The notes under the pieces were generated by a model, which searched no databases, was not told the DNA's origin, and was given only the letters and a program-made list of their open reading frames with translations. Position numbers and translations under genes: made by a program. 64,000 nucleotides of DNA. Source: an uncultured Lachnospiraceae bacterium. GTDB taxonomy: Bacteria; Bacillota; Clostridia; UBA1381. Location of the stretch: positions 4,576 through 68,575 of the forward strand of contig CAYUSE010000001.1 in NCBI GenBank assembly GCA_964447095.1, given 5' to 3'. This document shows, one piece after another, positions 1 through 64,000 of this stretch. How positions within the stretch are numbered: the stretch's first letter is position 1; each line of letters begins with the position of its first letter.

Positions 1-905
1 TCAACTAAATCGTGGACGTGCAGAACATTTCCGCAGGCGAAAATTCCGTCGATTTCGGTGTGTCTGTCTTGATCAACCGACGCTCCGCCCGTGATATTGT
101 CAAGAGATATCCCCGCGCTTTTTGAAAGCTCGTTTTCGGGTATCAGTCCGACCGAAAGAAGCAGCGTATCGCATGAGATATATTCTCTTGTTGACGCAAT
201 CGGCTTTCTGTTCTCGTCAACTTTGGCGATTGTTACGCCCTCAAGCCGCTTTTTGCCGTGGATTTCCACTACGGTATGACTTAATTTAAGAGGTATGTCA
301 AAATCATTAAGGCATTGTTCGATATTTCTTGCAAGACCGCCCGAATAGGGCATAAGCTCACAAACCGCCTTTACCTTTGCGCCTTCTAAAGTCATTCGTC
401 TTGCCATAATAAGACCTATATCGCCTGAACCGAGAATTACAACTTCTCTGCCGGGCATATAACCCATCATATTTACAAGCTTTTGCGCAGTGCCTGCGCT
501 GTAAATTCCGGCAGGACGCGTTCCCGCAATATTAAGCGCGCCCTTTGGACGCTCACGGCAGCCCATTGCCAATATAACAGCCTTTGCCTGAATTTGGAAT
601 ATACCGTTTTCCGCGTTGGCTGCCGTTATAACTTTATCTTTAGATATGTCAAGAACCATAGTATTAAGCATAAACGGTATATTTCTTTCCACAACCTGTT
701 CTTCATATCTTTGCGCGTACTCGGGACCTGTCAGCTCTTCGCCGAATTTGTGCAGACCGAACCCGTTATGTATACATTGCTGCAAAATTCCGCCGAGCGA
801 TTTGTCACGTTCCAATATCAGTATATCGCGTACACCTGCGTCATAAGCCGCGACAGCCGCGCTCATTCCTGCCGGACCTCCGCCGATAATTACCAAATCC
901 GTCAT
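1..905 (-). CDS. NAD(P)/FAD-dependent oxidoreductase (pyridine-nucleotide-disulfide oxidoreductase fold); 3' end runs off the window
   Basis: Absent from the ORF track because there is no stop in the window. Reverse-strand translation from ATG at 905 gives MTDLVIIGGGPAGMSAAVAAYDAGVRDILILERDKSLGGILQQCIHNGFGLHKF... with a GxGxxG dinucleotide-binding motif. SD AAAGGAAGGA lies just upstream. It starts 37 nt after the stop of the upstream G3P-dehydrogenase-like gene. Confidence 0.7.
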   Translation of the reverse strand, partial: MTDLVIIGGGPAGMSAAVAAYDAGVRDILILERDKSLGGILQQCIHNGFGLHKFGEELTGPEYAQRYEEQVVERNIPFMLNTMVLDISKDKVITAANAENGIFQIQAKAVILAMGCRERPKGALNIAGTRPAGIYSAGTAQKLVNMMGYMPGREVVILGSGDIGLIMARRMTLEGAKVKAVCELMPYSGGLARNIEQCLNDFDIPLKLSHTVVEIHGKKRLEGVTIAKVDENRKPIASTREYISCDTLLLSVGLIPENELSKSAGISLDNITGGASVDQDRHTEIDGIFACGNVLHVHDLV

Positions 906-942
906 ATTTATTATCCTTCCTTTCACTGTAATCTGAATAATT

Positions 943-2367
943 TTATTTTGTATTTCCGAATATTATTTCCGACCCTTTACCGCTTTTGGTAACACTGTGA
1001 CAGGGAATATTCAGTTCCCTTGCCAACAGCTCCGTAATATACGGTACGCAAAATCCGCCCTGACAGCGTCCCATCTGCGCTCTTGTACGGCGTTTTATTC
1101 CGTCTAAGTCTCTTGCGCCGGGGTTTGCGCGTATAGCTTCGATGATTTCGCCTTCGGTCACCGTTTCGCAGCGGCAAATTACTCTGCCGTAGCTTTTATC
1201 TCGTTTTATAATTTCGTTTTTCTCTTCGTCGGACGCTTCCCTGAAATAGTGTGACGGTTTTCTTATAGGATTGTAATCTGCTTTTTCTGTCATATTAAGT
1301 CCCTGCCCGCGCATAATTTCTACAATATATTCGGCAATGGCAGGCGAAGCCGATAAACCCGGGGACTCAATTCCTGCGGCATTGATAAAGCCTGCTTTTG
1401 GAGAATTGATAATAAAATCACCCGTATCTCCCACGGCGCGCAGACCGCAAAATGATGTAATTGTGCCGCGCAGAGGAATATCTTGGACATTTTCCAATGC
1501 TTCCTTAACAATTTTTGCAAAACCTTCTTCGGTTGTCGCTGTATTTTCCTTATCAGTCCCGTCAACTGATGTAGGACCGAGAAGCAGGTTGCCGTCCACG
1601 GTAGGCGTAACTAATATTCCTTTACCCATTTTGCTCGGTGTGCGGAATACGGTGTGTGAGACTAAAGAGCCGCATTCCTTGTCGAGCAATATGTATTCAC
1701 CCTTGCGCGGATGCATGGAAAACGAATTGTCGCCTATCATTGCGGCTATGCGGTCGGAATAAATGCCTGCGGCGTTTATAACGAATTTTGCGCGGACGGT
1801 TTCGGAGTGAGAGGATATTTTATATATGCCGTTATTTTGTTCTATTTTAACGACTTCAAAATTGCGTTTTAAGTCCGCGCCGTTATCCATTGCATTGCCG
1901 ACTGCGGCAATCGTCAGTTCATATGGGCAGGTTATCGCTCCTGTGGGAGCGTGTAAGGCGCATTTTACGTTTTTTGATAGATTTGGTTCAAGCTCAAATA
2001 ACCTTTCGCCCTCTATTATTTCAAGCCCCTGAACACCGTTTTGGGTTCCTCGTTTGAACAGTTCCTCTATTGTTTGTCTGTCATCTTCGTTAAATCCGAT
2101 AACCAAAGACCCGTTTTGTTTGTAATTTACTCCCAATTCCTCTGTTATCTTTTTCATCATCTGAGAGCCTCTTACATTCAGCCTTGCCTTAAGTGACCCT
2201 TCTTTTGCGTCAAATCCTGCGTGCGCTATAGCCGAATTCGCTTTTGTCGACCCCATGGCGACATCGTTTTCTTTCTCCAAAATACAAATTTTAAGATTGT
2301 ATTTTGAGAGAGCGCGTGCGGTAAGAGCGCCTATAACCCCCGCGCCGATTATTACTGCATCATACAT
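943..2367 (-). CDS. FAD-dependent glycerol-3-phosphate dehydrogenase/oxidase-like protein with C-terminal BFD-like [2Fe-2S] domain
   Basis: N-terminal MYDAVIIGAGVIGA FAD-binding motif and DAO-family body. C-terminal Cys cluster CRCETVTEGEI...RAQMGRCQGGFC is typical of the BFD-like 2Fe-2S domain. The ORF-track start 2406 lies inside a terminator stem; the internal ATG at 2367 has SD GAAGGGAG 8-9 nt upstream. Confidence 0.8.
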   Translation of the reverse strand: MYDAVIIGAGVIGALTARALSKYNLKICILEKENDVAMGSTKANSAIAHAGFDAKEGSLKARLNVRGSQMMKKITEELGVNYKQNGSLVIGFNEDDRQTIEELFKRGTQNGVQGLEIIEGERLFELEPNLSKNVKCALHAPTGAITCPYELTIAAVGNAMDNGADLKRNFEVVKIEQNNGIYKISSHSETVRAKFVINAAGIYSDRIAAMIGDNSFSMHPRKGEYILLDKECGSLVSHTVFRTPSKMGKGILVTPTVDGNLLLGPTSVDGTDKENTATTEEGFAKIVKEALENVQDIPLRGTITSFCGLRAVGDTGDFIINSPKAGFINAAGIESPGLSASPAIAEYIVEIMRGQGLNMTEKADYNPIRKPSHYFREASDEEKNEIIKRDKSYGRVICRCETVTEGEIIEAIRANPGARDLDGIKRRTRAQMGRCQGGFCVPYITELLARELNIPCHSVTKSGKGSEIIFGNTK

Positions 2368-2402
2368 TTTTATTACTCCCTTCATTATGTATGCGTTAGA
2401 AT

Positions 2403-2452
2403 ACAAAAAGACGCATCAAGATAAAACCTTATCGGTTTTATCTTGATGCGTC
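2403..2452 (-). terminator. Leader (attenuator-type) intrinsic terminator upstream of the G3P-dehydrogenase-like gene
   Basis: On the minus strand a perfect 19-bp stem GACGCATCAAGATAAAACC/GGTTTTATCTTGATGCGTC with a 5-nt loop is followed by TTTTTG. It ends ~35 nt before the ATG at 2367. No minus-strand gene lies upstream that it could terminate. Confidence 0.6.
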
Positions 2453-2679
2453 TCCAATTCTCTGCATCGAAATCAGTATATAACAAATTATTTAATAAGT
2501 CAAGAGTTTTTTGATTAAAATTTTATTTGGAAATGTTCAATAATTGAAAAACTTAAATCTAAAATTTCCTTTTTTAGGGAATATTTTGGTATATTTTTCA
2601 AGCAAGCAATCAAAATTCAATCATTTCAATCAAAATAAAGAACAAAAAGTGATTATTCAATCGATATATTCGGCATTTA

Positions 2680-2708
2680 TTGACATTAAACAAAAAAGTT
2701 GTTATTCT
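2680..2708 (+). promoter_or_regulatory. Candidate sigma-A promoter for the ABC-transporter/glycan array
   Basis: TTGACA (2680-2685), 17-nt spacer, TATTCT (2703-2708), in an AT-rich intergenic region ~80 nt upstream of the binding-protein gene. The -10 element is weak. Confidence 0.3.
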
Positions 2709-2788
2709 TTATATAAAGACTGTGCAAAGAGAATAATACATATTAAAACAATGCACAAAAAATGAACGTAAAGAAAGAGGTTGATGAA

Positions 2789-4177
2789 ATGAAAAAGGTA
2801 AAGAAAATGATTGCGATAGCGTCAGCGGCTGTTATGGTTTTGTCATTGGCCGGCTGTAATGGCAAAACAAACGAAGACGGTAAGATTTCGGTGTCAATCG
2901 GAAATTGGCCGGCGGAAACGGATACGGTTGCTTTGGAACTGAAAAAAGAGCAGAAGGCCGAGTTTGAATCGCAAAATCCGGATATCAACATTGTTCCCGA
3001 CACGTATAAATTTGAGGTTCAGACATTTACAGCAAAGGCTGTGGCAGGGCAGCTGCCGGATGTTATCAGCAACTTACCGTATACAGAGGCTAAGTCGGTT
3101 ATCAAAAACGGATATGCGGCTGATATTACTGATTTGGCAAAGGAATACGGACTGTTTGATGCGCTTAATCCTGATTTGTTGGAAATGTGTACCGATGAGA
3201 ACGGCAGACTATATTTGCTGCCTAACGGAATAGAAAGTCCCGGTATTTCGATAAATAAAGAATTGTTTAAAAAAGCGGGTCTTACTAATGAGGACGGAAC
3301 TGTAAAAGTTCCTGACACTTTTGACGAGGTTGCTGAATTTGCCTCTATTATTAAAGAAAAAACAGGAGCGGCAGGATTTGTTATGCCAACCATAGGCAAT
3401 CAGGGCGGCTGGCGTTTCACGAATATTGCGTGGAATTACGGAGTGGAATTTGAAAAGCAGAATGATGACGGCTCGTGGACGGCGACATTTGACTGCAAAG
3501 AATTTCATGATGCGCTTCAGTGGCTGTATGACATGAAATGGACGCGTGGTGTTCTTCAGGATAATATGTCGGTAGACGCAACGGAACAGCAGCGTATTTT
3601 CGGAACGGGTCAGGCAGGCATGATGTTTGGAAGCAGCGCGGGCGCGTGGACGGACCGTTTAGTGCAGAACAGCGGCATGGAACGTGAAAATCTTGCTCTT
3701 ACAAAAATGCCCGCGGGACCTGCGGGACGTTACGGTCAGCTTGGAGGAACATTGCAGATGCTTTCTTCAAAGGCAACCGAGGAGCAGAAAGCGGCAATAT
3801 TTAAGTGGATTAAATATCAGAATTACACGCCGGAAATCAATGAGGAAACATTTGAGGCAACTGTTCGTACCAATGCGGAAGAAGGCAAATTTGTATTTGC
3901 AAAAGAATTGACTACCATATGGAATCTTGATTCGAGAAGAGAAGCATATGAACGTATTTGCGCTCCGTATGTAAATGTTGACATGAGAGATTTTGAAACA
4001 TATAACACCGAAGGCGTTACTTTGCGTACAGAACCGCCTGCCTGCGCACAGCAGCTTTATTCCGTTTTGGATAAGGTTGTGCAGGAGGTGCTGACCAACA
4101 AAAATGTAGATATTCCTGCAATAAGCAAACAGGCTCAGGAAGATTTTCAGGTGAATTATTTGGATAAAATGAACTGA
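2789..4177 (+). CDS. ABC transporter extracellular sugar-binding lipoprotein (solute-binding family 1)
   Basis: Signal peptide plus lipobox (VLSLAGC/NG) and family-1 solute-binding protein length and pattern. It sits directly upstream of two MalF/MalG-type permeases. ATG 2789 has AAGAGG 6 nt upstream; the track start 2762 has no SD. Confidence 0.8.
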   Translation: MKKVKKMIAIASAAVMVLSLAGCNGKTNEDGKISVSIGNWPAETDTVALELKKEQKAEFESQNPDINIVPDTYKFEVQTFTAKAVAGQLPDVISNLPYTEAKSVIKNGYAADITDLAKEYGLFDALNPDLLEMCTDENGRLYLLPNGIESPGISINKELFKKAGLTNEDGTVKVPDTFDEVAEFASIIKEKTGAAGFVMPTIGNQGGWRFTNIAWNYGVEFEKQNDDGSWTATFDCKEFHDALQWLYDMKWTRGVLQDNMSVDATEQQRIFGTGQAGMMFGSSAGAWTDRLVQNSGMERENLALTKMPAGPAGRYGQLGGTLQMLSSKATEEQKAAIFKWIKYQNYTPEINEETFEATVRTNAEEGKFVFAKELTTIWNLDSRREAYERICAPYVNVDMRDFETYNTEGVTLRTEPPACAQQLYSVLDKVVQEVLTNKNVDIPAISKQAQEDFQVNYLDKMN

Positions 4178-4197
4178 GGAGATGAGAGGAGGCTGTT

Positions 4198-5124
4198 ATG
4201 AAAAAAACTAAAAAGCCGGTCGGGTTAAAAGACGGATTGCGAAAGAGAAAAATGGTCGGAACAGTTATGCGAAGCTATCCCGGCTGGCTTATGATTTTAC
4301 CATCATTGCTGTTGTTTGTGCTAATTGTGTGGCGGCCTATCTGCATGGCGTTTTATTATTCGTTTTTCAGGCTACAGGGACTTGAGCCTATTGCCTTTGC
4401 AGGACTGCAAAATTTTAAGGACGTATTGAGTGATACGGCTTTTAGGCAAACGCTGTTCAATACAATTCAGTATGTTCTCTGGTCTTTAATTATTGGATTA
4501 CCCATACCATTTTTTGCTGCGGTTATGATTAACGAAGCTGTGCATTTAAAAGGCTATTTCAAATTTGTTATGTATTTGCCGGTAATCATTCCTACTGTGG
4601 CAACATGCTTAATCTGGAAAATGCTGTATCTGGAAGGCTCGGGCGGATTGCTGAACACTCTGCTTGCATACATAGGTGTTGTTCCGCAGATTTGGCTGAG
4701 TAATAAAAATGCGGTTATACCGTTAATTATTGTTTCGATGACATGGCAGGGCTTCGGAAGCAATATGCTGTTATATTTGGCATCATTGCAAAGTATGGAC
4801 CAGAGCCTGATTGAAGCGGCAAGAATTGACGGAGCAGGTTTGCTGCGGTGTTTTTGGCACATACTGCTGCCGCATATGCGCGGAATTATATTGCTTTTGG
4901 GAATTAAACAGATGATTGGCGTGTTCCAAATTACGGAACAGCCGATGGTTATGACGGGCGGCGGACCTAACGGAGCGTCTATGTCGCTTGGTTTGACAAA
5001 TTATTTATATGCATTCAGATACGGACAGTTTGACAAGTCTATGGCGCTGGGAGTTATTTCGTTTTTGTTCCTGCTTATACTGACTTTTGTTTATTTTAAA
5101 CTTGATCGTAAGTTCAGTGAATAG
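4198..5124 (+). CDS. Carbohydrate ABC transporter permease (MalF/LacF-like)
   Basis: Multi-TM protein with the EAA loop SLIEAARIDGAGLLRCFWHILLP. SD AGAGGAGG. Confidence 0.85.
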   Translation: MKKTKKPVGLKDGLRKRKMVGTVMRSYPGWLMILPSLLLFVLIVWRPICMAFYYSFFRLQGLEPIAFAGLQNFKDVLSDTAFRQTLFNTIQYVLWSLIIGLPIPFFAAVMINEAVHLKGYFKFVMYLPVIIPTVATCLIWKMLYLEGSGGLLNTLLAYIGVVPQIWLSNKNAVIPLIIVSMTWQGFGSNMLLYLASLQSMDQSLIEAARIDGAGLLRCFWHILLPHMRGIILLLGIKQMIGVFQITEQPMVMTGGGPNGASMSLGLTNYLYAFRYGQFDKSMALGVISFLFLLILTFVYFKLDRKFSE

Positions 5125-5139
5125 GGGGAGTTTTGTGCT

Positions 5140-6036
5140 ATGAAAAGATTTGAACAGAAAACAATAGGATTATTGAACGGGATAGAAATGCATAATTGGC
5201 ATTATAGGATAGTATACGGGACGATAATATTTCTTCTGGTTTTACTCAGCCTGATATGCCTGCTGCCTATCTTGTGGGTTTGTGTATCGGGGTTTAAGAC
5301 TCCGGCGGAGTTGTATAGTGTGCCTCCGCAGCTTCTGCCGTCGTCTTTCAGTTTTAGCCATATATTAGAGGTGTGGAGCAAAATAAGTTTTTTCAAATAT
5401 TTTAAAAATACGATTTTTGAAATAATGGGAGCCTTGATTTTTGATATTGTACTTAACGGACTTGCAGGTTATGTGTTGTCAAAGGTGCGTCCTTTGGGTT
5501 CGGCGCTGCTTGAAACCGTGATTTTCGGAACAATGCTTCTGCCGTCGGTAAGCATGGCTCCGCTGTATATGACCTTTGTAGATATGCCGATAATTCACGT
5601 TAATTTAACGGGCACATTTCTGCCGCTGTGGATGCAGGCAGGATGCAGTGCGTTTACCATTATGCTGTTCCGCAACTTTTTTAACGGAATACCGACAGAT
5701 TACGTAGAAGCGGCTCGTATTGACGGCTGTGCAAGTATAAGCGCATTTTTTAGAATTATACTTCCTCTTTCAAAACCGATTTTAGTGGTTGAAATAATAT
5801 TTTGTGTAATAAATTCATGGAAAAATTTTATGTGGCCTTATCTGATACTTGGTAACACGAAAAGAGAGACGGTGTCGATTTTGCTTTATCAGCTAAGTTC
5901 ATCCAGCACTATGCCTATTACAGAAACCGAAACTATGCTGGTAATTATGCTGTGTGTTATTCCGCCGCTGATATTTTATGCAATATTTTCAAAACAAATC
6001 ATGGGCGGATTGGATATGAGCGGAATTAAGGGGTAA
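5140..6036 (+). CDS. Carbohydrate ABC transporter permease (MalG/LacG-like)
   Basis: Multi-TM protein with the EAA loop DYVEAARIDGCASISAFFRIILP, adjacent to the first permease. No cognate ATPase gene is present in the window. Confidence 0.85.
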   Translation: MKRFEQKTIGLLNGIEMHNWHYRIVYGTIIFLLVLLSLICLLPILWVCVSGFKTPAELYSVPPQLLPSSFSFSHILEVWSKISFFKYFKNTIFEIMGALIFDIVLNGLAGYVLSKVRPLGSALLETVIFGTMLLPSVSMAPLYMTFVDMPIIHVNLTGTFLPLWMQAGCSAFTIMLFRNFFNGIPTDYVEAARIDGCASISAFFRIILPLSKPILVVEIIFCVINSWKNFMWPYLILGNTKRETVSILLYQLSSSSTMPITETETMLVIMLCVIPPLIFYAIFSKQIMGGLDMSGIKG

Positions 6037-6042
6037 ATAATT

Positions 6043-9000
6043 ATGAAAACAAATATAGCTGCTATTTTAACTGCTTTGTGTATGACCATTGTTCCGCTCT
6101 CTGCGGAAGCGTGGGTTGCGGATGAACCTGTAGGCGAAGCGTATGCCATGCTGCGTTTTGACAACGGAAGAAAAACCAATATTGTAAAAACGTCTTCTTA
6201 TGAGGGCACAATGGTATATGATGAACGCGACGGCGTGCGTGTCGCGAAGCTGAGGAGAGATTCGGGCAGCTCGAACTTTTTAGGAATTGACATAGAGGAT
6301 GGACTGTTCTCTGCCGATAAGCCCGATATAGTTTTTGTCACGGTACGTTATTATGATGAGGGACACGGCTATTTTGCGCTTGTGTATGATGATAATGATA
6401 AGGATTGGTCATCAGAACCGTGTAAAATGGAAGATACGCATACATGGAAAGAATATACCTTTGCGTTAGAAGATTGTATTATGAGAAATTCTTATCGTAC
6501 CAACGATGATGATTTTGCAATAGCTGTGTGGAATAAGAAAACTGATTTTGTCAGCGCAGATCCTGTATATATTCAGTGGATTAAGGTGGAAAAGGGTTAT
6601 CCGACGCACCCCGAGGTTACGCTGACATCCGACCATGTCGGAAATGCATTTGACGGCAATGATGCAAAGAAAATGCGGCTGCATATTAAAAATACATATA
6701 ATGTGCCGATAGATTTAAATTTGGATTGCCGCATACTCGACTACGATAACAATTTCATGGAAGATAATTCTTCATTTTCAATTAGTCTTGCTCCGGGTGA
6801 GACAGCGGACAGAGATATTACATTCAGCGTAAGCAGATATGGATGTTATTTGTTTGAGGTCGGCGGCGAATGCAGCGCAGAATGGAACGGGGTTCCTCAT
6901 ACAACTAAATTCGATCCTGCTTTGATGAATTTCTCCATTATGAATAAACTTACGGATAAAGATACACCAAATCGCATGATGAAAACCAATGCTCATGATA
7001 ATTATGCGTGGACAGAACCGGCAATAATGTCGGAATTGTATCATGAAGCAGGTATTTCAGGAGTCAGAGATGAGTGGCGCTGGGGTTTAATCGAGCAGCA
7101 GTCTGGTGTTTTTAATTTTGAATATGAGTGGAATGACAATATCACGAAGGATTTTGTACCGTATGATATTGAACATGGCAGAGATATGATGCTTATTCTT
7201 GACTACGGAAACAGACTGTATATGCCGGGTGAGAAGCTTAATAATCACGTTTTCCCTGACAACGACAGGTTTCCGGGCTCTGAAGAGGGTTTTTTAAATT
7301 ATGTCGAGCATATAACCAAACGTTACGGCAGCAGCGTTAAATATTACGAATTTTGGAATGAGGCAAATATAACAGCGTTTAATACCTACAATGTCAGTGC
7401 GGAAAAGTATGCGGCGCTGCTGAAAAAGGTATATGCAATTGTGAAAAAAAACGCTCCCGGTTCGCTTGTTGTCGGTATGTCATCGGCGGGCGTAGGTGAA
7501 AATTATCACAGGGCAGTTTTGGAAGCGGGCGGAGGCGAGTATATGGATATGGTCAGCTTCCACCCATACGATTGGTCGGGAAAGTTTCACGGAGATACCT
7601 ATAAGAAATACATTGAACAGGTAAAAAATATATATCGCCAATACGGATATGATGATATGCTGTTTACGGCAGATGAAATGGGTATAACGGCATGGCCTGA
7701 AAGCGGAAAATGGCCGAATGAATTTGGTCAGGCGGCGCAGTCGGTGCAGTATTATGCAATGAGTCAGGCAGAAGAATTGGTTGATTCGTACTATATTTTC
7801 CATTATTCGTCGGGTACGTCTCCGGCTAAGCTGATTGTGGGAGGACAGGAAGAACGATGGGGAATGCTGAAAAATTTCAGGGATACTGTTCCATATGCTG
7901 CTCAGCCTGCGGTTATCGCTACAGCTGCGTATAATCAGATGATAGGCAATGGAAAAGGAGTACATCAGTATATCAGCGATGCTGATAATGACGGTTTCAG
8001 AACTTACGCTTATCATTTTAAGCGTGAAAAGGATGGAAAAGATGTGCTGGTGTATTGGTCAGAATACGGAAGCGCTGAATTGGGTATAAAGCTTGGTACA
8101 GATAAGGCTGAAAGCTTTGATATGTATTCAAACTCCGAGGGAATTCTTCATGCTACAGATAGTGTGTTCAGTTTGACAACATCATTTGAACCTCGATACT
8201 TAGTTGGTGAATTTTCTGATTTTGAAATGACAGATGCGAAAATTAAAACTAATGGCGGACGTATGACGGCTATAGGCAATGATACTCTTACGCTGACTTA
8301 CAGTGACGCTTCCAAGCGTAATTTGCGAGCGGACGCGGCTATGGAGGACGGCATTGTATTACAGGAAAACGAAGGAATATCAAACGGAAACGGCAGATTG
8401 GTATGCGGCATTGGAGACAATTTGAAAAATGAGGAACGCATCAATGTCAAGCTGTATGACGATAAAAACAATATGGTCTACGATGGCTTGTATCATATTC
8501 TTGAAATCGATAAGCCTGTGAGCGTCAGCGGTATAATAGACGAAGCAAACATTAACGCAAATCAGCGCAGTACAGTCAGCGTAACGTTAACTAATATAAC
8601 TCAGGGCTATACGTTAAACGGCGATGTGGTAATGGATTTTACCGACGAGGGCAGAAGCAGGCAGACGCGCAGAGTAGTTGGACTGAAGTCAGGTCAAAGC
8701 GCGGTTCTGCGTTTCAATCTGCCGTTTTCACATTCACAGAAGGTGAGAGAGTTAAAATTGTCATATGATTTTGGCGGACTTGAAGCGAATACGGATACGT
8801 TTACGGTTACGCCGTCTGTGAAAGCCGCTTATGCGGTAACCGCGCCTCCGATTAACGGCGGATACAATAAAGACGATTGGGCAGGAGGTACGTGGTTCGC
8901 AGGTAACGACGCATATTCGGCGCAGTATTACGGCGGATGGGAAGGCGCGAAAGATGCAGGCTTCGAAGGAACAATTTTGTGGGACGATAAAAATCTGTAT

Positions 9001-9474
9001 CTTCTGACAGAAGTTACGGACGATAAATTTTATCAGCCGTATGAAGACAGCGGATTTTGGCAGGGCGACAGTATTCAGCTCGGAATTATGAAACAAGACG
9101 GCTCCTCGACTGTGGAGATTGGAGCTGATTTAGCAGGTACTTCGGCATTTTCGGGAATTGGAATTTATCGCGATACGAAAGGAAATGCAAAATTATACCG
9201 CTATAAAACACAATACGGCAGTGTGGCGGTTGATTTTGCACAGAATTGCGCAGCGACTGTAACACGAAAGGACGGAAAATGGATTTATCGAGCTGCAATA
9301 CCATGGAGTGAAATTTTCGGTCCGAACCAAAAAATCACTGAAGGTGAATTGCTGCGATTTGGAATGTTGTTAAACGATAACGACGGCAGCGGCAGAAACT
9401 ATACAATGTTCTGTGACGGAATTGCCACATCAAAGCGTGATAATACTTTTACAACGCTGACGTTGGTGAAATAA
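6043..9474 (+). CDS. Secreted multidomain glycoside hydrolase, clan GH-A (beta/alpha)8-like catalytic region with a C-terminal CBM9-like module
   Basis: Signal peptide (ALCMTIVPLSAEA). YYEFWNEANI is a clan GH-A acid/base NE-type motif, with a later ADEMGIT candidate nucleophile. The C-terminal WDDKNLYLLTEVTDDKFYQP...GDSIQLG pattern resembles carbohydrate-binding family 9. The exact GH family is not assignable by eye. Confidence 0.6.
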   Translation: MKTNIAAILTALCMTIVPLSAEAWVADEPVGEAYAMLRFDNGRKTNIVKTSSYEGTMVYDERDGVRVAKLRRDSGSSNFLGIDIEDGLFSADKPDIVFVTVRYYDEGHGYFALVYDDNDKDWSSEPCKMEDTHTWKEYTFALEDCIMRNSYRTNDDDFAIAVWNKKTDFVSADPVYIQWIKVEKGYPTHPEVTLTSDHVGNAFDGNDAKKMRLHIKNTYNVPIDLNLDCRILDYDNNFMEDNSSFSISLAPGETADRDITFSVSRYGCYLFEVGGECSAEWNGVPHTTKFDPALMNFSIMNKLTDKDTPNRMMKTNAHDNYAWTEPAIMSELYHEAGISGVRDEWRWGLIEQQSGVFNFEYEWNDNITKDFVPYDIEHGRDMMLILDYGNRLYMPGEKLNNHVFPDNDRFPGSEEGFLNYVEHITKRYGSSVKYYEFWNEANITAFNTYNVSAEKYAALLKKVYAIVKKNAPGSLVVGMSSAGVGENYHRAVLEAGGGEYMDMVSFHPYDWSGKFHGDTYKKYIEQVKNIYRQYGYDDMLFTADEMGITAWPESGKWPNEFGQAAQSVQYYAMSQAEELVDSYYIFHYSSGTSPAKLIVGGQEERWGMLKNFRDTVPYAAQPAVIATAAYNQMIGNGKGVHQYISDADNDGFRTYAYHFKREKDGKDVLVYWSEYGSAELGIKLGTDKAESFDMYSNSEGILHATDSVFSLTTSFEPRYLVGEFSDFEMTDAKIKTNGGRMTAIGNDTLTLTYSDASKRNLRADAAMEDGIVLQENEGISNGNGRLVCGIGDNLKNEERINVKLYDDKNNMVYDGLYHILEIDKPVSVSGIIDEANINANQRSTVSVTLTNITQGYTLNGDVVMDFTDEGRSRQTRRVVGLKSGQSAVLRFNLPFSHSQKVRELKLSYDFGGLEANTDTFTVTPSVKAAYAVTAPPINGGYNKDDWAGGTWFAGNDAYSAQYYGGWEGAKDAGFEGTILWDDKNLYLLTEVTDDKFYQPYEDSGFWQGDSIQLGIMKQDGSSTVEIGADLAGTSAFSGIGIYRDTKGNAKLYRYKTQYGSVAVDFAQNCAATVTRKDGKWIYRAAIPWSEIFGPNQKITEGELLRFGMLLNDNDGSGRNYTMFCDGIATSKRDNTFTTLTLVK

Positions 9475-9499
9475 CTTTTATAAGGAAGGAGATTGGCAA

Positions 9500-18076: not shown

Positions 18077-21000
18077 ATGAACAAGGCAATTAAAAAAATT
18101 ATTGCGCTTTCAATGGCAATCGCAATGATACCGTTAACGGCGGTTGTGCGTCCTATGGCGGCGGAAACAGACCTGTATACAGTAGAATGCGGCGCGGACG
18201 GCAAAGTTGTTATAACGGGCAGTATAAGTCCATCGAATGAAAAGTATTTTGCAAGCCTGCGCGTGCTGAAAAACGGCGCGGAGCTTTCTGAACTGACAGG
18301 CGATCCTGCATCAGATCTTGCGATTACCGATTTTATAGACCAAACTGAAGTTTTGCAAGGCGATACGGAGTTTGAATTCGACTTTGTTCTGCCGGACGGG
18401 GAGTCGGGAAAACGCGCCGCGCGTCTGACAGGGAGCAGCGGCGAGTCTCGGGATTTGACGCTTTACTATATCAAAACCGCGGACTATGCGGCTGCTGCAA
18501 GAGAAGTAAACGCGGCGCTTGGCAGCTTTGATACATTCAAGGTTGCCTGCGAGAACGGCAACAATCTGTTTTGTTTGGGCATTGAGGAAGAAAATGCCGA
18601 CAAGCGGAATACTGCGCTGAAATTTATGTATGAAAGCGTAAAGACGCAGGGCATAAGCGCGACCGATCGTTTAGAAACAATTCGTACGTTTGAAGCGTCA
18701 GCTTTTGCGGCGGCATACAAACAGGGCGGCGTTAATCTTGCCGATTATCGTTCTGCGCTTAAATATTTCGGAGATGACGTTAATGAATGGGCAGATTTTG
18801 TTTTGAAAGCCCCTAAGGCATTAGAGAAATTTCAATCATTTATGTCCGGCGCAAGCTACAGTAATCTTGGCAGCTTTGGAGCCGCGATAAAAGAGGGACT
18901 TATTCTTGCGGTTGTGAGATATCCGAACGGAGCGAACAATATCGGCAGAGTTTTTAAGGCGTTCAGCGATATGACAAATATCAGAACAGACAGCGAAACA
19001 GCAATTTATCAGAAGCTCTCGGGGAATTACAATAGTCTTGAAGCTGTGCTCGAAAAGTACAGCGAACTGAAAAAATCAGATAATAATACAAATAAGTTTG
19101 ATGGCGCGTCAGGCGGCGGTGGCGAAAGCGGAAGTACCGTTTCCGTAAACGTTCCGTCAAGTAACGGAGAACGCGATATTTCGGTTAAACCGCTCAAAAT
19201 TCAGTTTGCAGATTTGGATATTGCGGATTGGGCGTATGAAGCGATTACTTCGCTTGCCGAGCGAGGTATTGTAAGCGGACGCACAAATACAACGTTTGCG
19301 CCGCTTGAAAAAGTCACGAGAGAAGAATTTGTTAAGCTGCTCGTTTGTGCCGCAGGCTATGAGAACCTTGAATTTACAAGCGGACGTTTTACTGATGTGC
19401 CTGTTGGAAGCTGGTATGAAAAATATGTCTGCATAGCTGCGGAAAGCGGACTTGTATACGGAATTGAGAAGGATAGGTTTGGCGTGGGCGAGAATGTTAC
19501 GAGACAGGATATGCTTGTAATGATTTATCGCGCGCTTAGTAAGAAGAATACCGCTCCTGCGGCGGCTGAACCGGAATTTGCCGATACAGACGCGATTGCG
19601 GACTATGCAAAAAGCGCTGTCGGAGCGCTCAGCGGAGGCGGCTATATAAACGGTGTAGGGGATAATAAATTCAATCCCAAAGGTACGGCTACCAGAGCGG
19701 AAACCGCGCAGATGTTATATAACGTCATAACGCTGCTTAGCGGTGGGAACACTGAAGATGAAAATCAAAACGATGACAGCGCGCAAAGCCCGGGAAAACA
19801 GAGCGCGTCGGCTGCGCAAGATAAAAATTATGAAAATGCGTTTAGCCTTTTATCAAGCTTAGGAATTTATGACAATGGTCTTTTGTATGAGAAAACGGAA
19901 GCCGACGGCGCTGTAACGCGCGGAGACTTTGCGGTTTATTTCGCGAGATTGATGAATATTGACAATGTGGGCGTGTCCGAGTTTTATTATACCGATGTGC
20001 CCAAAAGTCATTATGCCTTTGACGAAATCGGCGCGCTGACTAAGTATGGTTATATTTCGGAAACAGAGGATAAGAAGTTCAGACCCGACGATCCGATTTC
20101 ATCACAGGAAGCGTCAATGACTGCGATTAAAGGGATTGGACTTAGCGATATGATTAAAAGCGGTTATACGGACGAGGCATTTATACGTGACGCCATGCGT
20201 GAAGCAGGAATTTCATATTACGCGGACGGGGATTTAACCTTCCGCGATATGACGATGATGATGTATAACGTTTTGCTTGCGGATTGCTATAAGCTGACAA
20301 GTACGGGTATGTACAGCAAGTATTCCAAAACGGACGGAAATTCCTTGCTTTATGAAACACGAAAAATGCGGTTTGTTAAGAAAGGCTTTCTAACCGCCGC
20401 AAACGGAATGGATATTTACGGCGCGAAAACAAATGCAAATTCGGTTGTGATTGACGGTACGGTGTTTAGCTCGGGCAATAAAAATTATTCTCGGTTTTTA
20501 GGACGGAATGTTGATTATGTTTACAGCGACGAAGACGGTTTGACGCTTTGCTGGGCAGCCGAAAAAGACGGCAGCGGAAGCGGTGAAATAACGCTGACTA
20601 TCGGAAACAACGGCGGTTATGACCCGCAGAAAAATGAATTTTGGTATTATGAGAATAACAGAGAACGTCATGTAAAGATAGCCAATTCGGCAATTATGGT
20701 CTATAACGGCAGACCGCTTAGCGGCGGCGCGGAGGACATTCTTTCAAGACCTAAGACTAAAGTGACGCTTCTGTCCTCAGAGGATAGAAACATCTATGAC
20801 ATTGTTTTGATAGACGGCTATGAAAACATGATAGTCACGGGGAAAAATTCCGACACTTATGCCGTTTTTGATAAAAATTCATCCAAGAGTATCAGGCTTG
20901 AAGCTGCCTTGTACGAATGTTTTTCCATTGAAGATACAGTGGGCATAGAGCGTGATTGGTCGGAAATTCAAGACGGCGCTGTTTTAAGCATATTTCAATC

Positions 21001-22300
21001 TCAGGACGGGCAATGCCTGAGAGTGGTGGTGTCCGAGGATACAATAACGGGAAATGTCAGCGGAATAGACGATAGCAATTATGTTGTAATTAACGATGAA
21101 ACCTATGAGGTTTACAGTGACGAAGTGCTGACGAAATTATCGGCAGGGATGTCGGTGACCTGTTATTTGGATTGCTTCGGTTATATTGCGGAGGTACAGA
21201 CGCAGGCATCTTCAGACAGATTTGTAGGCTTTGCGCTTAATGGTTTTTGTGATTACGAACGCGGTGACGCGGTTTTGGGAATGCACATATTGTCTGAAAC
21301 AGGCAATATAGAATATTACGAAACAAACGGGAAGATTAACATAAACGGCGAGACCTATAAGGATATTAAGACAGCATTCGCCAAGCTTACGGAGAACGGT
21401 GAATTTAAACCGCAGATTATGCTTTGCAAGCTGAGCGGAGACGGTAAGCTGACGCGGATTGATACGGCGTCGCCTGATGATGGCGGAGTACATCCGCTGA
21501 CAATAAACCGAGAGATTAAAAAGGATTTGGAAAAGGTAGAACATGGAATGTACGCAGGCGGAAGAATAGGCGTAAACATGCTTACAAATTCCAATACAAA
21601 GGTATTTTCCGTGCCGGAGAATATAGGAAGTGATTTTTCGAGGTGCTTTGTTTCAAGCTTGAGAATGTGGGACGATTACCGAGGAGCCGTGAGCTACAGA
21701 ACAACTTCCGAGGACACGTTTTATGAACAGTATATTGTAACGCGTCAGATTACGTACGGCGATACGGCGGCTAATCATGCAATTCAGATGATAGATAAAA
21801 TCTATACTTCGGTAGATGACAATGATGAGATTGTACAAAATATTGTATATACTACGGGAGCCGGAACATCAGAAGCGGCGGTAGCCAAATATTTGGACCT
21901 TGACGCATATAATCTCAAGCGCGGCGACGCCGTAAGACTTGCGACAACGGCCTCCAATAAAAATCAAGTGGAGTATGTAAGCATTGTATCGCGCGCAGGC
22001 GAAAATACGGCGGTAGGAGAGTCGCTTCGCGAAACGCCGTATGCTACGCGCACAATCAGCGCGTATGCCTATGACAAATTAGGCTATGCGGTAAAATTGG
22101 GCTGGGACAGCGGAGATACGTTTGATGAGATTATTCAGATAAATTCGGGCACGCCAATCGCGGTATACGATTCCGAACGAAATGAGGTTCGTATAGGCAC
22201 GATAGAGGACATAAAAACATACAGATCGGACGGCGAAGCGTCAAGGCTTTTAATACAGTCCTATCAGGGCAATTTGCAGCGCGTATTTGTATACAGATAG
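18077..22300 (+). CDS. Large S-layer-homology (SLH) domain surface protein
   Basis: Signal peptide MNKAIKKIIALSMAIAMIPLTAVV with SD AAGGAG upstream of ATG 18077. SLH repeats start at FADLDIADWAYEAITSLAERGIVSG, FTDVPVGSWYEKYVCIAAESGLVYG and FADTDAIADYAKSAVGALSGGGYING, with further SLH-like segments downstream. The remainder is unassigned. Confidence 0.75.
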   Translation: MNKAIKKIIALSMAIAMIPLTAVVRPMAAETDLYTVECGADGKVVITGSISPSNEKYFASLRVLKNGAELSELTGDPASDLAITDFIDQTEVLQGDTEFEFDFVLPDGESGKRAARLTGSSGESRDLTLYYIKTADYAAAAREVNAALGSFDTFKVACENGNNLFCLGIEEENADKRNTALKFMYESVKTQGISATDRLETIRTFEASAFAAAYKQGGVNLADYRSALKYFGDDVNEWADFVLKAPKALEKFQSFMSGASYSNLGSFGAAIKEGLILAVVRYPNGANNIGRVFKAFSDMTNIRTDSETAIYQKLSGNYNSLEAVLEKYSELKKSDNNTNKFDGASGGGGESGSTVSVNVPSSNGERDISVKPLKIQFADLDIADWAYEAITSLAERGIVSGRTNTTFAPLEKVTREEFVKLLVCAAGYENLEFTSGRFTDVPVGSWYEKYVCIAAESGLVYGIEKDRFGVGENVTRQDMLVMIYRALSKKNTAPAAAEPEFADTDAIADYAKSAVGALSGGGYINGVGDNKFNPKGTATRAETAQMLYNVITLLSGGNTEDENQNDDSAQSPGKQSASAAQDKNYENAFSLLSSLGIYDNGLLYEKTEADGAVTRGDFAVYFARLMNIDNVGVSEFYYTDVPKSHYAFDEIGALTKYGYISETEDKKFRPDDPISSQEASMTAIKGIGLSDMIKSGYTDEAFIRDAMREAGISYYADGDLTFRDMTMMMYNVLLADCYKLTSTGMYSKYSKTDGNSLLYETRKMRFVKKGFLTAANGMDIYGAKTNANSVVIDGTVFSSGNKNYSRFLGRNVDYVYSDEDGLTLCWAAEKDGSGSGEITLTIGNNGGYDPQKNEFWYYENNRERHVKIANSAIMVYNGRPLSGGAEDILSRPKTKVTLLSSEDRNIYDIVLIDGYENMIVTGKNSDTYAVFDKNSSKSIRLEAALYECFSIEDTVGIERDWSEIQDGAVLSIFQSQDGQCLRVVVSEDTITGNVSGIDDSNYVVINDETYEVYSDEVLTKLSAGMSVTCYLDCFGYIAEVQTQASSDRFVGFALNGFCDYERGDAVLGMHILSETGNIEYYETNGKININGETYKDIKTAFAKLTENGEFKPQIMLCKLSGDGKLTRIDTASPDDGGVHPLTINREIKKDLEKVEHGMYAGGRIGVNMLTNSNTKVFSVPENIGSDFSRCFVSSLRMWDDYRGAVSYRTTSEDTFYEQYIVTRQITYGDTAANHAIQMIDKIYTSVDDNDEIVQNIVYTTGAGTSEAAVAKYLDLDAYNLKRGDAVRLATTASNKNQVEYVSIVSRAGENTAVGESLRETPYATRTISAYAYDKLGYAVKLGWDSGDTFDEIIQINSGTPIAVYDSERNEVRIGTIEDIKTYRSDGEASRLLIQSYQGNLQRVFVYR

Positions 22301-22335
22301 ACAGCTATTTTCTTTATAAAGTTGGTGAAAATCAT

Positions 22336-24330
22336 ATGAAAAAAATCAGAATATGTTTTGCTTCGGTTATTCTTGCGGTTTGTACGTCAGTTTCCGCCGT
22401 GAACGCTTCTGCGCTTACTCTTGTGTTTCAGGGAGTGGCGGCGGACATGGCAGGGAAAGACGTAACAGTCGGAGTATATGACAAAGACCCGTTGGCAGAT
22501 GATTTTACGCTTGAAAACGTTAAGTATATTGACCAGTCTGAAATAGCGGAGGATGGCTCGTTCCGTATGCGTATTCCGCTAAGAGAGGTTTTGGACAGCT
22601 CTGAGGGGCTTACGGTAAGAAGTAATATAAAAGGTATGACAGTTTCGGAACAACAGTATATTTACTGTTCAGATAACGGTGTTTCCTTAAGCGCGGGAAC
22701 AAAAGAAAATCCGTGCAGCTTTAAAACCGCTTTGGATATAGCGGCGAGCGGCGATACAATAGTATTGCTCGACACGATAACAATTCCTGCGGATTTTGTA
22801 TGGCGGCAGTCGGATAAAACAATTCGCATTGAAGGTTATCAGGATGTGGGAAAGCTGGATTTAACCGCTGTTGAAGCATTTTCTGTCGGCTGTAATGTTA
22901 CCTTTGACAATTTGGAGCTTCTCGTACATGACGGAACGGACAGCTCATCGGCAAACCAAACCCTCATTTATGCGCAGGGAAATCATGTAATAATGGAAAA
23001 AGGCGTTACAACAAACCACTTTGTAAAGGCGATTTTCGGCGGCGCAAAGGGTAAAGCGCTGACGCATACGAATTTGGAAGTCTACGGCGGAGATTACAAG
23101 GGGATTTACGGCGGCGGAGACCAAGGCAATATCACGGGTAATTCCTCGGTGATTGTCGGAGGAAAGACAAACAGTAATACAATACTGACGATAGGAAACT
23201 CAAAAGGAAAGTTTGAGGGGCTCAAGGGAACAGGCGGCACAGTGCTGGCAGGCGGTAATGGAAGCAATGTCATGGGTACGGCGTTTGTAACCGTTAAAGA
23301 CGACGCTGTCGTGCAATATGTACGGGGCGGCGGCACGGGCGAAACAAATTTGACAGTGGGAAAATGCCGTATAAACATAGAAGGCGGCACGATTATGAAT
23401 GTGTTTGCCGCAGTCGGGCGTTCAAGCAGGGAGTCGGAATATATCTGCAATTCGGAGGTCGTAATGACGGGCGGCGAAGCCGAAGCGGTGTTTGCCGGAG
23501 CTGAAAGAAGGGACATTTACGGAAAAATCACATGTTACTTGCTTGGCGGAACGATTACCCGACGCGCGTATGCAGGATGTTATAACGATTACGGCTTTTC
23601 GGGATGGGGAGGCACTTGCGCGGTTCACGGAACGGCAACGCTTGTATTCGGACCTGATCTGGGCTCAAATACAATGACCGATACGCAGTCGGGAAACGGA
23701 ATTTTCGGCGGCAGCCGCAGATCGGTGAATTCCTCTGACGAAATAGGGCGGCTGGTGTTTTTAGACGGTTGTTATGACAGATTTAAAGCAAATATCGGAA
23801 AAAACGATATGTGCAGAAGTCATCATGATTATCTGCTGTCAGAAGGAATAAACGGCAGCGCGATGTTTTCGGATTTGACAGACGAAGCATCGCCGGAGGT
23901 TTCGGCTTCACAGATAAAAATTACCCCCGACAGCGGTTATGACGCCTTGTTAAACGGCGAAATAATCACCGATCAATACTGCGCCTTGCAAAACAGCGCG
24001 TTGGCAGAGGTTTCTTTTATAAGTAACGGCAGCGGGGAACGCGAAACGGAAATTACAAGCGCATACGGTATAGCCGGTTCAGATGGCGTAAATGTGAATT
24101 ATTACACTGCCCAAAAAGGTAAATTGATTGTGGTGGTGTACGACGCCGAGGACAGATTGGTTGGTACGGCAATGGAGGATGTAAATCCTGCTTCGTCTAT
24201 GCAGGAAGCCGCGCTTTCGGTTGATTGCAGTCTTAACAGTACGTATAATGTGAAGGTTATGTTGTGGGACGGCATGGATAGTATAATACCGCTTTGTCCG
24301 CCGTTTCCGGTTAGTGTAAATGTGCAGTAG
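22336..24330 (+). CDS. Secreted Gly-rich protein (possible parallel beta-helix) with the recurrent C-terminal beta-sandwich-like tail
   Basis: Signal peptide (SVSAVNASA). Repeated short GG-containing turns appear (YGGDYKGIYGGGDQGNITGNSSVIVGG, GTGGTVLAGGNGSNVMG, YVRGGGTGETNLTVG). The C-terminus is KLIVVVYDAEDRLVG...VKVMLWDGMDSIIPL. Confidence 0.55.
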   Translation: MKKIRICFASVILAVCTSVSAVNASALTLVFQGVAADMAGKDVTVGVYDKDPLADDFTLENVKYIDQSEIAEDGSFRMRIPLREVLDSSEGLTVRSNIKGMTVSEQQYIYCSDNGVSLSAGTKENPCSFKTALDIAASGDTIVLLDTITIPADFVWRQSDKTIRIEGYQDVGKLDLTAVEAFSVGCNVTFDNLELLVHDGTDSSSANQTLIYAQGNHVIMEKGVTTNHFVKAIFGGAKGKALTHTNLEVYGGDYKGIYGGGDQGNITGNSSVIVGGKTNSNTILTIGNSKGKFEGLKGTGGTVLAGGNGSNVMGTAFVTVKDDAVVQYVRGGGTGETNLTVGKCRINIEGGTIMNVFAAVGRSSRESEYICNSEVVMTGGEAEAVFAGAERRDIYGKITCYLLGGTITRRAYAGCYNDYGFSGWGGTCAVHGTATLVFGPDLGSNTMTDTQSGNGIFGGSRRSVNSSDEIGRLVFLDGCYDRFKANIGKNDMCRSHHDYLLSEGINGSAMFSDLTDEASPEVSASQIKITPDSGYDALLNGEIITDQYCALQNSALAEVSFISNGSGERETEITSAYGIAGSDGVNVNYYTAQKGKLIVVVYDAEDRLVGTAMEDVNPASSMQEAALSVDCSLNSTYNVKVMLWDGMDSIIPLCPPFPVSVNVQ

Positions 24331-24359
24331 ATAAAAAAGATTGGAGGAACAGATTTGTT

Positions 24360-25055
24360 ATGCCTATTTATGAGAGGGAAAGCAAATATATAAAATTGTT
24401 GGCGCAGGGAGACCTTTCCGTTAAGGATTTGGCAAAAGCGTTGTTTATTAGTGTGCCTACGGTTCGGCGTGATATTGTTATGATGAAGAAAAAGGATTTG
24501 ATAGAAAGTCAAAATGGCATTGTCAAACTAAAAAGCACGTCGGCGGATACCCGTATTCCGCTGATAATCAGAAACACTGAAAATATGGAAGTAAAAAATA
24601 ATATTGCGGAAAAGGCGAGCGCCTACATAAAAGACGGTGATGTTATTATGCTTGATGCTTCCACAACCGCTTATGCGCTTCTCCCATATCTTTCGAAATT
24701 TCAAAATTTGTTTGTAATAACAAACGGCGCAAAGACTGCTATTGACCTTGTTGTTCTCGGCATTAAAACTATATGTCTGGGAGGTGAAATGACATCGGAG
24801 TCTTTTTCTTACATCGGGCCCGATGCTGAACGTACGCTTAGAAAGTATAACGCGGACATTGCCTTTTTCTCTTGCAGAGGGTTTGAAAAAGGAGTGGCAA
24901 CAGACAATTCCATTATGGAAAACAGTATTCGGCAAATAATGATGGCAAATTCCAGCCGGAGTTATCTTTTGTGCGATAGAAGTAAATTTGGAAAACATTA
25001 TCTGAATTACCTCTGCAAAGCGGAGGAGATTGACGGAGTTATAACAGAAGAATAA
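24360..25055 (+). CDS. DeoR/GlpR-family transcriptional regulator
   Basis: N-terminal HTH (LSVKDLAKALFISVPTVRRDIVMM) and a C-terminal DeoR sugar-phosphate-sensor-like region (VIMLDASTTAYALLPYL...VITNG). Confidence 0.8.
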   Translation: MPIYERESKYIKLLAQGDLSVKDLAKALFISVPTVRRDIVMMKKKDLIESQNGIVKLKSTSADTRIPLIIRNTENMEVKNNIAEKASAYIKDGDVIMLDASTTAYALLPYLSKFQNLFVITNGAKTAIDLVVLGIKTICLGGEMTSESFSYIGPDAERTLRKYNADIAFFSCRGFEKGVATDNSIMENSIRQIMMANSSRSYLLCDRSKFGKHYLNYLCKAEEIDGVITEE

Positions 25056-25101
25056 CACTGTTATATAAAAAAGTAAATTATTTAGATTTGAGGAGATTAT
25101 T

Positions 25102-25884
25102 ATGAATAATAGCAAACGTGTACTCTTAGATGCGCATAGAGGAAACTCGAAATATTTTCCCGAAAATACGATGCCGTCTTTTAAATCGGCCCTTGAAATG
25201 GAAATTGATATGATTGAAACCGATGTTCATATGACAAGTGACGGAGAAATTATTGTTATGCATGATGAATGTGTAGACCGTACAACAAACGGTACAGGCG
25301 CAATCAGAAATTTTACTTTGGCACAGATTAAAGCTCTTGACGCCGGTTCATGGAAGGATGAAAAATTTAAAGGAACGCAGGTTCCGACGTTCAGAGAGTT
25401 TTTGGAGCTGGCTATGACCCGGAAGGATTTGACTTATATTATTGAGTTTAAAGATTATCCCGGAATTATGGGAGACAGAGCTTATAAATCGTGCGACAAA
25501 ACTATCGCATTAATTGAAGAATACAATATGAGTGATAATGTGATTTTAAACAGCTTCAGCGGTGAAATTTTAGAGTATCTGGAAGAAAAATATAAACACA
25601 AATATCGGCTGGAGGGCTTTTTCCCTATTGAAAGAATGGGAGATAAACTGACAAGAGACCCCTATGAATATATGTACAGTATGTGCTTGTTTGGCTCGGA
25701 AAATCCCGTAGCGGATAAGGAAAGCTTTGATTATGTAATAAGCCGCGGGGTGAAACCGTGGGTATACTATCCAAACGAGGACGAGGATATATATCGTTTA
25801 TCAATAGAGCGCGGAGCGGTAGGGCTCACTGCCAACGATCCGAAAAAAGCACACGAAATTTTAAAGAAATTGGGGGCAAGATAG
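25102..25884 (+). CDS. Glycerophosphodiester phosphodiesterase (GDPD family)
   Basis: DAHRGNSKYFPENTMPSFKSALEMEIDMIETDVHMTSDGEIIVMHDECVDRTTNGTG is the canonical GDPD active-site pattern (HR...EN...E.D...HD). Confidence 0.85.
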   Translation: MNNSKRVLLDAHRGNSKYFPENTMPSFKSALEMEIDMIETDVHMTSDGEIIVMHDECVDRTTNGTGAIRNFTLAQIKALDAGSWKDEKFKGTQVPTFREFLELAMTRKDLTYIIEFKDYPGIMGDRAYKSCDKTIALIEEYNMSDNVILNSFSGEILEYLEEKYKHKYRLEGFFPIERMGDKLTRDPYEYMYSMCLFGSENPVADKESFDYVISRGVKPWVYYPNEDEDIYRLSIERGAVGLTANDPKKAHEILKKLGAR

Positions 25885-25885
25885 A

Positions 25886-27217
25886 ATGAACATAAAGGAA
25901 TTGGAGAGTATCCGCCAAACAGGCTGCCCATGCGGAAAAGAACATGCTCTTGCAATAGATAAAATCATTACGGGGAAAGGGGTTATAAAACAAATACCTC
26001 AGATTATAGAAGGATATAAAGCAAAAAAAGCATTTATATTATCGGATAAAAATACATATTTTGCGGCAGGAAAAGCCGTTTGTGAAATTTTAAACGACAG
26101 TTGTATATCATTTAGCAGCTATTCTTTCAGAAAAAATCATCTGGAACCGAACGAAGAAAACGTAGGTCTTGCACAGATGTATTTTGATAACGAATGTGAC
26201 ATTATTATCGGTGTGGGGTCGGGAGTAATAAACGATATAGGTAAAATTCTGAGCGCGGCATCAGGCAAACCGTATATCATAGTAGCTACCGCACCGTCTA
26301 TGGACGGTTATGCGTCCGCATCGTCTTCTATGAGCCGCGAAGGTTTAAAACTTACGCTGCAAAGCAAATGTCCGAACGTAATTGTCGGAGATACAGATAT
26401 TCTGCGCTGTGCGCCGCTGAAATTAATGCGTTCGGGATTGGGAGATATGCTGGCGAAATATGTGAGTATTTGTGAGTGGCGTATTTCAAACCTGATTAAC
26501 GGTGAATATTACTGCGAGGAGATTGCAGAGCTTGTACGTTCTTCATTAAAACGCTGTATTGAGCTCGCTCCGAAGCTTATAAAAAGAGATGAGGCAGCGG
26601 TTGAAGCGGTATTTAACGGATTGGTGGTCTGCGGCGCTGCAATGAGCTATGCGGGATTGTCCAGACCGGCTTCGGGAGTGGAACATTATATGTCCCATGT
26701 ATGGGATATGCGTGGAGAAGCTTTTGCAACACCTGTTGAGCTTCACGGCTTGCAATGCGGTGTGGGAACTTTAATTGCCGTGCGTATGTATGAAAAGTTG
26801 AAAAAAATGTCTTTTGACAAAAGTAAGGCTCTGTCTTATGCGGAAAACTTTGATTTGGAGCAGTGGAATGAAAAACTGCGTTCTTTCCTTGGAAAAGGAG
26901 CGGAGGTTATGATTGAGCTTGAAAAAGAGGAACAGAAATACAGCGCGGAAAAACATAAAAAGCGGTTGAAAATTATCCTGCAAAATCTTGATAGGATATT
27001 TGATATTATATCGGAAGAATTGCCGCCATACGATGAGCTCGAAGCTCTGCTTGACAGCGTCGGAGCGCCTAAAACGCCTGAGGAGATAGGGCAAAGCACT
27101 GAAATTATTCCTATGACGTTTATGGCGACAAAGGATATTCGCGATAAATATGTTTTATCGCGTTTGGCTTGGGATTTAGGCATTTTGGAGGAAATCGCCG
27201 AAGCTTATACACGATAA
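25886..27217 (+). CDS. sn-glycerol-1-phosphate dehydrogenase-like (AraM/EgsA family, iron-containing alcohol dehydrogenase fold)
   Basis: The motifs GVGSGVINDIGK, ATAPSMDGYAS, GLGDMLAKY, SRPASGVEHYMSH and LHGLQCGVGT align with my recollection of the corresponding B. subtilis AraM segments. It starts 2 nt after the GDPD stop. Confidence 0.7.
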   Translation: MNIKELESIRQTGCPCGKEHALAIDKIITGKGVIKQIPQIIEGYKAKKAFILSDKNTYFAAGKAVCEILNDSCISFSSYSFRKNHLEPNEENVGLAQMYFDNECDIIIGVGSGVINDIGKILSAASGKPYIIVATAPSMDGYASASSSMSREGLKLTLQSKCPNVIVGDTDILRCAPLKLMRSGLGDMLAKYVSICEWRISNLINGEYYCEEIAELVRSSLKRCIELAPKLIKRDEAAVEAVFNGLVVCGAAMSYAGLSRPASGVEHYMSHVWDMRGEAFATPVELHGLQCGVGTLIAVRMYEKLKKMSFDKSKALSYAENFDLEQWNEKLRSFLGKGAEVMIELEKEEQKYSAEKHKKRLKIILQNLDRIFDIISEELPPYDELEALLDSVGAPKTPEEIGQSTEIIPMTFMATKDIRDKYVLSRLAWDLGILEEIAEAYTR

Positions 27218-27245
27218 AAATAATACGAAACGGAGTGGAATTATA

Positions 27246-28961
27246 ATGAGAATACCCAGACCTGAACACCCTAATCCGCAGTTTGAACGAGAAAGCTGGA
27301 CGAATTTGAACGGTGAATGGGAATTTGAAATTGATTGCGGAAAGAGCGGAATTGACCGCAAATTTTATGAACGTGACTGCCTGAACGGTAAAATAATTGT
27401 TCCGTTCTGTCCTGAAAGCGAGCTGTCGGGGGTCGGAAACAAGGACTTTATGGCGGCGGTTTGGTACCGCCGCGAGTTTGAACTGACAAACGAGCAAATG
27501 AACGGCAGAGTTTTATTGCATTTTGGCGCGGTTGATTATGAAACCGTAGTTTATATAAATAAAACAGAGGTCGGCAGACATAAGGGCGGTTATACTTCGT
27601 TTGAATTTGATATAACGGATTTTGTAAACGAGGGTAAAAATACGGTTACCGTGTGCGCGATTGATGATGTAAGAAGCGGCGCGCAGGCTCGCGGAAAACA
27701 GTCTGAATTATATTATTCCCATAAGTGTGATTATACGCGTACCACGGGAATTTGGCAGACTGTATGGCTTGAATATGTGCCAAAAAATTATATCAGGCGA
27801 GTGTGGTTTTATCCGGACGCTGAGAATTGTAAGCTGTCTGTAAAGGCGGAGGTTTGCGGCAGAGGAAGAATTGAAATAAACACGTCGTATGAGGGGAGAA
27901 GCACCGGAGGAGGACACGCAAATACAAACGGAGAAACGGTTTGCCTTGAAATTCCGCTTACCGAAAAGCAGCTTTGGGAAGTCGGCAACGGCAGACTTTA
28001 CGATGTAACAATAATCTTTGGTGAAGACAGGGTAAAAAGCTATTTCGGACTCAGAAGCATTCGCTTGGACGGAATGAAATTCTTAATTAATGAAAAATCT
28101 GTTTTTCAGCGTCTGGTACTTGATCAGGGTTTTTATCCCGATGGAATTTACACTGCCCCGACTGAAGACGCGCTCGTGTATGACATAGCGATGTCTGTTA
28201 ATATTGGTTTTAACGGCGCAAGGCTGCATGAAAAGGTTTTTGAACCGAGATTTTTATACCACTGCGATAAAATGGGATATATCGTATGGGGCGAATATGC
28301 AAATTGGGGCTTTGACCATTCAGACCCTGCGTTATTGAGCGTGTATTTAAATGAATGGCGTGAGGCGGTTATGCGTGATTTTAATCATCCCGCTATTGTC
28401 GGCTGGTGTCCGTTTAATGAGACGTGGGATAAGCACGGCTGTCAGCAGGACAACAGAATTTTAGAAACGGTTTACCGCGAAACAAAGCTGTGGGACGCTA
28501 CGCGTCCGTGTATAGATACAAGCGGAAATTATCATGTTGTTACGGATATTTACGATGTGCATGACTATGACCAAAATCCTGAAACGTTTGCGGCAAGGTA
28601 TGCGCAGTTTAAGGGAATTGAAGAGCCCGAGCCTTATCAGAAAAAGGCGATAGGACGCCAGACATATAACGGTGAACCGTTTTTTGTCAGCGAATACGGC
28701 GGTATTCAGTGGAATGCCGACAAATATGACGGCGGCTGGGGCTATGGAAACGGACCTGCGACTGAGGAAGAATTTTTAACAAGATTAAAGGGCTTGACCG
28801 ACGCATTTTTGGATAATGAGAACATCTTCGGATATTGCTATACGCAGCTTTATGATGTGGAGCAGGAGGTTAACGGTTTGTATACGTATGACAGAAAGCC
28901 GAAATTTAACAGTGAAACATTGCGTAAGATTATGGGACGCAAGGCGAAAATAGAGGAGTAA
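27246..28961 (+). CDS. Glycoside hydrolase family 2-like enzyme (no signal peptide)
   Basis: The N-terminus RPEHPNPQFERESWTNLNGEWEFEID and LHFGAVDYETVVYINKTEVGRHKGGYTSFEFDIT fit the GH2 sugar-binding domain. FNGARLHEK and WCPFNETW fit a TIM barrel with an acid/base NE. Confidence 0.7.
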   Translation: MRIPRPEHPNPQFERESWTNLNGEWEFEIDCGKSGIDRKFYERDCLNGKIIVPFCPESELSGVGNKDFMAAVWYRREFELTNEQMNGRVLLHFGAVDYETVVYINKTEVGRHKGGYTSFEFDITDFVNEGKNTVTVCAIDDVRSGAQARGKQSELYYSHKCDYTRTTGIWQTVWLEYVPKNYIRRVWFYPDAENCKLSVKAEVCGRGRIEINTSYEGRSTGGGHANTNGETVCLEIPLTEKQLWEVGNGRLYDVTIIFGEDRVKSYFGLRSIRLDGMKFLINEKSVFQRLVLDQGFYPDGIYTAPTEDALVYDIAMSVNIGFNGARLHEKVFEPRFLYHCDKMGYIVWGEYANWGFDHSDPALLSVYLNEWREAVMRDFNHPAIVGWCPFNETWDKHGCQQDNRILETVYRETKLWDATRPCIDTSGNYHVVTDIYDVHDYDQNPETFAARYAQFKGIEEPEPYQKKAIGRQTYNGEPFFVSEYGGIQWNADKYDGGWGYGNGPATEEEFLTRLKGLTDAFLDNENIFGYCYTQLYDVEQEVNGLYTYDRKPKFNSETLRKIMGRKAKIEE

Positions 28962-28967
28962 CATATT

Positions 28968-29984
28968 ATGAAATTGACAACGGAACAAATTAAGAAAATT
29001 ACACAGGGGGCGGCATATGTCAGTGAAGAAAACGAACGCGTGAAATTTCATCGGTTTACGGCAGAACAGGAAGAAGCATATAAAGAAAGCGGAAACATGG
29101 AGTTTTACATAAAGACATTTGCGACTGCGGGCATACAGCTTGCGTTTAAGACAGACAGTGAAAAAATGTTTTTGAAGGTCTTTACCTCTGATACGACCTC
29201 CCGTTCGTTTTTCGCGCACGATGTGATGATAAACGGCAAAAGAATTGGCAGTCTTGACAACTTTTCAGGCAAAATTACGGACGAGGATTATCTTTTTAGG
29301 GAATATCCGCTTGGTGAATATTCAAAGCAATTTGATATAGGCAAAGGCATGAAGGAAGTACGCATACTGTTTCCGTTCTCTGTACGCTCTGAGATAATGG
29401 AATTTTCCTTGGATGACGGAGCGGAAATTATTCCGCTGAAAGAGAAAAAGAAAATAATATTTTTCGGAGACTCAATTACACAGGGCTATGATGCGGTTTA
29501 CGCTGAAAATCATTATGCAGTACAGGTTGCGTCTGCTCTTAGAGCGGAGGGCTTTAATAAAGGAATAGGCGGCGAGATATTTTTTCCACCGCTGGCAAGG
29601 GCACGCGATGACTTTGAACCAGATTATGTAGTCGTTGCTTATGGCACAAATGATTGGGGAAAGCGCACTGCGGAGGAATTTACCGAAAAGTGCAGAGAGT
29701 TTTACTCTGCGGTTTCCGAAAACTATCCGAAAGCTAAAATTTTTTCATTGACTCCGATATGGAGAAAAGACAATGATGAGCAAAGAAAGCTCGGCGCATT
29801 TTCTGATATAGGCAAAATAATCGGCAGCGTTACCGAAAATATGAATAACGTTATATGTTTGTCAGGCTGGGACTTTATTCCGCACGAAGAAAAATATTAT
29901 TCAGATCTGAGACTGCATCCTAATGACGACGGATTTGTGTTTTATGCAAAAAATCTTATCAACGCAATAAGACAATATATTTAG
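28968..29984 (+). CDS. SGNH/GDSL-family hydrolase (esterase)
   Basis: Block I IIFFGDSITQGYD, block III GTNDW, and a C-terminal DLRLHPND (DxxH) motif. Confidence 0.75.
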   Translation: MKLTTEQIKKITQGAAYVSEENERVKFHRFTAEQEEAYKESGNMEFYIKTFATAGIQLAFKTDSEKMFLKVFTSDTTSRSFFAHDVMINGKRIGSLDNFSGKITDEDYLFREYPLGEYSKQFDIGKGMKEVRILFPFSVRSEIMEFSLDDGAEIIPLKEKKKIIFFGDSITQGYDAVYAENHYAVQVASALRAEGFNKGIGGEIFFPPLARARDDFEPDYVVVAYGTNDWGKRTAEEFTEKCREFYSAVSENYPKAKIFSLTPIWRKDNDEQRKLGAFSDIGKIIGSVTENMNNVICLSGWDFIPHEEKYYSDLRLHPNDDGFVFYAKNLINAIRQYI

Positions 29985-29996
29985 GAGCTGCTTAAT

Positions 29997-30791
29997 ATGA
30001 ACGGACAGGAAAGCTTAAGAGAAAAGAAATTATTTCTCTTGGATATGGATGGGACGATATATCTGGATAATGAACTCTTTGACGGAACACTTGATTTTTT
30101 GAAATACGTTAAAGAAATCGGCGGTAAATATCTGTTTTTGACTAATAATTCTTCAAAAAGCGTGACAAGCTATATCGAAAAACTTAACGGTCTTGGAATA
30201 GCAGCAAACGCGAATGATTTTCTTACATCTGTTGATGCGGCTAAGACGCATATTAGGGGCAAATACAAAAAAATATACGTACTTGGAACACAGTCCTTAA
30301 AAGACGATTTGGCAAACAGCGGATTTCATATTACCGATGAACGCGAGACGGGTATTGACTGCGTTCTTATGGGGTTTGATACGGAGCTGACTTTTCAGAA
30401 ATTAGAGGATGCCTGCGTGCTGCTGAGAGAGGATATAGATTATCTTGCCACAAATCCCGATTATGTATGCCCTACATGGTACGGATATGTGCCGGACTGC
30501 GGCAGTGTGGCGGATATGATATATAACGCTACAAAAAAACGCCCGTATTTTATCGGAAAGCCGCAGCCTGACATGGTATATCTTGCGATGAAAAAAACAG
30601 GATTTTCCAAAAAGCAGACCGTTATTATCGGCGACAGAATATATACCGACATTGCCTGCGGCGTAAATGCCGGTATTGACTCAATTATGGTTTTGAGCGG
30701 AGAAGCGACAATGGAAGATGCGGAAAACGGCGATATTAAGCCTGCATATATTTATAAAAATATCAGAGAAATATATGACGTTTTAAAATAA
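29997..30791 (+). CDS. HAD-IIA family sugar-phosphate phosphatase (NagD/AraL-like)
   Basis: Motif I LFLLDMDGTIY, LTNNSS, GKP, and IIGDRIYTDI (motif IV). Confidence 0.8.
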   Translation: MNGQESLREKKLFLLDMDGTIYLDNELFDGTLDFLKYVKEIGGKYLFLTNNSSKSVTSYIEKLNGLGIAANANDFLTSVDAAKTHIRGKYKKIYVLGTQSLKDDLANSGFHITDERETGIDCVLMGFDTELTFQKLEDACVLLREDIDYLATNPDYVCPTWYGYVPDCGSVADMIYNATKKRPYFIGKPQPDMVYLAMKKTGFSKKQTVIIGDRIYTDIACGVNAGIDSIMVLSGEATMEDAENGDIKPAYIYKNIREIYDVLK

Positions 30792-30796
30792 AGTAA

Positions 30797-30901
30797 AATA
30801 TATCGCTGATCTCAGAATATACGGTTTTTCTTGTTACCTTAATAAGACCCTCTCTCCCCCTGTAATATATAATCGTATGTTCTGTGATGAGCGATATATT
30901 A
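30797..30901 (+). repeat. Imperfect inverted repeat (27-nt arms, ~49-nt spacer); the right arm plus the pyrimidine tract recurs at 36693-36746
   Basis: The left arm is AATATATCGCTGATCTCAGAATATACGG (30797-30824). The right arm CGTATGTTCTGTGATGAGCGATATATT (30874-30900) pairs at 24 of 27 positions. The CTCTCTCCCCCTG..TATATAATCGTATGTTCTGTGATGAGCGATATATTA segment aligns with 36693-36746. Confidence 0.5.
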
Positions 30902-30918
30902 AAGAAGGAGGCTGAAAA

Positions 30919-31893
30919 ATGGCAAAAAAATTGAGGAATTTGTGCGTTTTAGTGTTTGCGGCTTGCGTGTTTGCAGGCACTGCTGCGCTTGCTGCGGAAG
31001 ATGCGCGTGTGTTTTTTGCGCCGCAGAGCATGAATGAGGATGATGAAATAATCGTTCCTATTTATACGGAAAATCTGCCGAAGGATAACGACGGACTGTG
31101 CGGAACTGAGTTTAAGTTCGCATACGATACGGAGCATTTTACGCTCAAAACGGACGAGGACGGCAAACCGTTTTTGGGAACAGCTTCGGCAATGCTTGTG
31201 CAAAACACGGATATTGTGGACGTTACCGAGAATAACGGCGTTGTTTCGGTAAGCTATGTGGATTTCAGCGTCGAAAATAACATGGTTCTGCGCGACGGAC
31301 CGCTCTTCTATTTCACGTTAATTCCGAAAAATCCGAACGCGCTGTGGAACTCGGACGATTATTATCCGATACGCTTTCTTGCGGACAGCGTAAATCTGAT
31401 TACGCTTGACAAAAAGAATTTAAGTCTTTCAGGAATAAGCGCTGAAGGTATAGATACGTATGTGGGCGGCTACAATGTGTATCCAAAGTTTGAAATACCG
31501 AAAATCGAGGATGAAATAGATTTTAAGGACGGCGTTTCAGCCGTATACATAAACGGCGAGGAAATAAAAATAGATACTAAGCCATATACAAAGGACGAAT
31601 TAATGATACCGCTTCGGGCTCTTGCGGAGGCTTGCGGTATGGAAATATATTGGGATGATGAAACACAAACTGTTTCATTGTTTTATCCGTATATAAGCGT
31701 GTATTTTGACATGAAAAACGGAAACACGTACATAAACGCAAAACAAAGAACAGATTTGGGCAAAGCCGAAATCGTAAACGGACGGACATTCGCGCCTGTA
31801 TCGGCAATACGGGAAATGTTTAAGGATATGTCAGGAAATAGCGGCGATAACGTGTCGTCGGATTTAAATAAAAAAGAGGAGGAAGAAAAATGA
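30919..31893 (+). CDS. Secreted protein with a cohesin-like N-terminal domain and a copper-amine-oxidase-N-terminal-like (stalk) C-terminal domain
   Basis: Signal peptide. The cohesin-like pattern is IIVPIYTENLPKDNDGLCGTEFKFAYDTEHFTL. The stalk-domain pattern is VYINGEEIKIDTKPY..LMIPLRALAEACGMEIYWDDETQTVSL...NGRTFAPVSAIREMF. Its stop overlaps the next start (ATGA). Confidence 0.55.
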   Translation: MAKKLRNLCVLVFAACVFAGTAALAAEDARVFFAPQSMNEDDEIIVPIYTENLPKDNDGLCGTEFKFAYDTEHFTLKTDEDGKPFLGTASAMLVQNTDIVDVTENNGVVSVSYVDFSVENNMVLRDGPLFYFTLIPKNPNALWNSDDYYPIRFLADSVNLITLDKKNLSLSGISAEGIDTYVGGYNVYPKFEIPKIEDEIDFKDGVSAVYINGEEIKIDTKPYTKDELMIPLRALAEACGMEIYWDDETQTVSLFYPYISVYFDMKNGNTYINAKQRTDLGKAEIVNGRTFAPVSAIREMFKDMSGNSGDNVSSDLNKKEEEEK

Positions 31894-34589
31894 AGAAGGT
31901 ATTATCAGGAATTTTAGCTTTAATGATTGCGGGAAGTGTTTCTATTTCCGCGTTTGCCGCTGAGGGAAATATTGAAGCGGTTGAAGTAACGGTAAACAGT
32001 GAAACGGAAAATCTGAAAGACACTTTAAAAGATAACGTGTCTGACGAGGAGGGAATGCTGCGTATTTCACCGGACACGTTGCTTAGAATAAAGTTGAAAT
32101 TAAATGGCGATGATGCGTCGGAAAAGGATATGAGTTTTATTGCAAACAAAAACCTTGGTGAAAATGAAACAATAAGCAAGGACATAGTACAGTTTATTGA
32201 TGAAAAAACAACAGATGAGGAGGGTACTGTAACAATCCAATTCAGACCTCGTTTAAATCAGGACACAGGTATATATAATATGCGCGCAAATGCGCAGGGC
32301 GCAGCTATGTTCAGTAAATTTTATAAGACTGTCGCAGGTGAAAAGCAGCCCGTATTATCAGCACCGTCCGATACACCGTCGGGAGATGATATAACAGCTA
32401 CAATAAGCGACTACACAGAAGCTTGGGAAAACGCAAATGAGCTTTTTATAATTGGTGAAGGAGACAGCAAAACAAAAATAGAAAATTACACAATCGAGGG
32501 CGACACCGAAATAAAAACGCTAAAAATCCCTGCAACGGGAGTATTGGCAGCTCCCGGGGAATACACACTGAAGTTTACTCCAAAACAAACGGGCAGCGCG
32601 TATAACCCGATTACATTCAAAGCAACGGTTACAGAAAAGGTATATTCGGTTATATTTGATGTAGAAGGCGTAAGTGTAGCCCCGTTTAAGGCAAGCGACA
32701 TAACGGAAAACGGAATTACGCTGCCTGCGAATGTACATGTAAACAACGGCTATGAATTTAAGGGCTGGTATAAGGGCGAAACAAAGGTTGACGCCATTAC
32801 GTCTGCGAATTTAGAGTCACTGTACGGCGAGGGCAAAACTTTAAATCTTACGGCAAAAATTGAACCGACAGCCTATACGATTACATATAATCTTGATAAC
32901 GGAGAAAATGCAAGCGGCAACCCTGAAGAATATACAATCGAGAGTGATACAATTACATTGCTTACTCCGACAAGATTAGGTTATACATTTGCAGGCTGGT
33001 ACAGCGATGAAGATAAGACCGTAAAGGTTACTGAAATCGCCAAAGGCTCAACGGGTGATAAGACGCTTTACGCGAAGTGGGAGGAAAAAATGCTCGCGGT
33101 GACAAAGAGCGTTGTTTCTTCAACAAACCATGATGTTGTCGGAGGAACGGAAAATGTTATTGCAGGGGTTAACTCTACCGTGCAGGAGGGCGCGGAGGTG
33201 ACATTTACCGTAACGCCGCCTGTAGGATATGATGTAGAAAGTGTTACATGCAATGGCACGGAGTGTGAAGAGACGGAAAACGGTTACAAGTTAACGGCAT
33301 CGGGCGAGACTGTTGAAATAGCGGTAACGCTTGCGCCGATAACATATACTATAGAATTTGATGTGAACGGCGGCGTCGGCGAGTTTGAAGCGGTATACGG
33401 CACGATTGAGCAGCCTCCGACACTTCCGACAGATAAGCCGACGAAAGAAGGCTATCATTTTGACGGATGGTTTACAAGCGCGGAAAACGGCAGACCGATT
33501 ACGCAGGACATTATAGATAAAAACTTTGCGGACAAAATTTCGAGCTTTGATGAAAACCATAAAATCACGGCTGTGGCAGTGTATGCGGAAAACGGCAAGT
33601 ATACGGTTATCTATCAGGCGCCTGCGGTAAAAGATGAAACAAAAATACCGCCGCAGCAGGTAAATGTTGATTGGGAAATAACGAAGGAAATCACCATTTC
33701 TGAAATAGAGCCCGAAAAAGACGGCTATATATTTGCAGGCTGGAAGGTTAAAGTGAATGACAGCGCAGATTTTGAGTCGGATACGATATACAAAAGGGAT
33801 GGGGACAATAAAACGTATACAGTAGCTGAGGGAGTTACAAAGGTAACTTTTGTGGCTCAATGGACTGCTGAAAAATACACAATCTCGTATGAGCTTAACG
33901 GCGGAACAAATAATGAAAGCAATCCAACCGAATATACAGCCGATACGGAAACAATTACTCTTGCGGCGCCGACTAAAGCAGGATACACCTTTGCAGGCTG
34001 GTACACAGAAGCGGAGTTTACTAATGAAACGGGTTCAATTGCCAAAGGCTCAACAGGCAATAAGACGTTTTACGCAAAGTGGAAGCCTGTAACGTATACA
34101 ATCACTTTAAACAACGACGGAACAAGCAGTGAAATAAGCGGAACGGTCGAAAATCTGCCGAAGCTTACAACGCCTGCAAAGGACGGTTATGAGTTCAGGG
34201 GCTGGTTTACAGCGGCGGAAGGCGGCGATAAGGTAGACTCAATTACGGCGGAAAACATTGCAAGCCTCGGCGGTAAAACGCTTTACGCCCGCTGGGAGGA
34301 AATTCAAACAGACGCTTATAAAATAGTGAGTATTGATACAGTAAACAGCAGTGTAAAGGTGATTAAGCGTACAGAAGACAGCGCATACCTTATAGTTGCA
34401 ACTTACACGGAGAGCGGAAAGCTTGTAAAAGCGTCGATAAAGAATATATCAGCCGAACAGACAGACGCATCGGGAATAGATGTTTCAATGCCGAATGCAT
34501 TTGGCGGTGAATATGTAAAAGTAAGGGTATTTATGTGGGATACGCTTGAAAGTATGCAGCCCAGATGCGGCGTGTTTGAAAATAAATAA
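31890..34589 (+). CDS. Secreted protein with six Listeria-Bacteroides (InlB B-type) repeats and the recurrent C-terminal tail
   Basis: Signal peptide. Repeats take the form YTITYNLDNGEN...GYTFAGWYSDE...DKTLYAKWE, six in total. The C-terminus is AYLIVATYTESGKLV...VRVFMWDTLESMQP. Confidence 0.8.
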   Translation: MKKVLSGILALMIAGSVSISAFAAEGNIEAVEVTVNSETENLKDTLKDNVSDEEGMLRISPDTLLRIKLKLNGDDASEKDMSFIANKNLGENETISKDIVQFIDEKTTDEEGTVTIQFRPRLNQDTGIYNMRANAQGAAMFSKFYKTVAGEKQPVLSAPSDTPSGDDITATISDYTEAWENANELFIIGEGDSKTKIENYTIEGDTEIKTLKIPATGVLAAPGEYTLKFTPKQTGSAYNPITFKATVTEKVYSVIFDVEGVSVAPFKASDITENGITLPANVHVNNGYEFKGWYKGETKVDAITSANLESLYGEGKTLNLTAKIEPTAYTITYNLDNGENASGNPEEYTIESDTITLLTPTRLGYTFAGWYSDEDKTVKVTEIAKGSTGDKTLYAKWEEKMLAVTKSVVSSTNHDVVGGTENVIAGVNSTVQEGAEVTFTVTPPVGYDVESVTCNGTECEETENGYKLTASGETVEIAVTLAPITYTIEFDVNGGVGEFEAVYGTIEQPPTLPTDKPTKEGYHFDGWFTSAENGRPITQDIIDKNFADKISSFDENHKITAVAVYAENGKYTVIYQAPAVKDETKIPPQQVNVDWEITKEITISEIEPEKDGYIFAGWKVKVNDSADFESDTIYKRDGDNKTYTVAEGVTKVTFVAQWTAEKYTISYELNGGTNNESNPTEYTADTETITLAAPTKAGYTFAGWYTEAEFTNETGSIAKGSTGNKTFYAKWKPVTYTITLNNDGTSSEISGTVENLPKLTTPAKDGYEFRGWFTAAEGGDKVDSITAENIASLGGKTLYARWEEIQTDAYKIVSIDTVNSSVKVIKRTEDSAYLIVATYTESGKLVKASIKNISAEQTDASGIDVSMPNAFGGEYVKVRVFMWDTLESMQPRCGVFENK

Positions 34590-34599
34590 AAAAATTCGT

Positions 34600-34639
34600 A
34601 AAATGCCTCTGCCGATGTAGTGGTGGAGGCATTTTAATA
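34600..34639 (+). terminator. Intrinsic terminator after the B-repeat gene
   Basis: The stem AAAATGCCTCTGCC / GGTGGAGGCATTTT surrounds an 8-nt loop and is followed by T-rich sequence. Confidence 0.6.
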
Positions 34640-34658
34640 TATGAAAGGGTGAGTAAAG

Positions 34659-35255
34659 TTGCTTGATATGCCAGAAATTATATGTATTGTCAGACTTGTA
34701 GCAGCGGCATTGTGCGGAACCCTGATTGGTTATGAACGCAAAAACCGTTCAAAATCGGCAGGTCTCCGCACTCACTGCGTGGTGGCGTGCGCGTCTGCGC
34801 TTATGATGATACTTTCAAAATATGCATATATGGATGTTATGGAAATGTACGGCGATTTGATGAAAATAGATCCGTCGCGAATAGCGTCGGGAGTTGTCAG
34901 CGGCATTGGATTTCTCGGAGCGGGTATGATTTTTGTCAATAAACAGACAGTTATGGGACTGACTACCGCAGCGGGAATTTGGGCGACATCGGGTATAGGC
35001 ATGGCAATCGGCGCGGGAATGTATTGGATTGGCGGCGCGGCAACGCTTATAATATTGTGTATACAGATTATTTTGCATATGACGCCTAAATTGCTGATAC
35101 ACCGTGATAAAAATAAGGTCCAGCAAAAAAATGACAGCGATATAAATTCACTTGTACATGGTGAAATTGTTGGTATCAGACCTTTGGAGAAGGAATGTGA
35201 CGGTAAATTGCTGTATACAATAATAGTCGCTTTGCCGAATGGTGATACAGAATAA
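34659..35255 (+). CDS. MgtC/SapB-family membrane protein
   Basis: RLVAAALCGTLIGYERKNRSKSAGLRTH is the family signature; hydrophobic N-terminal half. The start is TTG 34659, with ATG 34668 as an alternative. Confidence 0.8.
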   Translation: MLDMPEIICIVRLVAAALCGTLIGYERKNRSKSAGLRTHCVVACASALMMILSKYAYMDVMEMYGDLMKIDPSRIASGVVSGIGFLGAGMIFVNKQTVMGLTTAAGIWATSGIGMAIGAGMYWIGGAATLIILCIQIILHMTPKLLIHRDKNKVQQKNDSDINSLVHGEIVGIRPLEKECDGKLLYTIIVALPNGDTE

Positions 35256-35277
35256 AAATAATCAATATATTATATGA

Positions 35278-36657
<1,380 letters not shown>

Positions 36658-36692
36658 GATATGATATGAATAAGTCGATATAGTTTTATGGT

Positions 36693-36746
36693 ATCTCTAT
36701 TCCTCTTATTATATAAACCGTATATTCTGTGATGAGAGATATATTA
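36693..36746 (+). repeat. Second copy of the ~50-nt conserved element seen at 30850-30901
   Basis: TATCTCTATTCCTCTTATTATATAAACCGTATATTCTGTGATGAGAGATATATTA aligns with the 30.85-kb copy. Both lie ~20-40 nt upstream of a plus-strand gene start. Confidence 0.5.
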
Positions 36747-36782
36747 ATTTTGAGTTTGATGTGTTAGGAGAAGTAAAATAAT

Positions 36783-37487
36783 ATGAAAGATATATTGATG
36801 CAAACATATACTTACAAGTGTGAGTTGCATGCTCATTCATATCCTGTAAGCCTTTGTTCAGAAATATCACCTAAAGAGATGGCAAAGCTATTTATTGATA
36901 ACGGATATTCTGCCATCGTTCTTACCAATCATTTCTATTTGGGATATAGAAATGGGTTTGAAAGTGATGCAGCTTATGTAGAATTTTACTATAATGCATA
37001 TACTGAACTTTTGGAGGCGGCAGGAGACAAACTAAAGGTATGTCTTGGTATGGAAATACGTTTTGAAAATGAAGCAATGAATGACTATCTTGTATATGGA
37101 ATAGACAAGTCAGATATTGGAAAGGCATGTTACTATTTGGACAAGGATATAGAAACATTTTACAAGGGATTTAAAAATGAAAGAAATGTTATCTTGCAAG
37201 CACATCCTTTTCGCGATGGTATGAAAGAGATAAATATGGATTATATTGATGGAATAGAAGTATTCAATATGCATATACACCATAACTCCAGAATAAGTAA
37301 GGCTGCTCAATGTGCGAAAGAATTAAATAAATTAAAACTATGCGGAACCGATTTACATTATCCATACCAAATAGGAACTTCATATGTGAGAACAAAATGT
37401 TTGCCAGAGAATTCATTTGATTTAGCAAAGTTAATTAAGTCTCAGGATATGATTTTACAGATTTCTGACAGCATAGTAATCCCATGA
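36783..37487 (+). CDS. PHP-domain metal-dependent phosphoesterase
   Basis: CELHAHSYPVSLCS is an N-terminal PHP His motif. Later HPFRD and HIHHN histidine clusters are present. Confidence 0.6.
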   Translation: MKDILMQTYTYKCELHAHSYPVSLCSEISPKEMAKLFIDNGYSAIVLTNHFYLGYRNGFESDAAYVEFYYNAYTELLEAAGDKLKVCLGMEIRFENEAMNDYLVYGIDKSDIGKACYYLDKDIETFYKGFKNERNVILQAHPFRDGMKEINMDYIDGIEVFNMHIHHNSRISKAAQCAKELNKLKLCGTDLHYPYQIGTSYVRTKCLPENSFDLAKLIKSQDMILQISDSIVIP

Positions 37488-37525
37488 TTTATGTGAGGAA
37501 TATCAGATATGAGGAGGATACAACC

Positions 37526-37847
37526 ATGATTTTTAAAGATAAAGGAAGAATTGTTTTTGCGGGAGATTCCGTGACAGAATTATATAGAGACTAACCGCAG
37601 TGATATGATGAGAGCAAGAATGGATGAATATGTCGCAATTTGCAGAAAACTTTCGGAAAAATATAAATGTATCTTTGTTGATTTTCAGAAAATATATGAG
37701 GATTATTGTAAAATTCGTCATTCTTCATATATTGCATGGGACAGAATACATCCTAATCAAATAGGGGCAACACTTATGGCGATGGCGTTTTTGGAAAAAA
37801 CGGGATTTCAGCCAAGACCACTTCAAAGTGATGCGAAGAATGACTAA
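37526..37847 (+). pseudogene. SGNH/GDSL hydrolase remnant with an internal deletion and premature stop
   Basis: ATG 37526 encodes MIFKDKGRIVFAGDSVTELYRD then a stop (block I only). ORF 37605-37847 encodes only the C-terminal part with DRIHPN (block V). The middle ~100 aa are missing. Confidence 0.65.
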
Positions 37848-37885
37848 GCGCAAAGCTGCACAGATGATTATGGAGGAAGTTACTG

Positions 37886-38520
37886 ATGTTAAAGAAAATC
37901 AAGAAATTTCAAAAACATCTTATTTTGGAGGAAAAGACTAAAGCGACAGTTGATAAGTATGTTCATGATGTGACAGCGTTTGTTAAATGGCTGGACGGAC
38001 GTCGTATGAGTAAGGCCGCTGTGCAGAAATATAAGCAGTGGATTAAAACAGATTATAAGGTTAAAAGTGTAAATTCCATACTATCGTCATTAAATGCTTT
38101 TTTTCGTTGGATAAACCACCCTGAATACAGTGTAAAGGGAAAAACAGAATTGTTTTTATTCCGGATAATCTATGTGAAATGCTGATGATATATATAAGTG
38201 AAAAGAATATTAAAAATGGTCCTATATTTCTTACAAGTAACGGTAGACCGCTTAACAGAAGCAATATTTGTGCTGAAATGAAGTGCCTGTGTGAAAAAGC
38301 CGGAGTACAGTCAAGCAAGGTGTTTCCGCATAATCTAAGAAATTTGTTTGGCAAAACATATTACACGACATATCAGGATATAGTGCGTCTTGCTGATATT
38401 CTCGGACATACGAGTATAAATACAACGCGCATTTATACAGCGGAAAGTGGAGAGATACACAGAAGCCGTATTCAGAAACTTGATCTTGTACGGGATATTT
38501 ATGCTGAAGATACAAGATAA
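37886..38520 (+). pseudogene. Tyrosine recombinase/integrase remnant (frameshifted, internally deleted)
   Basis: ORF 37886-38185 carries an N-terminal SAM-like domain (TVDKYVHDVTAFVKWL...SVNSILSSLNAFFRW). ORF 38179-38520, in another frame, carries the C-terminal catalytic end (FPHNLRNLFGKTYY...LADILGHTSINTTRIYT). The segment with the first catalytic Arg is missing and the total length is far below ~300 aa. Confidence 0.7.
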
Positions 38521-38692
38521 TTTATATTTTCTCCCATAATACATTTTTATGTATATTAAGCTTATGTTATGTATTATTTATATTTGCGGAGAGTATATCA
38601 CAATTATGTATCAGAGCATTTTTGTGGGACAGCGTAGACGGAATGGAGCCGTTATGCGAAAATAAATCTGTTTTCCCATCATTTATAAATAT

Positions 38693-41479
38693 TTATTCTG
38701 CATTTCTGACAAACACTAAATTATCAAGCTGTACCCATTCATTTGCATGAGCGTCTGAATACAAGCCAATCTCACACTGTCCGTTTAGGACTTCAATATC
38801 AGAAATTACAATCTCCGTCCACTCGTCGATCGCTGTTTTCAGCGGACAGTTAAACTCTTTGCCGCCGCTTGCGGCATATAGCTTGCATATATCCTGTCCG
38901 CCGCTGCTCTTCACCCACGCTTTTAACGTGTATTTTCCGTCAGACAAGCCGTCTATATTTTGCTTAATACAAGCGACATAATCCTCGCCGGCGCTTTGCT
39001 GCCATACAAAATTACCTGCGTACTGTCTGCCCGAAAGGTTACTGTTTGCAAGTCCTTCTATATTATCATATACTTCCCAGCCCGTAGGTATATATGTTTG
39101 CTTTCTGTCAGCTTCAAAATCCGGATTGTTTAAATAATTGTTGCCTTGTCCTATTTCCCACGTTCCCTTTTCCGCATCAAGCTTCCACTGGCTCAGATTA
39201 TTGAAATGCGGAATACCGCTTTCGTCCATAGTAACCGGAACCCACTGATTATAGCCTATACCGTTACCTGCAAAATCACACCAGCGGTCTCCGCAGTATA
39301 TGACTAAGTCCTGCTCACGGCCGTGAATTGTAGTGTAAAATCCCGCCTGCGAGTTATGCGCAAAGCTATCTTTCGTTCCGGGCATAATATGCGGCAAGCC
39401 TGTCTGAGCGTTGAATTTTCCAAGAATATCATCTGATTTAAAATAATATACGCGTGATGAATTCCAGCCGTATAAATCTGAGCCTGTAAAATAGTAATTG
39501 TTGTTATATTTAAACATGCAATTACCCTCAATGCCCTTTTTATCTCTCACTTCAACTGTGCCGTCCTCCTGCACAAATTCACCGTCTTTGTCATAATAAA
39601 TTTGATTTACATTGTCGCTGTCAATATCCAAAAAGTCTGATTCTCTAAGAGGCGCGACATACAAATATTCTCTGCCCGAGGTGCTTGAACAGATAACGTA
39701 TGCTTTGCCGTCATCATCCTGAAATACCGTTTGGTCACCTGTTGTTCCGTTTGCGAAATAGTCCACGCCTGACACGATTTTCTCAAATTTATAAGGACCT
39801 TCGGGTTTATCGCTTGTTGCAAACATCATTCCCGGAGCATACTGCGAAATCAGAACATACTTTTTTGTATTGCTGTTATAGGCTACGCCCATACGGCCTA
39901 CCCAGCCAGCCTCTTTCATACCCTTAGTTTCTCTTGTCATTGGATAACCTTCAAATTTCCAGCTCACCAAATCATCGGAGGAATAACAGGTAAACGCTTC
40001 AAATGCAGCGTTTCCTGCCTTTCCGTTTTCGGGATTTGCCGCGTAGACAGACGCTTCTGCATACTTAACGCCGTACCAGTAATATGTATCATCGAATTTG
40101 AATATACCGCCGCCCTGTGAATAAATAGGATTTCCGTCAGTATCCTTATAAAATGTGTCATTCGTGATAGTGTTGTCTGACTTTTCTACTGTTACAGTAC
40201 AGCTTGCGCTGTATCCGCCCTCCTCTGTTTTTGCAGTTATAATAGCTTTTCCTGCGCCGGCGGCAGTTACGATGCCGTCTGCAACCGTTGCGACAGAGGT
40301 ATCGCTGCTTGTCCATATAAGCTTTTTGTTGGATGCGCTTGACGGATTTACGCTTGATTTAAGCGAGCATACTGCTCCGATTTCCGGAAGCGTAACTGAA
40401 GATTTGTCAAGCTCAATTCCGCTTGTTTTTGTATATGGTGTAACTGTTACATTGCATTCGTCCGAAAATATTCCGCTGGCCGCTGTTATAACAGCTTTTC
40501 CTGTGCTGACAGGAGTTATAATTCCGTTTGAGGAAACTGTTGCCACGTTAATATCAGAGCTTGTCCAGATGACATCTTTATTATATGCGTATTCAGGCGT
40601 TATAGCGGCATCAAGCGTGCCGTTTTCTCCGCCTGCGCTGAGCGTCATTTCATTTTCTGATAATTCCAGCTTTTTTACGGAACCGATTGAAAGTGATTCA
40701 TTGCTTTTGCTTTCGTTGTCATAGACGACTTCTTGCCTCTTTGTTCTGGTCGGTAAATTTTTGCCGAGAAGATACGCTTTAACCGTATATGTACCATAAT
40801 CCTGCACAGCTTTAAAAGAACCTGTATTACTGTTCGCTCGGCAGCCGATTAGTTTATCATCGGCATCATATAAAGCAATTATACAAGCGGAGGTTTGTGT
40901 GTAGTCAATCTGAAAGCTTATTACGCCGTCTCCGTCAACACCCGTTTTCAGTTTTGAGATATAGCTCTCCGCTTCAGTAAGCGTCACATCGTCGGCATAT
41001 ATCTTTGTTTCATCCCATGTTCCGAATGACACAATATAATCCTGTGTATTGGGAGCTTCAAATTCAAAAACAATTTCCTGCCATTTGGTACTGATATTTA
41101 CATTAGTAGCGCTCACGGAACTAATCGCGGGCCATTCCTGCGCGCCGTCATTAAAGTTTATATCTATAGCGCAGTTTTTTTCAGCTTTCATATATAGCTT
41201 GAGCTGATATGTTACGCCTTTTTTTAAGGCCGTTCGCTGATACATTATACCGCTGCTTAGTAAAACTGCGCTTTTGCCTGTATGCGCGGTGTCTGTTCTT
41301 TCGGCTGTGCCCTCTGTGTACCATACGCCGGGTTCAGTAAATTTCCAGCTGCCTTCTCCGTACAGCTTATCTTCGAAATTGCTGTTTGCCAGCAAATTAT
41401 CTTTTTGGGCAAACGTATTGATGCTAAAAGCCGCAATAAGCAAAACAATCGCTGATACAGCGCTTATTATCTTTTTCAT
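38693..41479 (-). CDS. Secreted GH43-like (five-bladed beta-propeller; subfamily-24-like motif) enzyme with CBM-like ends and two Big_2 domains
   Basis: Signal peptide MKKIISAVSAIVLLIAAFSINTFA with SD GGAGG upstream of ATG 41479. Two Big_2 domains are present (VATVSSNGIITPVSTGKAVITAASG and VATVADGIVTAAGAGKAIITAKTE). The catalytic-region pattern is SQGGGIFKFDDTYYWYG, SSDDLVSWKFEG, MFATSDKPEGPYKF and IEGNCMFKYNNNYYF. N- and C-terminal NSNFED/NNPDFEAD CBM-like modules flank it. Confidence 0.6.
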   Translation of the reverse strand: MKKIISAVSAIVLLIAAFSINTFAQKDNLLANSNFEDKLYGEGSWKFTEPGVWYTEGTAERTDTAHTGKSAVLLSSGIMYQRTALKKGVTYQLKLYMKAEKNCAIDINFNDGAQEWPAISSVSATNVNISTKWQEIVFEFEAPNTQDYIVSFGTWDETKIYADDVTLTEAESYISKLKTGVDGDGVISFQIDYTQTSACIIALYDADDKLIGCRANSNTGSFKAVQDYGTYTVKAYLLGKNLPTRTKRQEVVYDNESKSNESLSIGSVKKLELSENEMTLSAGGENGTLDAAITPEYAYNKDVIWTSSDINVATVSSNGIITPVSTGKAVITAASGIFSDECNVTVTPYTKTSGIELDKSSVTLPEIGAVCSLKSSVNPSSASNKKLIWTSSDTSVATVADGIVTAAGAGKAIITAKTEEGGYSASCTVTVEKSDNTITNDTFYKDTDGNPIYSQGGGIFKFDDTYYWYGVKYAEASVYAANPENGKAGNAAFEAFTCYSSDDLVSWKFEGYPMTRETKGMKEAGWVGRMGVAYNSNTKKYVLISQYAPGMMFATSDKPEGPYKFEKIVSGVDYFANGTTGDQTVFQDDDGKAYVICSSTSGREYLYVAPLRESDFLDIDSDNVNQIYYDKDGEFVQEDGTVEVRDKKGIEGNCMFKYNNNYYFTGSDLYGWNSSRVYYFKSDDILGKFNAQTGLPHIMPGTKDSFAHNSQAGFYTTIHGREQDLVIYCGDRWCDFAGNGIGYNQWVPVTMDESGIPHFNNLSQWKLDAEKGTWEIGQGNNYLNNPDFEADRKQTYIPTGWEVYDNIEGLANSNLSGRQYAGNFVWQQSAGEDYVACIKQNIDGLSDGKYTLKAWVKSSGGQDICKLYAASGGKEFNCPLKTAIDEWTEIVISDIEVLNGQCEIGLYSDAHANEWVQLDNLVFVRNAE

Positions 41480-41948
41480 GATATATCCTCCAATGTATTG
41501 TTTTATATAGAATATTGTATCATATAAAAATAACCATTGCAAGGCTGATATTTGTTAGAATAACGCCGCGTTTATTTATCAGCGCGAAGCATATTTGAAA
41601 CTGAGTTTTTTAGGTTTTTTTACTTAAATCATTGATTTTTTCACAAAAATGTGATAAAATATATTGGTAAATTTATGTAATAATTACAAAAAGTAAGTTA
41701 AGGTCATATAATTTCAGTCAAAATTCTTGTTTCTATTCGGGTAATATTTTAAAGTGCCGGTTGTTTTGTTTGCCGGAATATTTAAGAATATCCGGCGGTT
41801 ATAAACAAATAATTGTAAAAAAATATAAAGGGGGATTTCAATGCTATGGTTTAAAGATGGTTTGTAGATATTATTGTTTAGTTAGAAATGTAAGCATATT
41901 ATTTTTCGAAATGTAATTTATAAATTGGAAGGAGAAAACAAGAGACAA

Positions 41949-44294
41949 ATGAAAAGAAAATACAAAAAACTTATCAGTACGGCGCTGTCGTTATCAATAT
42001 TGACAACTATTGTTCAGCTGCCGGCAAAAGCGGAACCAACGGATGTACATATTCCTGAAATACAAATAGGAGAAGATATACTTTCAAATGATGTATTCTA
42101 TCTTGCATCGGCTAATGCACAACTCAATGAAGGCGAGAATGAACGGTATTTACTCCGTCTTGCAAGAGGCGGAGATTGCACTTCCAAATCGGGAGTAACA
42201 GTTAAAATTTCTGATTTAACTGCAAAATATGGCAAGGATTATACAATATCACTGTATGGGAGCGATGTGTCAGCCGATAATCCGAAAGACAATCAGTCGT
42301 TTTTAGAGCAAATAAATGGTCAGGAATATACTGAAACACCGGTGTATTCTGATGAAGAATATGCCGAAATGCTCAAAAATGATGAAGAATTGCAGGCAAA
42401 AACCACGGAAGCGTTACAGGATACAATAGATTATTGGGAGGAATCAAGCGGTCTGATGGAAACAGAAGCGGAGATTTCGGAAGAAGACGCCGGAAGCGTC
42501 AAAACCAACCCAATTCATGAAGCGCGCGAAAAATACACAGGAATACAGGGTGAAGAACAGAGAGTTACTTCGACTACAGATACTATGCAGGAAATACAGC
42601 AAATGGCTAATGTTCTGACTGATGCGGTTGTCGGCGCAAATATTACGGTTGATTTTGAAGAAGGCGAAAGTGAGAAGTATATTGTAATTGATGTAAATGA
42701 TAATCACCAGAGTGACGGAGACAGATATTTTTATCTTATGCTTGCCGCGCCTTACGGAACAACTACGAACAGCGCCGCGTCAAGCTGCGCTGTTACCATT
42801 GCTGACGATGAAGAAAAAGTTTTATCAGAAGTAGGCTTTGCGCAAACGGAATACAGAGCAGCAGGACATACATATTACTTGCAGTTCAGCGGATTTTTGA
42901 TGAAATATGCAATGGGAAGAATAAACGTAAGAAAAGGACAGACAATAGAATTTACGAAAAAGACCGATAGTAATTTTATATATGTAAACAATCCGGAATA
43001 CATATCCAATGAAGATATTGTTGATGATACTAATTCTCGGGGATATAAAATTTTTGAACAGAAAAATGTTAGGGGGAGTAGTACATATTATCAACCCAAT
43101 TTAGAATGGTACAATTCTGATGCGGATGAAAGATATTATCCAAAACAAAACAGTTTCTATATAGGGATAGATTTTTATAATCCAAATAGCTATGAGGTAA
43201 GTATCGAGGTAAATAATTTAGTTGCAACCGAGAATAAAACGTATTTACAGCATTACATAAATAAAACAGGTGAAAACGTAGGGGCTATAACCGTTGCTCC
43301 AAAACAGCATGCACAATTATTTGATTACACTGCTAATAAGATGATATGCCACAGAATAGGAGACCTCCCCAGTTCATATATATTGTTTGATTTTATCGTA
43401 AAAAAAGCAAACGGGGTATCTATACCATATAACGAAGGAATAACTATCAGTTCATTAGCTGCATATAATTACGAAAATATGCGGCTAAAATCAAATGAGA
43501 GCAATATCTTAGTATATCAAAATAAACCTTTAAATCATGGTGATATGTTATATGGGTCAGATACAAGACCAACAGAGCATGATTTAAGGATTAAGTATAA
43601 AGGCATTGCTGAAAACCAATCAAATCAGATAGATACAAATTTAGAATTTACGGTAGACAATGGTACTCATGATGGGATTGAATTTGAACTTAAAGATAAA
43701 AATGGTATAATTAACGGAACATACCCCGCAAAACAAACAGATTGGAATGTGCAAATAAACCCGATTAATGATGAGTATGAAGCATTATTGCATACTACAA
43801 CAAAAAATCTTCATAGTTTCACATACGATTTTAATGGGACAAAAAAATGGTATTTTGATTATAAACATAGAAATACCGATTATCTTACAACAAGTGATAA
43901 TTCAACAGAAATAAACCAAAGTGTACCAAATAGCATTATAGCAAAAGCTGCTGAAGAAATTATATCAGGACATAAATCTACAGTTGGTGCTATTGATGAA
44001 TCAGCAATAGAAATGGGTTCGTGGGGTGTAGTCTATCATTATGTTATAACAGTAAATAATGTAGGAACAATAACAAAAACAGTAAAATATAGGATTAAAA
44101 CCGATGCACACCTTACACTTATTGGGATGCGTGAAAACGAAAATGATAAATACACCTTTAAAGATAGCGGTATGGATACAGCGTATCAAATACCATTTAC
44201 TATAGAAATTCCTCCGGGTCAAAAAACATTTGAAATAGTTACAATGTCAGGAGCAGGCAATGGAGGATTAGAGAATACTTTAATAGTAGAATAG
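41949..44294 (+). CDS. Secreted chimeric protein: N-terminal Calx-beta-like domain with an acidic insertion, fused to an unassigned AT-rich-encoded C-terminal region
   Basis: Signal peptide MKRKYKKLISTALSLSILTTIVQLPAKA. The Calx-beta halves are GVTVKISDLTAKYGKDYTIS and ITVDFEEGESEKYIVIDVNDNHQSDGDRYFYLML...VTIADDEE. Nucleotide composition becomes visibly more AT-rich after ~42.87 kb. The alternative TTG start is at 41925. Confidence 0.65.
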   Translation: MKRKYKKLISTALSLSILTTIVQLPAKAEPTDVHIPEIQIGEDILSNDVFYLASANAQLNEGENERYLLRLARGGDCTSKSGVTVKISDLTAKYGKDYTISLYGSDVSADNPKDNQSFLEQINGQEYTETPVYSDEEYAEMLKNDEELQAKTTEALQDTIDYWEESSGLMETEAEISEEDAGSVKTNPIHEAREKYTGIQGEEQRVTSTTDTMQEIQQMANVLTDAVVGANITVDFEEGESEKYIVIDVNDNHQSDGDRYFYLMLAAPYGTTTNSAASSCAVTIADDEEKVLSEVGFAQTEYRAAGHTYYLQFSGFLMKYAMGRINVRKGQTIEFTKKTDSNFIYVNNPEYISNEDIVDDTNSRGYKIFEQKNVRGSSTYYQPNLEWYNSDADERYYPKQNSFYIGIDFYNPNSYEVSIEVNNLVATENKTYLQHYINKTGENVGAITVAPKQHAQLFDYTANKMICHRIGDLPSSYILFDFIVKKANGVSIPYNEGITISSLAAYNYENMRLKSNESNILVYQNKPLNHGDMLYGSDTRPTEHDLRIKYKGIAENQSNQIDTNLEFTVDNGTHDGIEFELKDKNGIINGTYPAKQTDWNVQINPINDEYEALLHTTTKNLHSFTYDFNGTKKWYFDYKHRNTDYLTTSDNSTEINQSVPNSIIAKAAEEIISGHKSTVGAIDESAIEMGSWGVVYHYVITVNNVGTITKTVKYRIKTDAHLTLIGMRENENDKYTFKDSGMDTAYQIPFTIEIPPGQKTFEIVTMSGAGNGGLENTLIVE

Positions 44295-44316
44295 TATAGA
44301 ATAGGAGATGACAGTA

Positions 44317-45600
44317 ATGAAAAAAATATTGTTTGCAAATATAATTTGTGCTACATTAATTATGCTTTGCGTAACAAATGTGAGTGCAGAAAAGGTTAAT
44401 AATTTGGCTGAGAAATTAGATGAACTGATAATGGAAAGACAGTTTACGACAGAACAATTTTCACAAATGGATAAAGAATATCTTAAAGATTTTGATAAAT
44501 GGTTTTGGAATGATTATCTGCCGCCTACTAAGCTTTTAGGTAAAATGAATACAGATAGCGATGAAGCTGAATATGAATATTGTTTAAGTATGAATCGACC
44601 TGATTACTCTTATGGCGTATTGATGACCTATCTTGACACAAATAAATATGCAAAACAATATGCAGAAAATGAAGTGTTCAACTATTTACTTGATGATACA
44701 AAACAATATTGGGCTGTTTTGCATAAAAGGGGAAGTGGTGTAGCCGCCGAATTTAGAAAAGATGGTAGTCGCATTTATGATATGAATTTAGAAATCGGGG
44801 ATACATATGAAACAATTACAATAACACAAGAATTGATAGATTTGCTAAAAGATTCAAATAAAATAGAAACCATGCTTTTAGATAAAGGTGAAATGACAGT
44901 AACGGATTTAAAGTTATTCAGTATGCAAAACGGAATTACATTTTTGTATATAAAATGTGATAAAAACGAATATTTGATAAAGTTGTATGGGTTTTCCGGA
45001 TATTGTGAGTATATTCCTGAAATTGCAGGAAAAAAGTTGTATACAGTAAGCGATGTTTTGAGGTCGTTGGCAGTTCAAGAAGGTAGAGATTTGCCGTCCA
45101 GATTTGACCTGTCTCAAAATATTTCTAAAACAAAACGAACTTTTGAATCTGAAGCCAAAATGTTGCAAGACGAGGGTTTACTTAAAGGAAATGAAAACGG
45201 ACTTGATTTGTTAAAGCCGCTGACACGCGCAGAAGCGGTAACGTTGTTAGTGCGTGCGCTTGGTTTGGAAAGTGAGGTTGGAAATTACACGGACAGTCAA
45301 TTTTCGGATATTTCGTCTGATAACTGGGCTTCTCCGTATGCTGCGCTCGCCAAATCCCGAGGCATTGTAAATGGTGTAAGTGAAACGGAATTTGCTCCCG
45401 ATGAACAAGTAACGGCAGACCAATTTGCAACCTTTACTTTGCGAGCAATGGGCGAAAGGGATTTTGATTACACAGAAGGAATCAAAATGCTTGTTGATAA
45501 AGGCATAATCACACAAGAGAATGCTGAAACAATGGATTTCTTCACTCGCGGCGATATGGCTAAGATAATATATGAAGCTCGTGAAAAAGGATTGCTTTAA
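44317..45600 (+). CDS. Secreted protein with C-terminal SLH-like repeats (paralog A)
   Basis: Signal peptide MKKILFANIICATLIMLCVTNVSA. The C-terminus carries LKPLTRAEAVTLLVRALG, FSDISSDNWASPYAALAKSRGIVNGVSETEFAPDEQVTADQFATFTLRAMG and FFTRGDMAKIIY. ATG 44317 is better spaced from the AGGAG than 44308. Confidence 0.7.
   Translation: MKKILFANIICATLIMLCVTNVSAEKVNNLAEKLDELIMERQFTTEQFSQMDKEYLKDFDKWFWNDYLPPTKLLGKMNTDSDEAEYEYCLSMNRPDYSYGVLMTYLDTNKYAKQYAENEVFNYLLDDTKQYWAVLHKRGSGVAAEFRKDGSRIYDMNLEIGDTYETITITQELIDLLKDSNKIETMLLDKGEMTVTDLKLFSMQNGITFLYIKCDKNEYLIKLYGFSGYCEYIPEIAGKKLYTVSDVLRSLAVQEGRDLPSRFDLSQNISKTKRTFESEAKMLQDEGLLKGNENGLDLLKPLTRAEAVTLLVRALGLESEVGNYTDSQFSDISSDNWASPYAALAKSRGIVNGVSETEFAPDEQVTADQFATFTLRAMGERDFDYTEGIKMLVDKGIITQENAETMDFFTRGDMAKIIYEAREKGLL
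45151..45590 (+). repeat. Direct repeat copy 1 (3' ends of the tandem SLH paralogs)
   Basis: This ~440-nt stretch aligns with 46445-46885 with only scattered substitutions by eye. The upstream gene parts are much more diverged. Confidence 0.7.
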
Positions 45601-45613
45601 GGGATATGCTATC

Positions 45614-46900
45614 ATGATGAAAAAAATAATTTCTTTAATTGTATGTTTACTATTAATGATTAATACAAGTATTTCGGTATTTGCTGAAAACAATGTAAAA
45701 ATACAAGGTTTGAGAGAGTGTATAGACGGAATACTTTGGAGAGGCAGTGAACATTTAGATGTAAAATCCAAAATAGAATCGGATTATTCAAAAAGTTTGG
45801 ATGATTTAGCAAAAATGGCTCAGTCATACCCAAACTATGTGTTAGAGAAAATGGGGTTGGATCCTAATAAAGATATGCCAATTGATCAACAAATAAAAGA
45901 AGAGTTTGCGCTTGATTATGAAAAAGGATTTGTGACAAGCGCGACAAATACGCATAAATATCTTGTTGATTATGCAAACGCAGGATGTTTTTCATATTTG
46001 TTAAACAACAACAAAATGCTTAGAATTCCGCATACCGTAAGACTTGGATACGAAGAGTATTTGCTCGACGGGAATAAGTTAGAAGATTATGAGGATAAAA
46101 AATATGGGCTTCGCTATATTATTATTGATAAAGAGGTATTTGACTATTTGGAGAATATCAACTCTATTGAAACAAGCCTGCTCGAAAGAGGAGAAACAGT
46201 TGTTAAAGACATTGAACTTTTTGGCTTAAGCGATTTGACACTGTTATACATTAAAGGTGAATATGATGAATATTTAGTAAAATTAAACGAATATGGTGAC
46301 AGAATTTTGACGGCTATAGAGCCATATGTTCTCTATAAGGCGAATGAGCTGATAAGCGCATTTGATGATTACTCAGTCAAAAACTCCCCTTATTCGCAGG
46401 TGTTATCAGAACTCGTGCTTGCTCCAAAGCCGACATTTTCATCAGAAGCGGAATCATTGCAATCGGAGGGGTTACTTAAAGGAAACGAGAAAGGCTTGGA
46501 TTTATTAAAACCGCTGACACGTGCAGAAGCTGTAACATTATTGGTGCGTGCGCTTGGTATGGAAAGCGAGACCGGGAATTACAAAACAAGCCAATTTTCA
46601 GATATTCAATCTGATAACTGGGCTTCTCCGTATGCTGCACTTGCCAAATCACGGGGTATTGTAAACGGTGTAAGCGAAACGGAATTTGCTCCCAATGAAC
46701 AAGTAACAGCAGACCAATTTGCAACATTTACATTGCGTGCAATGGGTGAAAGTAACTTTGATTATACAGAGGGTGTGAATATTCTTATCAATAAAGGCAT
46801 AATCACACAAGAGAATGCTGAAACAATGGATTTCTTTACTCGCGGCGATATGGCAAAAATAATATATGAATCCCGTGAAAAAGCTTGCTTTAAAAAATAA
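45614..46900 (+). CDS. Secreted protein with C-terminal SLH-like repeats (paralog B)
   Basis: Signal peptide MMKKIISLIVCLLLMINTSISVFA. The C-terminal ~145 aa are near-identical to paralog A, while the N-terminal parts are related but diverged. Confidence 0.7.
   Translation: MMKKIISLIVCLLLMINTSISVFAENNVKIQGLRECIDGILWRGSEHLDVKSKIESDYSKSLDDLAKMAQSYPNYVLEKMGLDPNKDMPIDQQIKEEFALDYEKGFVTSATNTHKYLVDYANAGCFSYLLNNNKMLRIPHTVRLGYEEYLLDGNKLEDYEDKKYGLRYIIIDKEVFDYLENINSIETSLLERGETVVKDIELFGLSDLTLLYIKGEYDEYLVKLNEYGDRILTAIEPYVLYKANELISAFDDYSVKNSPYSQVLSELVLAPKPTFSSEAESLQSEGLLKGNEKGLDLLKPLTRAEAVTLLVRALGMESETGNYKTSQFSDIQSDNWASPYAALAKSRGIVNGVSETEFAPNEQVTADQFATFTLRAMGESNFDYTEGVNILINKGIITQENAETMDFFTRGDMAKIIYESREKACFKK
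46445..46885 (+). repeat. Direct repeat copy 2 (3' ends of the tandem SLH paralogs)
   Basis: See 45151-45590. Confidence 0.7.
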
Positions 46901-46924
46901 GTTATTATTATATGACAAGTTAAC

Positions 46925-46969
46925 GGCATATTGCATGATTAATTTTAATGCAATATGCCAATTTTTTTT
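46925..46969 (+). terminator. Intrinsic terminator after SLH paralog B
   Basis: The stem GGCATATTGCAT / ATGCAATATGCC has an 11-nt loop and is followed by AATTTTTTTT. Confidence 0.75.
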
Positions 46970-46990
46970 AAATCTCCTCAACGCCCTTGA

Positions 46991-48181
46991 CAAAATGTTT
47001 ATGATAATACTCCAAATCCCGGAGATAAGGTAAATGTAAATATCAAGGTTAAGAATGCGGGACTTACATACGCAGACGGCTATACAATCAATATTTACGA
47101 GATGAAAAACGGCGTTAAGGGTAATCTTATAGAAAACATTGTTTTTGACGGAACGCTGCTGCCGGGAAATATAAATTCGCATAATTTTGAGTGGACGACT
47201 CCTGCTGACTTAGACGGAACAAGTCTTTATGCAGAAGCGCAGGAGGGCAGTATGACGAATTACTCTGAATTTGAGTCGGAAAAATTCAAATTAAAGCCTG
47301 ATTATGTTGTTGACGGAGCAAATATTTATCAGAACGGAAATGGTTATCATATAAAATGCAGCGTTACCAATACAGGCAATGCGCCATCATCGGCTGAAGA
47401 CTCCTTGGAAATATTGCTTGCAGGACCGTATGAAATATCATACAGCTATTCAAAAGAAGAGTGTGAATTGGCAAAGATACCCTTTGGTGAAATTGGAATA
47501 GGTGAGCAGATAATGATTGACAGTGATTTTAATATTGCTCCTGAATTGTTTGAACACTATGGATATATAGATTGTTTTGTAGCAGGAAAGGACAAAGACG
47601 GAAATAGAATTACGGAAGGTGAGAGAGTCCGCCTGATGGCTGCAAGCCCGCTCGAAGTTATGCTTAACGGCAAACAATTCCCTGAAAATATTGAAATGTC
47701 GGCGGGAGAGACAATGGAATTTGATATTTCATGTGTGCCAAACAGACTTAATGCAGATTTGAACGTATCATTAAGCTCTGACGATTCGGGAATTGTAGAA
47801 TTTGACGGAACAAAGCTTATAGCTGTTTCAGAAGGAACAACAACAGTACATGGTGTGCTTTGGCCTTATGGTACAACCACTGAGGATATAACGATAACAG
47901 TCAATAATTCAATACCTGTAGTTGTAAACACTCCCACCGTAACCGAAACGTCGTTTGATTATGACCTTGTTATAGGCGAAACAGCATCAGATTATGATTT
48001 GTATGTCGCATTATATGCAGCTGACCATACTCTGTTGGGAGTAAAGAAAAATAAATCGGCAGACAAATTTAATTTGCCGATTGAAACCGGCTGGGCATTA
48101 AAGATTATGATGTGGGATAAAAACACAATGAAACCAATAGGCTCGGCTATCACATACACAGCCGAGAATATGCATAATTGA
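46991..48181 (+). pseudogene. 5'-truncated remnant of a large surface-protein gene (CARDB-like x2, Big_2-like, recurrent C-terminal tail)
   Basis: The frame is open from 46991, after an in-frame TGA at 46988-46990, and already encodes the start of a CARDB-like domain (DNTPNPGDKVNVNIKVKNAG...). The first ATG (47102) falls inside that domain, and no signal peptide or SD is present. Domain order mirrors the C-terminal part of the 54936 protein. The 47102-48181 part could still be translated. Confidence 0.5.
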
Positions 48182-48229
48182 TGTTAGAGATTACTTAAAA
48201 TAATAAAATACAGAAAGGATAAAAAGGAT

Positions 48230-48382
48230 ATGTGCAAAAAAGAAAAAGAAATAGAAAATGAAAAAGCTCAGGAGATAAACCTTGAAGATTTAAGTCAAAT
48301 CACGGGTGGCGCCGGCAAAACAACGCGTCCGCCGACAGTTACTATACACAAATATACTGAAACCGTGAAAGAAAAAGCATAA
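48230..48382 (+). CDS. Double-glycine-leader peptide precursor 1 (50 aa)
   Basis: Not in the ORF track because it is under 60 aa. It encodes MCKKEKEIENEKAQEINLEDLSQITGG/AGKTTRPPTVTIHKYTETVKEKA. The leader matches the class II bacteriocin/pheromone GG-leader pattern: hydrophobic at -4, -7 and -12, acidic at -8 and -9, and GG at -2/-1. An AAAGGA...AAGGA purine-rich SD lies upstream. A homolog lies at 62824 and a C39-peptidase ABC exporter lies 2.3 kb downstream. Confidence 0.75.
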   Translation: MCKKEKEIENEKAQEINLEDLSQITGGAGKTTRPPTVTIHKYTETVKEKA

Positions 48383-48391
48383 ATGATTAAG

Positions 48392-48426
48392 AATCCTTTG
48401 CTGTGTATGCAGCAAAGGATTTCTTA
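48392..48426 (+). terminator. Candidate intrinsic terminator after peptide gene 1
   Basis: The stem AATCCTTTGCTG / CAGCAAAGGATT has a 6-nt loop and is followed by TCTT, a weak U-tract. Confidence 0.5.
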
Positions 48427-48494
48427 AAGAAGAATATAGAAGATTAAAAAGAAAATTTTGAATAAGAATATAAAGTTGTTATTGGTAAAATCTA

Positions 48495-48523
48495 TTGAAA
48501 ATTATTTTGATGTAATGTATAAT
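48495..48523 (+). promoter_or_regulatory. Near-consensus sigma-A promoter for the exporter/giant-protein operon
   Basis: TTGAAA (48495-48500), exactly 17 nt of spacer, then TATAAT (48518-48523), ~75 nt upstream of ATG 48598. Confidence 0.55.
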
Positions 48524-48597
48524 ATTTACATAGAAGGGATGCATAGAACTGACATCAGAAAACACTGATAATTTTTCTTGTCTTTTGGAGGAAGGTT

Positions 48598-49740
48598 ATG
48601 AAAAAAATATATATACTTTTAATTTCTGTCTTTATATTATACATACTGTGCGGCTGCGGAGGCAATCCGCTGACACAAACTGTAAAAATTGCCGTTATGG
48701 GAAATCAGGCTGATTTTTATCCCGGCTACAAAGAGGGTATTGAGAGAGCGGTAAATGATTTGAATAAGGAATATGCCGACAGCGGATGTACCGTAGAATA
48801 TGAATTTTACAATGATAACGGAAATTATGAGAAAGGCGCGGCTATTATTGATACACTCGCATCAGATAAAAGTATTACGGCTGTTATCGGAGCAGTGGAT
48901 ATGGATATAAACAAAACCGCCGCTCATGTTTTTAACGAAGCGGAGAAGCTTTTTGTTATTCCGTTTTTTCTCTACGATAGTGTGTATGAGGATAATTATT
49001 ATGATACAGTGTTTTCGTTGTGTAATTCGGCAAAAACGGTCGGAGATATACTGCGCGGCGCGGCGGCGGATACAAAAGCCAAACGTTGGGCGGTATGTGC
49101 GGCAGAAGGTGAGTTTGAACGCACGGAAATGAACGGATTTTTGCAAAACAGTGCGGCAGACGGTATTGCAGTTGTTGACTGTGCGAGTATGTCAATGCTT
49201 GTAAATCAATTTGATGAAGTCTATAAGTATTGGGATATTTTAGGCGTTGAGGGTGTCGTAATGTTTCCCTCAGGCAGTGAGGGCTTTGATATTTTAAAAA
49301 AAATAAAGAAAAAAAATCCCGATATTATTTGTGCGGGAGATACTGCTTTTGACAATAGTGTAGTTATGGATAATGATCCTGAGCTTCTGGCAGCAATGAA
49401 CGGATTTATAATGGCGGACGAATTCATGCTGCGTAATGAAGCTGATGGTGAGAACAGTTTAATTACAGATATGGAAGAAGAATACAAACAGAAAACAGGG
49501 AACGATTTTGACGTATGGTATATCCAGGCATATAATGCCGTGAGAATGATTGCTGATACAGCAATACAGAATCGGGTCTTTAATTCTGCGGATATAGCAA
49601 AGCTTCTGCACGAAAATGATTACAATGGCTTATATCAGCGTTTTAAGTGTGATGAAAAAGGATTGCAGGTCACGGACGTATTTAAATACAGCGTAATGGA
49701 TGAAAGGGGATACTTCGAGGAATATGAATTGAAGGATTAG
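48598..49740 (+). CDS. Orphan lipoprotein with a type-1 periplasmic-binding-protein fold (LivJ/Peripla_BP_6-like)
   Basis: Signal peptide plus lipobox (LYILCGC/GG). KIAVMGNQADFYPGYKEGIERAVNDLNKEY...ITAVIGAVDMDINKTAAHVFNEAEKLFVIP resembles branched-chain-amino-acid-type binding proteins. No cognate permease or ATPase of that type is nearby. Confidence 0.6.
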   Translation: MKKIYILLISVFILYILCGCGGNPLTQTVKIAVMGNQADFYPGYKEGIERAVNDLNKEYADSGCTVEYEFYNDNGNYEKGAAIIDTLASDKSITAVIGAVDMDINKTAAHVFNEAEKLFVIPFFLYDSVYEDNYYDTVFSLCNSAKTVGDILRGAAADTKAKRWAVCAAEGEFERTEMNGFLQNSAADGIAVVDCASMSMLVNQFDEVYKYWDILGVEGVVMFPSGSEGFDILKKIKKKNPDIICAGDTAFDNSVVMDNDPELLAAMNGFIMADEFMLRNEADGENSLITDMEEEYKQKTGNDFDVWYIQAYNAVRMIADTAIQNRVFNSADIAKLLHENDYNGLYQRFKCDEKGLQVTDVFKYSVMDERGYFEEYELKD

Positions 49741-49748
49741 GTGAAAAT

Positions 49749-50630
49749 ATGCAAAATTTATTCAGAAAAGAAGCGCTTGAAAGCTTTTCTTCAAACAACG
49801 GAATTACTAAGGGGATACGCGCGGTAAGCATTAAAGCAGTGATTTTTACGGTTTTGATTGCAGTATGCTCAGCAGCCTTTGCTGTGTGGCTTGTGTTCGG
49901 AACGGTTTATGAAACTGTATCCGTAAGCGGAGTAATATGGCCCGCGGAAAATAACGGCGGCGTGTATGCAAAATCCGGAGGAGTTATAACAAAGACGGTC
50001 GTTGCTTCGGGTGACATTGTGAAAACGGGAGATATTCTCGCCGTAATTCCGCAAGAAGATATTTTAACAAAAATAAAAAATAAAAAAGAGAGCGGCGCTG
50101 CGGACGAGGAGCTTAATACGCTGTATGACGCATACGACAGACTTTCCGTGGCACGCTCGAATATTGATGGAATTGTGACGAATATTGCCAATGAAAATAT
50201 TTGTATAAACAAAGGTGATAAAATAGCAGAGGTTGTGCCGTACAGTGAAGACGGCAATAATAAAATACTGACTGCGTTCATTCCTTCTGACAAAAGCGGT
50301 CTTGTAAAGCTTGGAATGGAAGCTCAGGTAATGCCTGATTTTGCTCCGCGCGAAAAATACGGATATATAAAAGCATATATTTCAGGAATTTCATCTTATT
50401 CTGTTACGGGGCAGAGCATAAAAGACTCAAACAGTGAACTGTTTTTATCAGAGTTTGACGAAAGAGAAAGCTATATACAGCTTGAAATAACACTTGTATC
50501 GGATGCAAATGCTCAGAGCCGGCTGAAATGGTCAAATCCTAACAGCGGAAGTACAGATGTTGCTATGGGAACGGTATGCGGAGCAGACATAGTAATTAAA
50601 AAATGCCGTCCGTATGAATGGTTGTTTTAG
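49749..50630 (+). CDS. HlyD-family membrane-fusion / bacteriocin secretion accessory protein
   Basis: N-terminal FRKEALESFSS followed by a single TM (AVIFTVLIAVCSAAFAVWLVF). Lipoyl-like hairpins are present (GGVITKTVVASGDIVKTGDILAVI and GIVTNIANENICINKGDKIAEVVP). It sits 9 nt upstream of the C39 ABC gene. Confidence 0.7.
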   Translation: MQNLFRKEALESFSSNNGITKGIRAVSIKAVIFTVLIAVCSAAFAVWLVFGTVYETVSVSGVIWPAENNGGVYAKSGGVITKTVVASGDIVKTGDILAVIPQEDILTKIKNKKESGAADEELNTLYDAYDRLSVARSNIDGIVTNIANENICINKGDKIAEVVPYSEDGNNKILTAFIPSDKSGLVKLGMEAQVMPDFAPREKYGYIKAYISGISSYSVTGQSIKDSNSELFLSEFDERESYIQLEITLVSDANAQSRLKWSNPNSGSTDVAMGTVCGADIVIKKCRPYEWLF

Positions 50631-50639
50631 GAGGGCATT

Positions 50640-52781
50640 ATGGAGAAGGTAAAAAAGGTACGTCCCATACTGCAAATGGAAGCGACTGAATGCGGCGCAG
50701 CATCGCTTGCCATGATTTTAGGCTATTACGGCAAGACTGTAACGCTTGAGGAGCTAAGGCGCGAGTGCGGAGTATCGCGAAACGGCGTAAACGCGAAAAG
50801 CATTGTAAACGCGGCGCAGTATCATGATTTAAACCCGAGAGCTTTGCGCGTGAATATTGAAGGTGCGGAAAGAGTAAAAACACCTGCGGTCATACATTGG
50901 AATATGGACCATTTTCTTGTGCTTTGCGGATTTAATAAACGCGGCGCAGTGCTTGCAGATCCGGCATACGGGATTAGGACCGTAAGCATGGAGGAATTTT
51001 CAAAATCTTTTACCGGCATTGTAATAGAGCTTACTCCTGCAGAGAATTTTAAAAAAGATAAGGGAGGAAAAAATGCAAATGATTACATAAGCTTCTGCGT
51101 AAAGAGTTTTTTGCCGAATATATTTTATTTTATACTGCTTGAATTATGCGCAATTATAGGAAGCGGCGCGGTATTGTTTTTAAATTCCGTGTTCATAGAT
51201 AAAATTCTTATCGGTGAGAACACGCAGAATTTAACGATTATACTTAAAACGCTTTTATGCGCAGGATTTATAACAGCGGCGGCAGCTATACTTAATACGA
51301 ATATTAGGCACAGGATAGGCAAACAGCTAAATATGAAGATAAATTCGGGATTTATTGAGCGTATGCTAAGGCTGCCGGTTGAATTTTTTGCGCAGCGAAG
51401 CGAGGGAGATTTGGCAAACTGTCAGAATGCGAATATGCAGATGGGCGCGAAGCTCAGCAGTATGATGTCGCCTGTACCCGGATATATAATGCAGATTATT
51501 ATATATTTTATATTGATTGCCGTATTGGACGCGCATATTGCTTTTATAGGAATATTATGCGCGTCGGCAAATATTTGTGCAATGATAATAAGTTCTCAAA
51601 AATATGAGGAAAAGATGCGTTCCTACAGCCGTGATATGGGCGCTTTGCAGAGCGATATTTCACAAACGATTGATATGATTGAAACAATAAAAGCCTGCGG
51701 CGCTGAAGACGCTGTATTTGCTCGGCTTATGGCGGCGGGTACGCAGACAGTTAACACAAAAACCCAGATTGACAAAACAGGAGTATATACAACCGGTTTG
51801 TTTTCCTTTTTAAATGCTCTCGGCGCAGGCGCTGTGTTAATTGCCGGTATATGGAAGATACTTGCCGGTTCTATGACTATGGGTATTCTGATAGCGGCGC
51901 AGGCTTTTGTCGCGGCAATGCTGGAACCCTTGGGAGATGCAGTAAATGCAGGAATAGAAATGCAGACCTTAAAGGGCGAAACAGCGCGTACAAATGATGT
52001 TATGCACTATAACGAGGATGATAAATTCCTTGATGACAGCATTGAACAGACAAAAGAAATTGACGGAGATATTGAACTGAAAAATATCAGCTTTGGCTAC
52101 AATCCGCTTGACGCACCGCTTATAGAAGGATTTAACCTTGTGATAAAAAAGGGCGGCAGTATTGCGATTACAGGAGCAAGCGGCAGCGGAAAATCCACAG
52201 TTGCAAAAATCATTGCGGGGCTTTACCGTGAGGATAGCGGATGTGTTACCTTTAACGGCACGTTAAGAAAGGAAATAAATCATTATTATTTTTATTCAAA
52301 AACAGCAGTGGTAAGTCAGAATATACGGCTGTTTGACGGTACGGTGCTTGACAATATAACAATGTGGGATGACAGTATTCCTTATGACGAAGTTGTTGCG
52401 GCGGCAAAGGCGGCGTGCATACATGACGATATAATAGGCAGAAGAAACGGCTACCGTGAAATTGTTACGGAAAACGGCAGAAACTTTTCAGGCGGTCAGC
52501 GGCAGCGTATTGAGATAGCGCGCGCTCTCGTAAAAAAACCGTCCGTAATTATAATGGATGAAGCAACAAGCGCGCTTGATGCAGATACTGAGGAAACCGT
52601 TATGAATAATATAAAAGCAATGGGAATTACTCGGATAGTTGTTGCTCACAGACTGTCAACAATTATGGACAGTGATGAAATCATAGTTATGGAAGACGGT
52701 AAAATCTCCGAGCGCGGAACACATGACGAGCTTATGATGAAAAACGGCGCATATTGTGCATTGGTAAGGAGTGTGGGATAG
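50640..52781 (+). CDS. Peptidase-C39-domain ABC exporter (bacteriocin/peptide-cleaving, ATP-binding and permease)
   Basis: The N-terminal C39 domain has the catalytic Cys in LQMEATECGAASLAMILGYYG and His in VIHWNMDHFLVL. A 6-TM domain follows, with Walker A GASGSGKST, signature FSGGQRQR and Walker B VIIMDEATSALD. Confidence 0.9.
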   Translation: MEKVKKVRPILQMEATECGAASLAMILGYYGKTVTLEELRRECGVSRNGVNAKSIVNAAQYHDLNPRALRVNIEGAERVKTPAVIHWNMDHFLVLCGFNKRGAVLADPAYGIRTVSMEEFSKSFTGIVIELTPAENFKKDKGGKNANDYISFCVKSFLPNIFYFILLELCAIIGSGAVLFLNSVFIDKILIGENTQNLTIILKTLLCAGFITAAAAILNTNIRHRIGKQLNMKINSGFIERMLRLPVEFFAQRSEGDLANCQNANMQMGAKLSSMMSPVPGYIMQIIIYFILIAVLDAHIAFIGILCASANICAMIISSQKYEEKMRSYSRDMGALQSDISQTIDMIETIKACGAEDAVFARLMAAGTQTVNTKTQIDKTGVYTTGLFSFLNALGAGAVLIAGIWKILAGSMTMGILIAAQAFVAAMLEPLGDAVNAGIEMQTLKGETARTNDVMHYNEDDKFLDDSIEQTKEIDGDIELKNISFGYNPLDAPLIEGFNLVIKKGGSIAITGASGSGKSTVAKIIAGLYREDSGCVTFNGTLRKEINHYYFYSKTAVVSQNIRLFDGTVLDNITMWDDSIPYDEVVAAAKAACIHDDIIGRRNGYREIVTENGRNFSGGQRQRIEIARALVKKPSVIIMDEATSALDADTEETVMNNIKAMGITRIVVAHRLSTIMDSDEIIVMEDGKISERGTHDELMMKNGAYCALVRSVG

Positions 52782-54915
52782 CGTGCATACAAAATTAAGA
52801 GAAGAAAACGAGAAAATACAAGAAAAAAACTATAAAGCATCAGCACGCGCATACGAAAATATGAATGCGGCGCTTATTGGTGAAACTGACCTTGACGGGG
52901 TTAATGCAGTCCTGAAATTTTTAAATATAAAGGAGCGCGTTGACGGCAGTCTTTCGACTTCGGAGCAGCTTAAATTTATAGAAGAAAAGTTTTTTATTAA
53001 GATGAGATACGTGGAGCTTGACGAGGATTGGTATATAACGGCGGCAGTTCCGATGCTTGTAAAAACTGATGAAGGACGCTGGCTTGCTGTGATACCAAGG
53101 GCTGACGGAACATGCTGCTGTATAGATAACGGCAGAAAAATAAAGGTAACGCATAAAAATGCAGGACTGTTTACAAACAGTGCAATGTATTTTTATAAGG
53201 TAATGAAAAGCGATAAAATCACAATGCGGGATTTGTTTTCGTTTATGGTGAAATGCATATCGAAAAAAGGCATGATTGCCGTTCTTGCCGCGTCAGTGTT
53301 TACAGCTTTTGCGGGAATGCTTGTGCCGTGGGCGAACAGCTTTATATTTTCAAGGATAATTCCCGCAGGTGAAATATCGGGAATAGCGGCAGCGGCTGCG
53401 CTGATACTTTCTTCTGTGCTTGCCGCGGCAATACTCGGACTTTTGCAGTCGCTTATTCTTACCAACTCAATGCTTAGGACGGATACATACATTCAGAGCG
53501 CAGTATTTTCCCGTGTTTTGTCGCTGAGGACAGAGTTTTTTAAGACTGCAAAGTCAGGCGAGCTGTCACGAATGATAACAGAATTTTCCGATATAACAAA
53601 AATTGTATCCGTAAGAGGCATAAGCGCGAGTATCAGCATAGCGCTGTCGCTGGTATATCTTATACAGATTTATATATATGCTCCGGAACTGTTCGGAGTG
53701 GTTATATTATTTTCCGTTCTGCTCTGTGTAATGATGATTGCGGAGAGTGTGCTGAGTTCAAAATGGATGAGAAAATATTCTTCTTCGCTGTCGAAGATGT
53801 CAGGCTTTTGTTACGAGCTGTTTTCAGGCATTGAGCAGATAAAGCTGAACGGCGCGGAGGCAAGAATGATGCGCCGGTGGAGCGAGCGTTATCTTGATGC
53901 GTCGCTAAATGAGGATAAGCCGTTTTTGCTAAAATATTCGGATGTATTTTATAAGCTGATAAGGTTATTTACAACTGCCGTTATATTTCTGCTCGGCATG
54001 CGGCTGACTGCTTCGGACTATATTGCATTTTCATCGGCGTATGGAGCATATACCTCGGCAAGTGTAGGAGCAGCGGTTATTATACAAATGATTGCGGGTT
54101 TCCGTTCTGCATATTCGCTTATAAAGCCTGTACTTTATGCGGAATGTGAGGAATACGGCTCTGAAAAAAAGAAGCCTGAAAGGCTGAACGGCGAAATTAC
54201 GGTATCAGATTTGCATTTCCGCTACGATAAAGACTCGCCCTATGTTTTAAACGGTCTGTCAGTACATATACGCGCAGGTGAAAGCGTGGGAATAATAGGT
54301 ACATCAGGATGCGGAAAATCAACATTGATAAGATTACTGCTTGGCTTTGAGAAAGCAGAGAAGGGCAGCATCTACATAGATGGCTTTGACCTGAGGGAGC
54401 TTGATTTAAAAAGCTGCCGTCAGAAAATCGGAGCCGTTCTCCAGAATACAGGGCTAATATCGGGAGATATTTATTCAAATATCACGATAACGAAGCCGGC
54501 TGCAAGTATGGAAGAGGTGGCGGAGGCTGTGGAAACGGCAGGGTTAACCGACACTATAGCCGCTCTGCCTATGGGTTTGCATACACCTGTAAGTCAGGAA
54601 AACTGTACTCTTTCGGGAGGACAGCGGCAGAGAGTGCTTATTGCAAGAGCGATTATCGCTAAACCGTCAATTCTAATTTTTGACGAAGCGACCTCAGCGC
54701 TTGACAATATCACTCAGGCGAAAATAACGGAAGGTGTAAACAAGCTTGATTGTACAAAAATTATTGTTGCGCATAGATTGTCTACAATCGAGAGCTGTGA
54801 CAGGATTTTAGTTATGGATAAGGGGGTGATTGTGCAGGAAGGAACATGGGCTGAGCTGAAAAAAACTGATGGATTATTTAAACAGCTTGAAAAAGCAAAT
54901 TATCAGTTAAAATAA
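52771..54915 (+). CDS. Second ABC exporter (permease plus ATPase) lacking a peptidase domain
   Basis: The ~150-aa N-terminal region has no C39 Cys/His motifs. A TM domain follows, with Walker A GTSGCGKST, signature LSGGQRQR and Walker B ILIFDEATSALD. The GTG at 52771 overlaps the upstream gene; the in-frame GTG at 52783, 1 nt after the upstream stop, is better spaced from AAGGAG. Confidence 0.85.
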   Translation: MWDSVHTKLREENEKIQEKNYKASARAYENMNAALIGETDLDGVNAVLKFLNIKERVDGSLSTSEQLKFIEEKFFIKMRYVELDEDWYITAAVPMLVKTDEGRWLAVIPRADGTCCCIDNGRKIKVTHKNAGLFTNSAMYFYKVMKSDKITMRDLFSFMVKCISKKGMIAVLAASVFTAFAGMLVPWANSFIFSRIIPAGEISGIAAAAALILSSVLAAAILGLLQSLILTNSMLRTDTYIQSAVFSRVLSLRTEFFKTAKSGELSRMITEFSDITKIVSVRGISASISIALSLVYLIQIYIYAPELFGVVILFSVLLCVMMIAESVLSSKWMRKYSSSLSKMSGFCYELFSGIEQIKLNGAEARMMRRWSERYLDASLNEDKPFLLKYSDVFYKLIRLFTTAVIFLLGMRLTASDYIAFSSAYGAYTSASVGAAVIIQMIAGFRSAYSLIKPVLYAECEEYGSEKKKPERLNGEITVSDLHFRYDKDSPYVLNGLSVHIRAGESVGIIGTSGCGKSTLIRLLLGFEKAEKGSIYIDGFDLRELDLKSCRQKIGAVLQNTGLISGDIYSNITITKPAASMEEVAEAVETAGLTDTIAALPMGLHTPVSQENCTLSGGQRQRVLIARAIIAKPSILIFDEATSALDNITQAKITEGVNKLDCTKIIVAHRLSTIESCDRILVMDKGVIVQEGTWAELKKTDGLFKQLEKANYQLK

Positions 54916-54935
54916 AAAAGAGGAGGAAAAGCAAT

Positions 54936-57900
54936 ATGCAAAAAAGGTTGAAAAGGTTGTTGAGCGGCTTGCTTGCGGTAAGTATGCTCGCATCCGTTGC
55001 TCCCGCTGCGCTTGCCAAAGAGCAGGCTGTAAGCGGAGCATCAGAAATTTCATTTTCGGCGGCAAAATATAATGTGTCGGAAAATGATGGAAAAATTAAA
55101 ATAAAAATCGTCCGTAAAGGCGGAAATGACCGTTCTGTTGAGGTCGCATTCAAAACCGCAGACTTTACAGCGGAGTACGGTATGGATTATATCGTTTTTG
55201 ATGAGGACGGAAACGAATTGCCTATGGCAGACGGTATTACGCCTAGCGAGAGCGAGTTCATTGAAACGAGAGGCAAGAGTGTTTTAAGCGAAACGGATAA
55301 GGAAGAGTCCGAAATTGATAACCTTGAGCCGACAGAAGAACCGGAAAAAGACCAGCCCTCAACTGTTATCGGTGAGAATGGCACGGTTGAAGAAATTGCC
55401 GCTCCCGTTGACACGGCAGAACAGGCGGAAACGAAAAAAGCTTCCACAGGCTCCGCACTTTTGGACGCGCAGGCAGAATATTTAAATCTGCCTGCTGAGA
55501 ATGATAATACAAGTGCGGCGGTTGAAAATATTCTTACCGATGTAAATAAATATTTTCAGGAAGCGCAGGGCGCTGTCGGAGTAGTTGCTTTCGAGGAGGG
55601 TGAAACAGAAAAAGAAGTTACAATCAAGCTTATCGACAACGATATTCCTCAATCGGATAAAATTGTTTTGCTGTCGCTTATGGGAGTAAACGGCGATGAA
55701 GAAACTTCGCTTGCCGCAAATCCCACATCATATATAAATATTATGGATGATGAAGAGTACGAAACTCCGATTATTGAGCCTGATACAAATGAAATCACGC
55801 TGTCGGAGGATAATCCCGGCTATGAACTTATTCTTTCAAGAACAAGCGGAGTGGATTACTATACCTCCGTTCTTGTTTCAACAGTCAAGGGTACCGCGCA
55901 GGAAGGATATAACTATGATAAAATTGAAAACTCGAGCGTGTCATTTGCGCCGGGCGAGAAAGAAAAGAAGGTTAAAATTTCAGCGGAAAATTTCGGAGAT
56001 GAAATGAGCTTTGGCATACGCCTTGAAAGCGACGGAACGTGTGAGATTTCAGATGAATACATAACTGTTACAATGTCGGCAAAGCCGTCGGAGAACAGTG
56101 ATGCTCCGTCGGATGCAAATTCATTGCAAAACGGTGATGTTTCACTTATGTTGGCAGAAGATAATGCGCGTTTGGGAAGCGTTATCGGAACAAGTACAAC
56201 AACTAAAAGACTTGATGATTTTAATTTTGTACACGGTCCGAGTACGGGAAAACAGGACGGTTATCACCGAACATCATGGAACAGCAGCTCAAGCTGGACA
56301 GATTATTATGTATATGAAACATACAAGAAAAGCGGCAGAACATGGGTAGCGGAAAATGCGCTGAATGTGAGCGGCGTTGACAAGATAAATTTATGGCATC
56401 AGAATGACGGAGACTATAACGGACGCTGGGCAGCGTATCATATATTTATTGAGCTGCTCAGAAGCTGGGATAGAAATAATTATTCCTCCGGCGGAGACAA
56501 AAATATCCGCAAGGACGGAAGACACGGCTGGACGAGCGATGATATGGATGTATCAAGTCTTAATGGCGAGTATTACCTGCGTTTCGGTGTCAGAAACGAC
56601 GGCTATGCTTCGGATAACGGCAGAGCGTGGCTCGGCAATCCGGTAACGCTTACATGGCATCAATACAATCTGAACATTCAGAATAAGCAGGTATTTAACC
56701 GTCTTTCATACGATTACGCCGACAAAACCGGCGAGGCGCTGAAAATTGCGTACACTGACGGCAAGGACGATTATGACTATATTCCGTCTGTAAAAATTGT
56801 GAATAACAGCGGCAATGAAATAAGCGGCTTTTATGCAAATGCAAATCAAACCATAAAGCCCATTTCAAACAATCCGAGCCTGGACACAAAATACGGAATA
56901 GAGCTTGAGGGCGTATATCTTTATACAAAGGATAATGACAGTCTTTATAAAAAAGACAGAACATATCCTTATGCAGACCATTGGTATGAAGACAATACTA
57001 TCTGGGTACCTGCAAGCGGTGTGAAGGCAGATCAAAGTCTTGCGGAGAAACTTACCTCAAAGTTTGGCAGTAAATCAATAAAGGTTATGCCTAAGTTCAG
57101 GCAAAAAACCGTTACACTTAATATACATAATACGGACAACGAAAAAACATATATTGCCAATATGAACAGCAAAAGCGCGGAAAGCTATCGTGACTGGGGC
57201 GCTAATGGATATTATAATCAATATACATTCCCGATATATTCGCAAATTAAGGTACGCGCAGTTGCAGCAAAGGGCAAGACGGTTACAGGCTTTAATATTG
57301 ACCTTTGGTCACAGCCGACAGACAAAGACCCGATTTATTCCGACAGCAGCGCGCCGGAGAGAATGACGTATACTCTGACGGAGAATATGAGTTTTTATCC
57401 GAGAACGGAAAATCAGGGAATGAATGCGGCATATATGCCGGGGGCGGATAAAGTAATAAATGATTTGTCGGGTCGTGTATTTACCCAACCGTCTGCGGGA
57501 GAAAGCGGCAGCGATATTAAATATTCGGATTTAAACGGAAACCTTAATATTCAGACTGTTTATCCCGGTATGCTTTGGACAATGCGCGCAACGGCTCCGG
57601 ACGGATATTATGTAAAATGGACAAACGGAACGGGAGATATTAAGAACGTAAACGGAAAAATTGATGTAAGCTCAGACCCGAATATCAATGAAGAAACGGA
57701 AAACACCAAAAAGTTTAAAAACCTGTACACTCCTGTTTACGGCGATATTATGTCAGGAACAATAGTGCAGAACAATACAAAGTATTACTATGAGTTTGTA
57801 AAGAACGGAAATGAAAACGGCAAAGTACAGGGAAAGGTATTGCGCGAAAAAGGCAGCTTTTACGATGTGGTTTGCAATAAGAATCTGCAATTAGCGCCGG

Positions 57901-60900
57901 CTGCGGCAATACAGGTCAGCGTCGCGGGAACAGCAGGCTTTACAGATGAAAACGGCGATTTTGTTATAGAGCTTAAAAATGTACCGACATCGGGACATGT
58001 AAGCGTAATCGTTGACGATAACGGTACAATGTACCCAACAACGGCGCTTGCAAATTATATGTCAATAACACTTCCTGCGTATGAATGCTTTAAGCCGAAA
58101 TCACTCAGCGTTCGATATAATGATGCTTCGGCAAATAAAATAAACGGAACGGTTGTCAATATTAAAAACGATACCTTAAATATTGTTTCTCAGGCAGAGA
58201 GTAACGGTTCACTTCAGCCGACAGGAGCGAAATATTACATACATAAGGTGAACGGAACGGTAATTGACTGTTCAGCAGATAACAGATTTACAAACAGCTT
58301 TGCAAACGGCACGGCATCAATATCATTCAATCCGAAGTCAGTTATGGACGCAGGAGATAAAATATATGTAGCGTTTATCGACCAAAATGATAAGGAATAT
58401 AAGTCGATGGACATAGGCTACGACTTTGTTGCGCCGCTGAATTTGAGAACGTTTATGTTCCCGCTTATAGGAAGCTCGTTGTTAGACAATACATACAGCA
58501 GCGCTGTAGAGCTTATAGGCGACCCTCTCGGTGATGTGTCGCTCGGTAAGCTCGGCTTTGATGAACCGGAAACAGAAATGGTTACTCCCGATGGTATGGA
58601 CCCCGAAAAATACAGCTATGCAATGTCTACATACAAATTCGGTGATTTCAGCAAAGCAATTAAGACCTTCTCATCAAAAGACAACAAGGACAATAAAGAT
58701 GATAATAATGATGAGAATGATAAAGGGACAAAGAGCGAAGAAACAGCAAAGGATATAAAGAATGCCGTAAAAGACAACGGAAAAGAAACGGAAAACGGCG
58801 GTTATAAGACAAACAAATCTTTCGCGTGGGAGTTTTCGCCGAAGGCTGCCTTTGCAATGCAAATTACAACGCGTAAGGACGGCAATTCATACAAGTATTA
58901 TTTTGAAGAGCTTGATTTCCTCGTAGGTCTTGATTACAAAGTGGACGGCAAAATAACAGTTACCCTGCCGATAGGTATGAATATTATTATTACAGGTACG
59001 CTGTCGGGAGATGTTGCAGGCATATTCCAGCTGAAAACAAACTACACGGGCGATTCGACATGGAATAATAATAAGGTTGAATACACTGCGGAGAGCTTCG
59101 GCTTATTTGAGGAAATAGACCATGTTGACAGAAAAGCATATCTTATGGTTAACCCGAATATTTCTCTCGGACTTGGAGTTGAATGGGCAATTATAGAAGT
59201 CGGAGGAAACGCCAATTTCAAATTCGATATGGATTTTGAATTTGGATTAAACGCAGGCTCTTTAGGGCATCGGATGTATGGAGATATGACATATAATTTT
59301 GATTATTATATCAAGGTATTGTCTATAAAGGTTTATTCCGGTAAAACGAAAGACCGCACGGCAGAGCTTTTCTCCGAAAATGCGGACGGACATATTGAGC
59401 CCGATATAATTGCGGGACTTATGAGCATTGAAGGTAATGAAATTCAATCCATACCGACAACAAGAGATTACCTTAACAATACCTCCGGCTGGAACGGAAC
59501 CGACAGCAATATGTCGCTGTTTAATATAGACACGGATAATACAGAAGAATTAGATCTTATAAGAGGCGCTTATCCAAGCACGAAATCAACGCTGACACCG
59601 TTTGGAGACGGCAAAATACTGTTGACGTTTATCGATGATGACATATATAGAAGTGAAATAAACAGGACAGCCTTGTGTTATTCAATCTATAACGGTGAAA
59701 CATGGTTATATCCTCATCAGATTGACGATGACGGTACATTGGACGATTATCCGAATGTATTTGACTTAGGAGATAAAATCATGATATCGTGGTCGTCCGC
59801 AGACAAAGTATTTAATGACAACGCTACCGCGGTGCAGGCTTTAACGGCTCTTGACATAAAGACAGTATTCTTTGATAAAGAAACAGAAACCTTTAGTGAG
59901 GTTATGCAGCTTACACATACGACAGATGAGGATTATACGGCGGATGTACAGCCGAGGGCGGCGTATGACAGTGAAACAGGCAGAATTATTCTGTACTACA
60001 CAAAGACAGAATATACCGAAGCTCAAAATCTTACTGATTTGATAGACGCGCCGTCAGTTATCGCATATCGTTTCTATGAGAACGGCAAATGGAACGATGA
60101 ATCAAGCTATACCGAGGAAGAATTGTCAGATATGACAACAGAGGAAAAAGAAGCGTATAAAACAAACTGGTACGGTCAGCGTTTCCTTGACACAAGACTT
60201 AACAAGACAAGCGCAGATATGTTAAGAATTGTTGACTCGGACGCAATTTCCTACAACGGACTTGCGCTTTACGCATGGACGGTTGACTATGACAAGAACT
60301 TGAATACGGTAGACGACAGAGATGTATTTATGCAAATATATAACTTCTCAGAAAACAGTTTTACTCACATTATAAAAATAACTTCGGATTCGGGAGCATA
60401 TTCAATGCCGCATTTCGGCAGATATAATGATGAAACATATCTGTTCTATTCTGCGATGGGCGCCTTGGACGGAAGTGAAAACGAGGAACAGAGCGGCATC
60501 GCATATCTTGATGTAAGCGATATTATAAAGAACGGCAAATATACTAAGGTAAGTGAGAATAATACTGAGTATTACAAGCTGGAATACACAACTATGGCTG
60601 CCGCATCGACAGACCAAGACGGCAATGAAATTCCGGCGCACAATGAAACAGTTCAAATTCAGCCCTCATACGCAGTAACGGTTGACGGCTACATAAATAA
60701 CTACTGTGTAGATGTTGACAGTGATGAAAAAATGTATCTGACATGGACAAATTCCGATGAAAATGGTTCAAGACAGATATATACCTCAATTTTTGATATT
60801 GCTCCTATGGCAGGCGCAGAAGCAGACGAGGACGGCTCAATAAGCAAGAACTATGAATGGAGTGAGGCATTTAAGCTGACCAATGCGGAAAATACAGCAT

Positions 60901-62822
60901 ACGGAAACATTGACTCAGCAGTCACAAACGGCAAACTCTATACTACTTCAATTAAAATGCCATATACAGAAAATAAGAGTCTTAATGAATCGAGGGCAGA
61001 CTTTGTACTGATTGAACATACACCCTATGGAAGACCGGTAACGGTTGAGGAAAATGCATTGATAGCTGATACAAAGTATATTTATCCGGATACAGGATTT
61101 ACGCTCACATCAACAATTAAAAACGAGGGAACAAAGCTTATCGACAAGCCTGTGACATTTAAGTTTACAATGACCTCAAACGGAAAAACAACCGAAATCG
61201 GTGAACAGACCATAGAAACCGCATGGGGTGCAGGAAAAACTATGAGCGCCTCTGTAAATGTACCCGGTATTGAAGAAATCAGTGACGATTTGACATTTAA
61301 TACTGAGATTACGGTTGATGATACGGTTATCAATCAGGAAATGAAAGCCGTTAAAGAATACAGTGTTGTCACCGACGGCGATGCGGCTCTTGATGAGATT
61401 GCCGGCGGTCACAGACTGCATATTCCTCTCAGGAATGAGGGCAATATATCGTCAGCGCCTGTCAGCGTTAAACTCTATACCGCAAAAGACAGCGAAACTG
61501 ACGAGCTTATAGATGAATATACAATAGAGTCAATCGGCACAAATTCGTCTGCTGCCGTTGATGAAACTGTTGAAATTCCCGACAGCGCTTATGCTATAGA
61601 AAACGGTGACGGTATCGCTGATATTATAGCGGTAATTGAAGCTGACGGCAAGGAGCTTGGAAGGCTTGAAACAAAGGCGCATAAATCATTTGACGCAAAA
61701 GCAATCGAAACAATGAATAAGGTTACTGACGTATCAATCAAGGGAAGCAATAAGATTTCCGCAAAATATCTTGATGATATTGAAATTGAAACACAGATTA
61801 GAGGTACGGCAGGTGAAGATGTTACTGTTATGTGGGTAAGCGATAATAATGATATTGTTTATGTAAGAGATGATAATACTTTGTTTGCATCAGGCGGCGG
61901 CACAGCAACGCTTACAGGTTATGTTATTCCGTCAGTTCAGAACATAAAGTTTAGTTATGACGGTACTTCTGAAAAAGCCAAAGTGCTTGATACAATTCCG
62001 TCAACGCTTTATAAGACCGTCACAGCGGAAGTAACAGTAGATAAGGACGAAGAGCCTACAGCCTCTCCGACAACAGAGCCTACAGCTTCTCCGACAGCAG
62101 AGCCTATAGCTTCTCCGACAACAAAACCTACAGCTTCTCCGACATCAAGACCAAATCGCGGCGGAGGCGGAGGAGGTTCATCAGTAAAGTCAACGCCGAA
62201 ACCAACGTCAACGGCTCAACCGCAGGAAACATCAGCTCCGCAGAATACAACAGAGCCTGCAGCAGAAAATGCAATGTTTGACGATACCGCAAACCATTGG
62301 GCAAAGGATTATATTGACAGACTTGCAGCGGACGATATTGTAAACGGTGTGGTTAACAGAATATTTAATCCGAACGGCAATATCACAAGAGCGCAGTTTG
62401 CGCAGATTTTGATGAATACAGGACTTGTTGAAGAAGGAAATATTGATGTTCCGGCATTTACTGATGTTGATGGTGACGCATGGTATAATGAGGCTGTAGT
62501 CTGGGCAGTATCCTGCGGTGTTGCGAAAGGCATGAGCAATGAAATATTTGAGCCTGAAGGTCTGATAACAAGAGAACAGATGGCAGTGATGGTAAATCGA
62601 TTTATCAAGCTTGCAGGCATAGAGGCAGAAGACGGCGAAGCGGTAAGCTTTACCGATTCGGATAATATATCCTATTGGGCAATAGCTGATGTTGAAGCGC
62701 TTGCTGCAAAAGGAATACTGAAGGGACGGGATACAGGAGACTTTGACCCGTTGGCAAATATGACTCGTGCCGAAGGTGTGGTTGTTATATGCAATATTTT
62801 AGATGCAAAGGAGGCAAAATAA
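54936..62822 (+). CDS. Giant (2628-aa) SLH-anchored surface protein: Calx-beta-like x2, large unassigned central region, CARDB-like x2, Big_2-like, Pro/Thr linker, SLH x3
   Basis: Sec signal peptide (LLAVSMLASVAPAALAKE). The Calx-beta pattern is AFKTADFTAEYGMDYIVF ... VVAFEEGETEKEVTIKLIDNDIPQSD ... INIMDDEE. CARDB-like segments start at YIYPDTGFTLTSTIKNEG... and HRLHIPLRNEGNISSAP.... The Big_2-like segment is VTVMWVSDNNDIVYV...GGGTATLTGYVIP. The C-terminal SLH repeats are FDDTANHWAKDYIDRLAADDIVNG, FTDVDGDAWYNEAVVWAVSCGVAKG and FTDSDNISYWAIADVEALAAKGILKG. Confidence 0.85.
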   Translation: MQKRLKRLLSGLLAVSMLASVAPAALAKEQAVSGASEISFSAAKYNVSENDGKIKIKIVRKGGNDRSVEVAFKTADFTAEYGMDYIVFDEDGNELPMADGITPSESEFIETRGKSVLSETDKEESEIDNLEPTEEPEKDQPSTVIGENGTVEEIAAPVDTAEQAETKKASTGSALLDAQAEYLNLPAENDNTSAAVENILTDVNKYFQEAQGAVGVVAFEEGETEKEVTIKLIDNDIPQSDKIVLLSLMGVNGDEETSLAANPTSYINIMDDEEYETPIIEPDTNEITLSEDNPGYELILSRTSGVDYYTSVLVSTVKGTAQEGYNYDKIENSSVSFAPGEKEKKVKISAENFGDEMSFGIRLESDGTCEISDEYITVTMSAKPSENSDAPSDANSLQNGDVSLMLAEDNARLGSVIGTSTTTKRLDDFNFVHGPSTGKQDGYHRTSWNSSSSWTDYYVYETYKKSGRTWVAENALNVSGVDKINLWHQNDGDYNGRWAAYHIFIELLRSWDRNNYSSGGDKNIRKDGRHGWTSDDMDVSSLNGEYYLRFGVRNDGYASDNGRAWLGNPVTLTWHQYNLNIQNKQVFNRLSYDYADKTGEALKIAYTDGKDDYDYIPSVKIVNNSGNEISGFYANANQTIKPISNNPSLDTKYGIELEGVYLYTKDNDSLYKKDRTYPYADHWYEDNTIWVPASGVKADQSLAEKLTSKFGSKSIKVMPKFRQKTVTLNIHNTDNEKTYIANMNSKSAESYRDWGANGYYNQYTFPIYSQIKVRAVAAKGKTVTGFNIDLWSQPTDKDPIYSDSSAPERMTYTLTENMSFYPRTENQGMNAAYMPGADKVINDLSGRVFTQPSAGESGSDIKYSDLNGNLNIQTVYPGMLWTMRATAPDGYYVKWTNGTGDIKNVNGKIDVSSDPNINEETENTKKFKNLYTPVYGDIMSGTIVQNNTKYYYEFVKNGNENGKVQGKVLREKGSFYDVVCNKNLQLAPAAAIQVSVAGTAGFTDENGDFVIELKNVPTSGHVSVIVDDNGTMYPTTALANYMSITLPAYECFKPKSLSVRYNDASANKINGTVVNIKNDTLNIVSQAESNGSLQPTGAKYYIHKVNGTVIDCSADNRFTNSFANGTASISFNPKSVMDAGDKIYVAFIDQNDKEYKSMDIGYDFVAPLNLRTFMFPLIGSSLLDNTYSSAVELIGDPLGDVSLGKLGFDEPETEMVTPDGMDPEKYSYAMSTYKFGDFSKAIKTFSSKDNKDNKDDNNDENDKGTKSEETAKDIKNAVKDNGKETENGGYKTNKSFAWEFSPKAAFAMQITTRKDGNSYKYYFEELDFLVGLDYKVDGKITVTLPIGMNIIITGTLSGDVAGIFQLKTNYTGDSTWNNNKVEYTAESFGLFEEIDHVDRKAYLMVNPNISLGLGVEWAIIEVGGNANFKFDMDFEFGLNAGSLGHRMYGDMTYNFDYYIKVLSIKVYSGKTKDRTAELFSENADGHIEPDIIAGLMSIEGNEIQSIPTTRDYLNNTSGWNGTDSNMSLFNIDTDNTEELDLIRGAYPSTKSTLTPFGDGKILLTFIDDDIYRSEINRTALCYSIYNGETWLYPHQIDDDGTLDDYPNVFDLGDKIMISWSSADKVFNDNATAVQALTALDIKTVFFDKETETFSEVMQLTHTTDEDYTADVQPRAAYDSETGRIILYYTKTEYTEAQNLTDLIDAPSVIAYRFYENGKWNDESSYTEEELSDMTTEEKEAYKTNWYGQRFLDTRLNKTSADMLRIVDSDAISYNGLALYAWTVDYDKNLNTVDDRDVFMQIYNFSENSFTHIIKITSDSGAYSMPHFGRYNDETYLFYSAMGALDGSENEEQSGIAYLDVSDIIKNGKYTKVSENNTEYYKLEYTTMAAASTDQDGNEIPAHNETVQIQPSYAVTVDGYINNYCVDVDSDEKMYLTWTNSDENGSRQIYTSIFDIAPMAGAEADEDGSISKNYEWSEAFKLTNAENTAYGNIDSAVTNGKLYTTSIKMPYTENKSLNESRADFVLIEHTPYGRPVTVEENALIADTKYIYPDTGFTLTSTIKNEGTKLIDKPVTFKFTMTSNGKTTEIGEQTIETAWGAGKTMSASVNVPGIEEISDDLTFNTEITVDDTVINQEMKAVKEYSVVTDGDAALDEIAGGHRLHIPLRNEGNISSAPVSVKLYTAKDSETDELIDEYTIESIGTNSSAAVDETVEIPDSAYAIENGDGIADIIAVIEADGKELGRLETKAHKSFDAKAIETMNKVTDVSIKGSNKISAKYLDDIEIETQIRGTAGEDVTVMWVSDNNDIVYVRDDNTLFASGGGTATLTGYVIPSVQNIKFSYDGTSEKAKVLDTIPSTLYKTVTAEVTVDKDEEPTASPTTEPTASPTAEPIASPTTKPTASPTSRPNRGGGGGGSSVKSTPKPTSTAQPQETSAPQNTTEPAAENAMFDDTANHWAKDYIDRLAADDIVNGVVNRIFNPNGNITRAQFAQILMNTGLVEEGNIDVPAFTDVDGDAWYNEAVVWAVSCGVAKGMSNEIFEPEGLITREQMAVMVNRFIKLAGIEAEDGEAVSFTDSDNISYWAIADVEALAAKGILKGRDTGDFDPLANMTRAEGVVVICNILDAKEAK
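62052..62147 (+). repeat. 24-nt x 4 in-frame tandem repeat encoding the (E/K)P(T/I)ASPT(T/A/S) linker
   Basis: The four units are GAGCCTACAGCCTCTCCGACAACA, GAGCCTACAGCTTCTCCGACAGCA, GAGCCTATAGCTTCTCCGACAACA and AAACCTACAGCTTCTCCGACATCA. They lie inside the giant CDS just before a Gly run and the SLH domains. Confidence 0.9.
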
Positions 62823-62823
62823 T

Positions 62824-62979
62824 ATGTCAGACGAAAAAAAGACAACTGTGAAAAACGATGAAATCACTGAACAGGAAATTAGTCTTGACGAATTGGATAA
62901 TGTGACAGGCGGTTCGATTGGCAATGTAAAATATACAAAGACAGTCGATATCAGCGGTGATACCAAAAGAAAAGCATAA
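62824..62979 (+). CDS. Double-glycine-leader peptide precursor 2 (51 aa)
   Basis: Not in the ORF track. It encodes MSDEKKTTVKNDEITEQEISLDELDNVTGG/SIGNVKYTKTVDISGDTKRKA. A perfect SD AAGGAGG (62808-62814) lies inside the end of the giant gene, and the ATG sits 1 nt after its stop. The leader and the core motifs (KYT-x-TV, C-terminal K-x-KA) are homologous to the 48230 peptide. Confidence 0.75.
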   Translation: MSDEKKTTVKNDEITEQEISLDELDNVTGGSIGNVKYTKTVDISGDTKRKA

Positions 62980-63052
62980 ACACAGATAAGATTAAAAAGA
63001 GAACCGTCGTTTCGTGGCGGCTTCCAAATTTGACAAAAATAAAACAGAAAGA

Positions 63053-63098
63053 AGGCTGTATCAATGATAAAAGCGTTGATACAGCCTAAATTTTTTTT
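63053..63098 (+). terminator. Intrinsic terminator closing the exporter/giant-protein/peptide operon
   Basis: The stem AGGCTGTATCAA / TTGATACAGCCT has an 11-nt loop and is followed by AAATTTTTTTT. Confidence 0.8.
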
Positions 63099-63220
63099 CG
63101 CATAAAAATTGCCGTTTATTATTGAAAAAATATATTTATGTTAAAAACTGTATTATTCAAATATTGCTATATTGTAAAATATATGATAGAATAAGAACAT
63201 CAAAAATATAGGAGTAAATT

Positions 63221-64000
63221 ATGAAGAGAACTCAATTTTCGCCAAATAATGCTTTATATATTGAGCATATAAAAAACACAGAGAAGTTTAATATGCCCAT
63301 ACAGCATTATCATGATGCTTATGAAATATATTTACAGCTTGACGGCAAGAGATATGCGTTTTACGATAATATATGGTACACTCTGAAGTGCGGAGATATG
63401 GCGATATTCAAGCCGTTTGACATTCATTTTTTTGAGAGCAAAGAATCCGACTATTATGAAAGGTACGGCTTGAATTTTCAGTTAGACTGTTTTTCAAATA
63501 TATTGAGCAATGAAGAAAAATATTTGCTGACGGAGAAATTGAATTCCTGCATAATTCATCTGTCGGAGGAGCAAACTAAAGTCTTGTACGATCATTTTAA
63601 ACGTGTGGATTATCTCTCAAAACGGACAGGGTTTCTTTCGGAAAAACTGACGCATTCGGCCCTTCTGTTATTGGTTGCCTATGTGACAGAATGCATAGAT
63701 AATAGGGTGGTAACTGAGGGGCATACCGTCGCGCCGCAAATTATATCGGCATTAAAATATATAAATAAGCACTATAAGGAAAATATATCGCTTGACGATA
63801 TAGCAAAAACGGCGCATATAAGTAAATTTTATTTTTGCAGAAAGTTTCATTCTACCACAGGCGCGACAGTTCTTGAATATCTGAACAATGTGCGGCTTAC
63901 GAAGGTACACAACCTGCTGCTCAGCACAACAATGACTATTGATGAAATTGCAGCAATAACGGGATTTTCGTCGGCGGTAAATCTTACAAGAGCATTTAAA
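63221..64000 (+). CDS. AraC-family transcriptional regulator (cupin-like N-terminus, HTH C-terminus); 3' end runs off the window
   Basis: Not in the ORF track because there is no stop in the window. It encodes MKRTQFSPNNALYIEHIKNTEKFNMPIQHYHDAYEIYLQLDGKRYAFYDN... in the N-terminal half. The C-terminal half carries ISLDDIAKTAHISKFYFCRKFHSTTGATVLEYLNNVRLTKVHNLL...IDEIAAITGFSSAVNLTRAF. SD TAGGAG. Confidence 0.8.
   Translation, partial: MKRTQFSPNNALYIEHIKNTEKFNMPIQHYHDAYEIYLQLDGKRYAFYDNIWYTLKCGDMAIFKPFDIHFFESKESDYYERYGLNFQLDCFSNILSNEEKYLLTEKLNSCIIHLSEEQTKVLYDHFKRVDYLSKRTGFLSEKLTHSALLLLVAYVTECIDNRVVTEGHTVAPQIISALKYINKHYKENISLDDIAKTAHISKFYFCRKFHSTTGATVLEYLNNVRLTKVHNLLLSTTMTIDEIAAITGFSSAVNLTRAFK

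Follow-up and report, generated by a model that had tools for sequence, protein, structure and literature searches.

The locus carries two paralogous units, each consisting of a giant surface-protein gene and a gene for a small double-glycine (GG) leader peptide, arranged around one export cassette. The first giant gene (giant A) has been broken by replacement of its interior with foreign DNA, and the peptides co-vary with their giants; we assign this reading a probability of roughly 0.8. Coordinates refer to the window, the whole stretch of 64,000 nucleotides that was analysed from one contig of an uncultured Lachnospiraceae metagenome-assembled genome (MAG), and are collected in Table 1. A first-pass annotation of this DNA had proposed that the module of giant gene and GG peptide occurs twice, the upstream copy being a 5'-truncated remnant. 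The module is present twice, with peptide genes behind the giant A remnant and behind giant B. The upstream frame is indeed the remnant of a giant gene, but it is not simply truncated: the 5' end of the gene is still present 4 kb further upstream.

Table 1. Features of the giant/peptide locus, in window coordinates
Feature	Position	Strand	Description
Surviving 5' end of giant A	41949..42866	+	306 codons: signal peptide, first Calx-beta, ~12 residues of the second
Chimeric ORF	41949-44294	+	781 aa; giant A head and 475 foreign codons, in-frame fusion
Foreign low-GC block	42867..46996	+	~4.13 kb, substitutes for 5.26 kb of giant A interior
C-terminal 475 codons of a large protein of M60-like-peptidase type	block start to 44294	+	fused in frame
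SLH-protein gene 1	44308-45600	+	Pfam SLH
SLH-protein gene 2	45572-46900	+	Pfam SLH
Intrinsic terminator	46925-46969	+	hairpin 46925-46959 and U8 tract, -18.3 kcal/mol, z -5.0
In-frame TGA	46988..46990	+	abuts the remnant frame on its 5' side
3' remnant of giant A	46991..48181	+	396-codon open frame; product P0001
Peptide A gene	48230..48382	+	50 codons; 27-aa double-glycine leader (...INLEDLSQITGG) and 23-aa hydrophilic core
Strong hairpin	48387..48427	+	-22.6 kcal/mol, weak U tract; common to sister strains
Strain-specific AT-rich segment	48428..48553	+	126 nt; near-consensus sigma-70 promoter TTGAAA-17-TATAAT at 48495-48523
Export cassette	48598..54915	+	four genes, common to both peptide genes
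Peripla_BP_6 lipoprotein	48598-49740	+	Pfam
HlyD-type adaptor	49749-50630	+	Pfam; best NCBIfam match TIGR03794
C39-peptidase ABC transporter	50640-52781	+	Pfam; best NCBIfam match TIGR03796
Second ABC transporter, without peptidase domain	52771-54915	+	Pfam; best NCBIfam match TIGR03797
Giant B	54936..62822	+	2,628 aa, intact; signal peptide, Calx-beta domains, long central region, C-terminal module, PT linker, three SLH
Peptide B gene	62824..62979	+	1 nt behind giant B stop; B-type core (SIGNVKYTKTVDISGDTKRKA)

Interior replacement in giant A

A genome-contig search with P0001 alone found no related loci. The 98% twin of peptide A led to three publicly available assemblies of this species (L007, L008, L009; 99.2-99.7% nucleotide identity by blastn). 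These sister strains hold the intact upstream copy that the first-pass annotation had suggested looking for in related strains: giant A is 2,451/2,459 aa long there, has a signal peptide, ends with the same C-terminus as the remnant (...ENMHN, then stop) and is followed by peptide A. In strains of the L007 type the export cassette comes after giant A and peptide A, and giant B after the cassette. The full-length architecture (signal peptide, Calx-beta N-terminus and ~1,500-aa centre) lies in a single frame in L007 and not in the window. Here, the 5' end shows 7 differences per 918 nt to L007:1964-2881, and the protein equals intact giant A up to ...EYRAAG (Calx-beta assigned by Pfam). The 3' remnant shares 99.2% identity with L007:8132-9565; over 1,179 nt it has 5 substitutions and neither a stop nor a frameshift.

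Between these two parts lies the foreign block. It has no blastn match to the interior that it replaces (L007:2882-8140), and its G+C content is 31-33% versus 40-45% in the flanks. The fused 475 aa share 37% identity with the C-terminal end of 1553/1582-aa ORFs from two genomes (G012, G013), of which the ORF in G013 is M60-like, with an SLH-protein gene downstream. Homology to L007 is uninterrupted again only from 47003, with the right breakpoint between 46994 and 47003, and about 393 final codons of giant A are left (47003-48181). Both breakpoints are sharp, with microhomology of ≤6 nt; at the left junction this is GCAGGA (Ala-Gly codons), at most ~6 nt as estimated from the 37%-identical homologs and not from the donor itself, and Ala-Gly stands immediately 5' of the junction in all three homologs. 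The best match of a donor search in 163 family genomes was merely 66% identical at the nucleotide level. Neither direct nor inverted repeats flank the block, and a site-specific or transposon-type insertion was therefore rejected.

As the first-pass annotation had described, the remnant frame starts in mid-domain right after a terminator and an in-frame TGA: its first CARDB-like domain lacks the first ~10 residues, its first ATG (47102) falls within a beta-sandwich domain of the AlphaFold2 model, and inspection of this ATG revealed neither a Shine-Dalgarno sequence nor a signal peptide. Lacking the context of a start codon and lying downstream of a terminator, the frame is a pseudogene fragment, very young and of the ordinary kind. 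The strain alignment assigns the TGA to the foreign block and not to a nonsense mutation of giant A. Since only codons 1-306 and the last ~393 remain, with the foreign block between them, giant A of the window is a broken member of its family. Its disruption is a very recent, strain-specific interior replacement by foreign DNA, neither a nonsense mutation nor a simple 5' truncation.

The replacement as such follows from the strain comparison; illegitimate recombination with horizontally acquired DNA would be its mechanism, with which the locus shares sharp mid-domain breakpoints, minimal microhomology, foreign G+C content and intact sisters. In contrast to a simple deletion or IS insertion, sequence was replaced, a chimeric ORF arose in frame, and two foreign SLH genes came under the promoter of the giant. 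The incoming DNA was probably the 3' part of an operon of an M60-like peptidase and an SLH protein, with its own terminator at the end. The chimeric protein and the two SLH proteins would now be driven by the promoter, signal peptide and first Calx-beta domain of giant A, whose tail would be stranded after the terminator without a start site while the peptide A gene was kept intact.

Two other explanations of the upstream copy were weighed against this interior replacement. An assembler could have spliced into giant A a 4.1-kb piece from a different organism or locus of lower G+C content, the real genome being intact like L007. The arrangement is confined to one contig of a fragmented MAG (341 contigs, 70% complete), it turned up in no other assembly when the exact sequences of peptide A, the chimeric ORF and the second SLH protein were looked up, and the deviant G+C content of the block would fit such a chimera. 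However, both junctions rejoin the same gene with order and orientation kept, junction 1 is in frame, and the inferred overlap of ≤6 nt is far under any assembler k-mer. A search of the MAG recovered no separate contig with the lost centre of giant A or the 5' part of the donor gene, and judged by these absences there is no sign of strain mixture. The 126-nt promoter segment is a second strain-specific difference nearby, so that the window strain is truly distinct from L007 in this region, and we consider a chimera unlikely. That 47102-48181 is instead a stand-alone gene for a 359-aa three-domain protein, merely resembling the C-terminal module of the giants, is hardly credible and was rejected. 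Its frame is entirely open and short database proteins span the same module (P0014, 448 aa; P0028, 449 aa; P0007, 244 aa), but the start of P0014 falls inside the longer P0011, which marks the short entries as fragments. The missing Shine-Dalgarno sequence and signal peptide and the position of the ATG speak against an independent gene, and the same DNA ends a 2,451-aa gene in 99%-identical strains. A complete stand-alone version with its own signal peptide, which the first-pass annotation had named as evidence against a remnant, was not seen in the related genomes.

Relationship of giants A and B

The first-pass annotation had read the remnant as CARDB-like, CARDB-like and Big_2-like segments in the same order as in the C-terminal part of giant B, at low sequence identity. 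Identity is so low that direct BLASTP of P0001 against giant B gave no match (E > 3), and a profile was needed: an HMM made from the 130 database matches of P0001 gives a collinear alignment to residues 2053-2369 of giant B (33 bits, E 1.3e-12), which are its CARDB-like/CARDB-like/Big_2-like module. The AlphaFold2 model of P0001 has three beta-sandwich domains, all confident, and its Foldseek matches are tandem Ig-like arrays. Residues 5-306 can be aligned with positions ~2100-2420 in over 100 proteins that are 2,500-2,800 aa long, and 108 of the 130 matches also match giant B. The intermediate giant P0010 bridges both (giant B aligns to 1539-2681 and P0001 to 2073-2395), and the collinearity is also seen through a second intermediate, P0008. 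As labels at the family level, CARDB was found in 14 of 20 members and Big_2 or HL_N-beta Ig-like domains in 11 of 20; the ~1,500-residue centre of the giants matched no Pfam family. The resemblance does not extend to the very end, where residues 307-396 of P0001 form a distinct small C-terminal domain and giant B has the PT linker and SLH anchor instead; the terminal domain of giant A in this species is small and non-SLH.

In the phylogenetic tree, giant A is nested within the peptide-A clade (support 99/97), and giant B and its ortholog form a pair (100/100). Both lineages have orthologs in other genera, and one same-genus relative has the B unit only. A recent local tandem duplication was rejected because the A and B lineages are deep and this same-genus genome has B alone; the tree and the distribution of orthologs indicate that the A/B duplication is ancient and not local. 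The proposed duplication followed by disruption of one copy is thereby retained and refined, the split being ancient and the disruption recent. With large SLH-anchored surface proteins of Clostridia the giants share the Sec signal peptide, the N-terminal Calx-beta and the C-terminal CARDB-like/Big_2-like beta-sandwiches, as well as, in giant B and most family members, the SLH anchors. What sets them apart is the linkage to a peptide gene and, often, an export cassette.

Peptide genes and export cassette

Peptides A and B are paralogous (BLASTP between them, E 1e-5). Peptide A starts 48 nt after the remnant frame and is intact, differing from the sister strains by one conservative T-to-S exchange in the core. 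The leaders ...INLEDLSQITGG and ...ISLDELDNVTGG and those of 20 orthologs fit the GG-leader pattern, defined here as a GG end, hydrophobic residues at -4, -7 and -12 and an acidic residue at -8 or -9. Leaders comprise 24-30 residues, and cores are hydrophilic, charged, Cys-free and ~21-23 residues long. No NCBIfam model matched peptide A or B, and Pfam yielded nothing for peptide B beyond a lantibiotic-leader match below threshold. In other genera, a GG-leader peptide gene lies 1-48 nt 3' of all A-type giants (11/11) and all informative B-type giants (8/8), one peptide (L080) with Ala at -4 being outside the pattern and recognised by eye. The peptide genes behind the giants are preceded by the Shine-Dalgarno sequence AAGGAGG. 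Elsewhere in 380 kb of 20 A-module loci (L051-L070) the GG-peptide motif, whose false-positive rate is ~2 per Mb, had no further match. Leader identity between A and B types is 0.67, and core identity is 0.19 between types versus 0.55-0.59 within type. This recurrence across genera shows that a giant gene and a gene for a small, putatively exported peptide form a conserved unit in these uncultured Clostridia. The claim that peptide and giant belong together is supported by the same comparison, core type changing with the giant. A full-text literature search found no paper describing such a gene pair.

The export cassette is NHLM-like, with a C39 domain that appears intact (Peptidase_C39 E 1e-34, residues 8-135), with the Cys, His and Asp motifs ECGAAS, HWNMDH and ADP present. 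The identical four-gene set occurs upstream of giants in at least seven loci of other genera. Between peptide A and the cassette, the hairpin at 48387-48427 is likely a terminator or attenuator, as judged from the folding prediction. In place of the AT-rich promoter segment that follows it, the sister strains have an unrelated 31-nt segment with no promoter match. ORFs annotated between 34.6 and 64 kb comprise MgtC, GH1, PHP, an integrase fragment, GH43, SLH proteins, the cassette, the giants and an AraC-type regulator (63221).

The same three transport genes, in the same order, make up the cassette known from NHLP/Nif11 peptides, which consists of an HlyD protein (TIGR03794), an ABC transporter with C39 (TIGR03796) and one without (TIGR03797) (Haft et al. 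2010, PMC2887384). The NCBIfam scores are all below the equivalog cut-offs (119.5/156.2, 756.9/853.3 and 582.1/709.4 bits, respectively), the cargo here has short classical leaders and no Pfam or NCBIfam match to NHLP or Nif11, and the Peripla_BP_6 lipoprotein gene is an additional conserved first gene. With ComC/ComAB, BlpC/BlpAB and class II bacteriocins, the locus shares leaders of 25-30 residues with the pattern L-x-x-(E/D)-L-x-x-(V/I)-x-G-G and a C39-bearing ABC transporter (Cys and His motifs) with an HlyD-type accessory protein. In contrast to these systems, no immunity gene, modification enzyme or kinase/regulator was identified within ~15 kb of the peptide genes, and, unlike in ComC/BlpC systems, no histidine kinase/response regulator is among the annotated ORFs. 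A further difference from these systems is that the peptide gene without exception lies directly 3' of a surface-protein gene of ~2,400-2,800 codons, with which it co-varies.

GG-leader peptides such as those of ComC/ComAB and class II bacteriocins ordinarily do without a giant partner, and both peptide genes flank a peptidase-ABC cassette sufficient for processing and export; the peptides could thus be ordinary bacteriocins or pheromones of that cassette, placed behind giants by accident. We regard such a coincidence as very improbable. In other genera the peptide gene trails the giant even where no cassette adjoins (L053, L059, L061), it sits consistently at the 3' end of the giant and not beside the transporter, and core type follows giant type. 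The hydrophilic, Cys-free cores are also unlike those of class II bacteriocins.

Proposed function and significance

In the species, the locus reads giant A, peptide A, lipoprotein, HlyD adaptor, C39-ABC, second ABC, giant B and peptide B. The C39-ABC transporter would cleave the GG-leader peptides and then export them, and since the A and B types share the leader, a single exporter can handle both. As judged from gene linkage and co-variation, the most likely role of the core is that of a ligand or partner, acting on or together with its own giant or with the cassette lipoprotein; an antibiotic role of the peptides is less likely. A more specific proposal, which we hold only tentatively and consider rather doubtful, is that the core serves its own giant as a dedicated partner outside the cell, giant and peptide forming a two-component surface structure in which the A and B specificities are matched. 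The core might then dock onto or complete a giant domain, or be handed over by the lipoprotein.

The value of the remnant lies in what it reveals of the giant/peptide unit. It adds to the same locus a further copy of the unit, independent of the first, and together with the pairing across genera with matched types this turns the gene pair into a defined family. The locus also documents the remodelling of surface-protein genes in gut Clostridia via short-homology replacement with foreign SLH-protein cassettes. Near-identical strains with and without giant A, with peptide A in both and a differing exporter promoter, amount to a natural experiment. If the core is indeed the partner of its giant, the window strain would be a natural 'orphan peptide' mutant, in which giant A is destroyed and peptide A retained, and whose export operon has acquired its own strong promoter.

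The remnant frame and its homology to giant B

The frame of P0001, the product left of the upstream giant gene (giant A), opens directly behind an in-frame TGA (46988–46990) and an intrinsic terminator that closes the SLH-protein gene at 45572–46900. Its first ATG, at 47102, has neither a Shine-Dalgarno sequence nor a signal peptide. The first-pass annotation had described this opening, all of whose elements are present at 46925–47102, as well as a GG-leader gene just behind the remnant, which is the 50-codon gene of peptide A. Peptide A and peptide B, the GG-leader peptide encoded behind giant B, are paralogs (BLASTP E 1e-5). The top NCBIfam matches of the transport genes between peptide A and giant B are to the NHLP-type export cassette (TIGR03794/6/7), with all three scores under the equivalog cut-offs. 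An AraC-family regulator gene (AraC_binding and HTH_18; 63221–64000), 240 nt 3′ of peptide B, is the sole regulator-like neighbour of the locus.

Features of the locus, in window coordinates unless marked L007 (a sister-strain contig)
Feature	Position	Size	Details
Giant A 5′ end	41949–42866		L007:1964–2881; 7 differences
Chimeric ORF (predicted)	41949–44294	781 aa	giant A signal peptide and first Calx-beta, then 475 C-terminal residues of an M60-like-peptidase-type protein
Replaced part	42867 to ~46996	4.13 kb	unrelated DNA in place of 5.26 kb of L007
Intrinsic terminator	46925–46959	hairpin + U8	-18.3 kcal/mol, z -5.0; ~20 nt 5′ of TGA
P0001 frame	46991–48181 (+)	396 codons	open
Giant A 3′ end	46994–48427		L007:8132–9565
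Peptide A gene		50 codons	48 nt past P0001 stop; MCKKEKEIENEKAQEINLEDLSQITGG (leader), AGKTTRPPTVTIHKYTETVKEKA (core)
Hairpin 3′ of peptide A			-22.6 kcal/mol
AT-rich segment	48428–48553	126 nt	between peptide A hairpin and lipoprotein gene
Genes 3′ of peptide A, in order			Peripla_BP_6 lipoprotein, HlyD-type adaptor, C39-peptidase ABC transporter (ABC1), second ABC transporter (ABC2), giant B, peptide B
Giant B	54936–62822	2,628 aa	N-terminal Calx-beta, C-terminal three SLH domains
Peptide B gene	62824–62979		GG-leader; one nucleotide past giant B
Intact giant A	L007:1964–9319	2,451 aa	signal peptide, Calx-beta, same ...TAENMHN-stop end

P0001 and the C-terminal third of giant B are homologous. 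Identity between the two is as low as had been noted, and direct BLASTP gave no match (E > 3), but homology is established by intermediate sequences, a profile match and structure prediction. A phmmer search with P0001 against 1.8 billion cluster representatives gave 130 matches, mostly 2,500–2,800-aa proteins in which P0001 residues ~5–306 align at positions ~2100–2420, and 108 of these proteins also matched giant B. From the N-terminal Calx-beta across the centre to the SLH anchor, the database homolog P0008 runs collinear with giant B, and in P0010 the P0001 alignment (2073–2395) falls within a continuous giant B alignment (1539–2681). An HMM built from the P0001 matches found giant B residues 2053–2369, collinear with model positions 11–327 (33.3 bits, E 1.3e-12), which is almost exactly the range proposed beforehand (~2030–2350). 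The CARDB-like, CARDB-like and Big_2-like labels given earlier were borne out at the family level, where Pfam assigned CARDB to 14 and Big_2 or HL_N-beta to 11 of 20 module sequences. The AlphaFold2 model of P0001 (mean pLDDT 81) has three confident beta-sandwich domains (1–100, 105–216, 220–305) similar to tandem Ig-like arrays. Residues 307–396 form another small C-terminal domain, in contrast to giant B, which ends in a PT linker and SLH anchor.

Interruption of giant A

Homologs of P0001 extend 5′ of the module with a conserved ...LMASY..PCGAVEVT.I... segment that is absent from the window. The one homolog that looks stand-alone, P0014 (448 aa), was rejected as a fragment that begins partway into the longer P0011. 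A 98%-identical twin of peptide A (P0134) is present on five public contigs. Three sister-strain contigs, L007 (ENA assembly, 27.9 kb), L008 and L009, share 99.2–99.7% DNA identity with the window, and L007 carries, in this order, an intact giant A, peptide A, lipoprotein, HlyD, ABC1, ABC2 and giant B, so that a related strain holds the upstream copy whole, a favourable outcome for the check proposed in the first-pass annotation. Comparison with L007 by blastn showed that both ends of giant A are retained in the window. The 5′ truncation claimed for the remnant is thus real but not simple: the gene is interrupted, the remnant being one half of it, and its 5′ end persists upstream.

The block between the two ends has a G+C content of 31–33% versus 40–45% in its surroundings and contains, from 5′ to 3′, 475 residues in the frame of giant A, two genes for SLH proteins, and the terminator. 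Over its full length, the 475-aa piece shares 37% identity with the C-terminus of 1,553/1,582-aa ORFs from two other genera; in one of these genomes (G013) the ORF encodes an M60-like peptidase and precedes an SLH-protein gene, the same gene order as in the block. Both fusion points of the predicted chimeric ORF fall within domains. The tandem SLH genes share 82% identity at their 3′ ends (45131–45430 and 46425–46724), where G+C content climbs locally to 38–39%, and their 5′ parts are diverged. Each of the three homologs compared has Ala-Gly just before the junction, which is also what giant A has there (EYRAAG), suggesting a crossover on ~6 nt of microhomology at most. The block is not flanked by direct or inverted repeats, neither the missing centre of giant A nor the 5′ part of the donor gene was found elsewhere in the MAG (70% complete), and a search of 163 family genomes gave no near-identical donor.

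At 5 of 1,179 positions the remnant departs from L007 (2 synonymous and 3 non-synonymous changes), without any stop or frameshift, and peptide A has three differences, including a conservative T-to-S in the core, so the disruption of giant A is very recent. The disruption is strain-specific. That the disrupted arrangement occurs in this MAG alone would also fit an assembly chimera, which we nevertheless consider improbable, because an overlap of 6 nt is too short for any assembler join, both junctions lead back into giant A with order and orientation preserved, and the strain departs from L007 at further nearby sites. The block is most likely a real replacement within giant A.

A CBM_4_9/Big_2/GH43 gene 5′ of giant A (949 aa; 38693–41542, minus strand) is intact in the window, and L007 (884–1519) lacks its 5′ two-thirds (window 39556–41540). 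With giant A broken in the window and the GH43 gene in L007, each strain therefore has its own gene-breaking rearrangement here. A truncated recombinase gene, a 113-aa ORF (38179–38520) whose match to the phage-integrase (tyrosine recombinase) family is confined to the C-terminal half of that family, borders the strain-variable region. Downstream, L007, L009 and two further sister contigs (L010, L011) have an unrelated 31-nt segment in place of the AT-rich segment. The latter contains a predicted, near-consensus sigma-70 promoter (48495–48523, 11/12 match), and the 31-nt segment of L007 has no promoter match. One reading, a lead rather than a finding (n = 1), is that, in the strain that lost giant A read-through, the exporter and giant B acquired a promoter of their own.

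Giant and peptide genes across the family

Screening 150 family genomes with the module alignment, we found the module in 30 of 151 genomes (the window's own included) and in 10 of 25 genera. Among 20 module loci fetched (L051–L070, 380 kb), 12 have a co-directional GG-leader gene immediately 3′ of the giant: every one of the 11 giants whose A-type module is strong, and an ortholog of giant B with a B-type peptide (L070). Wherever the start of the peptide gene is clear, 1–48 nt separate it from the giant, with an AAGGAGG-like Shine-Dalgarno sequence; in L054 the listed start overlaps the giant stop and the true start is probably further on. The GG motif had no match elsewhere in the 380 kb and gave four obvious false positives in the 2.0 Mb MAG. 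The full lipoprotein-HlyD-ABC1-ABC2 set lies directly 5′ of the giant in at least 7 of the 12 peptide-positive loci, and the cassette is not adjacent in three (L053, L059, L061). The eight peptide-less loci hold more divergent giants, with another large ORF next in five; two others stop at contig ends with little or no sequence past the giant. Four loci (L066–L069, from genomes G097, G149, G068 and G133) belong to a divergent giant clade without a peptide gene, in which a second large ORF (1,343–1,778 aa or more) opens within ~40 nt past the giant stop or, in L068, overlaps the giant end by ~30 nt; its start in L069 resembles an adenylation/NRPS-type enzyme. Searching with the module of giant B itself turned up B-type giants in eight further genomes, and a B-type peptide is right behind the giant in all eight informative B-type loci. 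With a peptide behind 11/11 strong A-type and 8/8 informative B-type giants and a core that tracks giant type, the earlier claim that peptide and giant belong together is upheld.

In a tree of the conserved central region, giant A (L007) lies within an 11-member peptide-A clade (support 99/97) and giant B pairs with its ortholog (100/100). Leader identity over positions -10 to -1 is 0.67 between A and B types versus 0.61–0.72 within type, while core identity is 0.19 between versus 0.55–0.59 within type. Within the same genus, 'MAG: Clostridia bacterium SUG219' carries the cassette together with giant B and peptide B, and no giant A 5′ of the cassette. Taken together, these sequence comparisons indicate that the A/B duplication is ancient within the family and that the tandem A-cassette-B arrangement is peculiar to this species. 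Both proposed events, duplication of a giant and peptide unit and disruption of one copy, stand with a refined timing, the former old and the latter recent and strain-specific. Giant B residues ~1320–1500 (window 58.9–59.5 kb) and L007 giant A residues ~1290–1400 are a glycine-rich, hydrophobic beta-like stretch (e.g. ...VQIYVGVGLAGTLGIRGGGGFEA...), followed in giant B by a region (1541–1982) conserved across the giant family; Pfam and PDB gave no sequence match for either.

Proposed function and relation to known exporters

The unit has a conserved gene order, and the peptide core co-varies with giant type. The C39 domain of the cassette is apparently intact and the giants carry Sec signal peptides. 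Peptide precursors would be cut after the GG and then exported by the ABC pair and HlyD adaptor. A single exporter may handle both A and B peptides, since the leaders are common to both, and the hydrophilic, Cys-free core could act together with the cognate giant or the lipoprotein. Core composition makes a bacteriocin role unlikely. Among the ORFs annotated between 34.6 and 64 kb, the locus holds no kinase or regulator for a ComC-like pheromone role.

A related three-gene exporter was described by Haft et al. 2010 (PMC2887384), whose cargo is very different from the GG-leader peptides here, and a full-text literature search found no description of the giant/peptide pairing. The remnant itself is an ordinary pseudogene; it matters for the unit to which it points, an undescribed variant of GG-peptide export systems.

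Follow-up and report, generated by a model that had tools for sequence, protein, structure and literature searches.

Peptides with double-glycine (GG) leaders that leave the cell through C39 ABC exporters are normally filed as bacteriocins or as competence or bacteriocin pheromones. What, then, does such a peptide do when its gene abuts that of a giant cell-wall protein? The question is raised by a locus in a 64,000-nt stretch of DNA (hereafter the window) from an uncultured Lachnospiraceae bacterium (GCA_964447095.1, CAYUSE010000001.1 positions 4,576-68,575, forward strand). The original prediction had been that this is no classical bacteriocin locus but may code for a secreted peptide linked to a surface mega-protein, and this view is upheld by a gene order that recurs in ~30 species and by a perfect co-variation of peptide type and giant class.

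The exporter operon and its peptide genes

Pfam and NCBIfam models bore out the gene order claimed for the operon, i.e. PBP lipoprotein, HlyD-like MFP, C39 ABC exporter (ABC1), second ABC exporter (ABC2) and SLH giant (Table 1), and the genes are packed as tightly as predicted: from the PBP gene to P2 the successive gaps are 8, 9, 1, 20 and 1 nt, and in the MFP/ABC1/ABC2 stretch the 1-nt gap turns into an 11-nt overlap if ABC2 starts not at the GTG at 52783 but at the upstream GTG (52771). An AAGGAGG ribosome-binding site lies inside the last codons of the giant gene, 9-10 nt 5' of the P2 ATG. The near-consensus promoter and the strong terminator that had been proposed for the operon are indeed the best promoter site and the top-scoring terminator of the region, the terminator consisting of a stem (63053-63087) followed by the T-run. 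Rfam and tRNA scans of the window returned no matches.

Table 1. Coordinates of the features of the locus in the window
Feature	Position	Strand	Description
Chimeric ORF	41925..44294	+	First ~335 aa correspond to class B giant N-terminus (signal peptide and Calx-beta)
Class B giant remnant	47102..48181	+	C-terminal 359 aa, directly 5' of P1
P1	48230..48382	+	50-aa GG-leader precursor; leader MCKKEKEIENEKAQEINLEDLSQITGG, divergent type B core AGKTTRPPTVTIHKYTETVKEKA
Hairpin closing class B giant-plus-P1 unit	48392..48421	+	-22.6 kcal/mol, z = -6.7
Exporter operon promoter	48495..48523	+	Sigma-70-like, TTGAAA-17-TATAAT; 11/12 matches
PBP lipoprotein, type 1	48598..49740	+	Peripla_BP_6 at 4.4e-19, lipobox; first gene of the module
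HlyD-like MFP	49749..50630	+	HlyD_3; best NCBIfam match TIGR03794
C39-peptidase ABC exporter (ABC1, predicted PCAT)	50640..52781	+	Peptidase_C39, ABC_membrane and ABC_tran; best NCBIfam match TIGR03796
Second ABC exporter (ABC2)	52783..54915	+	Peptidase domain absent; best NCBIfam match TIGR03797
Class A giant	54936..62822	+	2628 aa; Sec signal peptide, Calx-beta, three SLH
P2	62824..62979	+	51-aa GG-leader precursor; leader MSDEKKTTVKNDEITEQEISLDELDNVTGG, type A core SIGNVKYTKTVDISGDTKRKA
Operon intrinsic terminator	63053..63098	+	14-bp stem and T-run; -21.6 kcal/mol, z = -6.6

ABC1 matches PF03412 at 1.2e-34 (aa 8-135), ABC_membrane at 1.5e-16 and ABC_tran at 1.4e-26, and the C39 motifs can be read from its sequence (Gln12, Cys18 in ATECGAAS, the His in HFLVL, and Asp-Pro). 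This combination of a C39 domain with catalytic Cys and His, a membrane domain and a nucleotide-binding domain is the predicted architecture of a PCAT. Substrate genes with consensus GG leaders adjoin it, and judged by these leaders and the intact C39 motifs the exporter looks functional. The N-terminal domain of ABC2 (~160 aa) is not recognisably C39, and the idea that it is a degenerate C39 domain was rejected, similarity being undetectable. ABC2 homologues form a tight clade of 54-84% identity and then fall to 35%. The NHLM/NHLP-type label originally given to the exporter survives as a statement about best NCBIfam matches, but all three scores lie under the family cut-offs (MFP versus TIGR03794, 119.5 bits against 156.2; ABC1 versus TIGR03796, 756.9 against 853.3; ABC2 versus TIGR03797, 582.1 against 709.4), and by these trusted cut-offs the trio would not be assigned to the NHLP/N11P export families. 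The HMM searches proposed along with the label thus confirmed the C39 domain, left the TIGR models below cut-off and placed the peptides in no Pfam or NCBIfam family above threshold. The nearest solved structure to the PBP lipoprotein is 4mlc ('extracellular ligand-binding receptor'), and the PBP gene opens the module in all related loci in which that end is visible.

The two small GG-leader ORFs, P1 and P2, exist where they had been predicted and are related to each other (BLASTP E = 1e-5, with an end-to-end alignment together with 17 orthologues). By the definition used, a GG leader has ~15-30 aa, a final GG (or GA/GS), an acidic position -8/-9 and hydrophobic side chains at -4, -7 and -12; INLEDLSQITGG and ISLDELDNVTGG conform to this consensus, their acidic residue being at -8 and the two glycines at -2/-1. 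When the whole window was scanned in six frames with a regex for this motif, P1 and P2 were the only small ORFs to match. The leaders are of the ordinary GG type (27-30 aa), and their pattern is kept in all 19 aligned orthologues and in 46 database representatives. Exact-sequence look-ups of P1, P2 and the 714-aa ABC2 returned no records and a word-index homologue search with the peptide profile returned same-species variants only; an exhaustive profile search of 1.84 billion proteins gave at least 46 representative clusters for the P2 family.

Giant surface proteins and the peptides beside them

The class A giant begins with a Sec signal peptide, read from the sequence as MQKRLKRLLSGLLAVSMLASVAPAALA followed by KE, Calx-beta domains, a chain of beta-sandwiches and a long-hairpin region, and continues with a beta-propeller (aa ~1535-2025), Ig/CARDB-like domains, a Pro/Thr linker and three SLH stretches (4.6e-32, aa ~2448-2620) that match the Sap SLH domain 3pyw. 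Its signal peptide and three tandem SLH domains mark it as a predicted SLH-anchored cell-wall protein, and with an N-terminal Sec signal and a C-terminal SLH anchor it does not have the predicted make-up of a type I-secreted adhesin. All members of its family (P0062-P0087) are 2530-2840 aa long. Pfam searches with 400-500-aa slices of both giants gave no match in the central ~1600 aa, and a solved-structure sequence search matched only Calx-beta, SLH and the Pro/Thr linker. The linker match is to circumsporozoite-protein repeats and is of low complexity. Foldseek matches to anthrax protective antigen and factor XIII/transglutaminase were set aside, with TM-scores of 0.1-0.16 driven by generic beta-sandwiches. 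The folds of the giant are of the binding type (integrin-alpha/sialidase-like propeller, Ig-like domains and Calx-beta), with no enzyme signature found, and the propeller region is common to all three giant classes.

A second giant precedes P1. An exact look-up of the C39 ABC sequence led to the contig of a sister strain (L001), in which a class B giant of 2451 aa is intact; the remnant directly upstream of P1, which has no Pfam match, is 99% identical to aa 2093-2451 of this protein, and the start of the chimeric ORF is 93% identical to its aa 1-335, the remainder of the ORF being unrelated sequence. DNA identity between window and L001 ends at 42866. The class B giant is therefore degraded in the window, yet P1 is still intact there; in L001 a P1 variant with one changed residue follows the intact giant, and this giant-plus-peptide unit lies upstream of and outside the exporter operon. 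The hairpin behind P1 combines a strong stem with a weak T-tract (it failed the T-run criterion of the terminator scan) and is kept in L001; the segment with the operon promoter is missing from L001. Because of this strong hairpin of its own, we assigned P1 to the upstream gene unit and not to the exporter operon. The earlier view that the peptides bracket the operon was thus right about their positions, but each peptide instead closes its own giant-plus-peptide unit: read from the gene arrangement, the recurring unit is giant gene, peptide gene and hairpin, and P1 belongs to the second giant.

Comparison with related genomes revealed PBP, MFP, ABC1, ABC2 and giant (2500-2870 aa) genes in the same order in ~30 species-level MAGs. 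The neighbourhood survey suggested with the original prediction found giant and GG-leader ORF side by side wherever their junction is visible. The peptide ORF directly follows the giant stop codon in 17 of 17 loci with a visible giant 3' end, also abuts the giant where the exporter is only 37-39% identical (L068, L069, L043, L071), and directly precedes the giant in L083 and L086. This adjacency holds in every arrangement seen, be the exporter adjacent, downstream or more distant; in three loci (L014, L016, L027) the exporter stands without a giant or peptide gene next to it. By gene neighbourhood this is a conserved six-gene module (PBP, MFP, ABC1, ABC2, giant, peptide) of gut Clostridia related to Monoglobus, carried by many uncultured gut and rumen Clostridia that include relatives of Monoglobus, Ornithomonoglobus and Hominilimicola. 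A targeted literature search found no description of the giant/GG-peptide pairing, and one on SLH surface proteins at large brought nothing further.

Peptide orthologues were found in >25 loci. Apart from the upstream ATG of L018, the 18 peptide ORFs examined all come with an AAGGAGG-type ribosome-binding site; a hairpin lies 3' of most of them. Synonymous differences among the peptide ORFs are saturated (pS 0.75-0.77) and non-synonymous ones low (pN 0.25-0.28), a pattern of substitution that places them under purifying selection. The core has a near-fixed length of 21 residues, the consensus S-[IL]-x-[ND]-V-x-Y-T-x-T-x-D-I-S-x-D-T-K-x-K-I and near-invariant residues at T10, I13, S14, D16, T17, K20 and I21. 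Cores are hydrophilic (GRAVY -0.79) with a mean net charge of about +1, and Cys is absent from those sampled. The conservation and selection on which the prediction of the small ORFs had been staked are thus found, the core being better kept than the leader and, in most cases, than the giant. In bacteriocin families the leader is kept better than the core, the reverse of the pattern here.

Core type and giant class agree throughout (6/6 and 12/12), and the identities of PBP, MFP, ABC1 and ABC2 are equal within and between peptide types. A role of the PBP in setting peptide-type specificity was rejected on these grounds (identities of 0.494 versus 0.498 within and between types). The loci L022 (type A peptide) and L068 (type B) are 99-100% identical in DNA over the regulator, PBP and MFP genes and mostly so over the exporter side, where the ABC genes are also patchy; their giant-plus-peptide cassettes differ, with the breakpoint at the giant start codon. 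Between the same loci the first 120 kinase residues are identical and the DNA for kinase residues ~120-416 is ~77% identical. The peptide as a mimic or replacement of a segment of its own giant was rejected, since Smith-Waterman scores of the cores against their own giants did not exceed those of shuffled cores (z about 0).

A signal for giant production, a partner of the giant, or neither

Absence of a sensor, as originally claimed, holds for the window but not for its relatives. A Pfam scan of window ORFs found no HPK10-type kinase or LytTR regulator, and the operon promoter region has no LytTR-box-like direct repeats, only a plain near-consensus sigma-70 site. By contrast, an AgrC/ComD-type kinase (HATPase_c_5, multi-pass membrane) and a LytTR regulator adjoin the module in L008, L022 and L068, with the regulator alone visible in L015, where the contig ends; a kinase/LytTR pair also adjoins it in a second arrangement (L071) and a LytTR regulator alone lies beside it in a third (L083). 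At the operon head of L008, L015 and L022 the direct repeat TTTTGTGAT(A/G)AA occurs twice with a 20-bp period, ~30 nt 5' of TGgTATAAT, and nowhere else in the loci searched; in L015 and L022 the operon starts with an additional gene, of 1210 aa, that precedes the PBP gene. The giant-plus-peptide unit of L071 is preceded by a 15-nt repeat that is perfect and has a 20-nt period. In the loci with these regulators or repeats, the GG peptide of the operon is the sole GG-leader ORF.

On the basis of these kinase/LytTR pairs and direct-repeat promoters in several relatives, we favour, with a probability of roughly 0.4, the reading that the peptide is an unmodified exported signal tied to production of the giant. 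The comparison points to a real peptide gene under purifying selection that is co-transcribed with, or lies directly beside, the giant gene. By analogy with C39 exporters, the C39 domain would cut the precursor after Gly-Gly and the ABC1/ABC2 pair with its adaptor would export the product, a hydrophilic peptide 21-23 residues long that is linear and probably unmodified. The giant is predicted to exit separately via Sec and to be held on the wall by its SLH domains; with the giant using Sec and the peptide an ABC exporter, the two would meet only outside the cell. In the last and weakest step, the mature peptide may serve as a signal outside the cell, one that reports production of the giant and acts back on it, much like the inducing peptides of ComC/ComDE, BlpC/BlpHR and PlnA/PlnBCD. 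Its sensor would be the adjacent AgrC/ComD-like kinase with LytTR in some lineages and would lie outside the window in this genome. The divergent kinase block of L022 and L068 would fit linked kinase and peptide alleles, but it may simply reflect the general mosaic structure of the region, and the comparison of kinase allele with peptide type covers this one A/B pair (the type B kinase of L015 is cut by the contig end), a metagenome scan for such loci having added one relevant locus.

Several observations count against the signal reading. Like the window, most related loci have no adjacent LytTR system or other sensor. The kinases of the three arrangements are unrelated in their sensor parts and the regulators only 24-33% identical, and the cores of L008 and L071 are nearly the same (18/21 identical) in spite of unrelated sensors. 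Conversely, L022 and L068 share the identical first 120 kinase residues in spite of different peptide types. Known pheromones usually diversify between species, and the cores here are conserved over deep divergence; known pheromone genes are also usually linked to kinase genes and not to the regulated structural gene, and amphipathicity is the rule among inducing peptides with a membrane-embedded sensor, whereas the peptides here are hydrophilic. Finally, a signal leaves the PBP without a role.

The main rival to the signal reading, possible though we would not bet on it, is that the peptide is a class-specific partner of the giant (ligand, cofactor, assembly factor or subunit) that binds it on the cell wall, e.g. 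at the beta-propeller or as a strand added to a beta-sheet, to yield a two-part surface structure. In its fullest form, which we hold equally tentatively, an integrin-like giant sent through Sec would have a cognate 21-residue peptide, delivered by the PCAT, ABC, adaptor and PBP components, as its obligate ligand, cofactor or strand. The PBP lipoprotein might then receive or present the peptide, and the LytTR systems found nearby in some lineages would do no more than regulate the operon. Giant and peptide genes would then form one cassette, the unit of function and of evolution, which can be swapped while the exporter stays constant. This reading would account for the adjacency of giant and peptide in all arrangements and for a class B unit sitting outside the exporter operon in L001. 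The co-variation of core type with giant class, in which the exporter proteins do not take part, and the cassette swap at the giant start codon behind a near-identical exporter side speak for it as well, while a well-kept core of fixed length suggests a conserved binding site and the giant consists of binding-type folds, with a propeller common to the three classes. On the other hand, co-variation could follow from the tight linkage of two adjacent genes, the cores resemble no segment of their own giants (which leaves a mimic or strand-swap model without sequence support), the recurrent peptide-sensing-type kinases beside the module are left unexplained, and P1 is intact in the window though its giant is broken. 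The targeted literature search turned up no such peptide/adhesin pair.

That the peptide is a class II bacteriocin, or another antagonistic or host-directed effector with a dedicated PCAT, and the giant an unrelated neighbour, is unlikely, even though most GG-leader peptides found with a C39 ABC exporter and an HlyD-type protein are bacteriocins or microcins (PMC7595303, PMC12219008). The exporter trio does match NHLP bacteriocin export models best, and the P2 leader weakly matches the type-A lantibiotic leader model (E = 0.0032, below cut-off). However, as predicted, Pfam found no immunity or RiPP-tailoring gene among the window ORFs scanned, and none is conserved in related flanks: 56 flanking proteins of related loci held no recurrent tailoring or immunity family, TOMM/lanthipeptide enzymes were found neither there nor among the window ORFs scanned, and no conserved small membrane (immunity-like) protein was found in module or flanks. 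The hydrophilic, nearly neutral, Cys-free cores, better kept than their leaders across deep divergence, do not look like the cationic, membrane-active, species-variable core, with an adjacent immunity gene, by which a class II bacteriocin would be recognised from sequence, and the invariant giant pairing and type/class co-variation would have to be coincidence. A last reading, in which the small ORFs arose by chance or are not translated and the exporter's cargo is encoded at some other locus, draws on the missing family models and on the exporters without an adjacent cargo gene in L014, L016 and L027, but is effectively refuted by conservation: only two such motifs exist in the window, both at the predicted places, with orthologues in >25 loci that have ribosome-binding sites and hairpins, a pN far below pS, and 46 representative clusters among 1.84 billion proteins.

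Significance and relation to known systems

What sets this locus apart is that the exported peptide goes with a surface protein of 2500-3100 residues, at the level of the single gene as well as of the class. If the signal reading is true, the peptide would be part of a quorum-type circuit with a giant adhesin-like output in abundant fibre-degrading gut bacteria; if it is a partner instead, the module would exemplify a new route to cell-surface structures and give PCAT exporters a new role. On both readings the analysis defines a peptide family with a near-fixed core of 21 residues and offers a first lead to the function of giants that so far bear only the annotation 'S-layer homology domain-containing protein'; in genome mining, such loci should not be counted as bacteriocin clusters.

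Among known systems, the NHLP/Nif11-type bacteriocin export trio TIGR03794/TIGR03796/TIGR03797 (Haft et al. 2010, PMC2887384) shares the set of an HlyD-like protein, an ABC protein with peptidase and one without. Its cargo has nitrile-hydratase-like or Nif11-like leaders, whereas the peptides here have a short ordinary GG leader, and in the module TOMM/lanthipeptide enzymes are absent and a PBP lipoprotein and giant gene are added. LapA-type type I loci also place a giant, repeat-rich Calx-beta surface protein beside ABC and membrane-fusion-protein genes, but in this Gram-negative Calx-beta/RTX type the giant itself is the ABC cargo and carries a C-terminal secretion signal, whereas the giant here has an N-terminal Sec signal and SLH anchor and the C39 exporter has small GG cargo. 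A precedent for a role that is neither bacteriocin nor pheromone is provided by the small GG-motif EbfG proteins of Synechococcus elongatus, which are exported by the C39 ABC transporter PteB (PMC4997328) and serve cell-surface or biofilm biology rather than killing; in contrast to the module, this system belongs to a cyanobacterium with an outer membrane and has larger products, no giant partner and unrelated sequences.

Three-component pheromone systems (ComC/ComAB/ComDE, BlpC/BlpAB/BlpHR, PlnA/PlnGH/PlnBCD and SilCR/SilDE/SilAB, reviewed in PMC7595303) resemble the module in their short GG-leader precursor with an unmodified mature peptide of ~20 residues (the modification state being a prediction here), in the C39 ABC exporter with an HlyD-like accessory protein and, in several relatives, in the AgrC/ComD-type kinase, LytTR regulator and direct-repeat boxes at the operon. 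They differ in that the peptide gene here is linked to the giant structural gene and not to the kinase, that the module always includes a PBP lipoprotein and a second ABC protein, that most loci, including the window, have no adjacent sensor and that the core is conserved over deep divergence with no pherotype split; and the output of such a circuit here would be a surface mega-protein rather than bacteriocins or competence.

Anatomy of the peptide and exporter genes

Both small double-glycine (GG)-leader ORFs of the original prediction, P1 and P2, proved to be real: their leaders have the consensus double-glycine form, with GG at -2/-1, an acidic position -8 and hydrophobic positions -4, -7 and -12, they are homologues of each other, and a six-frame scan of all 64 kb located the GG-leader motif in small ORFs at these two sites only. 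The genes said to be bracketed by the peptides are indeed flanked by them, but the anatomy differs in that each peptide gene closes its own giant-plus-peptide unit. Since P1 has a strong hairpin of its own, and since the gene for an intact giant (a very large SLH-anchored surface protein) lies upstream of it in L001, a metagenomic contig from a sister strain, we take the recurring unit to be giant gene, GG-peptide gene and hairpin; it occurs twice in the window, and the second of the two is headed by the exporter genes. All results come from sequence comparison, mostly of MAG contigs, and those on the window cover its 64 kb.

Features of the locus (window coordinates)
Feature	Position	Strand	Remarks
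Class B giant, 5' remnant	within ORF 41925-44294	+	first ~335 codons survive
Two paralogous SLH-protein genes	44308-45600 and 45572-46900		48% identical; own signal peptides each
Class B giant, 3' remnant	ORF 47102-48181	+	last 359 codons survive
P1	48230-48382	+	precursor 50 aa; leader end ...INLEDLSQITGG
P1 hairpin	48392-48421	+	strong, directly 3' of P1; -22.6 kcal/mol, z = -6.7
Exporter-operon promoter	48495-48523	+	near-consensus, plain sigma-70
PBP (Peripla_BP_6 lipoprotein)	48598-49740	+	between P1 and P2
MFP (HlyD-like adaptor)	49749-50630	+	best match TIGR03794
ABC1 (C39-peptidase ABC exporter)	50640-52781	+	Gln12, Cys18, His, Asp-Pro present; best match TIGR03796
ABC2 (second ABC exporter without peptidase)	52783-54915	+	best match TIGR03797
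Giant, 2628 aa	54936-62822	+	Sec signal peptide, N-terminal Calx-beta, three C-terminal SLH repeats
P2	62824-62979	+	precursor 51 aa; leader end ...ISLDELDNVTGG
Operon terminator	63053-63098	+	at end of P2 unit

Over the segments that align, DNA identity between L001 and the window is 99%; in L001 the C39 ABC protein is identical to that of the window, and one intact gene for a 2451-aa Calx-beta protein lies upstream of the P1 gene. The two remnants of this giant in the window (41925-48181) match the intact gene at 93-99% and are separated by ~4.1 kb of unrelated sequence (42867-46993); the gene may have been broken in the window strain by a rearrangement, or the break may be an assembly artefact. 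Gene spacing, promoter and terminator of the exporter operon are as first described. For ABC2 there are two in-frame GTG candidates, at 52771 (11-nt overlap with ABC1) and at 52783 (1-nt gap), the latter agreeing with the 710-aa product called in L001 and with homologues of 707-711 aa. The promoter-bearing segment (window 48427-48550) is an indel relative to L001:7880-7915, a shorter and unrelated stretch, and because it is replaced there, transcription of the L001 exporter operon may come by read-through from the giant-plus-P1 unit upstream.

As C39 ABC exporters are established to cut GG leaders and export the product, and as the P1 and P2 leaders are consensus, we are on firm ground in proposing that the peptide would be cleaved after the GG and leave the cell through ABC1/ABC2 together with the adaptor. 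HMM searches returned TIGR03794, TIGR03796 and TIGR03797, models of NHLP/Nif11 export (Haft et al., PMC2887384), as the anticipated best matches of MFP, ABC1 and ABC2, yet all three scores fell below the NCBIfam trusted cut-offs. Among the window ORFs scanned there was no kinase, regulator, immunity or tailoring gene, in line with the claimed absence of modification, immunity and sensor genes; the lack of a sensor does not extend to all relatives, as LytTR systems adjoin some of their modules. A distal sensor or additional cassettes may lie elsewhere in the genome, beyond these 64 kb. Neither tRNA genes nor Rfam families were found in the 64 kb scanned.

Recurrence of the module and classes of giant

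Homologues of ABC2 form a tight clade at 54-84% identity, the next ones falling to 35%, and a profile of this clade, run on contigs at one genome per species, yielded 62 loci, of which about 30 fall in the clade. The members are without exception gut or rumen MAGs (under the names Monoglobus, Ornithomonoglobus, Hominilimicola, Alangreenwoodia, or uncultured Clostridia or Oscillospiraceae), and wherever a contig reaches far enough the order PBP, MFP, ABC1, ABC2, giant (2500-2870 aa) is kept, apart from an inverted giant in L010 and L013 and an exporter without giant in L014, L016 and L027. As the original prediction had anticipated, the giant gene is adjoined by a GG-leader ORF: one of 46-65 aa lies -26 to +100 nt from the giant stop in 17/17 loci that show the giant 3' end. 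Every peptide ORF examined (n=18) has an AAGGAGG-type ribosome-binding site, except the upstream ATG of L018, and most of the 18 are followed by a hairpin. The pairing also holds in L068 and L069, and in L043 and L071, whose exporters are just 37-39% identical to those of the window; in L083 and L086 the peptide gene lies directly 5' of the giant with the exporter after, and in L085 a C-terminal giant fragment is followed by the peptide gene. Near L070, a more distant giant homologue (26% identity), we found neither peptide nor exporter.

In two rabbit-gut MAGs (L014:5384-5774, L016:1-285) the exporter operon has no adjoining giant or peptide, and what by eye looks like a tRNA gene lies on the opposite strand, directly 5' of the operon's consensus promoter; in L027 a gene for a GH115 enzyme takes the giant's usual place. 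PBP, MFP, ABC, ABC sets at 22-43% identity were seen in a Clostridiaceae MAG (L035:5622-12043) and a Spirochaetaceae MAG (L039:134-6183). Because no giant or GG ORF was detected with these two sets, the PBP-containing exporter may be an older architecture that the module adopted.

By BLASTP coverage the giants fall into class A (n=6, including that of the window) and class B (n=12, including the upstream giant of L001), with a third class in L086 (3116 aa). Common to the classes are a Calx-beta N-terminus, the SLH end and a ~480-aa region at about 30% identity (window giant aa ~1495-1985). In AlphaFold models, for which 26-28 family members were aligned, a chain of beta-sandwich/Ig-like domains spans residues 405-1245 (pLDDT 82), with contactins, SraP and Bap as the nearest solved folds; residues 1285-2365 (pLDDT 80) begin with long low-confidence beta-hairpins, followed by a confidently modelled beta-propeller (aa ~1535-2025; best matches integrin alpha ectodomains and sialidases) that falls within the region common to all classes, and then by Ig/CARDB-like domains. 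No catalytic family was detected in the giant by sequence or by fold, and from sequence and model it looks like a binding protein or adhesin; existing annotation says 'S-layer homology domain-containing protein' only.

Just before the propeller, window 58800-59390 (giant aa ~1290-1485) encodes a stretch rich in Gly and aromatic residues in which hydrophobic and polar residues alternate; the prediction is of beta-hairpins whose strands are 20-25 residues long (pLDDT 50-70). The stretch has the look of sequence that forms barrels or pores, and it is conserved both in class A and in the L086 giant. Elsewhere, window 2762-24330 and 30919-34589 encode mostly large secreted proteins on the + strand, including CBM9, Big_5 and DUF4886 proteins and a 1421-aa SLH x4 protein. 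Cohesin-like and copper amine oxidase N-terminal domains occur in a further protein, after which comes an 899-aa Listeria-Bacteroides-repeat protein; on the - strand, 38693-41542 encodes a GH43/CBM/Big_2 enzyme.

The peptide family and its coupling to the giants

The 19/19 peptides first collected align end to end, and within each core type pS is saturated (0.75-0.77) and pN low (0.25-0.28), which bears out the purifying selection expected of genuine genes; chance ORFs are excluded by the comparative data. The cores are of two types that differ little in length: type A (S-I-x-N-V-x-Y-T-K-T-x-x-I-S-x-D-T-x-x-K-I), to which P2 belongs, and type B ((G)AFDNVPRVPExxIDDSLRxKI, with LPPTVPEN variants), with P1 as a divergent representative. 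When 1.84 billion representative proteins were searched exhaustively with a profile, 46 matched at E <= 0.001, almost all of them 46-63 aa long, and no Pfam or NCBIfam model exists for the peptides. The core is exactly 21 residues long in 29/44 extracted cores, with T10, I13, S14, D16, T17, K20 and I21 nearly invariant, no Cys, a mean GRAVY of -0.79 and a mean net charge of +1. Between class A pairs, identity is 0.33-0.86 for the core, 0.31-0.63 for the leader and 0.36-0.69 for the giant. The core is conserved better than its leader, the opposite of the pattern in bacteriocin and RiPP families. Among unusual hits, P0160 is an 85-aa ORF with two tandem leader-plus-core units, P0155 repeats a leader-like unit with VTAG at its end three times, and P0132 is a 180-aa protein with leader plus type A core at its end, its start probably mis-called.

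Type A peptides accompany 6/6 class A giants and type B peptides 12/12 class B giants. By contrast, mean identity of PBP, MFP, ABC1 and ABC2 is the same within and between peptide types (0.494 versus 0.498 for PBP), and the PBPs of L015 (type B) and L022 (type A) are 87% identical. L022 and L068 (type B) share 99-100% DNA identity over about 7.8 kb (L022:1-12157, L068:10-12163), comprising part of a kinase gene, the regulator, an extra 1208-aa gene, PBP, MFP and 5' ABC1; because all similarity stops at the start codon of the giant, to within a few bases, the giant-plus-peptide cassette is the unit of exchange. Sharp blocks at 73-81% identity interrupt this pair at kinase residues ~120-416 (about 77% DNA identity, in a single A/B strain pair), in the middle of ABC1, at the ABC1 end/ABC2 start and in part of ABC2. 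The ABC genes are unusually mosaic across the L022/L068 lineage, and in L015 and L069 too.

Regulators and candidate roles of the peptide

A Pfam census of 56 flanking proteins of related loci revealed kinases and LytTR regulators and no recurring tailoring or immunity family. First, L008, L022 and L068 have, divergent from the module, a LytTR regulator and a kinase of AgrC/ComD type (multi-pass membrane, HATPase_c_5); in L015 the regulator alone is visible before the contig end. In L008 (2486-2515), L015 (847-876) and L022 (2032-2061), of a chicken-gut lineage, the operon head carries a direct repeat, TTTTGTGAT(A/G)AA x2 at a 20-bp period, which precedes TGgTATAAT by about 30 nt and is found nowhere else in the loci searched. 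Second, L071 has an unrelated LytTR pair between ABC2 and giant, and a perfect 15-nt repeat, CGTCCATTCGCGCAG x2 with a 20-nt period, upstream of the giant (L071:9759-9793). These repeats are, by sequence, LytTR-box-like; the window has none. Third, in L083 another LytTR regulator is divergent from an operon of peptide, giant, PBP, MFP and ABC. L012 has an OmpR-type pair instead. Regulators of the three LytTR systems are just 24-33% identical, their kinases alike in the kinase domain only, and the operon's own GG peptide is the sole GG-leader ORF in each LytTR-bearing locus.

On the basis that peptide-sensing-type kinases and LytTR boxes adjoin the module in three independent arrangements, that the system resembles known inducing-peptide circuits, and that the L022/L068 kinase block fits linked kinase and peptide alleles, we put the probability that the mature peptide would act as a signal at about 0.4. 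Against this, most loci, the window included, lack an adjoining sensor and have a plain sigma-70 promoter, L008 and L071 have unrelated sensors although their cores are nearly identical (18/21 residues; their giants are just 51% identical to each other, and the L071 exporter is about 38% identical to that of the window), the region is mosaic in general, the cores are not diversifying and the PBP is left without a role. Somewhat more doubtfully, the mature peptide might be a partner of its giant, which it adjoins in every gene order found: type and class co-vary perfectly while the exporter is indifferent, the cassette moves as a whole in exchanges, the core is fixed in length and near-invariant at some positions, and the giant's architecture is of a binding type; this would be without precedent, however, the binding is putative, linkage alone could produce the co-variation, and the cores resemble no part of their giants. 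Signalling and partnership are compatible with each other; the giant might, for instance, sequester a peptide sensed by the kinase. A bacteriocin locus is unlikely, given a hydrophilic, nearly neutral core conserved while the leader varies, constant pairing with a giant and no immunity gene in module or flanks.

The original idea of a secreted-peptide system linked to a surface mega-protein, rather than a classical bacteriocin, is supported by the pairing, the co-variation and the lack of an immunity gene, and is relevant to peptide signalling, to RiPP and bacteriocin mining and to the surface biology of gut Firmicutes. GG peptides, PCAT exporters such as ABC1, the two-ABC-plus-adaptor layout and SLH proteins are already known. 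What appears to be new is the fixed, class-by-class link between a giant surface protein and an exported peptide, a pairing of which a targeted literature search found no description, together with the PBP lipoprotein as a constant exporter part and a core conserved better than its leader. The LytTR-bearing loci share their layout with three-component pheromone systems (reviewed in PMC7595303), and the nearest precedent for a GG-motif product that acts at the surface or in biofilms is EbfG/PteB of Synechococcus (PMC4997328).

What the first reader, a model, noticed from the sequence alone, without database searches (positions are those of the whole stretch)
48230..48382. Unannotated 50-aa GG-leader peptide gene directly behind a truncated surface-protein gene
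The ORF lies 48 nt after the stop of the 46991-48181 remnant. A purine-rich SD precedes it and a hairpin (48392-48426) follows it. The leader has hydrophobic residues at -4 (I), -7 (L) and -12 (I), an acidic pair at -8/-9, and GG at -2/-1. The 23-aa core is basic, has no Cys, contains a PP pair, and has an alternating T/V/I/K pattern suggestive of beta-strand propensity rather than an amphipathic helix.
Basis: seen in the sequence. Interest (0 to 1): 0.7.

Follow-up and report, generated by a model that had tools for sequence, protein, structure and literature searches.

The report
Secreted peptide paired with giant protein
This is a real 50-codon gene for a small peptide that is probably cut and pumped out of the cell by the transporter encoded next to it; it is a divergent member of a previously unnamed peptide family that, in many gut Clostridia, sits beside the gene for a giant cell-surface protein, and its function is still unknown.

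Summary
The ORF at 48230-48382 exists exactly as described: a 50-aa product, a Shine-Dalgarno site, a strong downstream hairpin and a 27-aa double-glycine leader. It is a real gene. Five near-identical metagenome contigs keep the frame, with 4 synonymous changes against 1 conservative change. Its leader scores 37 bits against a leave-one-out profile of a family I found here. That family has 100+ sequence clusters of 46-60-aa peptides, all labelled 'hypothetical' and with no Pfam or NCBIfam model. A canonical paralogue lies in the same window at 62824-62979. In 10 of the 11 lineages with readable flanks, the peptide gene lies next to a 2,450-3,100-aa Calx-beta(/SLH) surface-protein gene. It is usually also next to a conserved lipoprotein-HlyD-ABC(C39)-ABC module related to the NHLP exporter trio. 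Here the upstream giant gene is broken; it is intact in relatives. Family cores are 21-22 aa, hydrophilic, essentially Cys-free and strongly constrained. The core of this copy has diverged and does not match the family core motif. The most likely mechanism is leader cleavage after Gly27 and export by the adjacent transporter, releasing a 23-aa basic peptide. That peptide would serve the giant surface protein as a ligand or signal, rather than acting as a bacteriocin. Export is well supported by inference. The extracellular role is unproven.

The parts
41949..42866 (+). 5' remnant of giant surface-protein gene A (signal peptide plus Calx-beta region). The ORF reads on to 44294 through unrelated sequence.
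   Evidence: Window 41541-42866 is 99.5% identical to L001 1556-2881. Residues 9-341 of the 789-aa ORF are 93% identical to residues 1-335 of the intact 2,451-aa protein. Calx-beta hit.
42867..46993 (+). 4.1-kb segment that replaces 5.25 kb of giant gene A. It carries two paralogous SLH-domain genes (44308-45600 and 45572-46900).
   Evidence: No match to L001/L002 between the two homologous blocks. SLH hits. 300-nt direct repeat between the two paralogues.
46994..48181 (+). 3' remnant of giant gene A (last 359 codons are intact in frame).
   Evidence: 99% nucleotide identity to L001 8132-9319. 99.2% amino-acid identity to residues 2093-2451 of the intact protein.
48213..48219 (+). Shine-Dalgarno sequence GAAAGGA, 10 nt before the ATG.
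   Evidence: Read in sequence. Comparable AAAGGAG/GGAGG sites precede almost all family members examined.
48230..48310 (+). Peptide 1 leader: 27 aa ending in Gly-Gly.
   Evidence: Leave-one-out leader profile scores 38 bits. It conforms to the family at -1, -2, -7, -8, -9, -10, -12 and -13, with I instead of the family's invariant V at -4.
48311..48382 (+). Peptide 1 core, AGKTTRPPTVTIHKYTETVKEKA (23 aa), plus stop codon.
   Evidence: GRAVY -1.0, net charge +3, no Cys. The core alone does not match the family core profile, scoring 0-2 bits. The only core-level relative is P0109.
48387..48427 (+). Strong stem-loop after the peptide gene. It is a weak-U-tract terminator, attenuator or 3' stabiliser.
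   Evidence: -22.6 kcal/mol, z = -6.5. It is retained in relatives, with loop changes in L003/L004. Hairpins of -24 to -42 kcal/mol follow 12 of the 14 family genes examined. The terminator scan did not call it.
48495..48523 (+). Promoter-like site TTGAAA-17-TATAAT upstream of the lipoprotein gene. It lies inside a 117-bp segment (48437-48553) that is present only in this genome.
   Evidence: 11/12 consensus match. Relatives have 20 bp in place of this segment. This is a consensus match only.
48598..49740 (+). Lipoprotein with a type I periplasmic-binding-protein fold (LivJ-like).
   Evidence: PF13458, 69.8 bits. Lipobox LCGCGG visible in the translation. AF2 pLDDT 92.3. Nearest structures 4q6b/4mlc, TM 0.76-0.88. 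Collinear with the exporter genes in all 39 genome loci.
49749..50630 (+). HlyD-like membrane adaptor.
   Evidence: The best family is TIGR03794 at 119.5 bits, below the cutoff of 156.2. PF13437 hit.
50640..52781 (+). ABC exporter subunit with an N-terminal C39 peptidase domain (ABC1).
   Evidence: TIGR03796 at 756.9 bits, cutoff 853.3. PF03412 at 119 bits over the full domain. Full-length match to PCAT1 (4ry2, E = 1e-90) and to ComA (8hf4). Q12, C18, H91 and D107 are present.
52771..54915 (+). Second ABC exporter subunit without a recognisable peptidase domain (ABC2). It overlaps ABC1 by 11 nt.
   Evidence: TIGR03797 at 582.1 bits, cutoff 709.4. No similarity between its N-terminus and the C39 domain of ABC1.
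54936..62822 (+). Giant surface-protein gene B: 2,628 aa with a Sec signal, Calx-beta domains, an about 2,000-aa uncharacterised middle, and 3 SLH domains.
   Evidence: 52-61% identical to the giants that precede family peptides in Butyricicoccus (L046) and in L055.
62824..62979 (+). Peptide 2, the canonical family member (51 aa): MSDEKKTTVKNDEITEQEISLDELDNVTGG|SIGNVKYTKTVDISGDTKRKA. AAGGAGG lies 8 nt upstream.
   Evidence: 80 bits against the family profile.
63054..63098 (+). Terminator-like hairpin (GGCTGTATCAA...TTGATACAGCC) followed by a T8 run, closing the module.
   Evidence: Read in sequence. Not tested further.

Best explanation
The ORF at 48230-48382 is a functional gene for a ribosomal precursor peptide.

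Shown here:
- It is kept in frame under purifying selection.
- It carries a canonical double-glycine leader that is homologous to the leaders of a large family of 46-60-aa peptides with no Pfam or NCBIfam model.
- In 10 of the 11 lineages with readable flanks, the family gene lies directly beside a giant Calx-beta(/SLH) surface-protein gene. It usually lies within, or next to, a conserved lipoprotein-HlyD-ABC(C39)-ABC module.

Inferred from the established behaviour of double-glycine peptides and C39 ABC exporters:
- The C39 domain of the 50640 protein binds the leader and cleaves after Gly27.
- The ABC1/ABC2 pair, with the HlyD-like adaptor, exports the 23-aa basic, hydrophilic, unmodified peptide AGKTTRPPTVTIHKYTETVKEKA.

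Inferred from gene linkage only:
- Outside the cell, the peptide acts together with the giant wall-associated protein encoded immediately upstream, as its dedicated small ligand/partner or as a cue tied to its production.
- It does not act as a membrane-active bacteriocin.

In this genome, the partner giant gene A is disrupted. Peptide 1 may therefore be an orphan that still uses the shared exporter. Giant B and peptide 2 (62824-62979) form the intact pair.
For: Real gene.
- Five contigs at about 99% identity keep the ORF. They differ at five sites: 4 synonymous and 1 conservative (T45S). dN is 0.008 against dS 0.145.
- The family shows dN/dS of 0.05-0.14 and an excess of third-position changes.
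- Tandem Butyricicoccus copies differ at 11 of 21 core codons, and all 11 differences are synonymous.

Family.
- 35 representatives at E <= 1e-3 among 1.84e9 proteins.
- 103 clusters, with E down to 2e-18.
- A leave-one-out profile scores this ORF at 36.7 bits.
- Across 105 leaders: GG 100%, V-4 100%, L-7 100%, D/E at -8/-9, L/I at -12 96%, E at -13 93%.

Exporter.
- The NHLP-type trio gives the best hits.
- The C39 domain is full-length, with Q12/C18/H91/D107.
- ABC1 matches PCAT1 and ComA over its whole length.
- The genes are tightly packed or overlapping.

Giant pairing.
- The peptide directly follows a 2,451-3,114-aa gene in L001/2, L012/33, L046-51, L048/49, L052, L053/54, L055/56 and L057, and precedes one in L058.
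- Genes beyond the peptide differ between lineages.
- The pair persists without an adjacent exporter in L053.
- Peptide subtype tracks giant clade. A-type giants pair with 'MCKKE' leaders, including this ORF. B-type giants pair with SI.NV.YT.T.DIS.DTK.KI cores.
- PBP-HlyD-ABC1-ABC2 is collinear in all 39 genome loci, and about 25 of them show a giant N-terminus next.

Not bacteriocin-like.
- Cores are 21-22 aa with median GRAVY -0.87. One of 105 contains Cys and none contains Trp. There is no hydrophobic stretch.
- There is no immunity-like membrane ORF nearby.
Against: - No expression, cleavage or export data exist.
- The core of this particular copy does not match the conserved family core (0-2 bits). 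Its only core-level relative, P0109, sits on a 678-bp contig with no giant ORF in the 390 nt upstream.
- The -4 residue is I, whereas all 105 relatives have V.
- The exporter proteins score below NCBIfam's curated cutoffs.
- Co-variation of peptide type with giant clade is also what simple co-inheritance of linked genes would give.
- There is no sequence similarity between peptide cores and the giants.
- No structural evidence of binding exists, because the AF2 model of the precursor is low-confidence.
- The partner giant gene is broken in this genome, so this copy could be on its way to loss.
- The binding-protein lipoprotein looks like an amino-acid binder. That neither supports nor explains a peptide role.
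Confidence: 0.62

Rival explanations
1. It is a peptide pheromone or quorum signal. The exported peptide would be sensed at the surface, for example by the co-encoded binding-protein lipoprotein or by an unlinked histidine kinase, and would regulate production of the giant surface protein or of community behaviour.
For: - It is a small, unmodified, hydrophilic, basic-tailed double-glycine peptide exported by a ComA-like transporter.
- A solute-binding lipoprotein accompanies the exporter in all 39 loci. In L058 it is replaced by a different SBP family (PF04392), which suggests that the SBP function is needed.
- Seven of 29 family members give sub-threshold ComC hits, through the leader only.
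Against: - No histidine kinase, response regulator or RRNPP regulator is conserved in the module.
- The tightest linkage is to the structural giant gene, not to any receptor.
- Cores are conserved across genera rather than diversified into pherotypes.
- The lipoprotein is closest to Leu/Ile/Val-type small-ligand binders.
Confidence: 0.22
2. It is an unmodified class II bacteriocin (or one component of one) that is exported by its dedicated transporter. The adjacency to giant-protein genes would then be incidental.
For: - A double-glycine leader with a C39 ABC exporter and an HlyD-like accessory protein is the classic class II bacteriocin arrangement.
- There are weak leader-level hits to TIGR01847, the class IIb cerein family and PF10439.
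- The core has net charge +3.
Against: - The core is strongly hydrophilic: GRAVY -1.0, and the best 9-residue window is -0.2.
- It has no amphipathic or hydrophobic segment, no GxxxG or YGNGV motif and no Cys.
- There is no small membrane immunity gene beside either peptide gene.
- The mature sequence is conserved across genera and under strong purifying selection.
- The giant-gene adjacency recurs in 10 of the 11 lineages with readable flanks, even where no exporter is adjacent.
Confidence: 0.08
3. It is a RiPP precursor whose Thr/Ser/Lys/Glu-rich core is post-translationally modified by enzymes encoded elsewhere. Possible modifications include ester or amide cross-links, acylation or glycosylation.
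For: - The core is rich in Thr, Lys and Glu.
- In two other lineages, the giant-peptide pair is accompanied by a single NRPS C-A-T module, an Lgt paralogue and an LPG_synthase_C protein (L052 and L057).
- The exporter is related to the NHLP/Nif11 RiPP exporter trio (PMC2887384).
Against: - No modifying enzyme is encoded between 41.9 and 63.2 kb of the window, nor in the Butyricicoccus, Ornithomonoglobus or L055 modules.
- No RiPP precursor model matches above noise.
Confidence: 0.05
4. It is not a functional gene in this genome. It would be a leftover of the disrupted giant-A unit, or a chance ORF, that is no longer expressed.
For: - The upstream partner gene is broken by a 4.1-kb replacement.
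- The core has drifted away from the family motif.
- No strong promoter is predicted directly upstream.
Against: - The same core, with one conservative change, is present in relatives where giant A is intact. The divergence therefore predates the disruption.
- The frame, SD and hairpin are intact.
- Four of the five changes among relatives are synonymous. By my estimate from the site counts, P is about 0.007 under neutrality.
Confidence: 0.03

Closest known systems
Double-glycine leader peptides processed by peptidase-containing ABC transporters (ComC/ComAB, BlpC/BlpAB, class II bacteriocins, PCAT1-CtA)
   Same: - The leader is 27 aa with GG at -2/-1, hydrophobic residues at -4/-7/-10/-12 and acidic residues at -8/-9.
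- The adjacent ABC protein has a complete C39 domain and matches PCAT1 and ComA over its full length.
- An HlyD-like accessory protein is present (general rules in PMC7595303).
   Different: - There is no cognate kinase/regulator and no immunity gene.
- The exporter is a two-ABC system (one subunit with and one without peptidase) plus a solute-binding lipoprotein.
- The mature region is conserved across genera and is hydrophilic.
- The gene is coupled to a giant surface-protein gene.
NHLP/Nif11 precursor system with its three-gene exporter TIGR03794/TIGR03796/TIGR03797 (Haft et al. 2010, PMC2887384)
   Same: The same trio architecture (HlyD-like, ABC with peptidase, ABC without) is present. 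These three models are the best NCBIfam hits for the three window proteins.
   Different: - All three scores fall below the curated equivalog cutoffs.
- The substrate has a short classical leader, not a 70-80-aa nitrile-hydratase- or Nif11-like leader.
- No cyclodehydratase, LanM or other maturase is present.
- A binding-protein lipoprotein and a giant Calx-beta/SLH gene are added.
Pneumococcal double-glycine signalling peptides without a linked receptor (VP1, BriC)
   Same: They are small secreted double-glycine peptides, widely conserved within the lineage, with no adjacent two-component system. They are linked to adherence and biofilm phenotypes rather than to killing (PMC7595303).
   Different: - There is no sequence relationship beyond the leader (one family member hits NF033772 at E = 0.16).
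- VP1 and BriC are not paired with a giant structural gene or with a dedicated two-ABC exporter.
Type 1 secretion loci for giant repetitive adhesins (LapA/LapBCE-type, HlyB/HlyD-like; own knowledge and the review PMC8277102 listed)
   Same: A giant Calx-beta-containing surface protein is encoded beside HlyB-like ABC and HlyD-like genes. TIGR01846 is the second-best hit for ABC2.
   Different: - The giants here carry an N-terminal Sec-type signal peptide, and in most cases C-terminal SLH wall anchors.
- The organisms are Clostridia with no outer-membrane component in the module.
- The evident transporter substrate is the small double-glycine peptide.

Membership tests
Double-glycine leader peptide / PCAT substrate | Gly-Gly (or Gly-Ala/Gly-Ser) at -2/-1, ending a 15-30-aa N-terminal leader | tested here: met
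   The leader is 27 aa and ends ...ITGG. GG is invariant in 105 relatives.
Double-glycine leader peptide / PCAT substrate | Hydrophobic residues at -4, -7 and -12 (and -10/-15), with acidic residues at -8/-9 | tested here: met
   I-4, L-7, L-10, I-12, A-15, D-8 and E-9.
Double-glycine leader peptide / PCAT substrate | Match to a curated double-glycine leader model (TIGR01847 bacteriocin_sig) | tested here: inconclusive
   12.7 bits against a cutoff of 15.7, E = 0.17. Fourteen of 29 family members match at E >= 0.01.
Double-glycine leader peptide / PCAT substrate | A C39-peptidase ABC transporter with catalytic Cys/His(/Asp) and oxyanion Gln encoded nearby | tested here: met
   PF03412 at 119 bits over 3-132 of 133 positions. 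Q12, C18, H91 and D107 are present; the alignment is to ComA recalled from memory. Full-length match to PCAT1 and ComA structures.
Double-glycine leader peptide / PCAT substrate | Leader actually cleaved after GG and the core exported | not testable with these tools
   Needs in vitro cleavage or peptidomics.
NHLP / Nif11 precursor system (TIGR03793/TIGR03798 with exporter TIGR03794/6/7) | Long nitrile-hydratase-like or Nif11-like leader domain | tested here: not met
   No NCBIfam hit to TIGR03793/03795/03798. The leader is only 27 aa.
NHLP / Nif11 precursor system (TIGR03793/TIGR03798 with exporter TIGR03794/6/7) | Exporter proteins reach the curated equivalog cutoffs | tested here: not met
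   119.5 < 156.2, 756.9 < 853.3 and 582.1 < 709.4. These are nevertheless the best hits in each case.
NHLP / Nif11 precursor system (TIGR03793/TIGR03798 with exporter TIGR03794/6/7) | Three-gene architecture: HlyD-like + ABC with peptidase + ABC without peptidase | tested here: met
   49749-50630, 50640-52781 and 52771-54915. Architecture as described in PMC2887384.
Unmodified class II bacteriocin | Amphiphilic or hydrophobic membrane-active core, or a subclass motif (YGNGV, GxxxG) | tested here: not met
   GRAVY -1.0, the best 9-residue window is -0.2, and no motif is present.
Unmodified class II bacteriocin | Adjacent immunity gene (small membrane protein) | tested here: not met
   Only a 36-aa non-hydrophobic ORF lies between the peptide gene and the lipoprotein gene. 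Nothing comparable follows peptide 2.
Unmodified class II bacteriocin | Antimicrobial activity | not testable with these tools
   Needs a bioassay.
ComC/BlpC-type peptide pheromone | Cognate histidine kinase and response regulator in the same locus | tested here: not met
   None between 41.9 and 64 kb of the window, and none conserved in related modules.
ComC/BlpC-type peptide pheromone | Match to PF03047 (ComC) | tested here: not met
   No hit for this ORF. Seven of 29 relatives match sub-threshold, best E = 0.0038.
Giant-protein-associated double-glycine peptide family (defined here) | Leader consensus E(-13)-[LI](-12)-x-L(-10)-[DE][DE]-L(-7)-x-x-V(-4)-x-G-G | tested here: met
   36.7-38 bits against profiles built without this ORF. 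The only deviation is I for V at -4.
Giant-protein-associated double-glycine peptide family (defined here) | Conserved 21-22-aa hydrophilic core with T(-12)...I(-9)S(-8)x D(-6)T(-5)K(-4)x K(-2)I(-1) | tested here: not met
   The core is 23 aa and scores 0-2 bits. Only K-2 and K-4 are shared. The paralogue at 62824-62979 does meet this feature.
Giant-protein-associated double-glycine peptide family (defined here) | Gene directly adjacent, on the same strand, to a >2,400-aa Calx-beta surface-protein gene | tested here: met
   The gene lies 48 nt after the 3' remnant of giant A. That gene is intact (2,451-2,459 aa) in L001/L002.
Giant-protein-associated double-glycine peptide family (defined here) | Shine-Dalgarno site before, and strong stem-loop after, the peptide gene | tested here: met
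RiPP precursor (post-translationally modified) | Modifying enzyme encoded in the cluster | tested here: not met
   No such gene in the window module. Candidate enzymes occur only in the distant variants L052 and L057.

The most novel reading that the evidence does not exclude
The secreted 21-23-aa peptide and the giant wall-associated protein form an obligate two-gene unit. After leader cleavage and export by a dedicated SBP-HlyD-ABC(C39)-ABC machine, the peptide would bind its cognate giant protein outside the cell, as a specific ligand, cofactor or assembly/activation factor. Paralogous giant/peptide pairs (A and B in this species) would keep separate specificities. This would be a new functional class of double-glycine peptide: neither bacteriocin nor classical pheromone.
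Probability: 0.3. Interest if true: 0.8.

Novelty: new variant of a known kind. Interest (0 to 1): 0.6.

Why it matters
Double-glycine peptides are normally filed as bacteriocins or competence-type pheromones. Here a family of more than 100 sequence clusters behaves differently.
- It occurs in gut and rumen Clostridia, including Butyricicoccus, Oscillibacter, Ornithomonoglobus and Hominilimicola relatives.
- It has a conserved, hydrophilic mature sequence.
- It is genetically tied to 2,450-3,100-aa Calx-beta/SLH surface proteins of unknown function and to its own exporter module.

Three things follow.
- It gives an entry point to the function of these giant surface proteins in abundant, hard-to-study commensals.
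- It adds a candidate third role for double-glycine peptides.
- It flags a small-gene family that curated model libraries do not cover.

The question is directly testable in cultivable Butyricicoccus with a synthetic 21-mer.

Tried and rejected
- Orthologous small ORFs directly upstream of the lipoprotein gene. I looked in 39 related genome loci and found none. The peptide follows the giant gene, not the lipoprotein gene.
- Metagenome scan with the alignment of this ORF and P0109. The automatic patterns fell on the low-complexity leader, and 600 candidates gave no confirmed relative.
- Hand-made pattern for TGGxGKxTxPPxVxIH. It gave 0 matches, so no further relatives of this copy's core were obtained.
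- Context of P0109. The contig is only 678 bp and has no giant ORF upstream.
- Pfam, NCBIfam and Rfam. There is no family for the peptide and no RNA family anywhere in the window.
- Literature searches for a description of the peptide/giant module found none. No supplementary tables were held for the gut class II bacteriocin survey.
- AF2 of the precursor with a 94-sequence alignment. The model is low-confidence (pLDDT 63.5) and does not decide between strand and helix.
- Peptide core as a mimic of a segment of the giant protein. No match better than E = 0.5.
- Enzymatic or peptide-binding domains in the giants. I found only Calx-beta, SLH, Flg_new and weak CARDB/PA14 hits.
- N-terminus of ABC2 as a degenerate C39 domain. 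BLAST detects no similarity.
- Insertion-sequence-like repeats at the borders of the segment that disrupts giant gene A. None were found.
Full report
OBSERVATION

The ORF is there as described. ATG 48230 to TAA 48382 encodes MCKKEKEIENEKAQEINLEDLSQITGG|AGKTTRPPTVTIHKYTETVKEKA. It starts 48 nt after the stop of the upstream ORF. GAAAGGA lies 10 nt before the ATG. A stem-loop at 48387-48427 folds at -22.6 kcal/mol (z = -6.5; none of 200 shuffles folds as well).

The leader has I-4, L-7, L-10, I-12, D-8/E-9 and GG. The 23-aa core has no Cys, contains a PP pair, and has net charge +3 and GRAVY -1.0. No Rfam family matches anywhere in the window.

NEIGHBOURHOOD

Downstream, tightly packed on the same strand, lie five genes:
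- A lipoprotein with a type I binding-protein fold (48598-49740; PF13458).
- An HlyD-like adaptor (49749-50630).
- An ABC exporter with a complete C39 peptidase domain (50640-52781).
- A second ABC exporter without a peptidase domain (52771-54915, overlapping the first by 11 nt).
- A 2,628-aa protein with a Sec signal, Calx-beta domains and three SLH domains (54936-62822).

The best NCBIfam models for the adaptor and the two ABC proteins are TIGR03794, TIGR03796 and TIGR03797. This is the three-gene exporter that Haft et al. linked to NHLP/Nif11 precursors (PMC2887384). All three scores are below the curated cutoffs. ABC1 aligns over its full length with PCAT1 (4ry2, E = 1e-90) and ComA. It carries Q12, C18, H91 and D107 in the expected motifs (the ComA reference sequence is from my memory).

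CLOSE RELATIVES AND THE 'TRUNCATED' GENE

A 98%-identical peptide (T45S) is encoded on five metagenome contigs that are about 99% identical to the window. In L001 and L002, the gene in front of it is an intact 2,451-2,459-aa Calx-beta protein. In the window, only its first about 0.9 kb (to 42866) and its last 1.19 kb (from 46994) remain. The 5.25 kb in between is replaced by 4.1 kb that carries two SLH-domain paralogues.

Across the five contigs, the small ORF shows five changes. Four are synonymous third-position changes and one is conservative. dN is 0.008 against dS 0.145. With roughly 120 non-synonymous and 30 synonymous sites, one or fewer non-synonymous changes out of five has a probability of about 0.007 under neutrality (my arithmetic).

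A FAMILY

Two things first showed that this ORF is not alone. A motif scan of the window and fetched loci turned up a second double-glycine peptide gene right after the 2,628-aa gene (62824-62979). It has AAGGAGG 8 nt upstream and encodes MSDEKKTTVKNDEITEQEISLDELDNVTGG|SIGNVKYTKTVDISGDTKRKA. The same scan found homologues in two Clostridia MAGs.

Wider searches then defined the family.
- A profile of the two window peptides, searched against 1.84 billion representative proteins, gave 35 hits at E <= 1e-3. Almost all were 46-63 aa long.
- A profile of 29 members, searched against the 5.8-billion-protein collection, gave 103 clusters with E down to 2e-18.
- All of these are unnamed or 'hypothetical protein'. 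The named sources are Butyricicoccus, Oscillibacter, Ornithomonoglobus and Oscillospiraceae MAGs.
- Neither Pfam nor NCBIfam has a model for them. Only sub-threshold hits to generic double-glycine leader families appear.

Across 105 members, the features are:
- Leader: GG 100%, V-4 100%, L-7 100%, D/E at -8/-9, L-10 80%, L/I-12 96%, E-13 93%.
- Core length: 21-22 aa in 101 of 105.
- Core composition: hydrophilic (median GRAVY -0.87). One of 105 contains Cys and none contains Trp.
- Core motif, counted from the C-terminus: T-12, I-9, S-8, D-6, T-5, K/R-4, K/R-2, I-1.

The core subtypes include SI.NV.YT.T.DIS.DTK.KI, SGLR.VKKE.T.DIS.D.K..I and AF.NVPRVP...ID.SLR.KI.

WHERE THIS COPY STANDS IN THE FAMILY

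A profile built without this ORF scores it at 36.7 bits (E = 3e-10 for the window's 1,721 segments). The signal is entirely in the leader. The core alone scores 0-2 bits.

Its leader, MCKKE...QEI.L.DL..ITGG, is closest to the 'MCKKED...' leaders of the AF.NVPRVP subtype. Its core shares only the K-x-K tail and an RPP.V/VPRVP echo with that subtype.

One other protein, P0109, has a similar core start (GKATTPPPVHIH against GKTTRPPTVTIH). It sits on a 678-bp contig with no giant ORF upstream. This copy is therefore a bona fide family member by leader, position and gene signals, but with a divergent mature peptide.

SELECTION

Family genes show the signature of coding constraint.
- L012 against L033: dN/dS = 0.032/0.236.
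- The tandem Butyricicoccus copies: dN/dS = 0.072/1.52.
- Third-position changes dominate in all comparisons.

In the Butyricicoccus tandem pair, 11 of 21 core codons differ and all 11 differences are synonymous. The leader has 7 synonymous and 8 non-synonymous differences. The mature peptide, not just the leader, is the constrained part.

Of the 14 family genes examined, nearly all have an AAAGGAG/GGAGG site before the start codon, and 12 are followed by a strong hairpin of -24 to -42 kcal/mol, often with a T-run.

SYNTENY

In all 39 genome loci recovered with the lipoprotein, the order lipoprotein-HlyD-ABC1-ABC2 is collinear. In about 25 loci with enough sequence, the next gene is a homologue of a giant-protein N-terminus.

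Starting from the peptides instead, these contexts were found:
- Butyricicoccus: ABC2, giant (2,690 aa), peptide, peptide.
- Ornithomonoglobus: ABC2, giant (2,754-2,758 aa), peptide.
- L055/L056: ABC2, giant (2,655 aa), peptide. L056 is the same contig as lipoprotein locus L013, so the whole module is confirmed on one contig.
- L052: Lgt, giant (2,632 aa), peptide, 31-aa ORF, NRPS C-A-T, 162-aa ORF, ABC1, ABC2.
- L057: NRPS, Lgt, giant (2,697 aa), peptide, S8 peptidase.
- L053/L054: ECF sigma factor, 58-aa ORF, giant (3,114 aa), peptide, with no exporter adjacent.
- L058: ABC, ABC, MFS, a different SBP family, peptide, giant (3,016 aa).
- L012/L033: the giant and peptide lie on the opposite strand, convergent with ABC2.
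- L044: the one exception among the long contigs. The peptide follows ABC2 directly, with no recognisable giant gene next to it.

Genes beyond the peptide differ in every lineage. The constant feature is therefore giant gene plus peptide gene, usually with the exporter module.

The giants share a central region with no Pfam, NCBIfam or PDB match and fall into clades. A-type giants are L001A, L048 and L012/33, at 47-54% identity; they go with MCKKE-type peptides, including this ORF. B-type giants are window giant B, L046 and L055, at 52-61% identity; they go with the SI.NV.YT type. This species has both pairs, flanking one exporter.

MECHANISM

Steps shown by the data:
- The gene is real and constrained.
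- It has a family-typical double-glycine leader.
- A catalytically complete C39 ABC protein, a second ABC protein and an HlyD-like protein are encoded 2 kb downstream in a conserved module.

Steps inferred from the established behaviour of double-glycine peptides and C39 exporters (PMC7595303; PCAT1 and ComA structures):
- The leader docks on the C39 domain.
- Cleavage occurs after Gly27.
- The 23-aa core is exported.

A step inferred from linkage only: the peptide's extracellular role is tied to the giant surface protein. I favour a ligand/partner role over a classical signal for two reasons. The linkage is to the structural gene rather than to any receptor or regulator. It also survives loss of the adjacent exporter and changes in gene order. 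This inference is weak, because co-inheritance alone would give the same co-variation.

The lipoprotein models confidently (pLDDT 92.3) as a LivJ-like binder. Its closest structure is a Leu-binding protein from Desulfitobacterium hafniense. Its role is unexplained.

The hairpin after the gene probably ends or attenuates the giant-A/peptide transcript. In this genome only, a promoter-like TTGAAA-17-TATAAT lies in a 117-bp insertion ahead of the lipoprotein gene.

RIVALS

- Pheromone. Plausible at 0.22, but there is no kinase or regulator, and cores are conserved across genera rather than split into pherotypes.
- Class II bacteriocin. Unlikely at 0.08: the core is hydrophilic, there is no immunity gene, and the core is conserved.
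- RiPP modified by unlinked enzymes. Rated 0.05. Candidate enzymes appear only in the L052 and L057 variants.
- Decaying orphan. Rated 0.03. The divergent core is the same in relatives with an intact giant A.

COMPARISON AND NOVELTY

It works like a double-glycine/PCAT substrate and passes every testable membership feature of that broad class. It is not an NHLP/Nif11 precursor. It does not meet the defining features of class II bacteriocins or of ComC-type pheromones.

I found no description in Pfam, NCBIfam or the searchable literature of the family, of its conserved hydrophilic core, or of its coupling to giant Calx-beta/SLH proteins and an SBP-containing two-ABC exporter. I therefore rate it a new variant of a known kind.

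The specific ORF in the finding is the less typical copy of the two in the window. It is possibly orphaned, which tempers the score for the finding itself. The family-level observation is the interesting part.

Noticed in passing
window 62824-62979 (+): A second, canonical double-glycine peptide gene lies 1 nt after the stop of the 2,628-aa surface-protein gene. AAGGAGG lies 8 nt upstream, and a hairpin plus T8 terminator follows at 63054-63098. The longer ORF call from 62803 overlaps the giant gene and is probably not the true start.
   Followed up: yes
window 41949-48181: Giant surface-protein gene A is disrupted. 4.1 kb (42867-46993), carrying two paralogous SLH-domain genes (44308-45600 and 45572-46900), replaces 5.25 kb of the gene as seen in near-identical metagenome contigs. 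The 5' part reads on in frame for about 450 further codons of unrelated sequence, giving a chimeric 789-aa ORF that ends at 44294. There are no IS-like repeats at the borders.
   Followed up: partly
window 48437-48553: A 117-bp segment between the peptide hairpin and the lipoprotein gene is present only in this genome; relatives have 20 bp there. It contains the best sigma-70-like match of the region (TTGAAA-17-TATAAT, 48495-48523) and a 36-aa TTG ORF (48458-48568).
   Followed up: partly
L046 10001-10159 and 10314-10472 (Butyricicoccus); also L047, L050, L051: These are tandem duplicate peptide genes. Their 21-aa cores are identical even though 11 core codons differ synonymously, while the leaders differ at 8 residues. 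Gene callers extend the second copy to 78 aa from an upstream ATG that is probably not used.
   Followed up: yes
L052 1344-19689; L057 1-11639: In two other lineages, the giant-peptide pair is accompanied by an Lgt paralogue and a single NRPS C-A-T module. L052 additionally has a 31-aa ORF, a 162-aa protein and an LPG_synthase_C protein, and L057 has an S8 peptidase. This hints that some subfamilies are modified or lipid-linked.
   Followed up: no
L058 153-17140: This is a variant module. Two ABC genes, a 790-aa MFS protein and a solute-binding protein of a different family (PF04392) precede the peptide gene, which here lies upstream of the 3,016-aa giant gene. An SBP is retained by non-orthologous replacement, and no HlyD was called.
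   Followed up: no
L053 1-10159; L054: In this Oscillibacter-type locus, an ECF sigma factor and a 58-aa ORF precede a 3,114-aa giant and the peptide (leader ending VQGG). No exporter is adjacent, so the exporter may be encoded elsewhere or shared.
   Followed up: no
window 48598-49740; PDB 4mlc/4q6b: The exporter-associated lipoprotein family matches one solved structure far better than any other: a Leu-binding protein of Desulfitobacterium hafniense, E = 1e-25 against 1e-7 for the next. Haft et al. listed D. hafniense among species with Nif11-type peptides next to this exporter trio. I could not check whether that protein is itself exporter-linked.
   Followed up: no
P0094, P0086, P0190/P0195 (family hits): Some database entries of the family look like artefacts or decayed copies. 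One has a frameshift-like hydrophobic C-terminal extension (P0094). One is a fusion call with a NusA-like N-terminus (P0086). Two have altered tails (P0190 and P0195).
   Followed up: no
window 2762-41542: The rest of the window encodes a sugar ABC importer (SBP_bac_1 plus two permeases) and a run of large carbohydrate-related or surface proteins: CBM9, Big_5, DUF4886, a 1,421-aa SLH protein, a Flg_new-repeat protein, GH1, and a GH43/CBM4_9 protein on the minus strand. No further family peptides were detected there.
   Followed up: partly

Follow-up and report, generated by a model that had tools for sequence, protein, structure and literature searches.

The locus analysed here raises the question of why a 51-aa peptide with a double-glycine (GG) leader is encoded directly behind the 3′ end of a 7.9-kb gene for a giant surface protein. 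Double-glycine peptides are usually read as bacteriocins, pheromones or RiPP precursors. The stretch of DNA analysed (64 kb, hereafter the window) carries two such genes, peptide 1 and peptide 2, on either side of an export cassette, and peptide 2 is the gene that follows the giant. An earlier, sequence-only reading of this junction had claimed that peptide 2 is translationally coupled to the giant gene, that the two peptides are paralogues, and that tying an exported peptide to a wall-anchored protein in this way is unusual.

The peptide gene and its family

The junction is made up of the following features.

54936..62822, + strand: giant surface-protein gene, 2,628 aa, with its TAA at 62820-62822
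62808..62814, + strand: Shine-Dalgarno sequence AAGGAGG of peptide 2, within the last codons (K-E) of the giant gene and 9 nt ahead of the ATG
62824..62979, + strand: peptide 2 precursor gene, 51 aa, family profile match E=2e-19
62824-62913, + strand: peptide 2 leader, 30 aa, ending ...LDELDNVTGG
62914-62976, + strand: peptide 2 core SIGNVKYTKTVDISGDTKRKA, 21 aa
62977-62979, + strand: peptide 2 stop codon

From the 3′ end of the giant gene into peptide 2 the sequence runs ...GCA AAG GAG GCA AAA TAA T ATG TCA GAC..., where a single T (62823) separates the TAA (62820-62822) from the peptide start codon (62824-62826). The two elements on which the sequence-only reading had relied, the AAGGAGG in the last codons of the giant and the ATG 1 nt past its TAA, can be read directly at 62808-62826, and the AAGGAGG-N9-ATG pattern occurs once in the 64-kb window against 0.11 occurrences expected. 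The mechanical list of open reading frames opens the peptide 2 frame further upstream, at an in-frame ATG at 62803. This start was rejected, as it has no Shine-Dalgarno sequence and is not conserved; in two related loci, L005 and L016, the frame is interrupted by a stop codon two codons ahead of the ATG equivalent to 62824, hence 62824 was taken as the start.

Translation of the frame (62824-62979) gives the leader MSDEKKTTVKNDEITEQEISLDELDNVTGG followed by the core SIGNVKYTKTVDISGDTKRKA. The leader carries the double-glycine consensus, with I at -12, L at -10, E at -8, L at -7, V at -4 and the terminal GG; hydrophobic residues thus occupy -4, -7, -10 and -12, acidic residues -8, -9 and -13, and glycines -2 and -1. 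The computed mature core has a monoisotopic mass of 2280.2438 Da, a pI of 9.8, a net charge of +3 and a GRAVY of -0.82. An exact-sequence look-up of peptide 2 returned zero matches and a single-sequence homologue search returned one cluster only, 98% identical. No NCBIfam family matched peptide 1 or peptide 2 at E<=0.01, and the only Pfam hit to peptide 2 was a sub-threshold, leader-like match to type-A lantibiotics (17.7 vs 21.7 bits).

Relatives were gathered by using the second ABC transporter of the cassette as query against a single genome of each species, which gave about 20 related gut Clostridia loci at 56-84% identity, labelled as Hominilimicola, Ornithomonoglobus, Alangreenwoodia and uncultured Clostridia. 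Peptides were sought in these loci by a regex scan and then with a small HMM across all six frames, and a homologous GG peptide was found in every locus containing the 3′ end of a giant gene. A search with an alignment of 12 peptides yielded 191 clusters at 90% identity, and a 93-sequence profile run against 1.84 billion representatives yielded 312 at 50% identity (E<=0.001). The family is matched by neither Pfam nor NCBIfam, and wherever a source gave a name it was “hypothetical protein”. Their leaders (n = 113) are uniform, with V at -4 in 111, L at -7 in 110 and glycines at -1 and -2 in all 113.

Cores are 20-24 aa long, with rare exceptions, and are conserved along the full 21 residues and across genera. 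Among 105 distinct cores there is neither Cys nor Trp, the mean GRAVY is -0.86 and the mean net charge +0.4, and no amphipathic or hydrophobic segment is seen. Two main core classes share a common frame: class A, S-[IL]-x-[ND]-V-x-[YF]-T-x-T-x-[DE]-I-S-x-D-T-[KR]-x-K-I, and class B, (G)-A-F-x-[ND]-V-P-R-V-P-x-x-x-I-D-D-x-L-[KR]-x-K-I. Such hydrophilic, Cys- and Trp-free cores, conserved over their whole length, fit a protein-binding peptide better than a membrane-active one. In four gaplessly alignable genes the core pS was 0.6-1.1 (near saturation in most pairs) vs a pN of 0.08-0.28; with synonymous sites saturated and few nonsynonymous changes in the core, this shows purifying selection on a protein-coding peptide gene. 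On the evidence of the 191 clusters, the 312 representatives and this selection, peptide 2 is a real, conserved, protein-coding gene, and the earlier claim of a genuine second GG-leader peptide gene holds.

Operon and export cassette

The gene order in the window is peptide 1, lipoprotein, HlyD-like protein, C39-ABC transporter, second ABC transporter, giant, peptide 2. The cassette and its boundaries are as follows.

48495..48523, + strand: promoter-like site TTGAAA-17-TATAAT, 11/12 consensus match, upstream of the lipoprotein gene
48598..49740, + strand: Peripla_BP_6 lipoprotein, first cassette gene, position conserved in relatives
49749..50630, + strand: HlyD-like accessory protein, best match TIGR03794 (119.5 bits, cut-off 156.2)
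50640..52781, + strand: ABC transporter with N-terminal C39 peptidase, best match TIGR03796 (756.9 bits, cut-off 853.3)
52771..54915, + strand: second ABC transporter, without peptidase domain, best match TIGR03797 (582.1 bits, cut-off 709.4)
63053..63097, + strand: intrinsic terminator, 14-bp stem then T run, 74 nt past the peptide 2 stop, closing the operon

The first ABC transporter combines Peptidase_C39 (PF03412, E=1.2e-34) with ABC_membrane and ABC_tran domains, and the Gln, Cys, His and Asp residues of the C39 catalytic motif are visible by inspection of its translation; the product of gene 50640-52781 is predicted to be both leader peptidase and exporter. The N-terminal 160 aa of the second ABC transporter gave no Pfam match. 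On its consensus match alone, the site at 48495..48523 is a candidate operon promoter. Another promoter-like site lies at 62314-62341, ahead of peptide 2. No Rfam family was found within 47800-64000, and neither a cyclodehydratase/dehydrogenase nor LanM was found among the scanned window genes or the conserved neighbours in related loci. Downstream of the terminator the window carries an AraC-family regulator gene, which is not a conserved neighbour.

The giant surface protein

The giant has a Sec signal peptide (aa 1-27) followed by N-terminal Calx-beta domains, a middle of ~2,000 residues without annotation, and a C-terminal part in which a PT linker precedes three SLH domains (~aa 2444-2620). 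Its length of 2,628 aa is as claimed by the sequence-only reading, and its wall anchoring is by the three SLH domains, not by a sortase motif. When the middle was searched against Pfam in four 500-aa slices, nothing was found but a sub-threshold PT-repeat match at the linker end (24.4 vs 26.2 bits), and in a sequence search of the PDB the giant had no matches other than to Calx-beta, SLH and PT-repeat sequences.

Conservation across classes is confined to three parts of the giant, namely its Calx-beta N-terminus, its SLH C-terminus and a central segment (~aa 1490-2000). The last of these contains the following feature.

59523..60950, + strand: central beta-propeller of the giant (~aa 1530-2005)

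The propeller segment is the sole non-generic region of the giant kept in all classes (~30% identity), and it carries an Asp-box-like motif, S-x-x-D-G-x-x-W (S-I-Y-[ND]-G-x-x-W). Its AlphaFold2 model is all-beta (pLDDT 74, pTM 0.78) and was built from a shallow 8-sequence alignment, since a homologue search with the segment gave only 7 fragments. Foldseek matched the model to beta-propellers, those of CylK and many sialidases (E ~1e-8), at a TM of 0.35-0.47 and ~10% identity, which are generic matches. On the model and these matches the central segment is a beta-propeller, and no enzyme identity is supported.

Adjacency is conserved and spacing varies

A peptide gene lies directly 3′ of a Calx-beta giant (mostly SLH-bearing), on the same strand, in all 20 distinct loci compared (window, L004-L008, L011, L012, L014, L016, L021, L082, L084, L086, L088-L090, L092-L094). 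The upstream giants are ~2,000-2,760 aa long, the sole exception being L089, where the giant is split into 595 + 464 aa. The sequence-only reading had let its claim depend on conservation of the junction in homologous loci, and over these 20 distinct loci the link between the two genes holds. The distance from the giant stop to the peptide ATG is distributed as follows.

-11 nt: L004
-8 nt: L007, L094
-1 nt: L084
+1 nt: window, L005, L006, L016
+14 to +48 nt: eleven loci
+100 nt: L014

Spacing is therefore +1 or less in 8/20 loci and 14-100 nt in the other 12. The +1 geometry, with AAGGAGG formed by the penultimate Lys-Glu codons of the giant, is shared by L005, L006 and L016 although identity of their giants to that of the window is no more than 38-68%, and it is evidently maintained within the lineage of these four loci. 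The Shine-Dalgarno arrangement of the window also occurs in L001. Across the family as a whole, adjacency and orientation are conserved but the coupling geometry is not.

At the peptide 2 junction itself, the 1-nt geometry allows termination-reinitiation. RNA structure at the junction does not exceed that of shuffled sequence (MFE -10.6 kcal/mol, z=0.72), and peptide 2 has its own strong, well-spaced Shine-Dalgarno sequence, which is not sequestered in structure; with this sequence 9 nt from the ATG and unburied, independent initiation on the same mRNA is equally possible. Strict translational coupling is plausible, yet neither needed nor conserved family-wide. Of the coupling that the sequence-only reading had proposed, the 1-nt geometry stands and recurs in three other loci; an obligatory dependence on translation of the giant is plausible at most, given the strong Shine-Dalgarno sequence, the z-score of 0.72 and the wider spacing in 12/20 loci. 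Judged from these loci, co-transcription is the conserved feature and coupling a lineage-specific refinement. The broader claim, of an unusual tie between expression of the peptide and the giant gene, is strengthened by the comparative genomics.

Several loci depart from the simple pair. L082 has two tandem peptide genes behind one giant, which disfavours a strict 1:1 stoichiometry of giant and peptide. A peptide gene is also kept beside a broken giant in three cases (giant 1 of the window, L085 and L089), so the peptide may have value without an intact giant, or these loci may be decaying or misassembled. The module has a single-module NRPS and an Lgt paralogue as neighbours in L084, L088 and L092.

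Peptide 1 and its disrupted giant

Upstream of the cassette, peptide 1 stands in the same relation to another giant, which is broken in the window.

41925..44294, + strand: 789-aa ORF, first ~335 aa being the giant 1 N-terminus (93% identical to giant 1 of L090), the rest unrelated
47102..48181, + strand: 359-aa ORF, the giant 1 C-terminal end (aa 2057-2451 of the L090 protein, 98.7% identical)
48230..48382, + strand: peptide 1 precursor gene, 50 aa, core AGKTTRPPTVTIHKYTETVKEKA (computed monoisotopic mass 2555.4071 Da)

The intact arrangement is seen in a contig of the same species (L090, 99.2-99.7% DNA identity to the window where aligned), in which an unbroken Calx-beta giant of 2,451 aa ends 48 nt ahead of peptide 1, and the cassette and then the second giant come after the peptide. 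The window retains residues 1-335 (41949-42947) and 2057-2451 (46994-48178) of giant 1; in place of its middle stands unrelated sequence, with two paralogous SLH genes in it.

The proposed paralogy of the two peptides held for their leaders and not for their cores. BLASTP aligned peptide 1 and peptide 2 at E=2e-5, over leader residues 17-43 only, and the KYT(E/K)TV string on which the proposal had drawn is out of register, falling at core positions 6-11 of 21 in one peptide and 14-19 of 23 in the other. The two belong to one leader superfamily with different core classes, each tied to its own giant.

Giant and peptide behave as one swappable module

Giants are 34-68% identical within class A, which includes the giant ahead of peptide 2, 55-63% within class B and ~21% between the classes, and the class of the giant matches that of its peptide exactly. 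The lipoprotein, the HlyD-like protein and both ABC proteins follow a species-like phylogeny, not the peptide class. The pair of Ornithomonoglobus loci illustrates this, L011 being of class B and L016 of class A: their giants are 24% identical, vs 88% for the lipoprotein, 92% for the HlyD-like protein and 77 and 81% for the two ABC proteins. On the left the two loci remain syntenic as far as the end of the second ABC gene; within the giant the similarity breaks down, and on the right the flanks differ. Relative to the cassette, giant and peptide are jointly inverted in L008 and L012, and they occur without an adjacent cassette in L084, L088 and L093, while L010 keeps the cassette and has neither giant nor peptide within 10 kb. 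Because the peptide class tracks the giant class while the cassette tracks the species, giant and peptide behave as one swappable module. Co-variation of adjacent genes can also come from linkage alone.

What the exported peptide might do

The best reading of the locus, to which we assign a probability of roughly 0.55, is that peptide 2 is a C39-processed, exported peptide working with its cognate giant. Four other roles were weighed against it.

The peptide could be a diffusible pheromone comparable to ComC/BlpC. The C39 transporter would export it, and either a membrane kinase or the conserved lipoprotein would sense it; the place of its gene behind the giant would then serve only to let the peptide level reflect how strongly the surface operon is expressed. 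A canonical GG leader with a dedicated C39 transporter, a short, unmodified and hydrophilic peptide, and discrete peptide classes among close relatives that resemble pherotypes all agree with this. So does an AgrC/ComD-type kinase with a LytTR regulator adjoining the module in L092, but such a histidine kinase and LytTR pair is absent from the window and was seen in that locus only (1/20). The AraC-family gene of the window could likewise serve as a regulator, though it lies past a strong terminator and is not conserved as a neighbour. Cores are highly conserved across genera rather than strain-specific, the lipoprotein tracks species and not peptide class, and the switching of peptide class together with the giant is left unexplained. 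We regard a pheromone as unlikely, roughly a one-in-five prospect, and as the strongest of the four.

The association could instead be historical, the peptide being a cassette substrate that sits at the operon end with the giant in a variable region and no functional tie between them. The downstream flank is indeed variable between close relatives, and the intergenic distances are ordinary for operons. Such hitch-hiking is nevertheless improbable: giant and peptide stay paired when inverted or remote from the cassette, across the cassette peptide 1 too has a giant ahead of it, and the pairing survives divergence of the giants to ~21% identity.

An unmodified class II bacteriocin that kills competitors would be exported by just such a set of GG leader, ABC-C39 transporter and HlyD-like accessory protein, and the mature peptide of the window is basic (pI 9.8, net charge +3). 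Its core, however, is strongly hydrophilic, as is the family mean, and has no amphipathic or hydrophobic segment, and the mean net charge of the family is just +0.4. No small membrane protein that could be an immunity gene is conserved after the peptide in related loci, the last position after a 7.9-kb ORF would be a poor design for a highly expressed toxin, and strong conservation across genera is atypical of bacteriocins, all of which makes this role very improbable.

Least probable of all is a RiPP precursor acted on by an unrecognised modifying enzyme, possibly a domain of the giant or the NRPS/Lgt genes at distant loci: the transporter trio is nearest to the NHLP/Nif11 RiPP export cassette (PMC2887384), whole-length conservation is typical of RiPP cores and the NRPS and Lgt paralogue do lie beside three modules, but radical SAM, LanM/LanBC, YcaO and other known RiPP enzymes are absent from the conserved gene set, none of the 105 cores has a Cys, the leader is of the short class II type and not NHLP or Nif11, and the giant, being exported by Sec, would meet the peptide only after leader removal.

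A proposed partnership of peptide and giant

The preferred reading, a peptide that works with its cognate giant, starts from features observed in the loci themselves (the gene, its leader type, the operon geometry, the universal adjacency and the co-variation of giant and peptide classes). Peptide 2 would be the last cistron of a ~14.5-kb operon of lipoprotein, HlyD-like protein, C39-ABC transporter, second ABC transporter, giant and peptide. Ribosomes ending the giant ORF would stop 1 nt before the peptide ATG, and re-initiation probably boosts peptide synthesis, which would be tied to the giant mRNA because the ribosomes stop so close to the ATG with AAGGAGG 9 nt upstream of it. The C39 domain of the first ABC transporter would then recognise the 30-aa leader and cut after Gly30, and the hydrophilic 21-aa peptide SIGNVKYTKTVDISGDTKRKA would be exported. 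We infer cleavage after Gly30 and export of the 21-mer by the adjacent cassette with high confidence from the sequences. The giant would take a route of its own, via Sec, and attach to the wall by its SLH domains.

Outside the cell, the peptide may be a cognate ligand or small subunit of its own giant. A physical or functional partnership of the two at the cell surface is proposed with moderate confidence. It is suggested by the universal linkage, by the class co-variation, by a hydrophilic 21-mer conserved over its whole length, as would fit a protein interface, and by the placement of the peptide as a last, low-expression cistron behind a 7.9-kb ORF. The conserved beta-propeller would be the likeliest contact, although to name it as the binding site is a guess.

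A more specific form of this partnership is offered tentatively, as possible rather than probable: the peptide would be a trans-encoded, class-specific partner that docks on the giant after both have reached the surface by different routes. Contact might be made by the Asp-box beta-propeller with the conserved K-x-K-I C-terminus of the peptide, or by way of a Ca2+ bridge to an acidic I-[SD]-x-D motif; conceivably, the conserved N/D at position 4 could also form a covalent Asn/Asp-Lys link. If this were so, matched giant-peptide pairs would be interchangeable surface modules differing among close gut Clostridia, and could serve self-recognition, adhesion control, or evasion of phage or immunity.

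The analysis links a peptide family to giant S-layer-anchored proteins of abundant, poorly cultured gut Clostridia related to Monoglobus, Hominilimicola, Ornithomonoglobus and Butyricicoccus. Should the peptide prove to partner the giant, C39-ABC transporters would have a new use, that of providing a Sec-exported surface protein with a small extracellular subunit or ligand, and a swappable, strain-variable surface module in gut commensals would be explained. A rule for annotation also follows, namely a giant Calx-beta gene and then a ~50-aa GG peptide gene, and a defined 2.28-kDa peptide is available as an experimental target.

Comparison with known systems

Full-text literature searches (double-glycine with SLH/Calx-beta, PCAT with S-layer, and the core motifs) found no description of the pairing. 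A paper on a hypervariable Ig-protein module of Thermococcales was considered as a precedent and rejected as unrelated.

Sortilin offers a likeness that we treat as a lead only. Its Vps10 domain is an Asp-box beta-propeller that binds the peptide neurotensin, and here an Asp-box-like propeller in the giant accompanies peptides with a conserved C-terminal K-x-K-I; the Foldseek matches of the giant propeller are, however, generic (TM 0.35-0.47, about 10% identity).

As in translationally coupled pairs, among them many complex subunits, the TAA-ATG gap is 1 nt and the Shine-Dalgarno sequence lies inside the upstream ORF; three further species have the +1 geometry, and another four loci overlap by 1-11 nt. 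Unlike in such pairs, the Shine-Dalgarno sequence is strong and unsequestered, and 12/20 loci are spaced by 14-100 nt. The products, a 2,628-aa Sec substrate and a 51-aa ABC substrate, are also unusual for a coupled pair.

The cassette resembles the three-gene NHLP/Nif11 export cassette of TIGR03794, TIGR03796 and TIGR03797 (Haft et al. 2010, PMC2887384), to which its trio gives its best NCBIfam matches and with which it shares one peptidase-bearing and one peptidase-less ABC protein. It differs in having no NHLP or Nif11 leader (TIGR03793/TIGR03798), no TOMM or lanthionine enzymes, and an extra Peripla_BP_6 lipoprotein at its head. Because all three scores fall under the curated cut-offs, it is closest to this trio but not a member.

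With ComC/ComAB and LcnC/LcnD-type systems the locus shares a 30-aa leader of GG consensus and an adjacent C39-ABC transporter with a HlyD-like protein, and by analogy processing and export most likely work as in these C39-ABC double-glycine systems. Unlike in ComC and bacteriocin systems, the core is hydrophilic, Cys-free and conserved across genera, there is no immunity gene and, in 19/20 loci, no kinase/LytTR pair, and the precursor gene always comes after the giant gene and changes class together with it. Processing and export are of a known kind, and what is new is the obligate pairing of a class-matched GG peptide with a giant SLH/Calx-beta/propeller protein.

Disrupted giant genes and an orphan peptide

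The first giant gene, a Calx-beta surface-protein gene directly 5' of a GG-leader peptide gene, is broken in the window at 41925-48181 and whole (2,451 aa) in L090, a contig of the same species, at 1964-9319. Compared with the L090 gene, only the N-terminal 335 and C-terminal 395 residues remain, the middle being replaced by other sequence which holds two paralogous SLH genes:

44308-45600, first paralogous SLH gene inside the disrupted giant gene
45572-46900, second paralogous SLH gene inside the disrupted giant gene

Following this disruption, peptide 1 is an orphan partner in the window. Among related loci from gut Clostridia the peptide gene was likewise intact while the giant gene was often shortened or split, as in L085 (613-5282, 817 + 717 aa, versus 2,743 aa in L084), L089 (1126-4310, 595 + 464 aa) and L012 (12346-18417, 2,023 aa). 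These split or short giant genes may represent assembly errors, phase variation or real decay.

On its left edge the surface-protein region has two features that together hint at an island boundary:

38179-38520, phage-integrase fragment, 113 aa
38693-41542, minus strand, GH43/CBM/Big_2 gene in opposite orientation

Elsewhere in the window, 2762-24330 carries a sugar ABC importer (SBP_bac_1 and two permeases) and then a series of secreted proteins of very large size (CBM9, Big_5, DUF4886 and an SLH protein of 1,421 aa), and is probably a glycan-utilisation locus.

Peptide copy number and candidate control elements

Peptide genes also varied in number. In L082, from a genome labelled Butyricicoccus, one giant gene is followed by two tandem peptide genes (9688-9846 and 10001-10159) with identical cores, and P0128, an 85-aa family member recovered by profile search, apparently contains two cores in one ORF, in the order core, new leader ending in TGG, second core.

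The sole long spacer between giant and peptide genes (100 nt; L014, 20115-20214) includes an inverted repeat, GTGGAATT...AATTCCAC, part of a longer GGAGTG/CACTCC stem, with a possible role in attenuation or as a processing hairpin. In the window, a promoter-like TTGACA-16-TATTGT (62314-62341; 10/12, a consensus match only) lies within the SLH-coding end of the giant gene, ~480 nt upstream of peptide 2, and this candidate promoter could allow transcription of peptide 2 independently of the giant gene.

Neighbours of the module and its cassette

The giant-peptide pair of more distant members is bordered by a paralogue of the prolipoprotein diacylglyceryl transferase Lgt and by an NRPS of one module (C-A-PCP, with or without TE):

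L084, 1-1669, Lgt paralogue/NRPS region
L088, 1-1880, Lgt paralogue/NRPS region
L092, 1262-2011 and 10247-13966, Lgt paralogue/NRPS regions

A pheromone-type sensor adjoins the module in one of the 20 loci, L092, where a LytTR response regulator and an AgrC/ComD-type histidine kinase (HATPase_c_5) occupy 1-1082. The Lachnospiraceae contig L024 has a cassette in which the second ABC transporter shares 35% identity with that of the window; next to this cassette is a gene (2791-3117) for a GG peptide of a different kind, its core long and rich in Cys. Hence such cassettes in other Clostridia adjoin other GG-leader peptide types.

The first gene of the cassette is conserved and encodes a Peripla_BP_6 (LivJ/ANF-receptor type) lipoprotein (window 48598-49740), found at the same position in L004-L021, L090 and L092, and tracking species phylogeny rather than peptide class. 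Its presence in an export cassette is odd, because binding proteins of this type normally serve importers or sensors.
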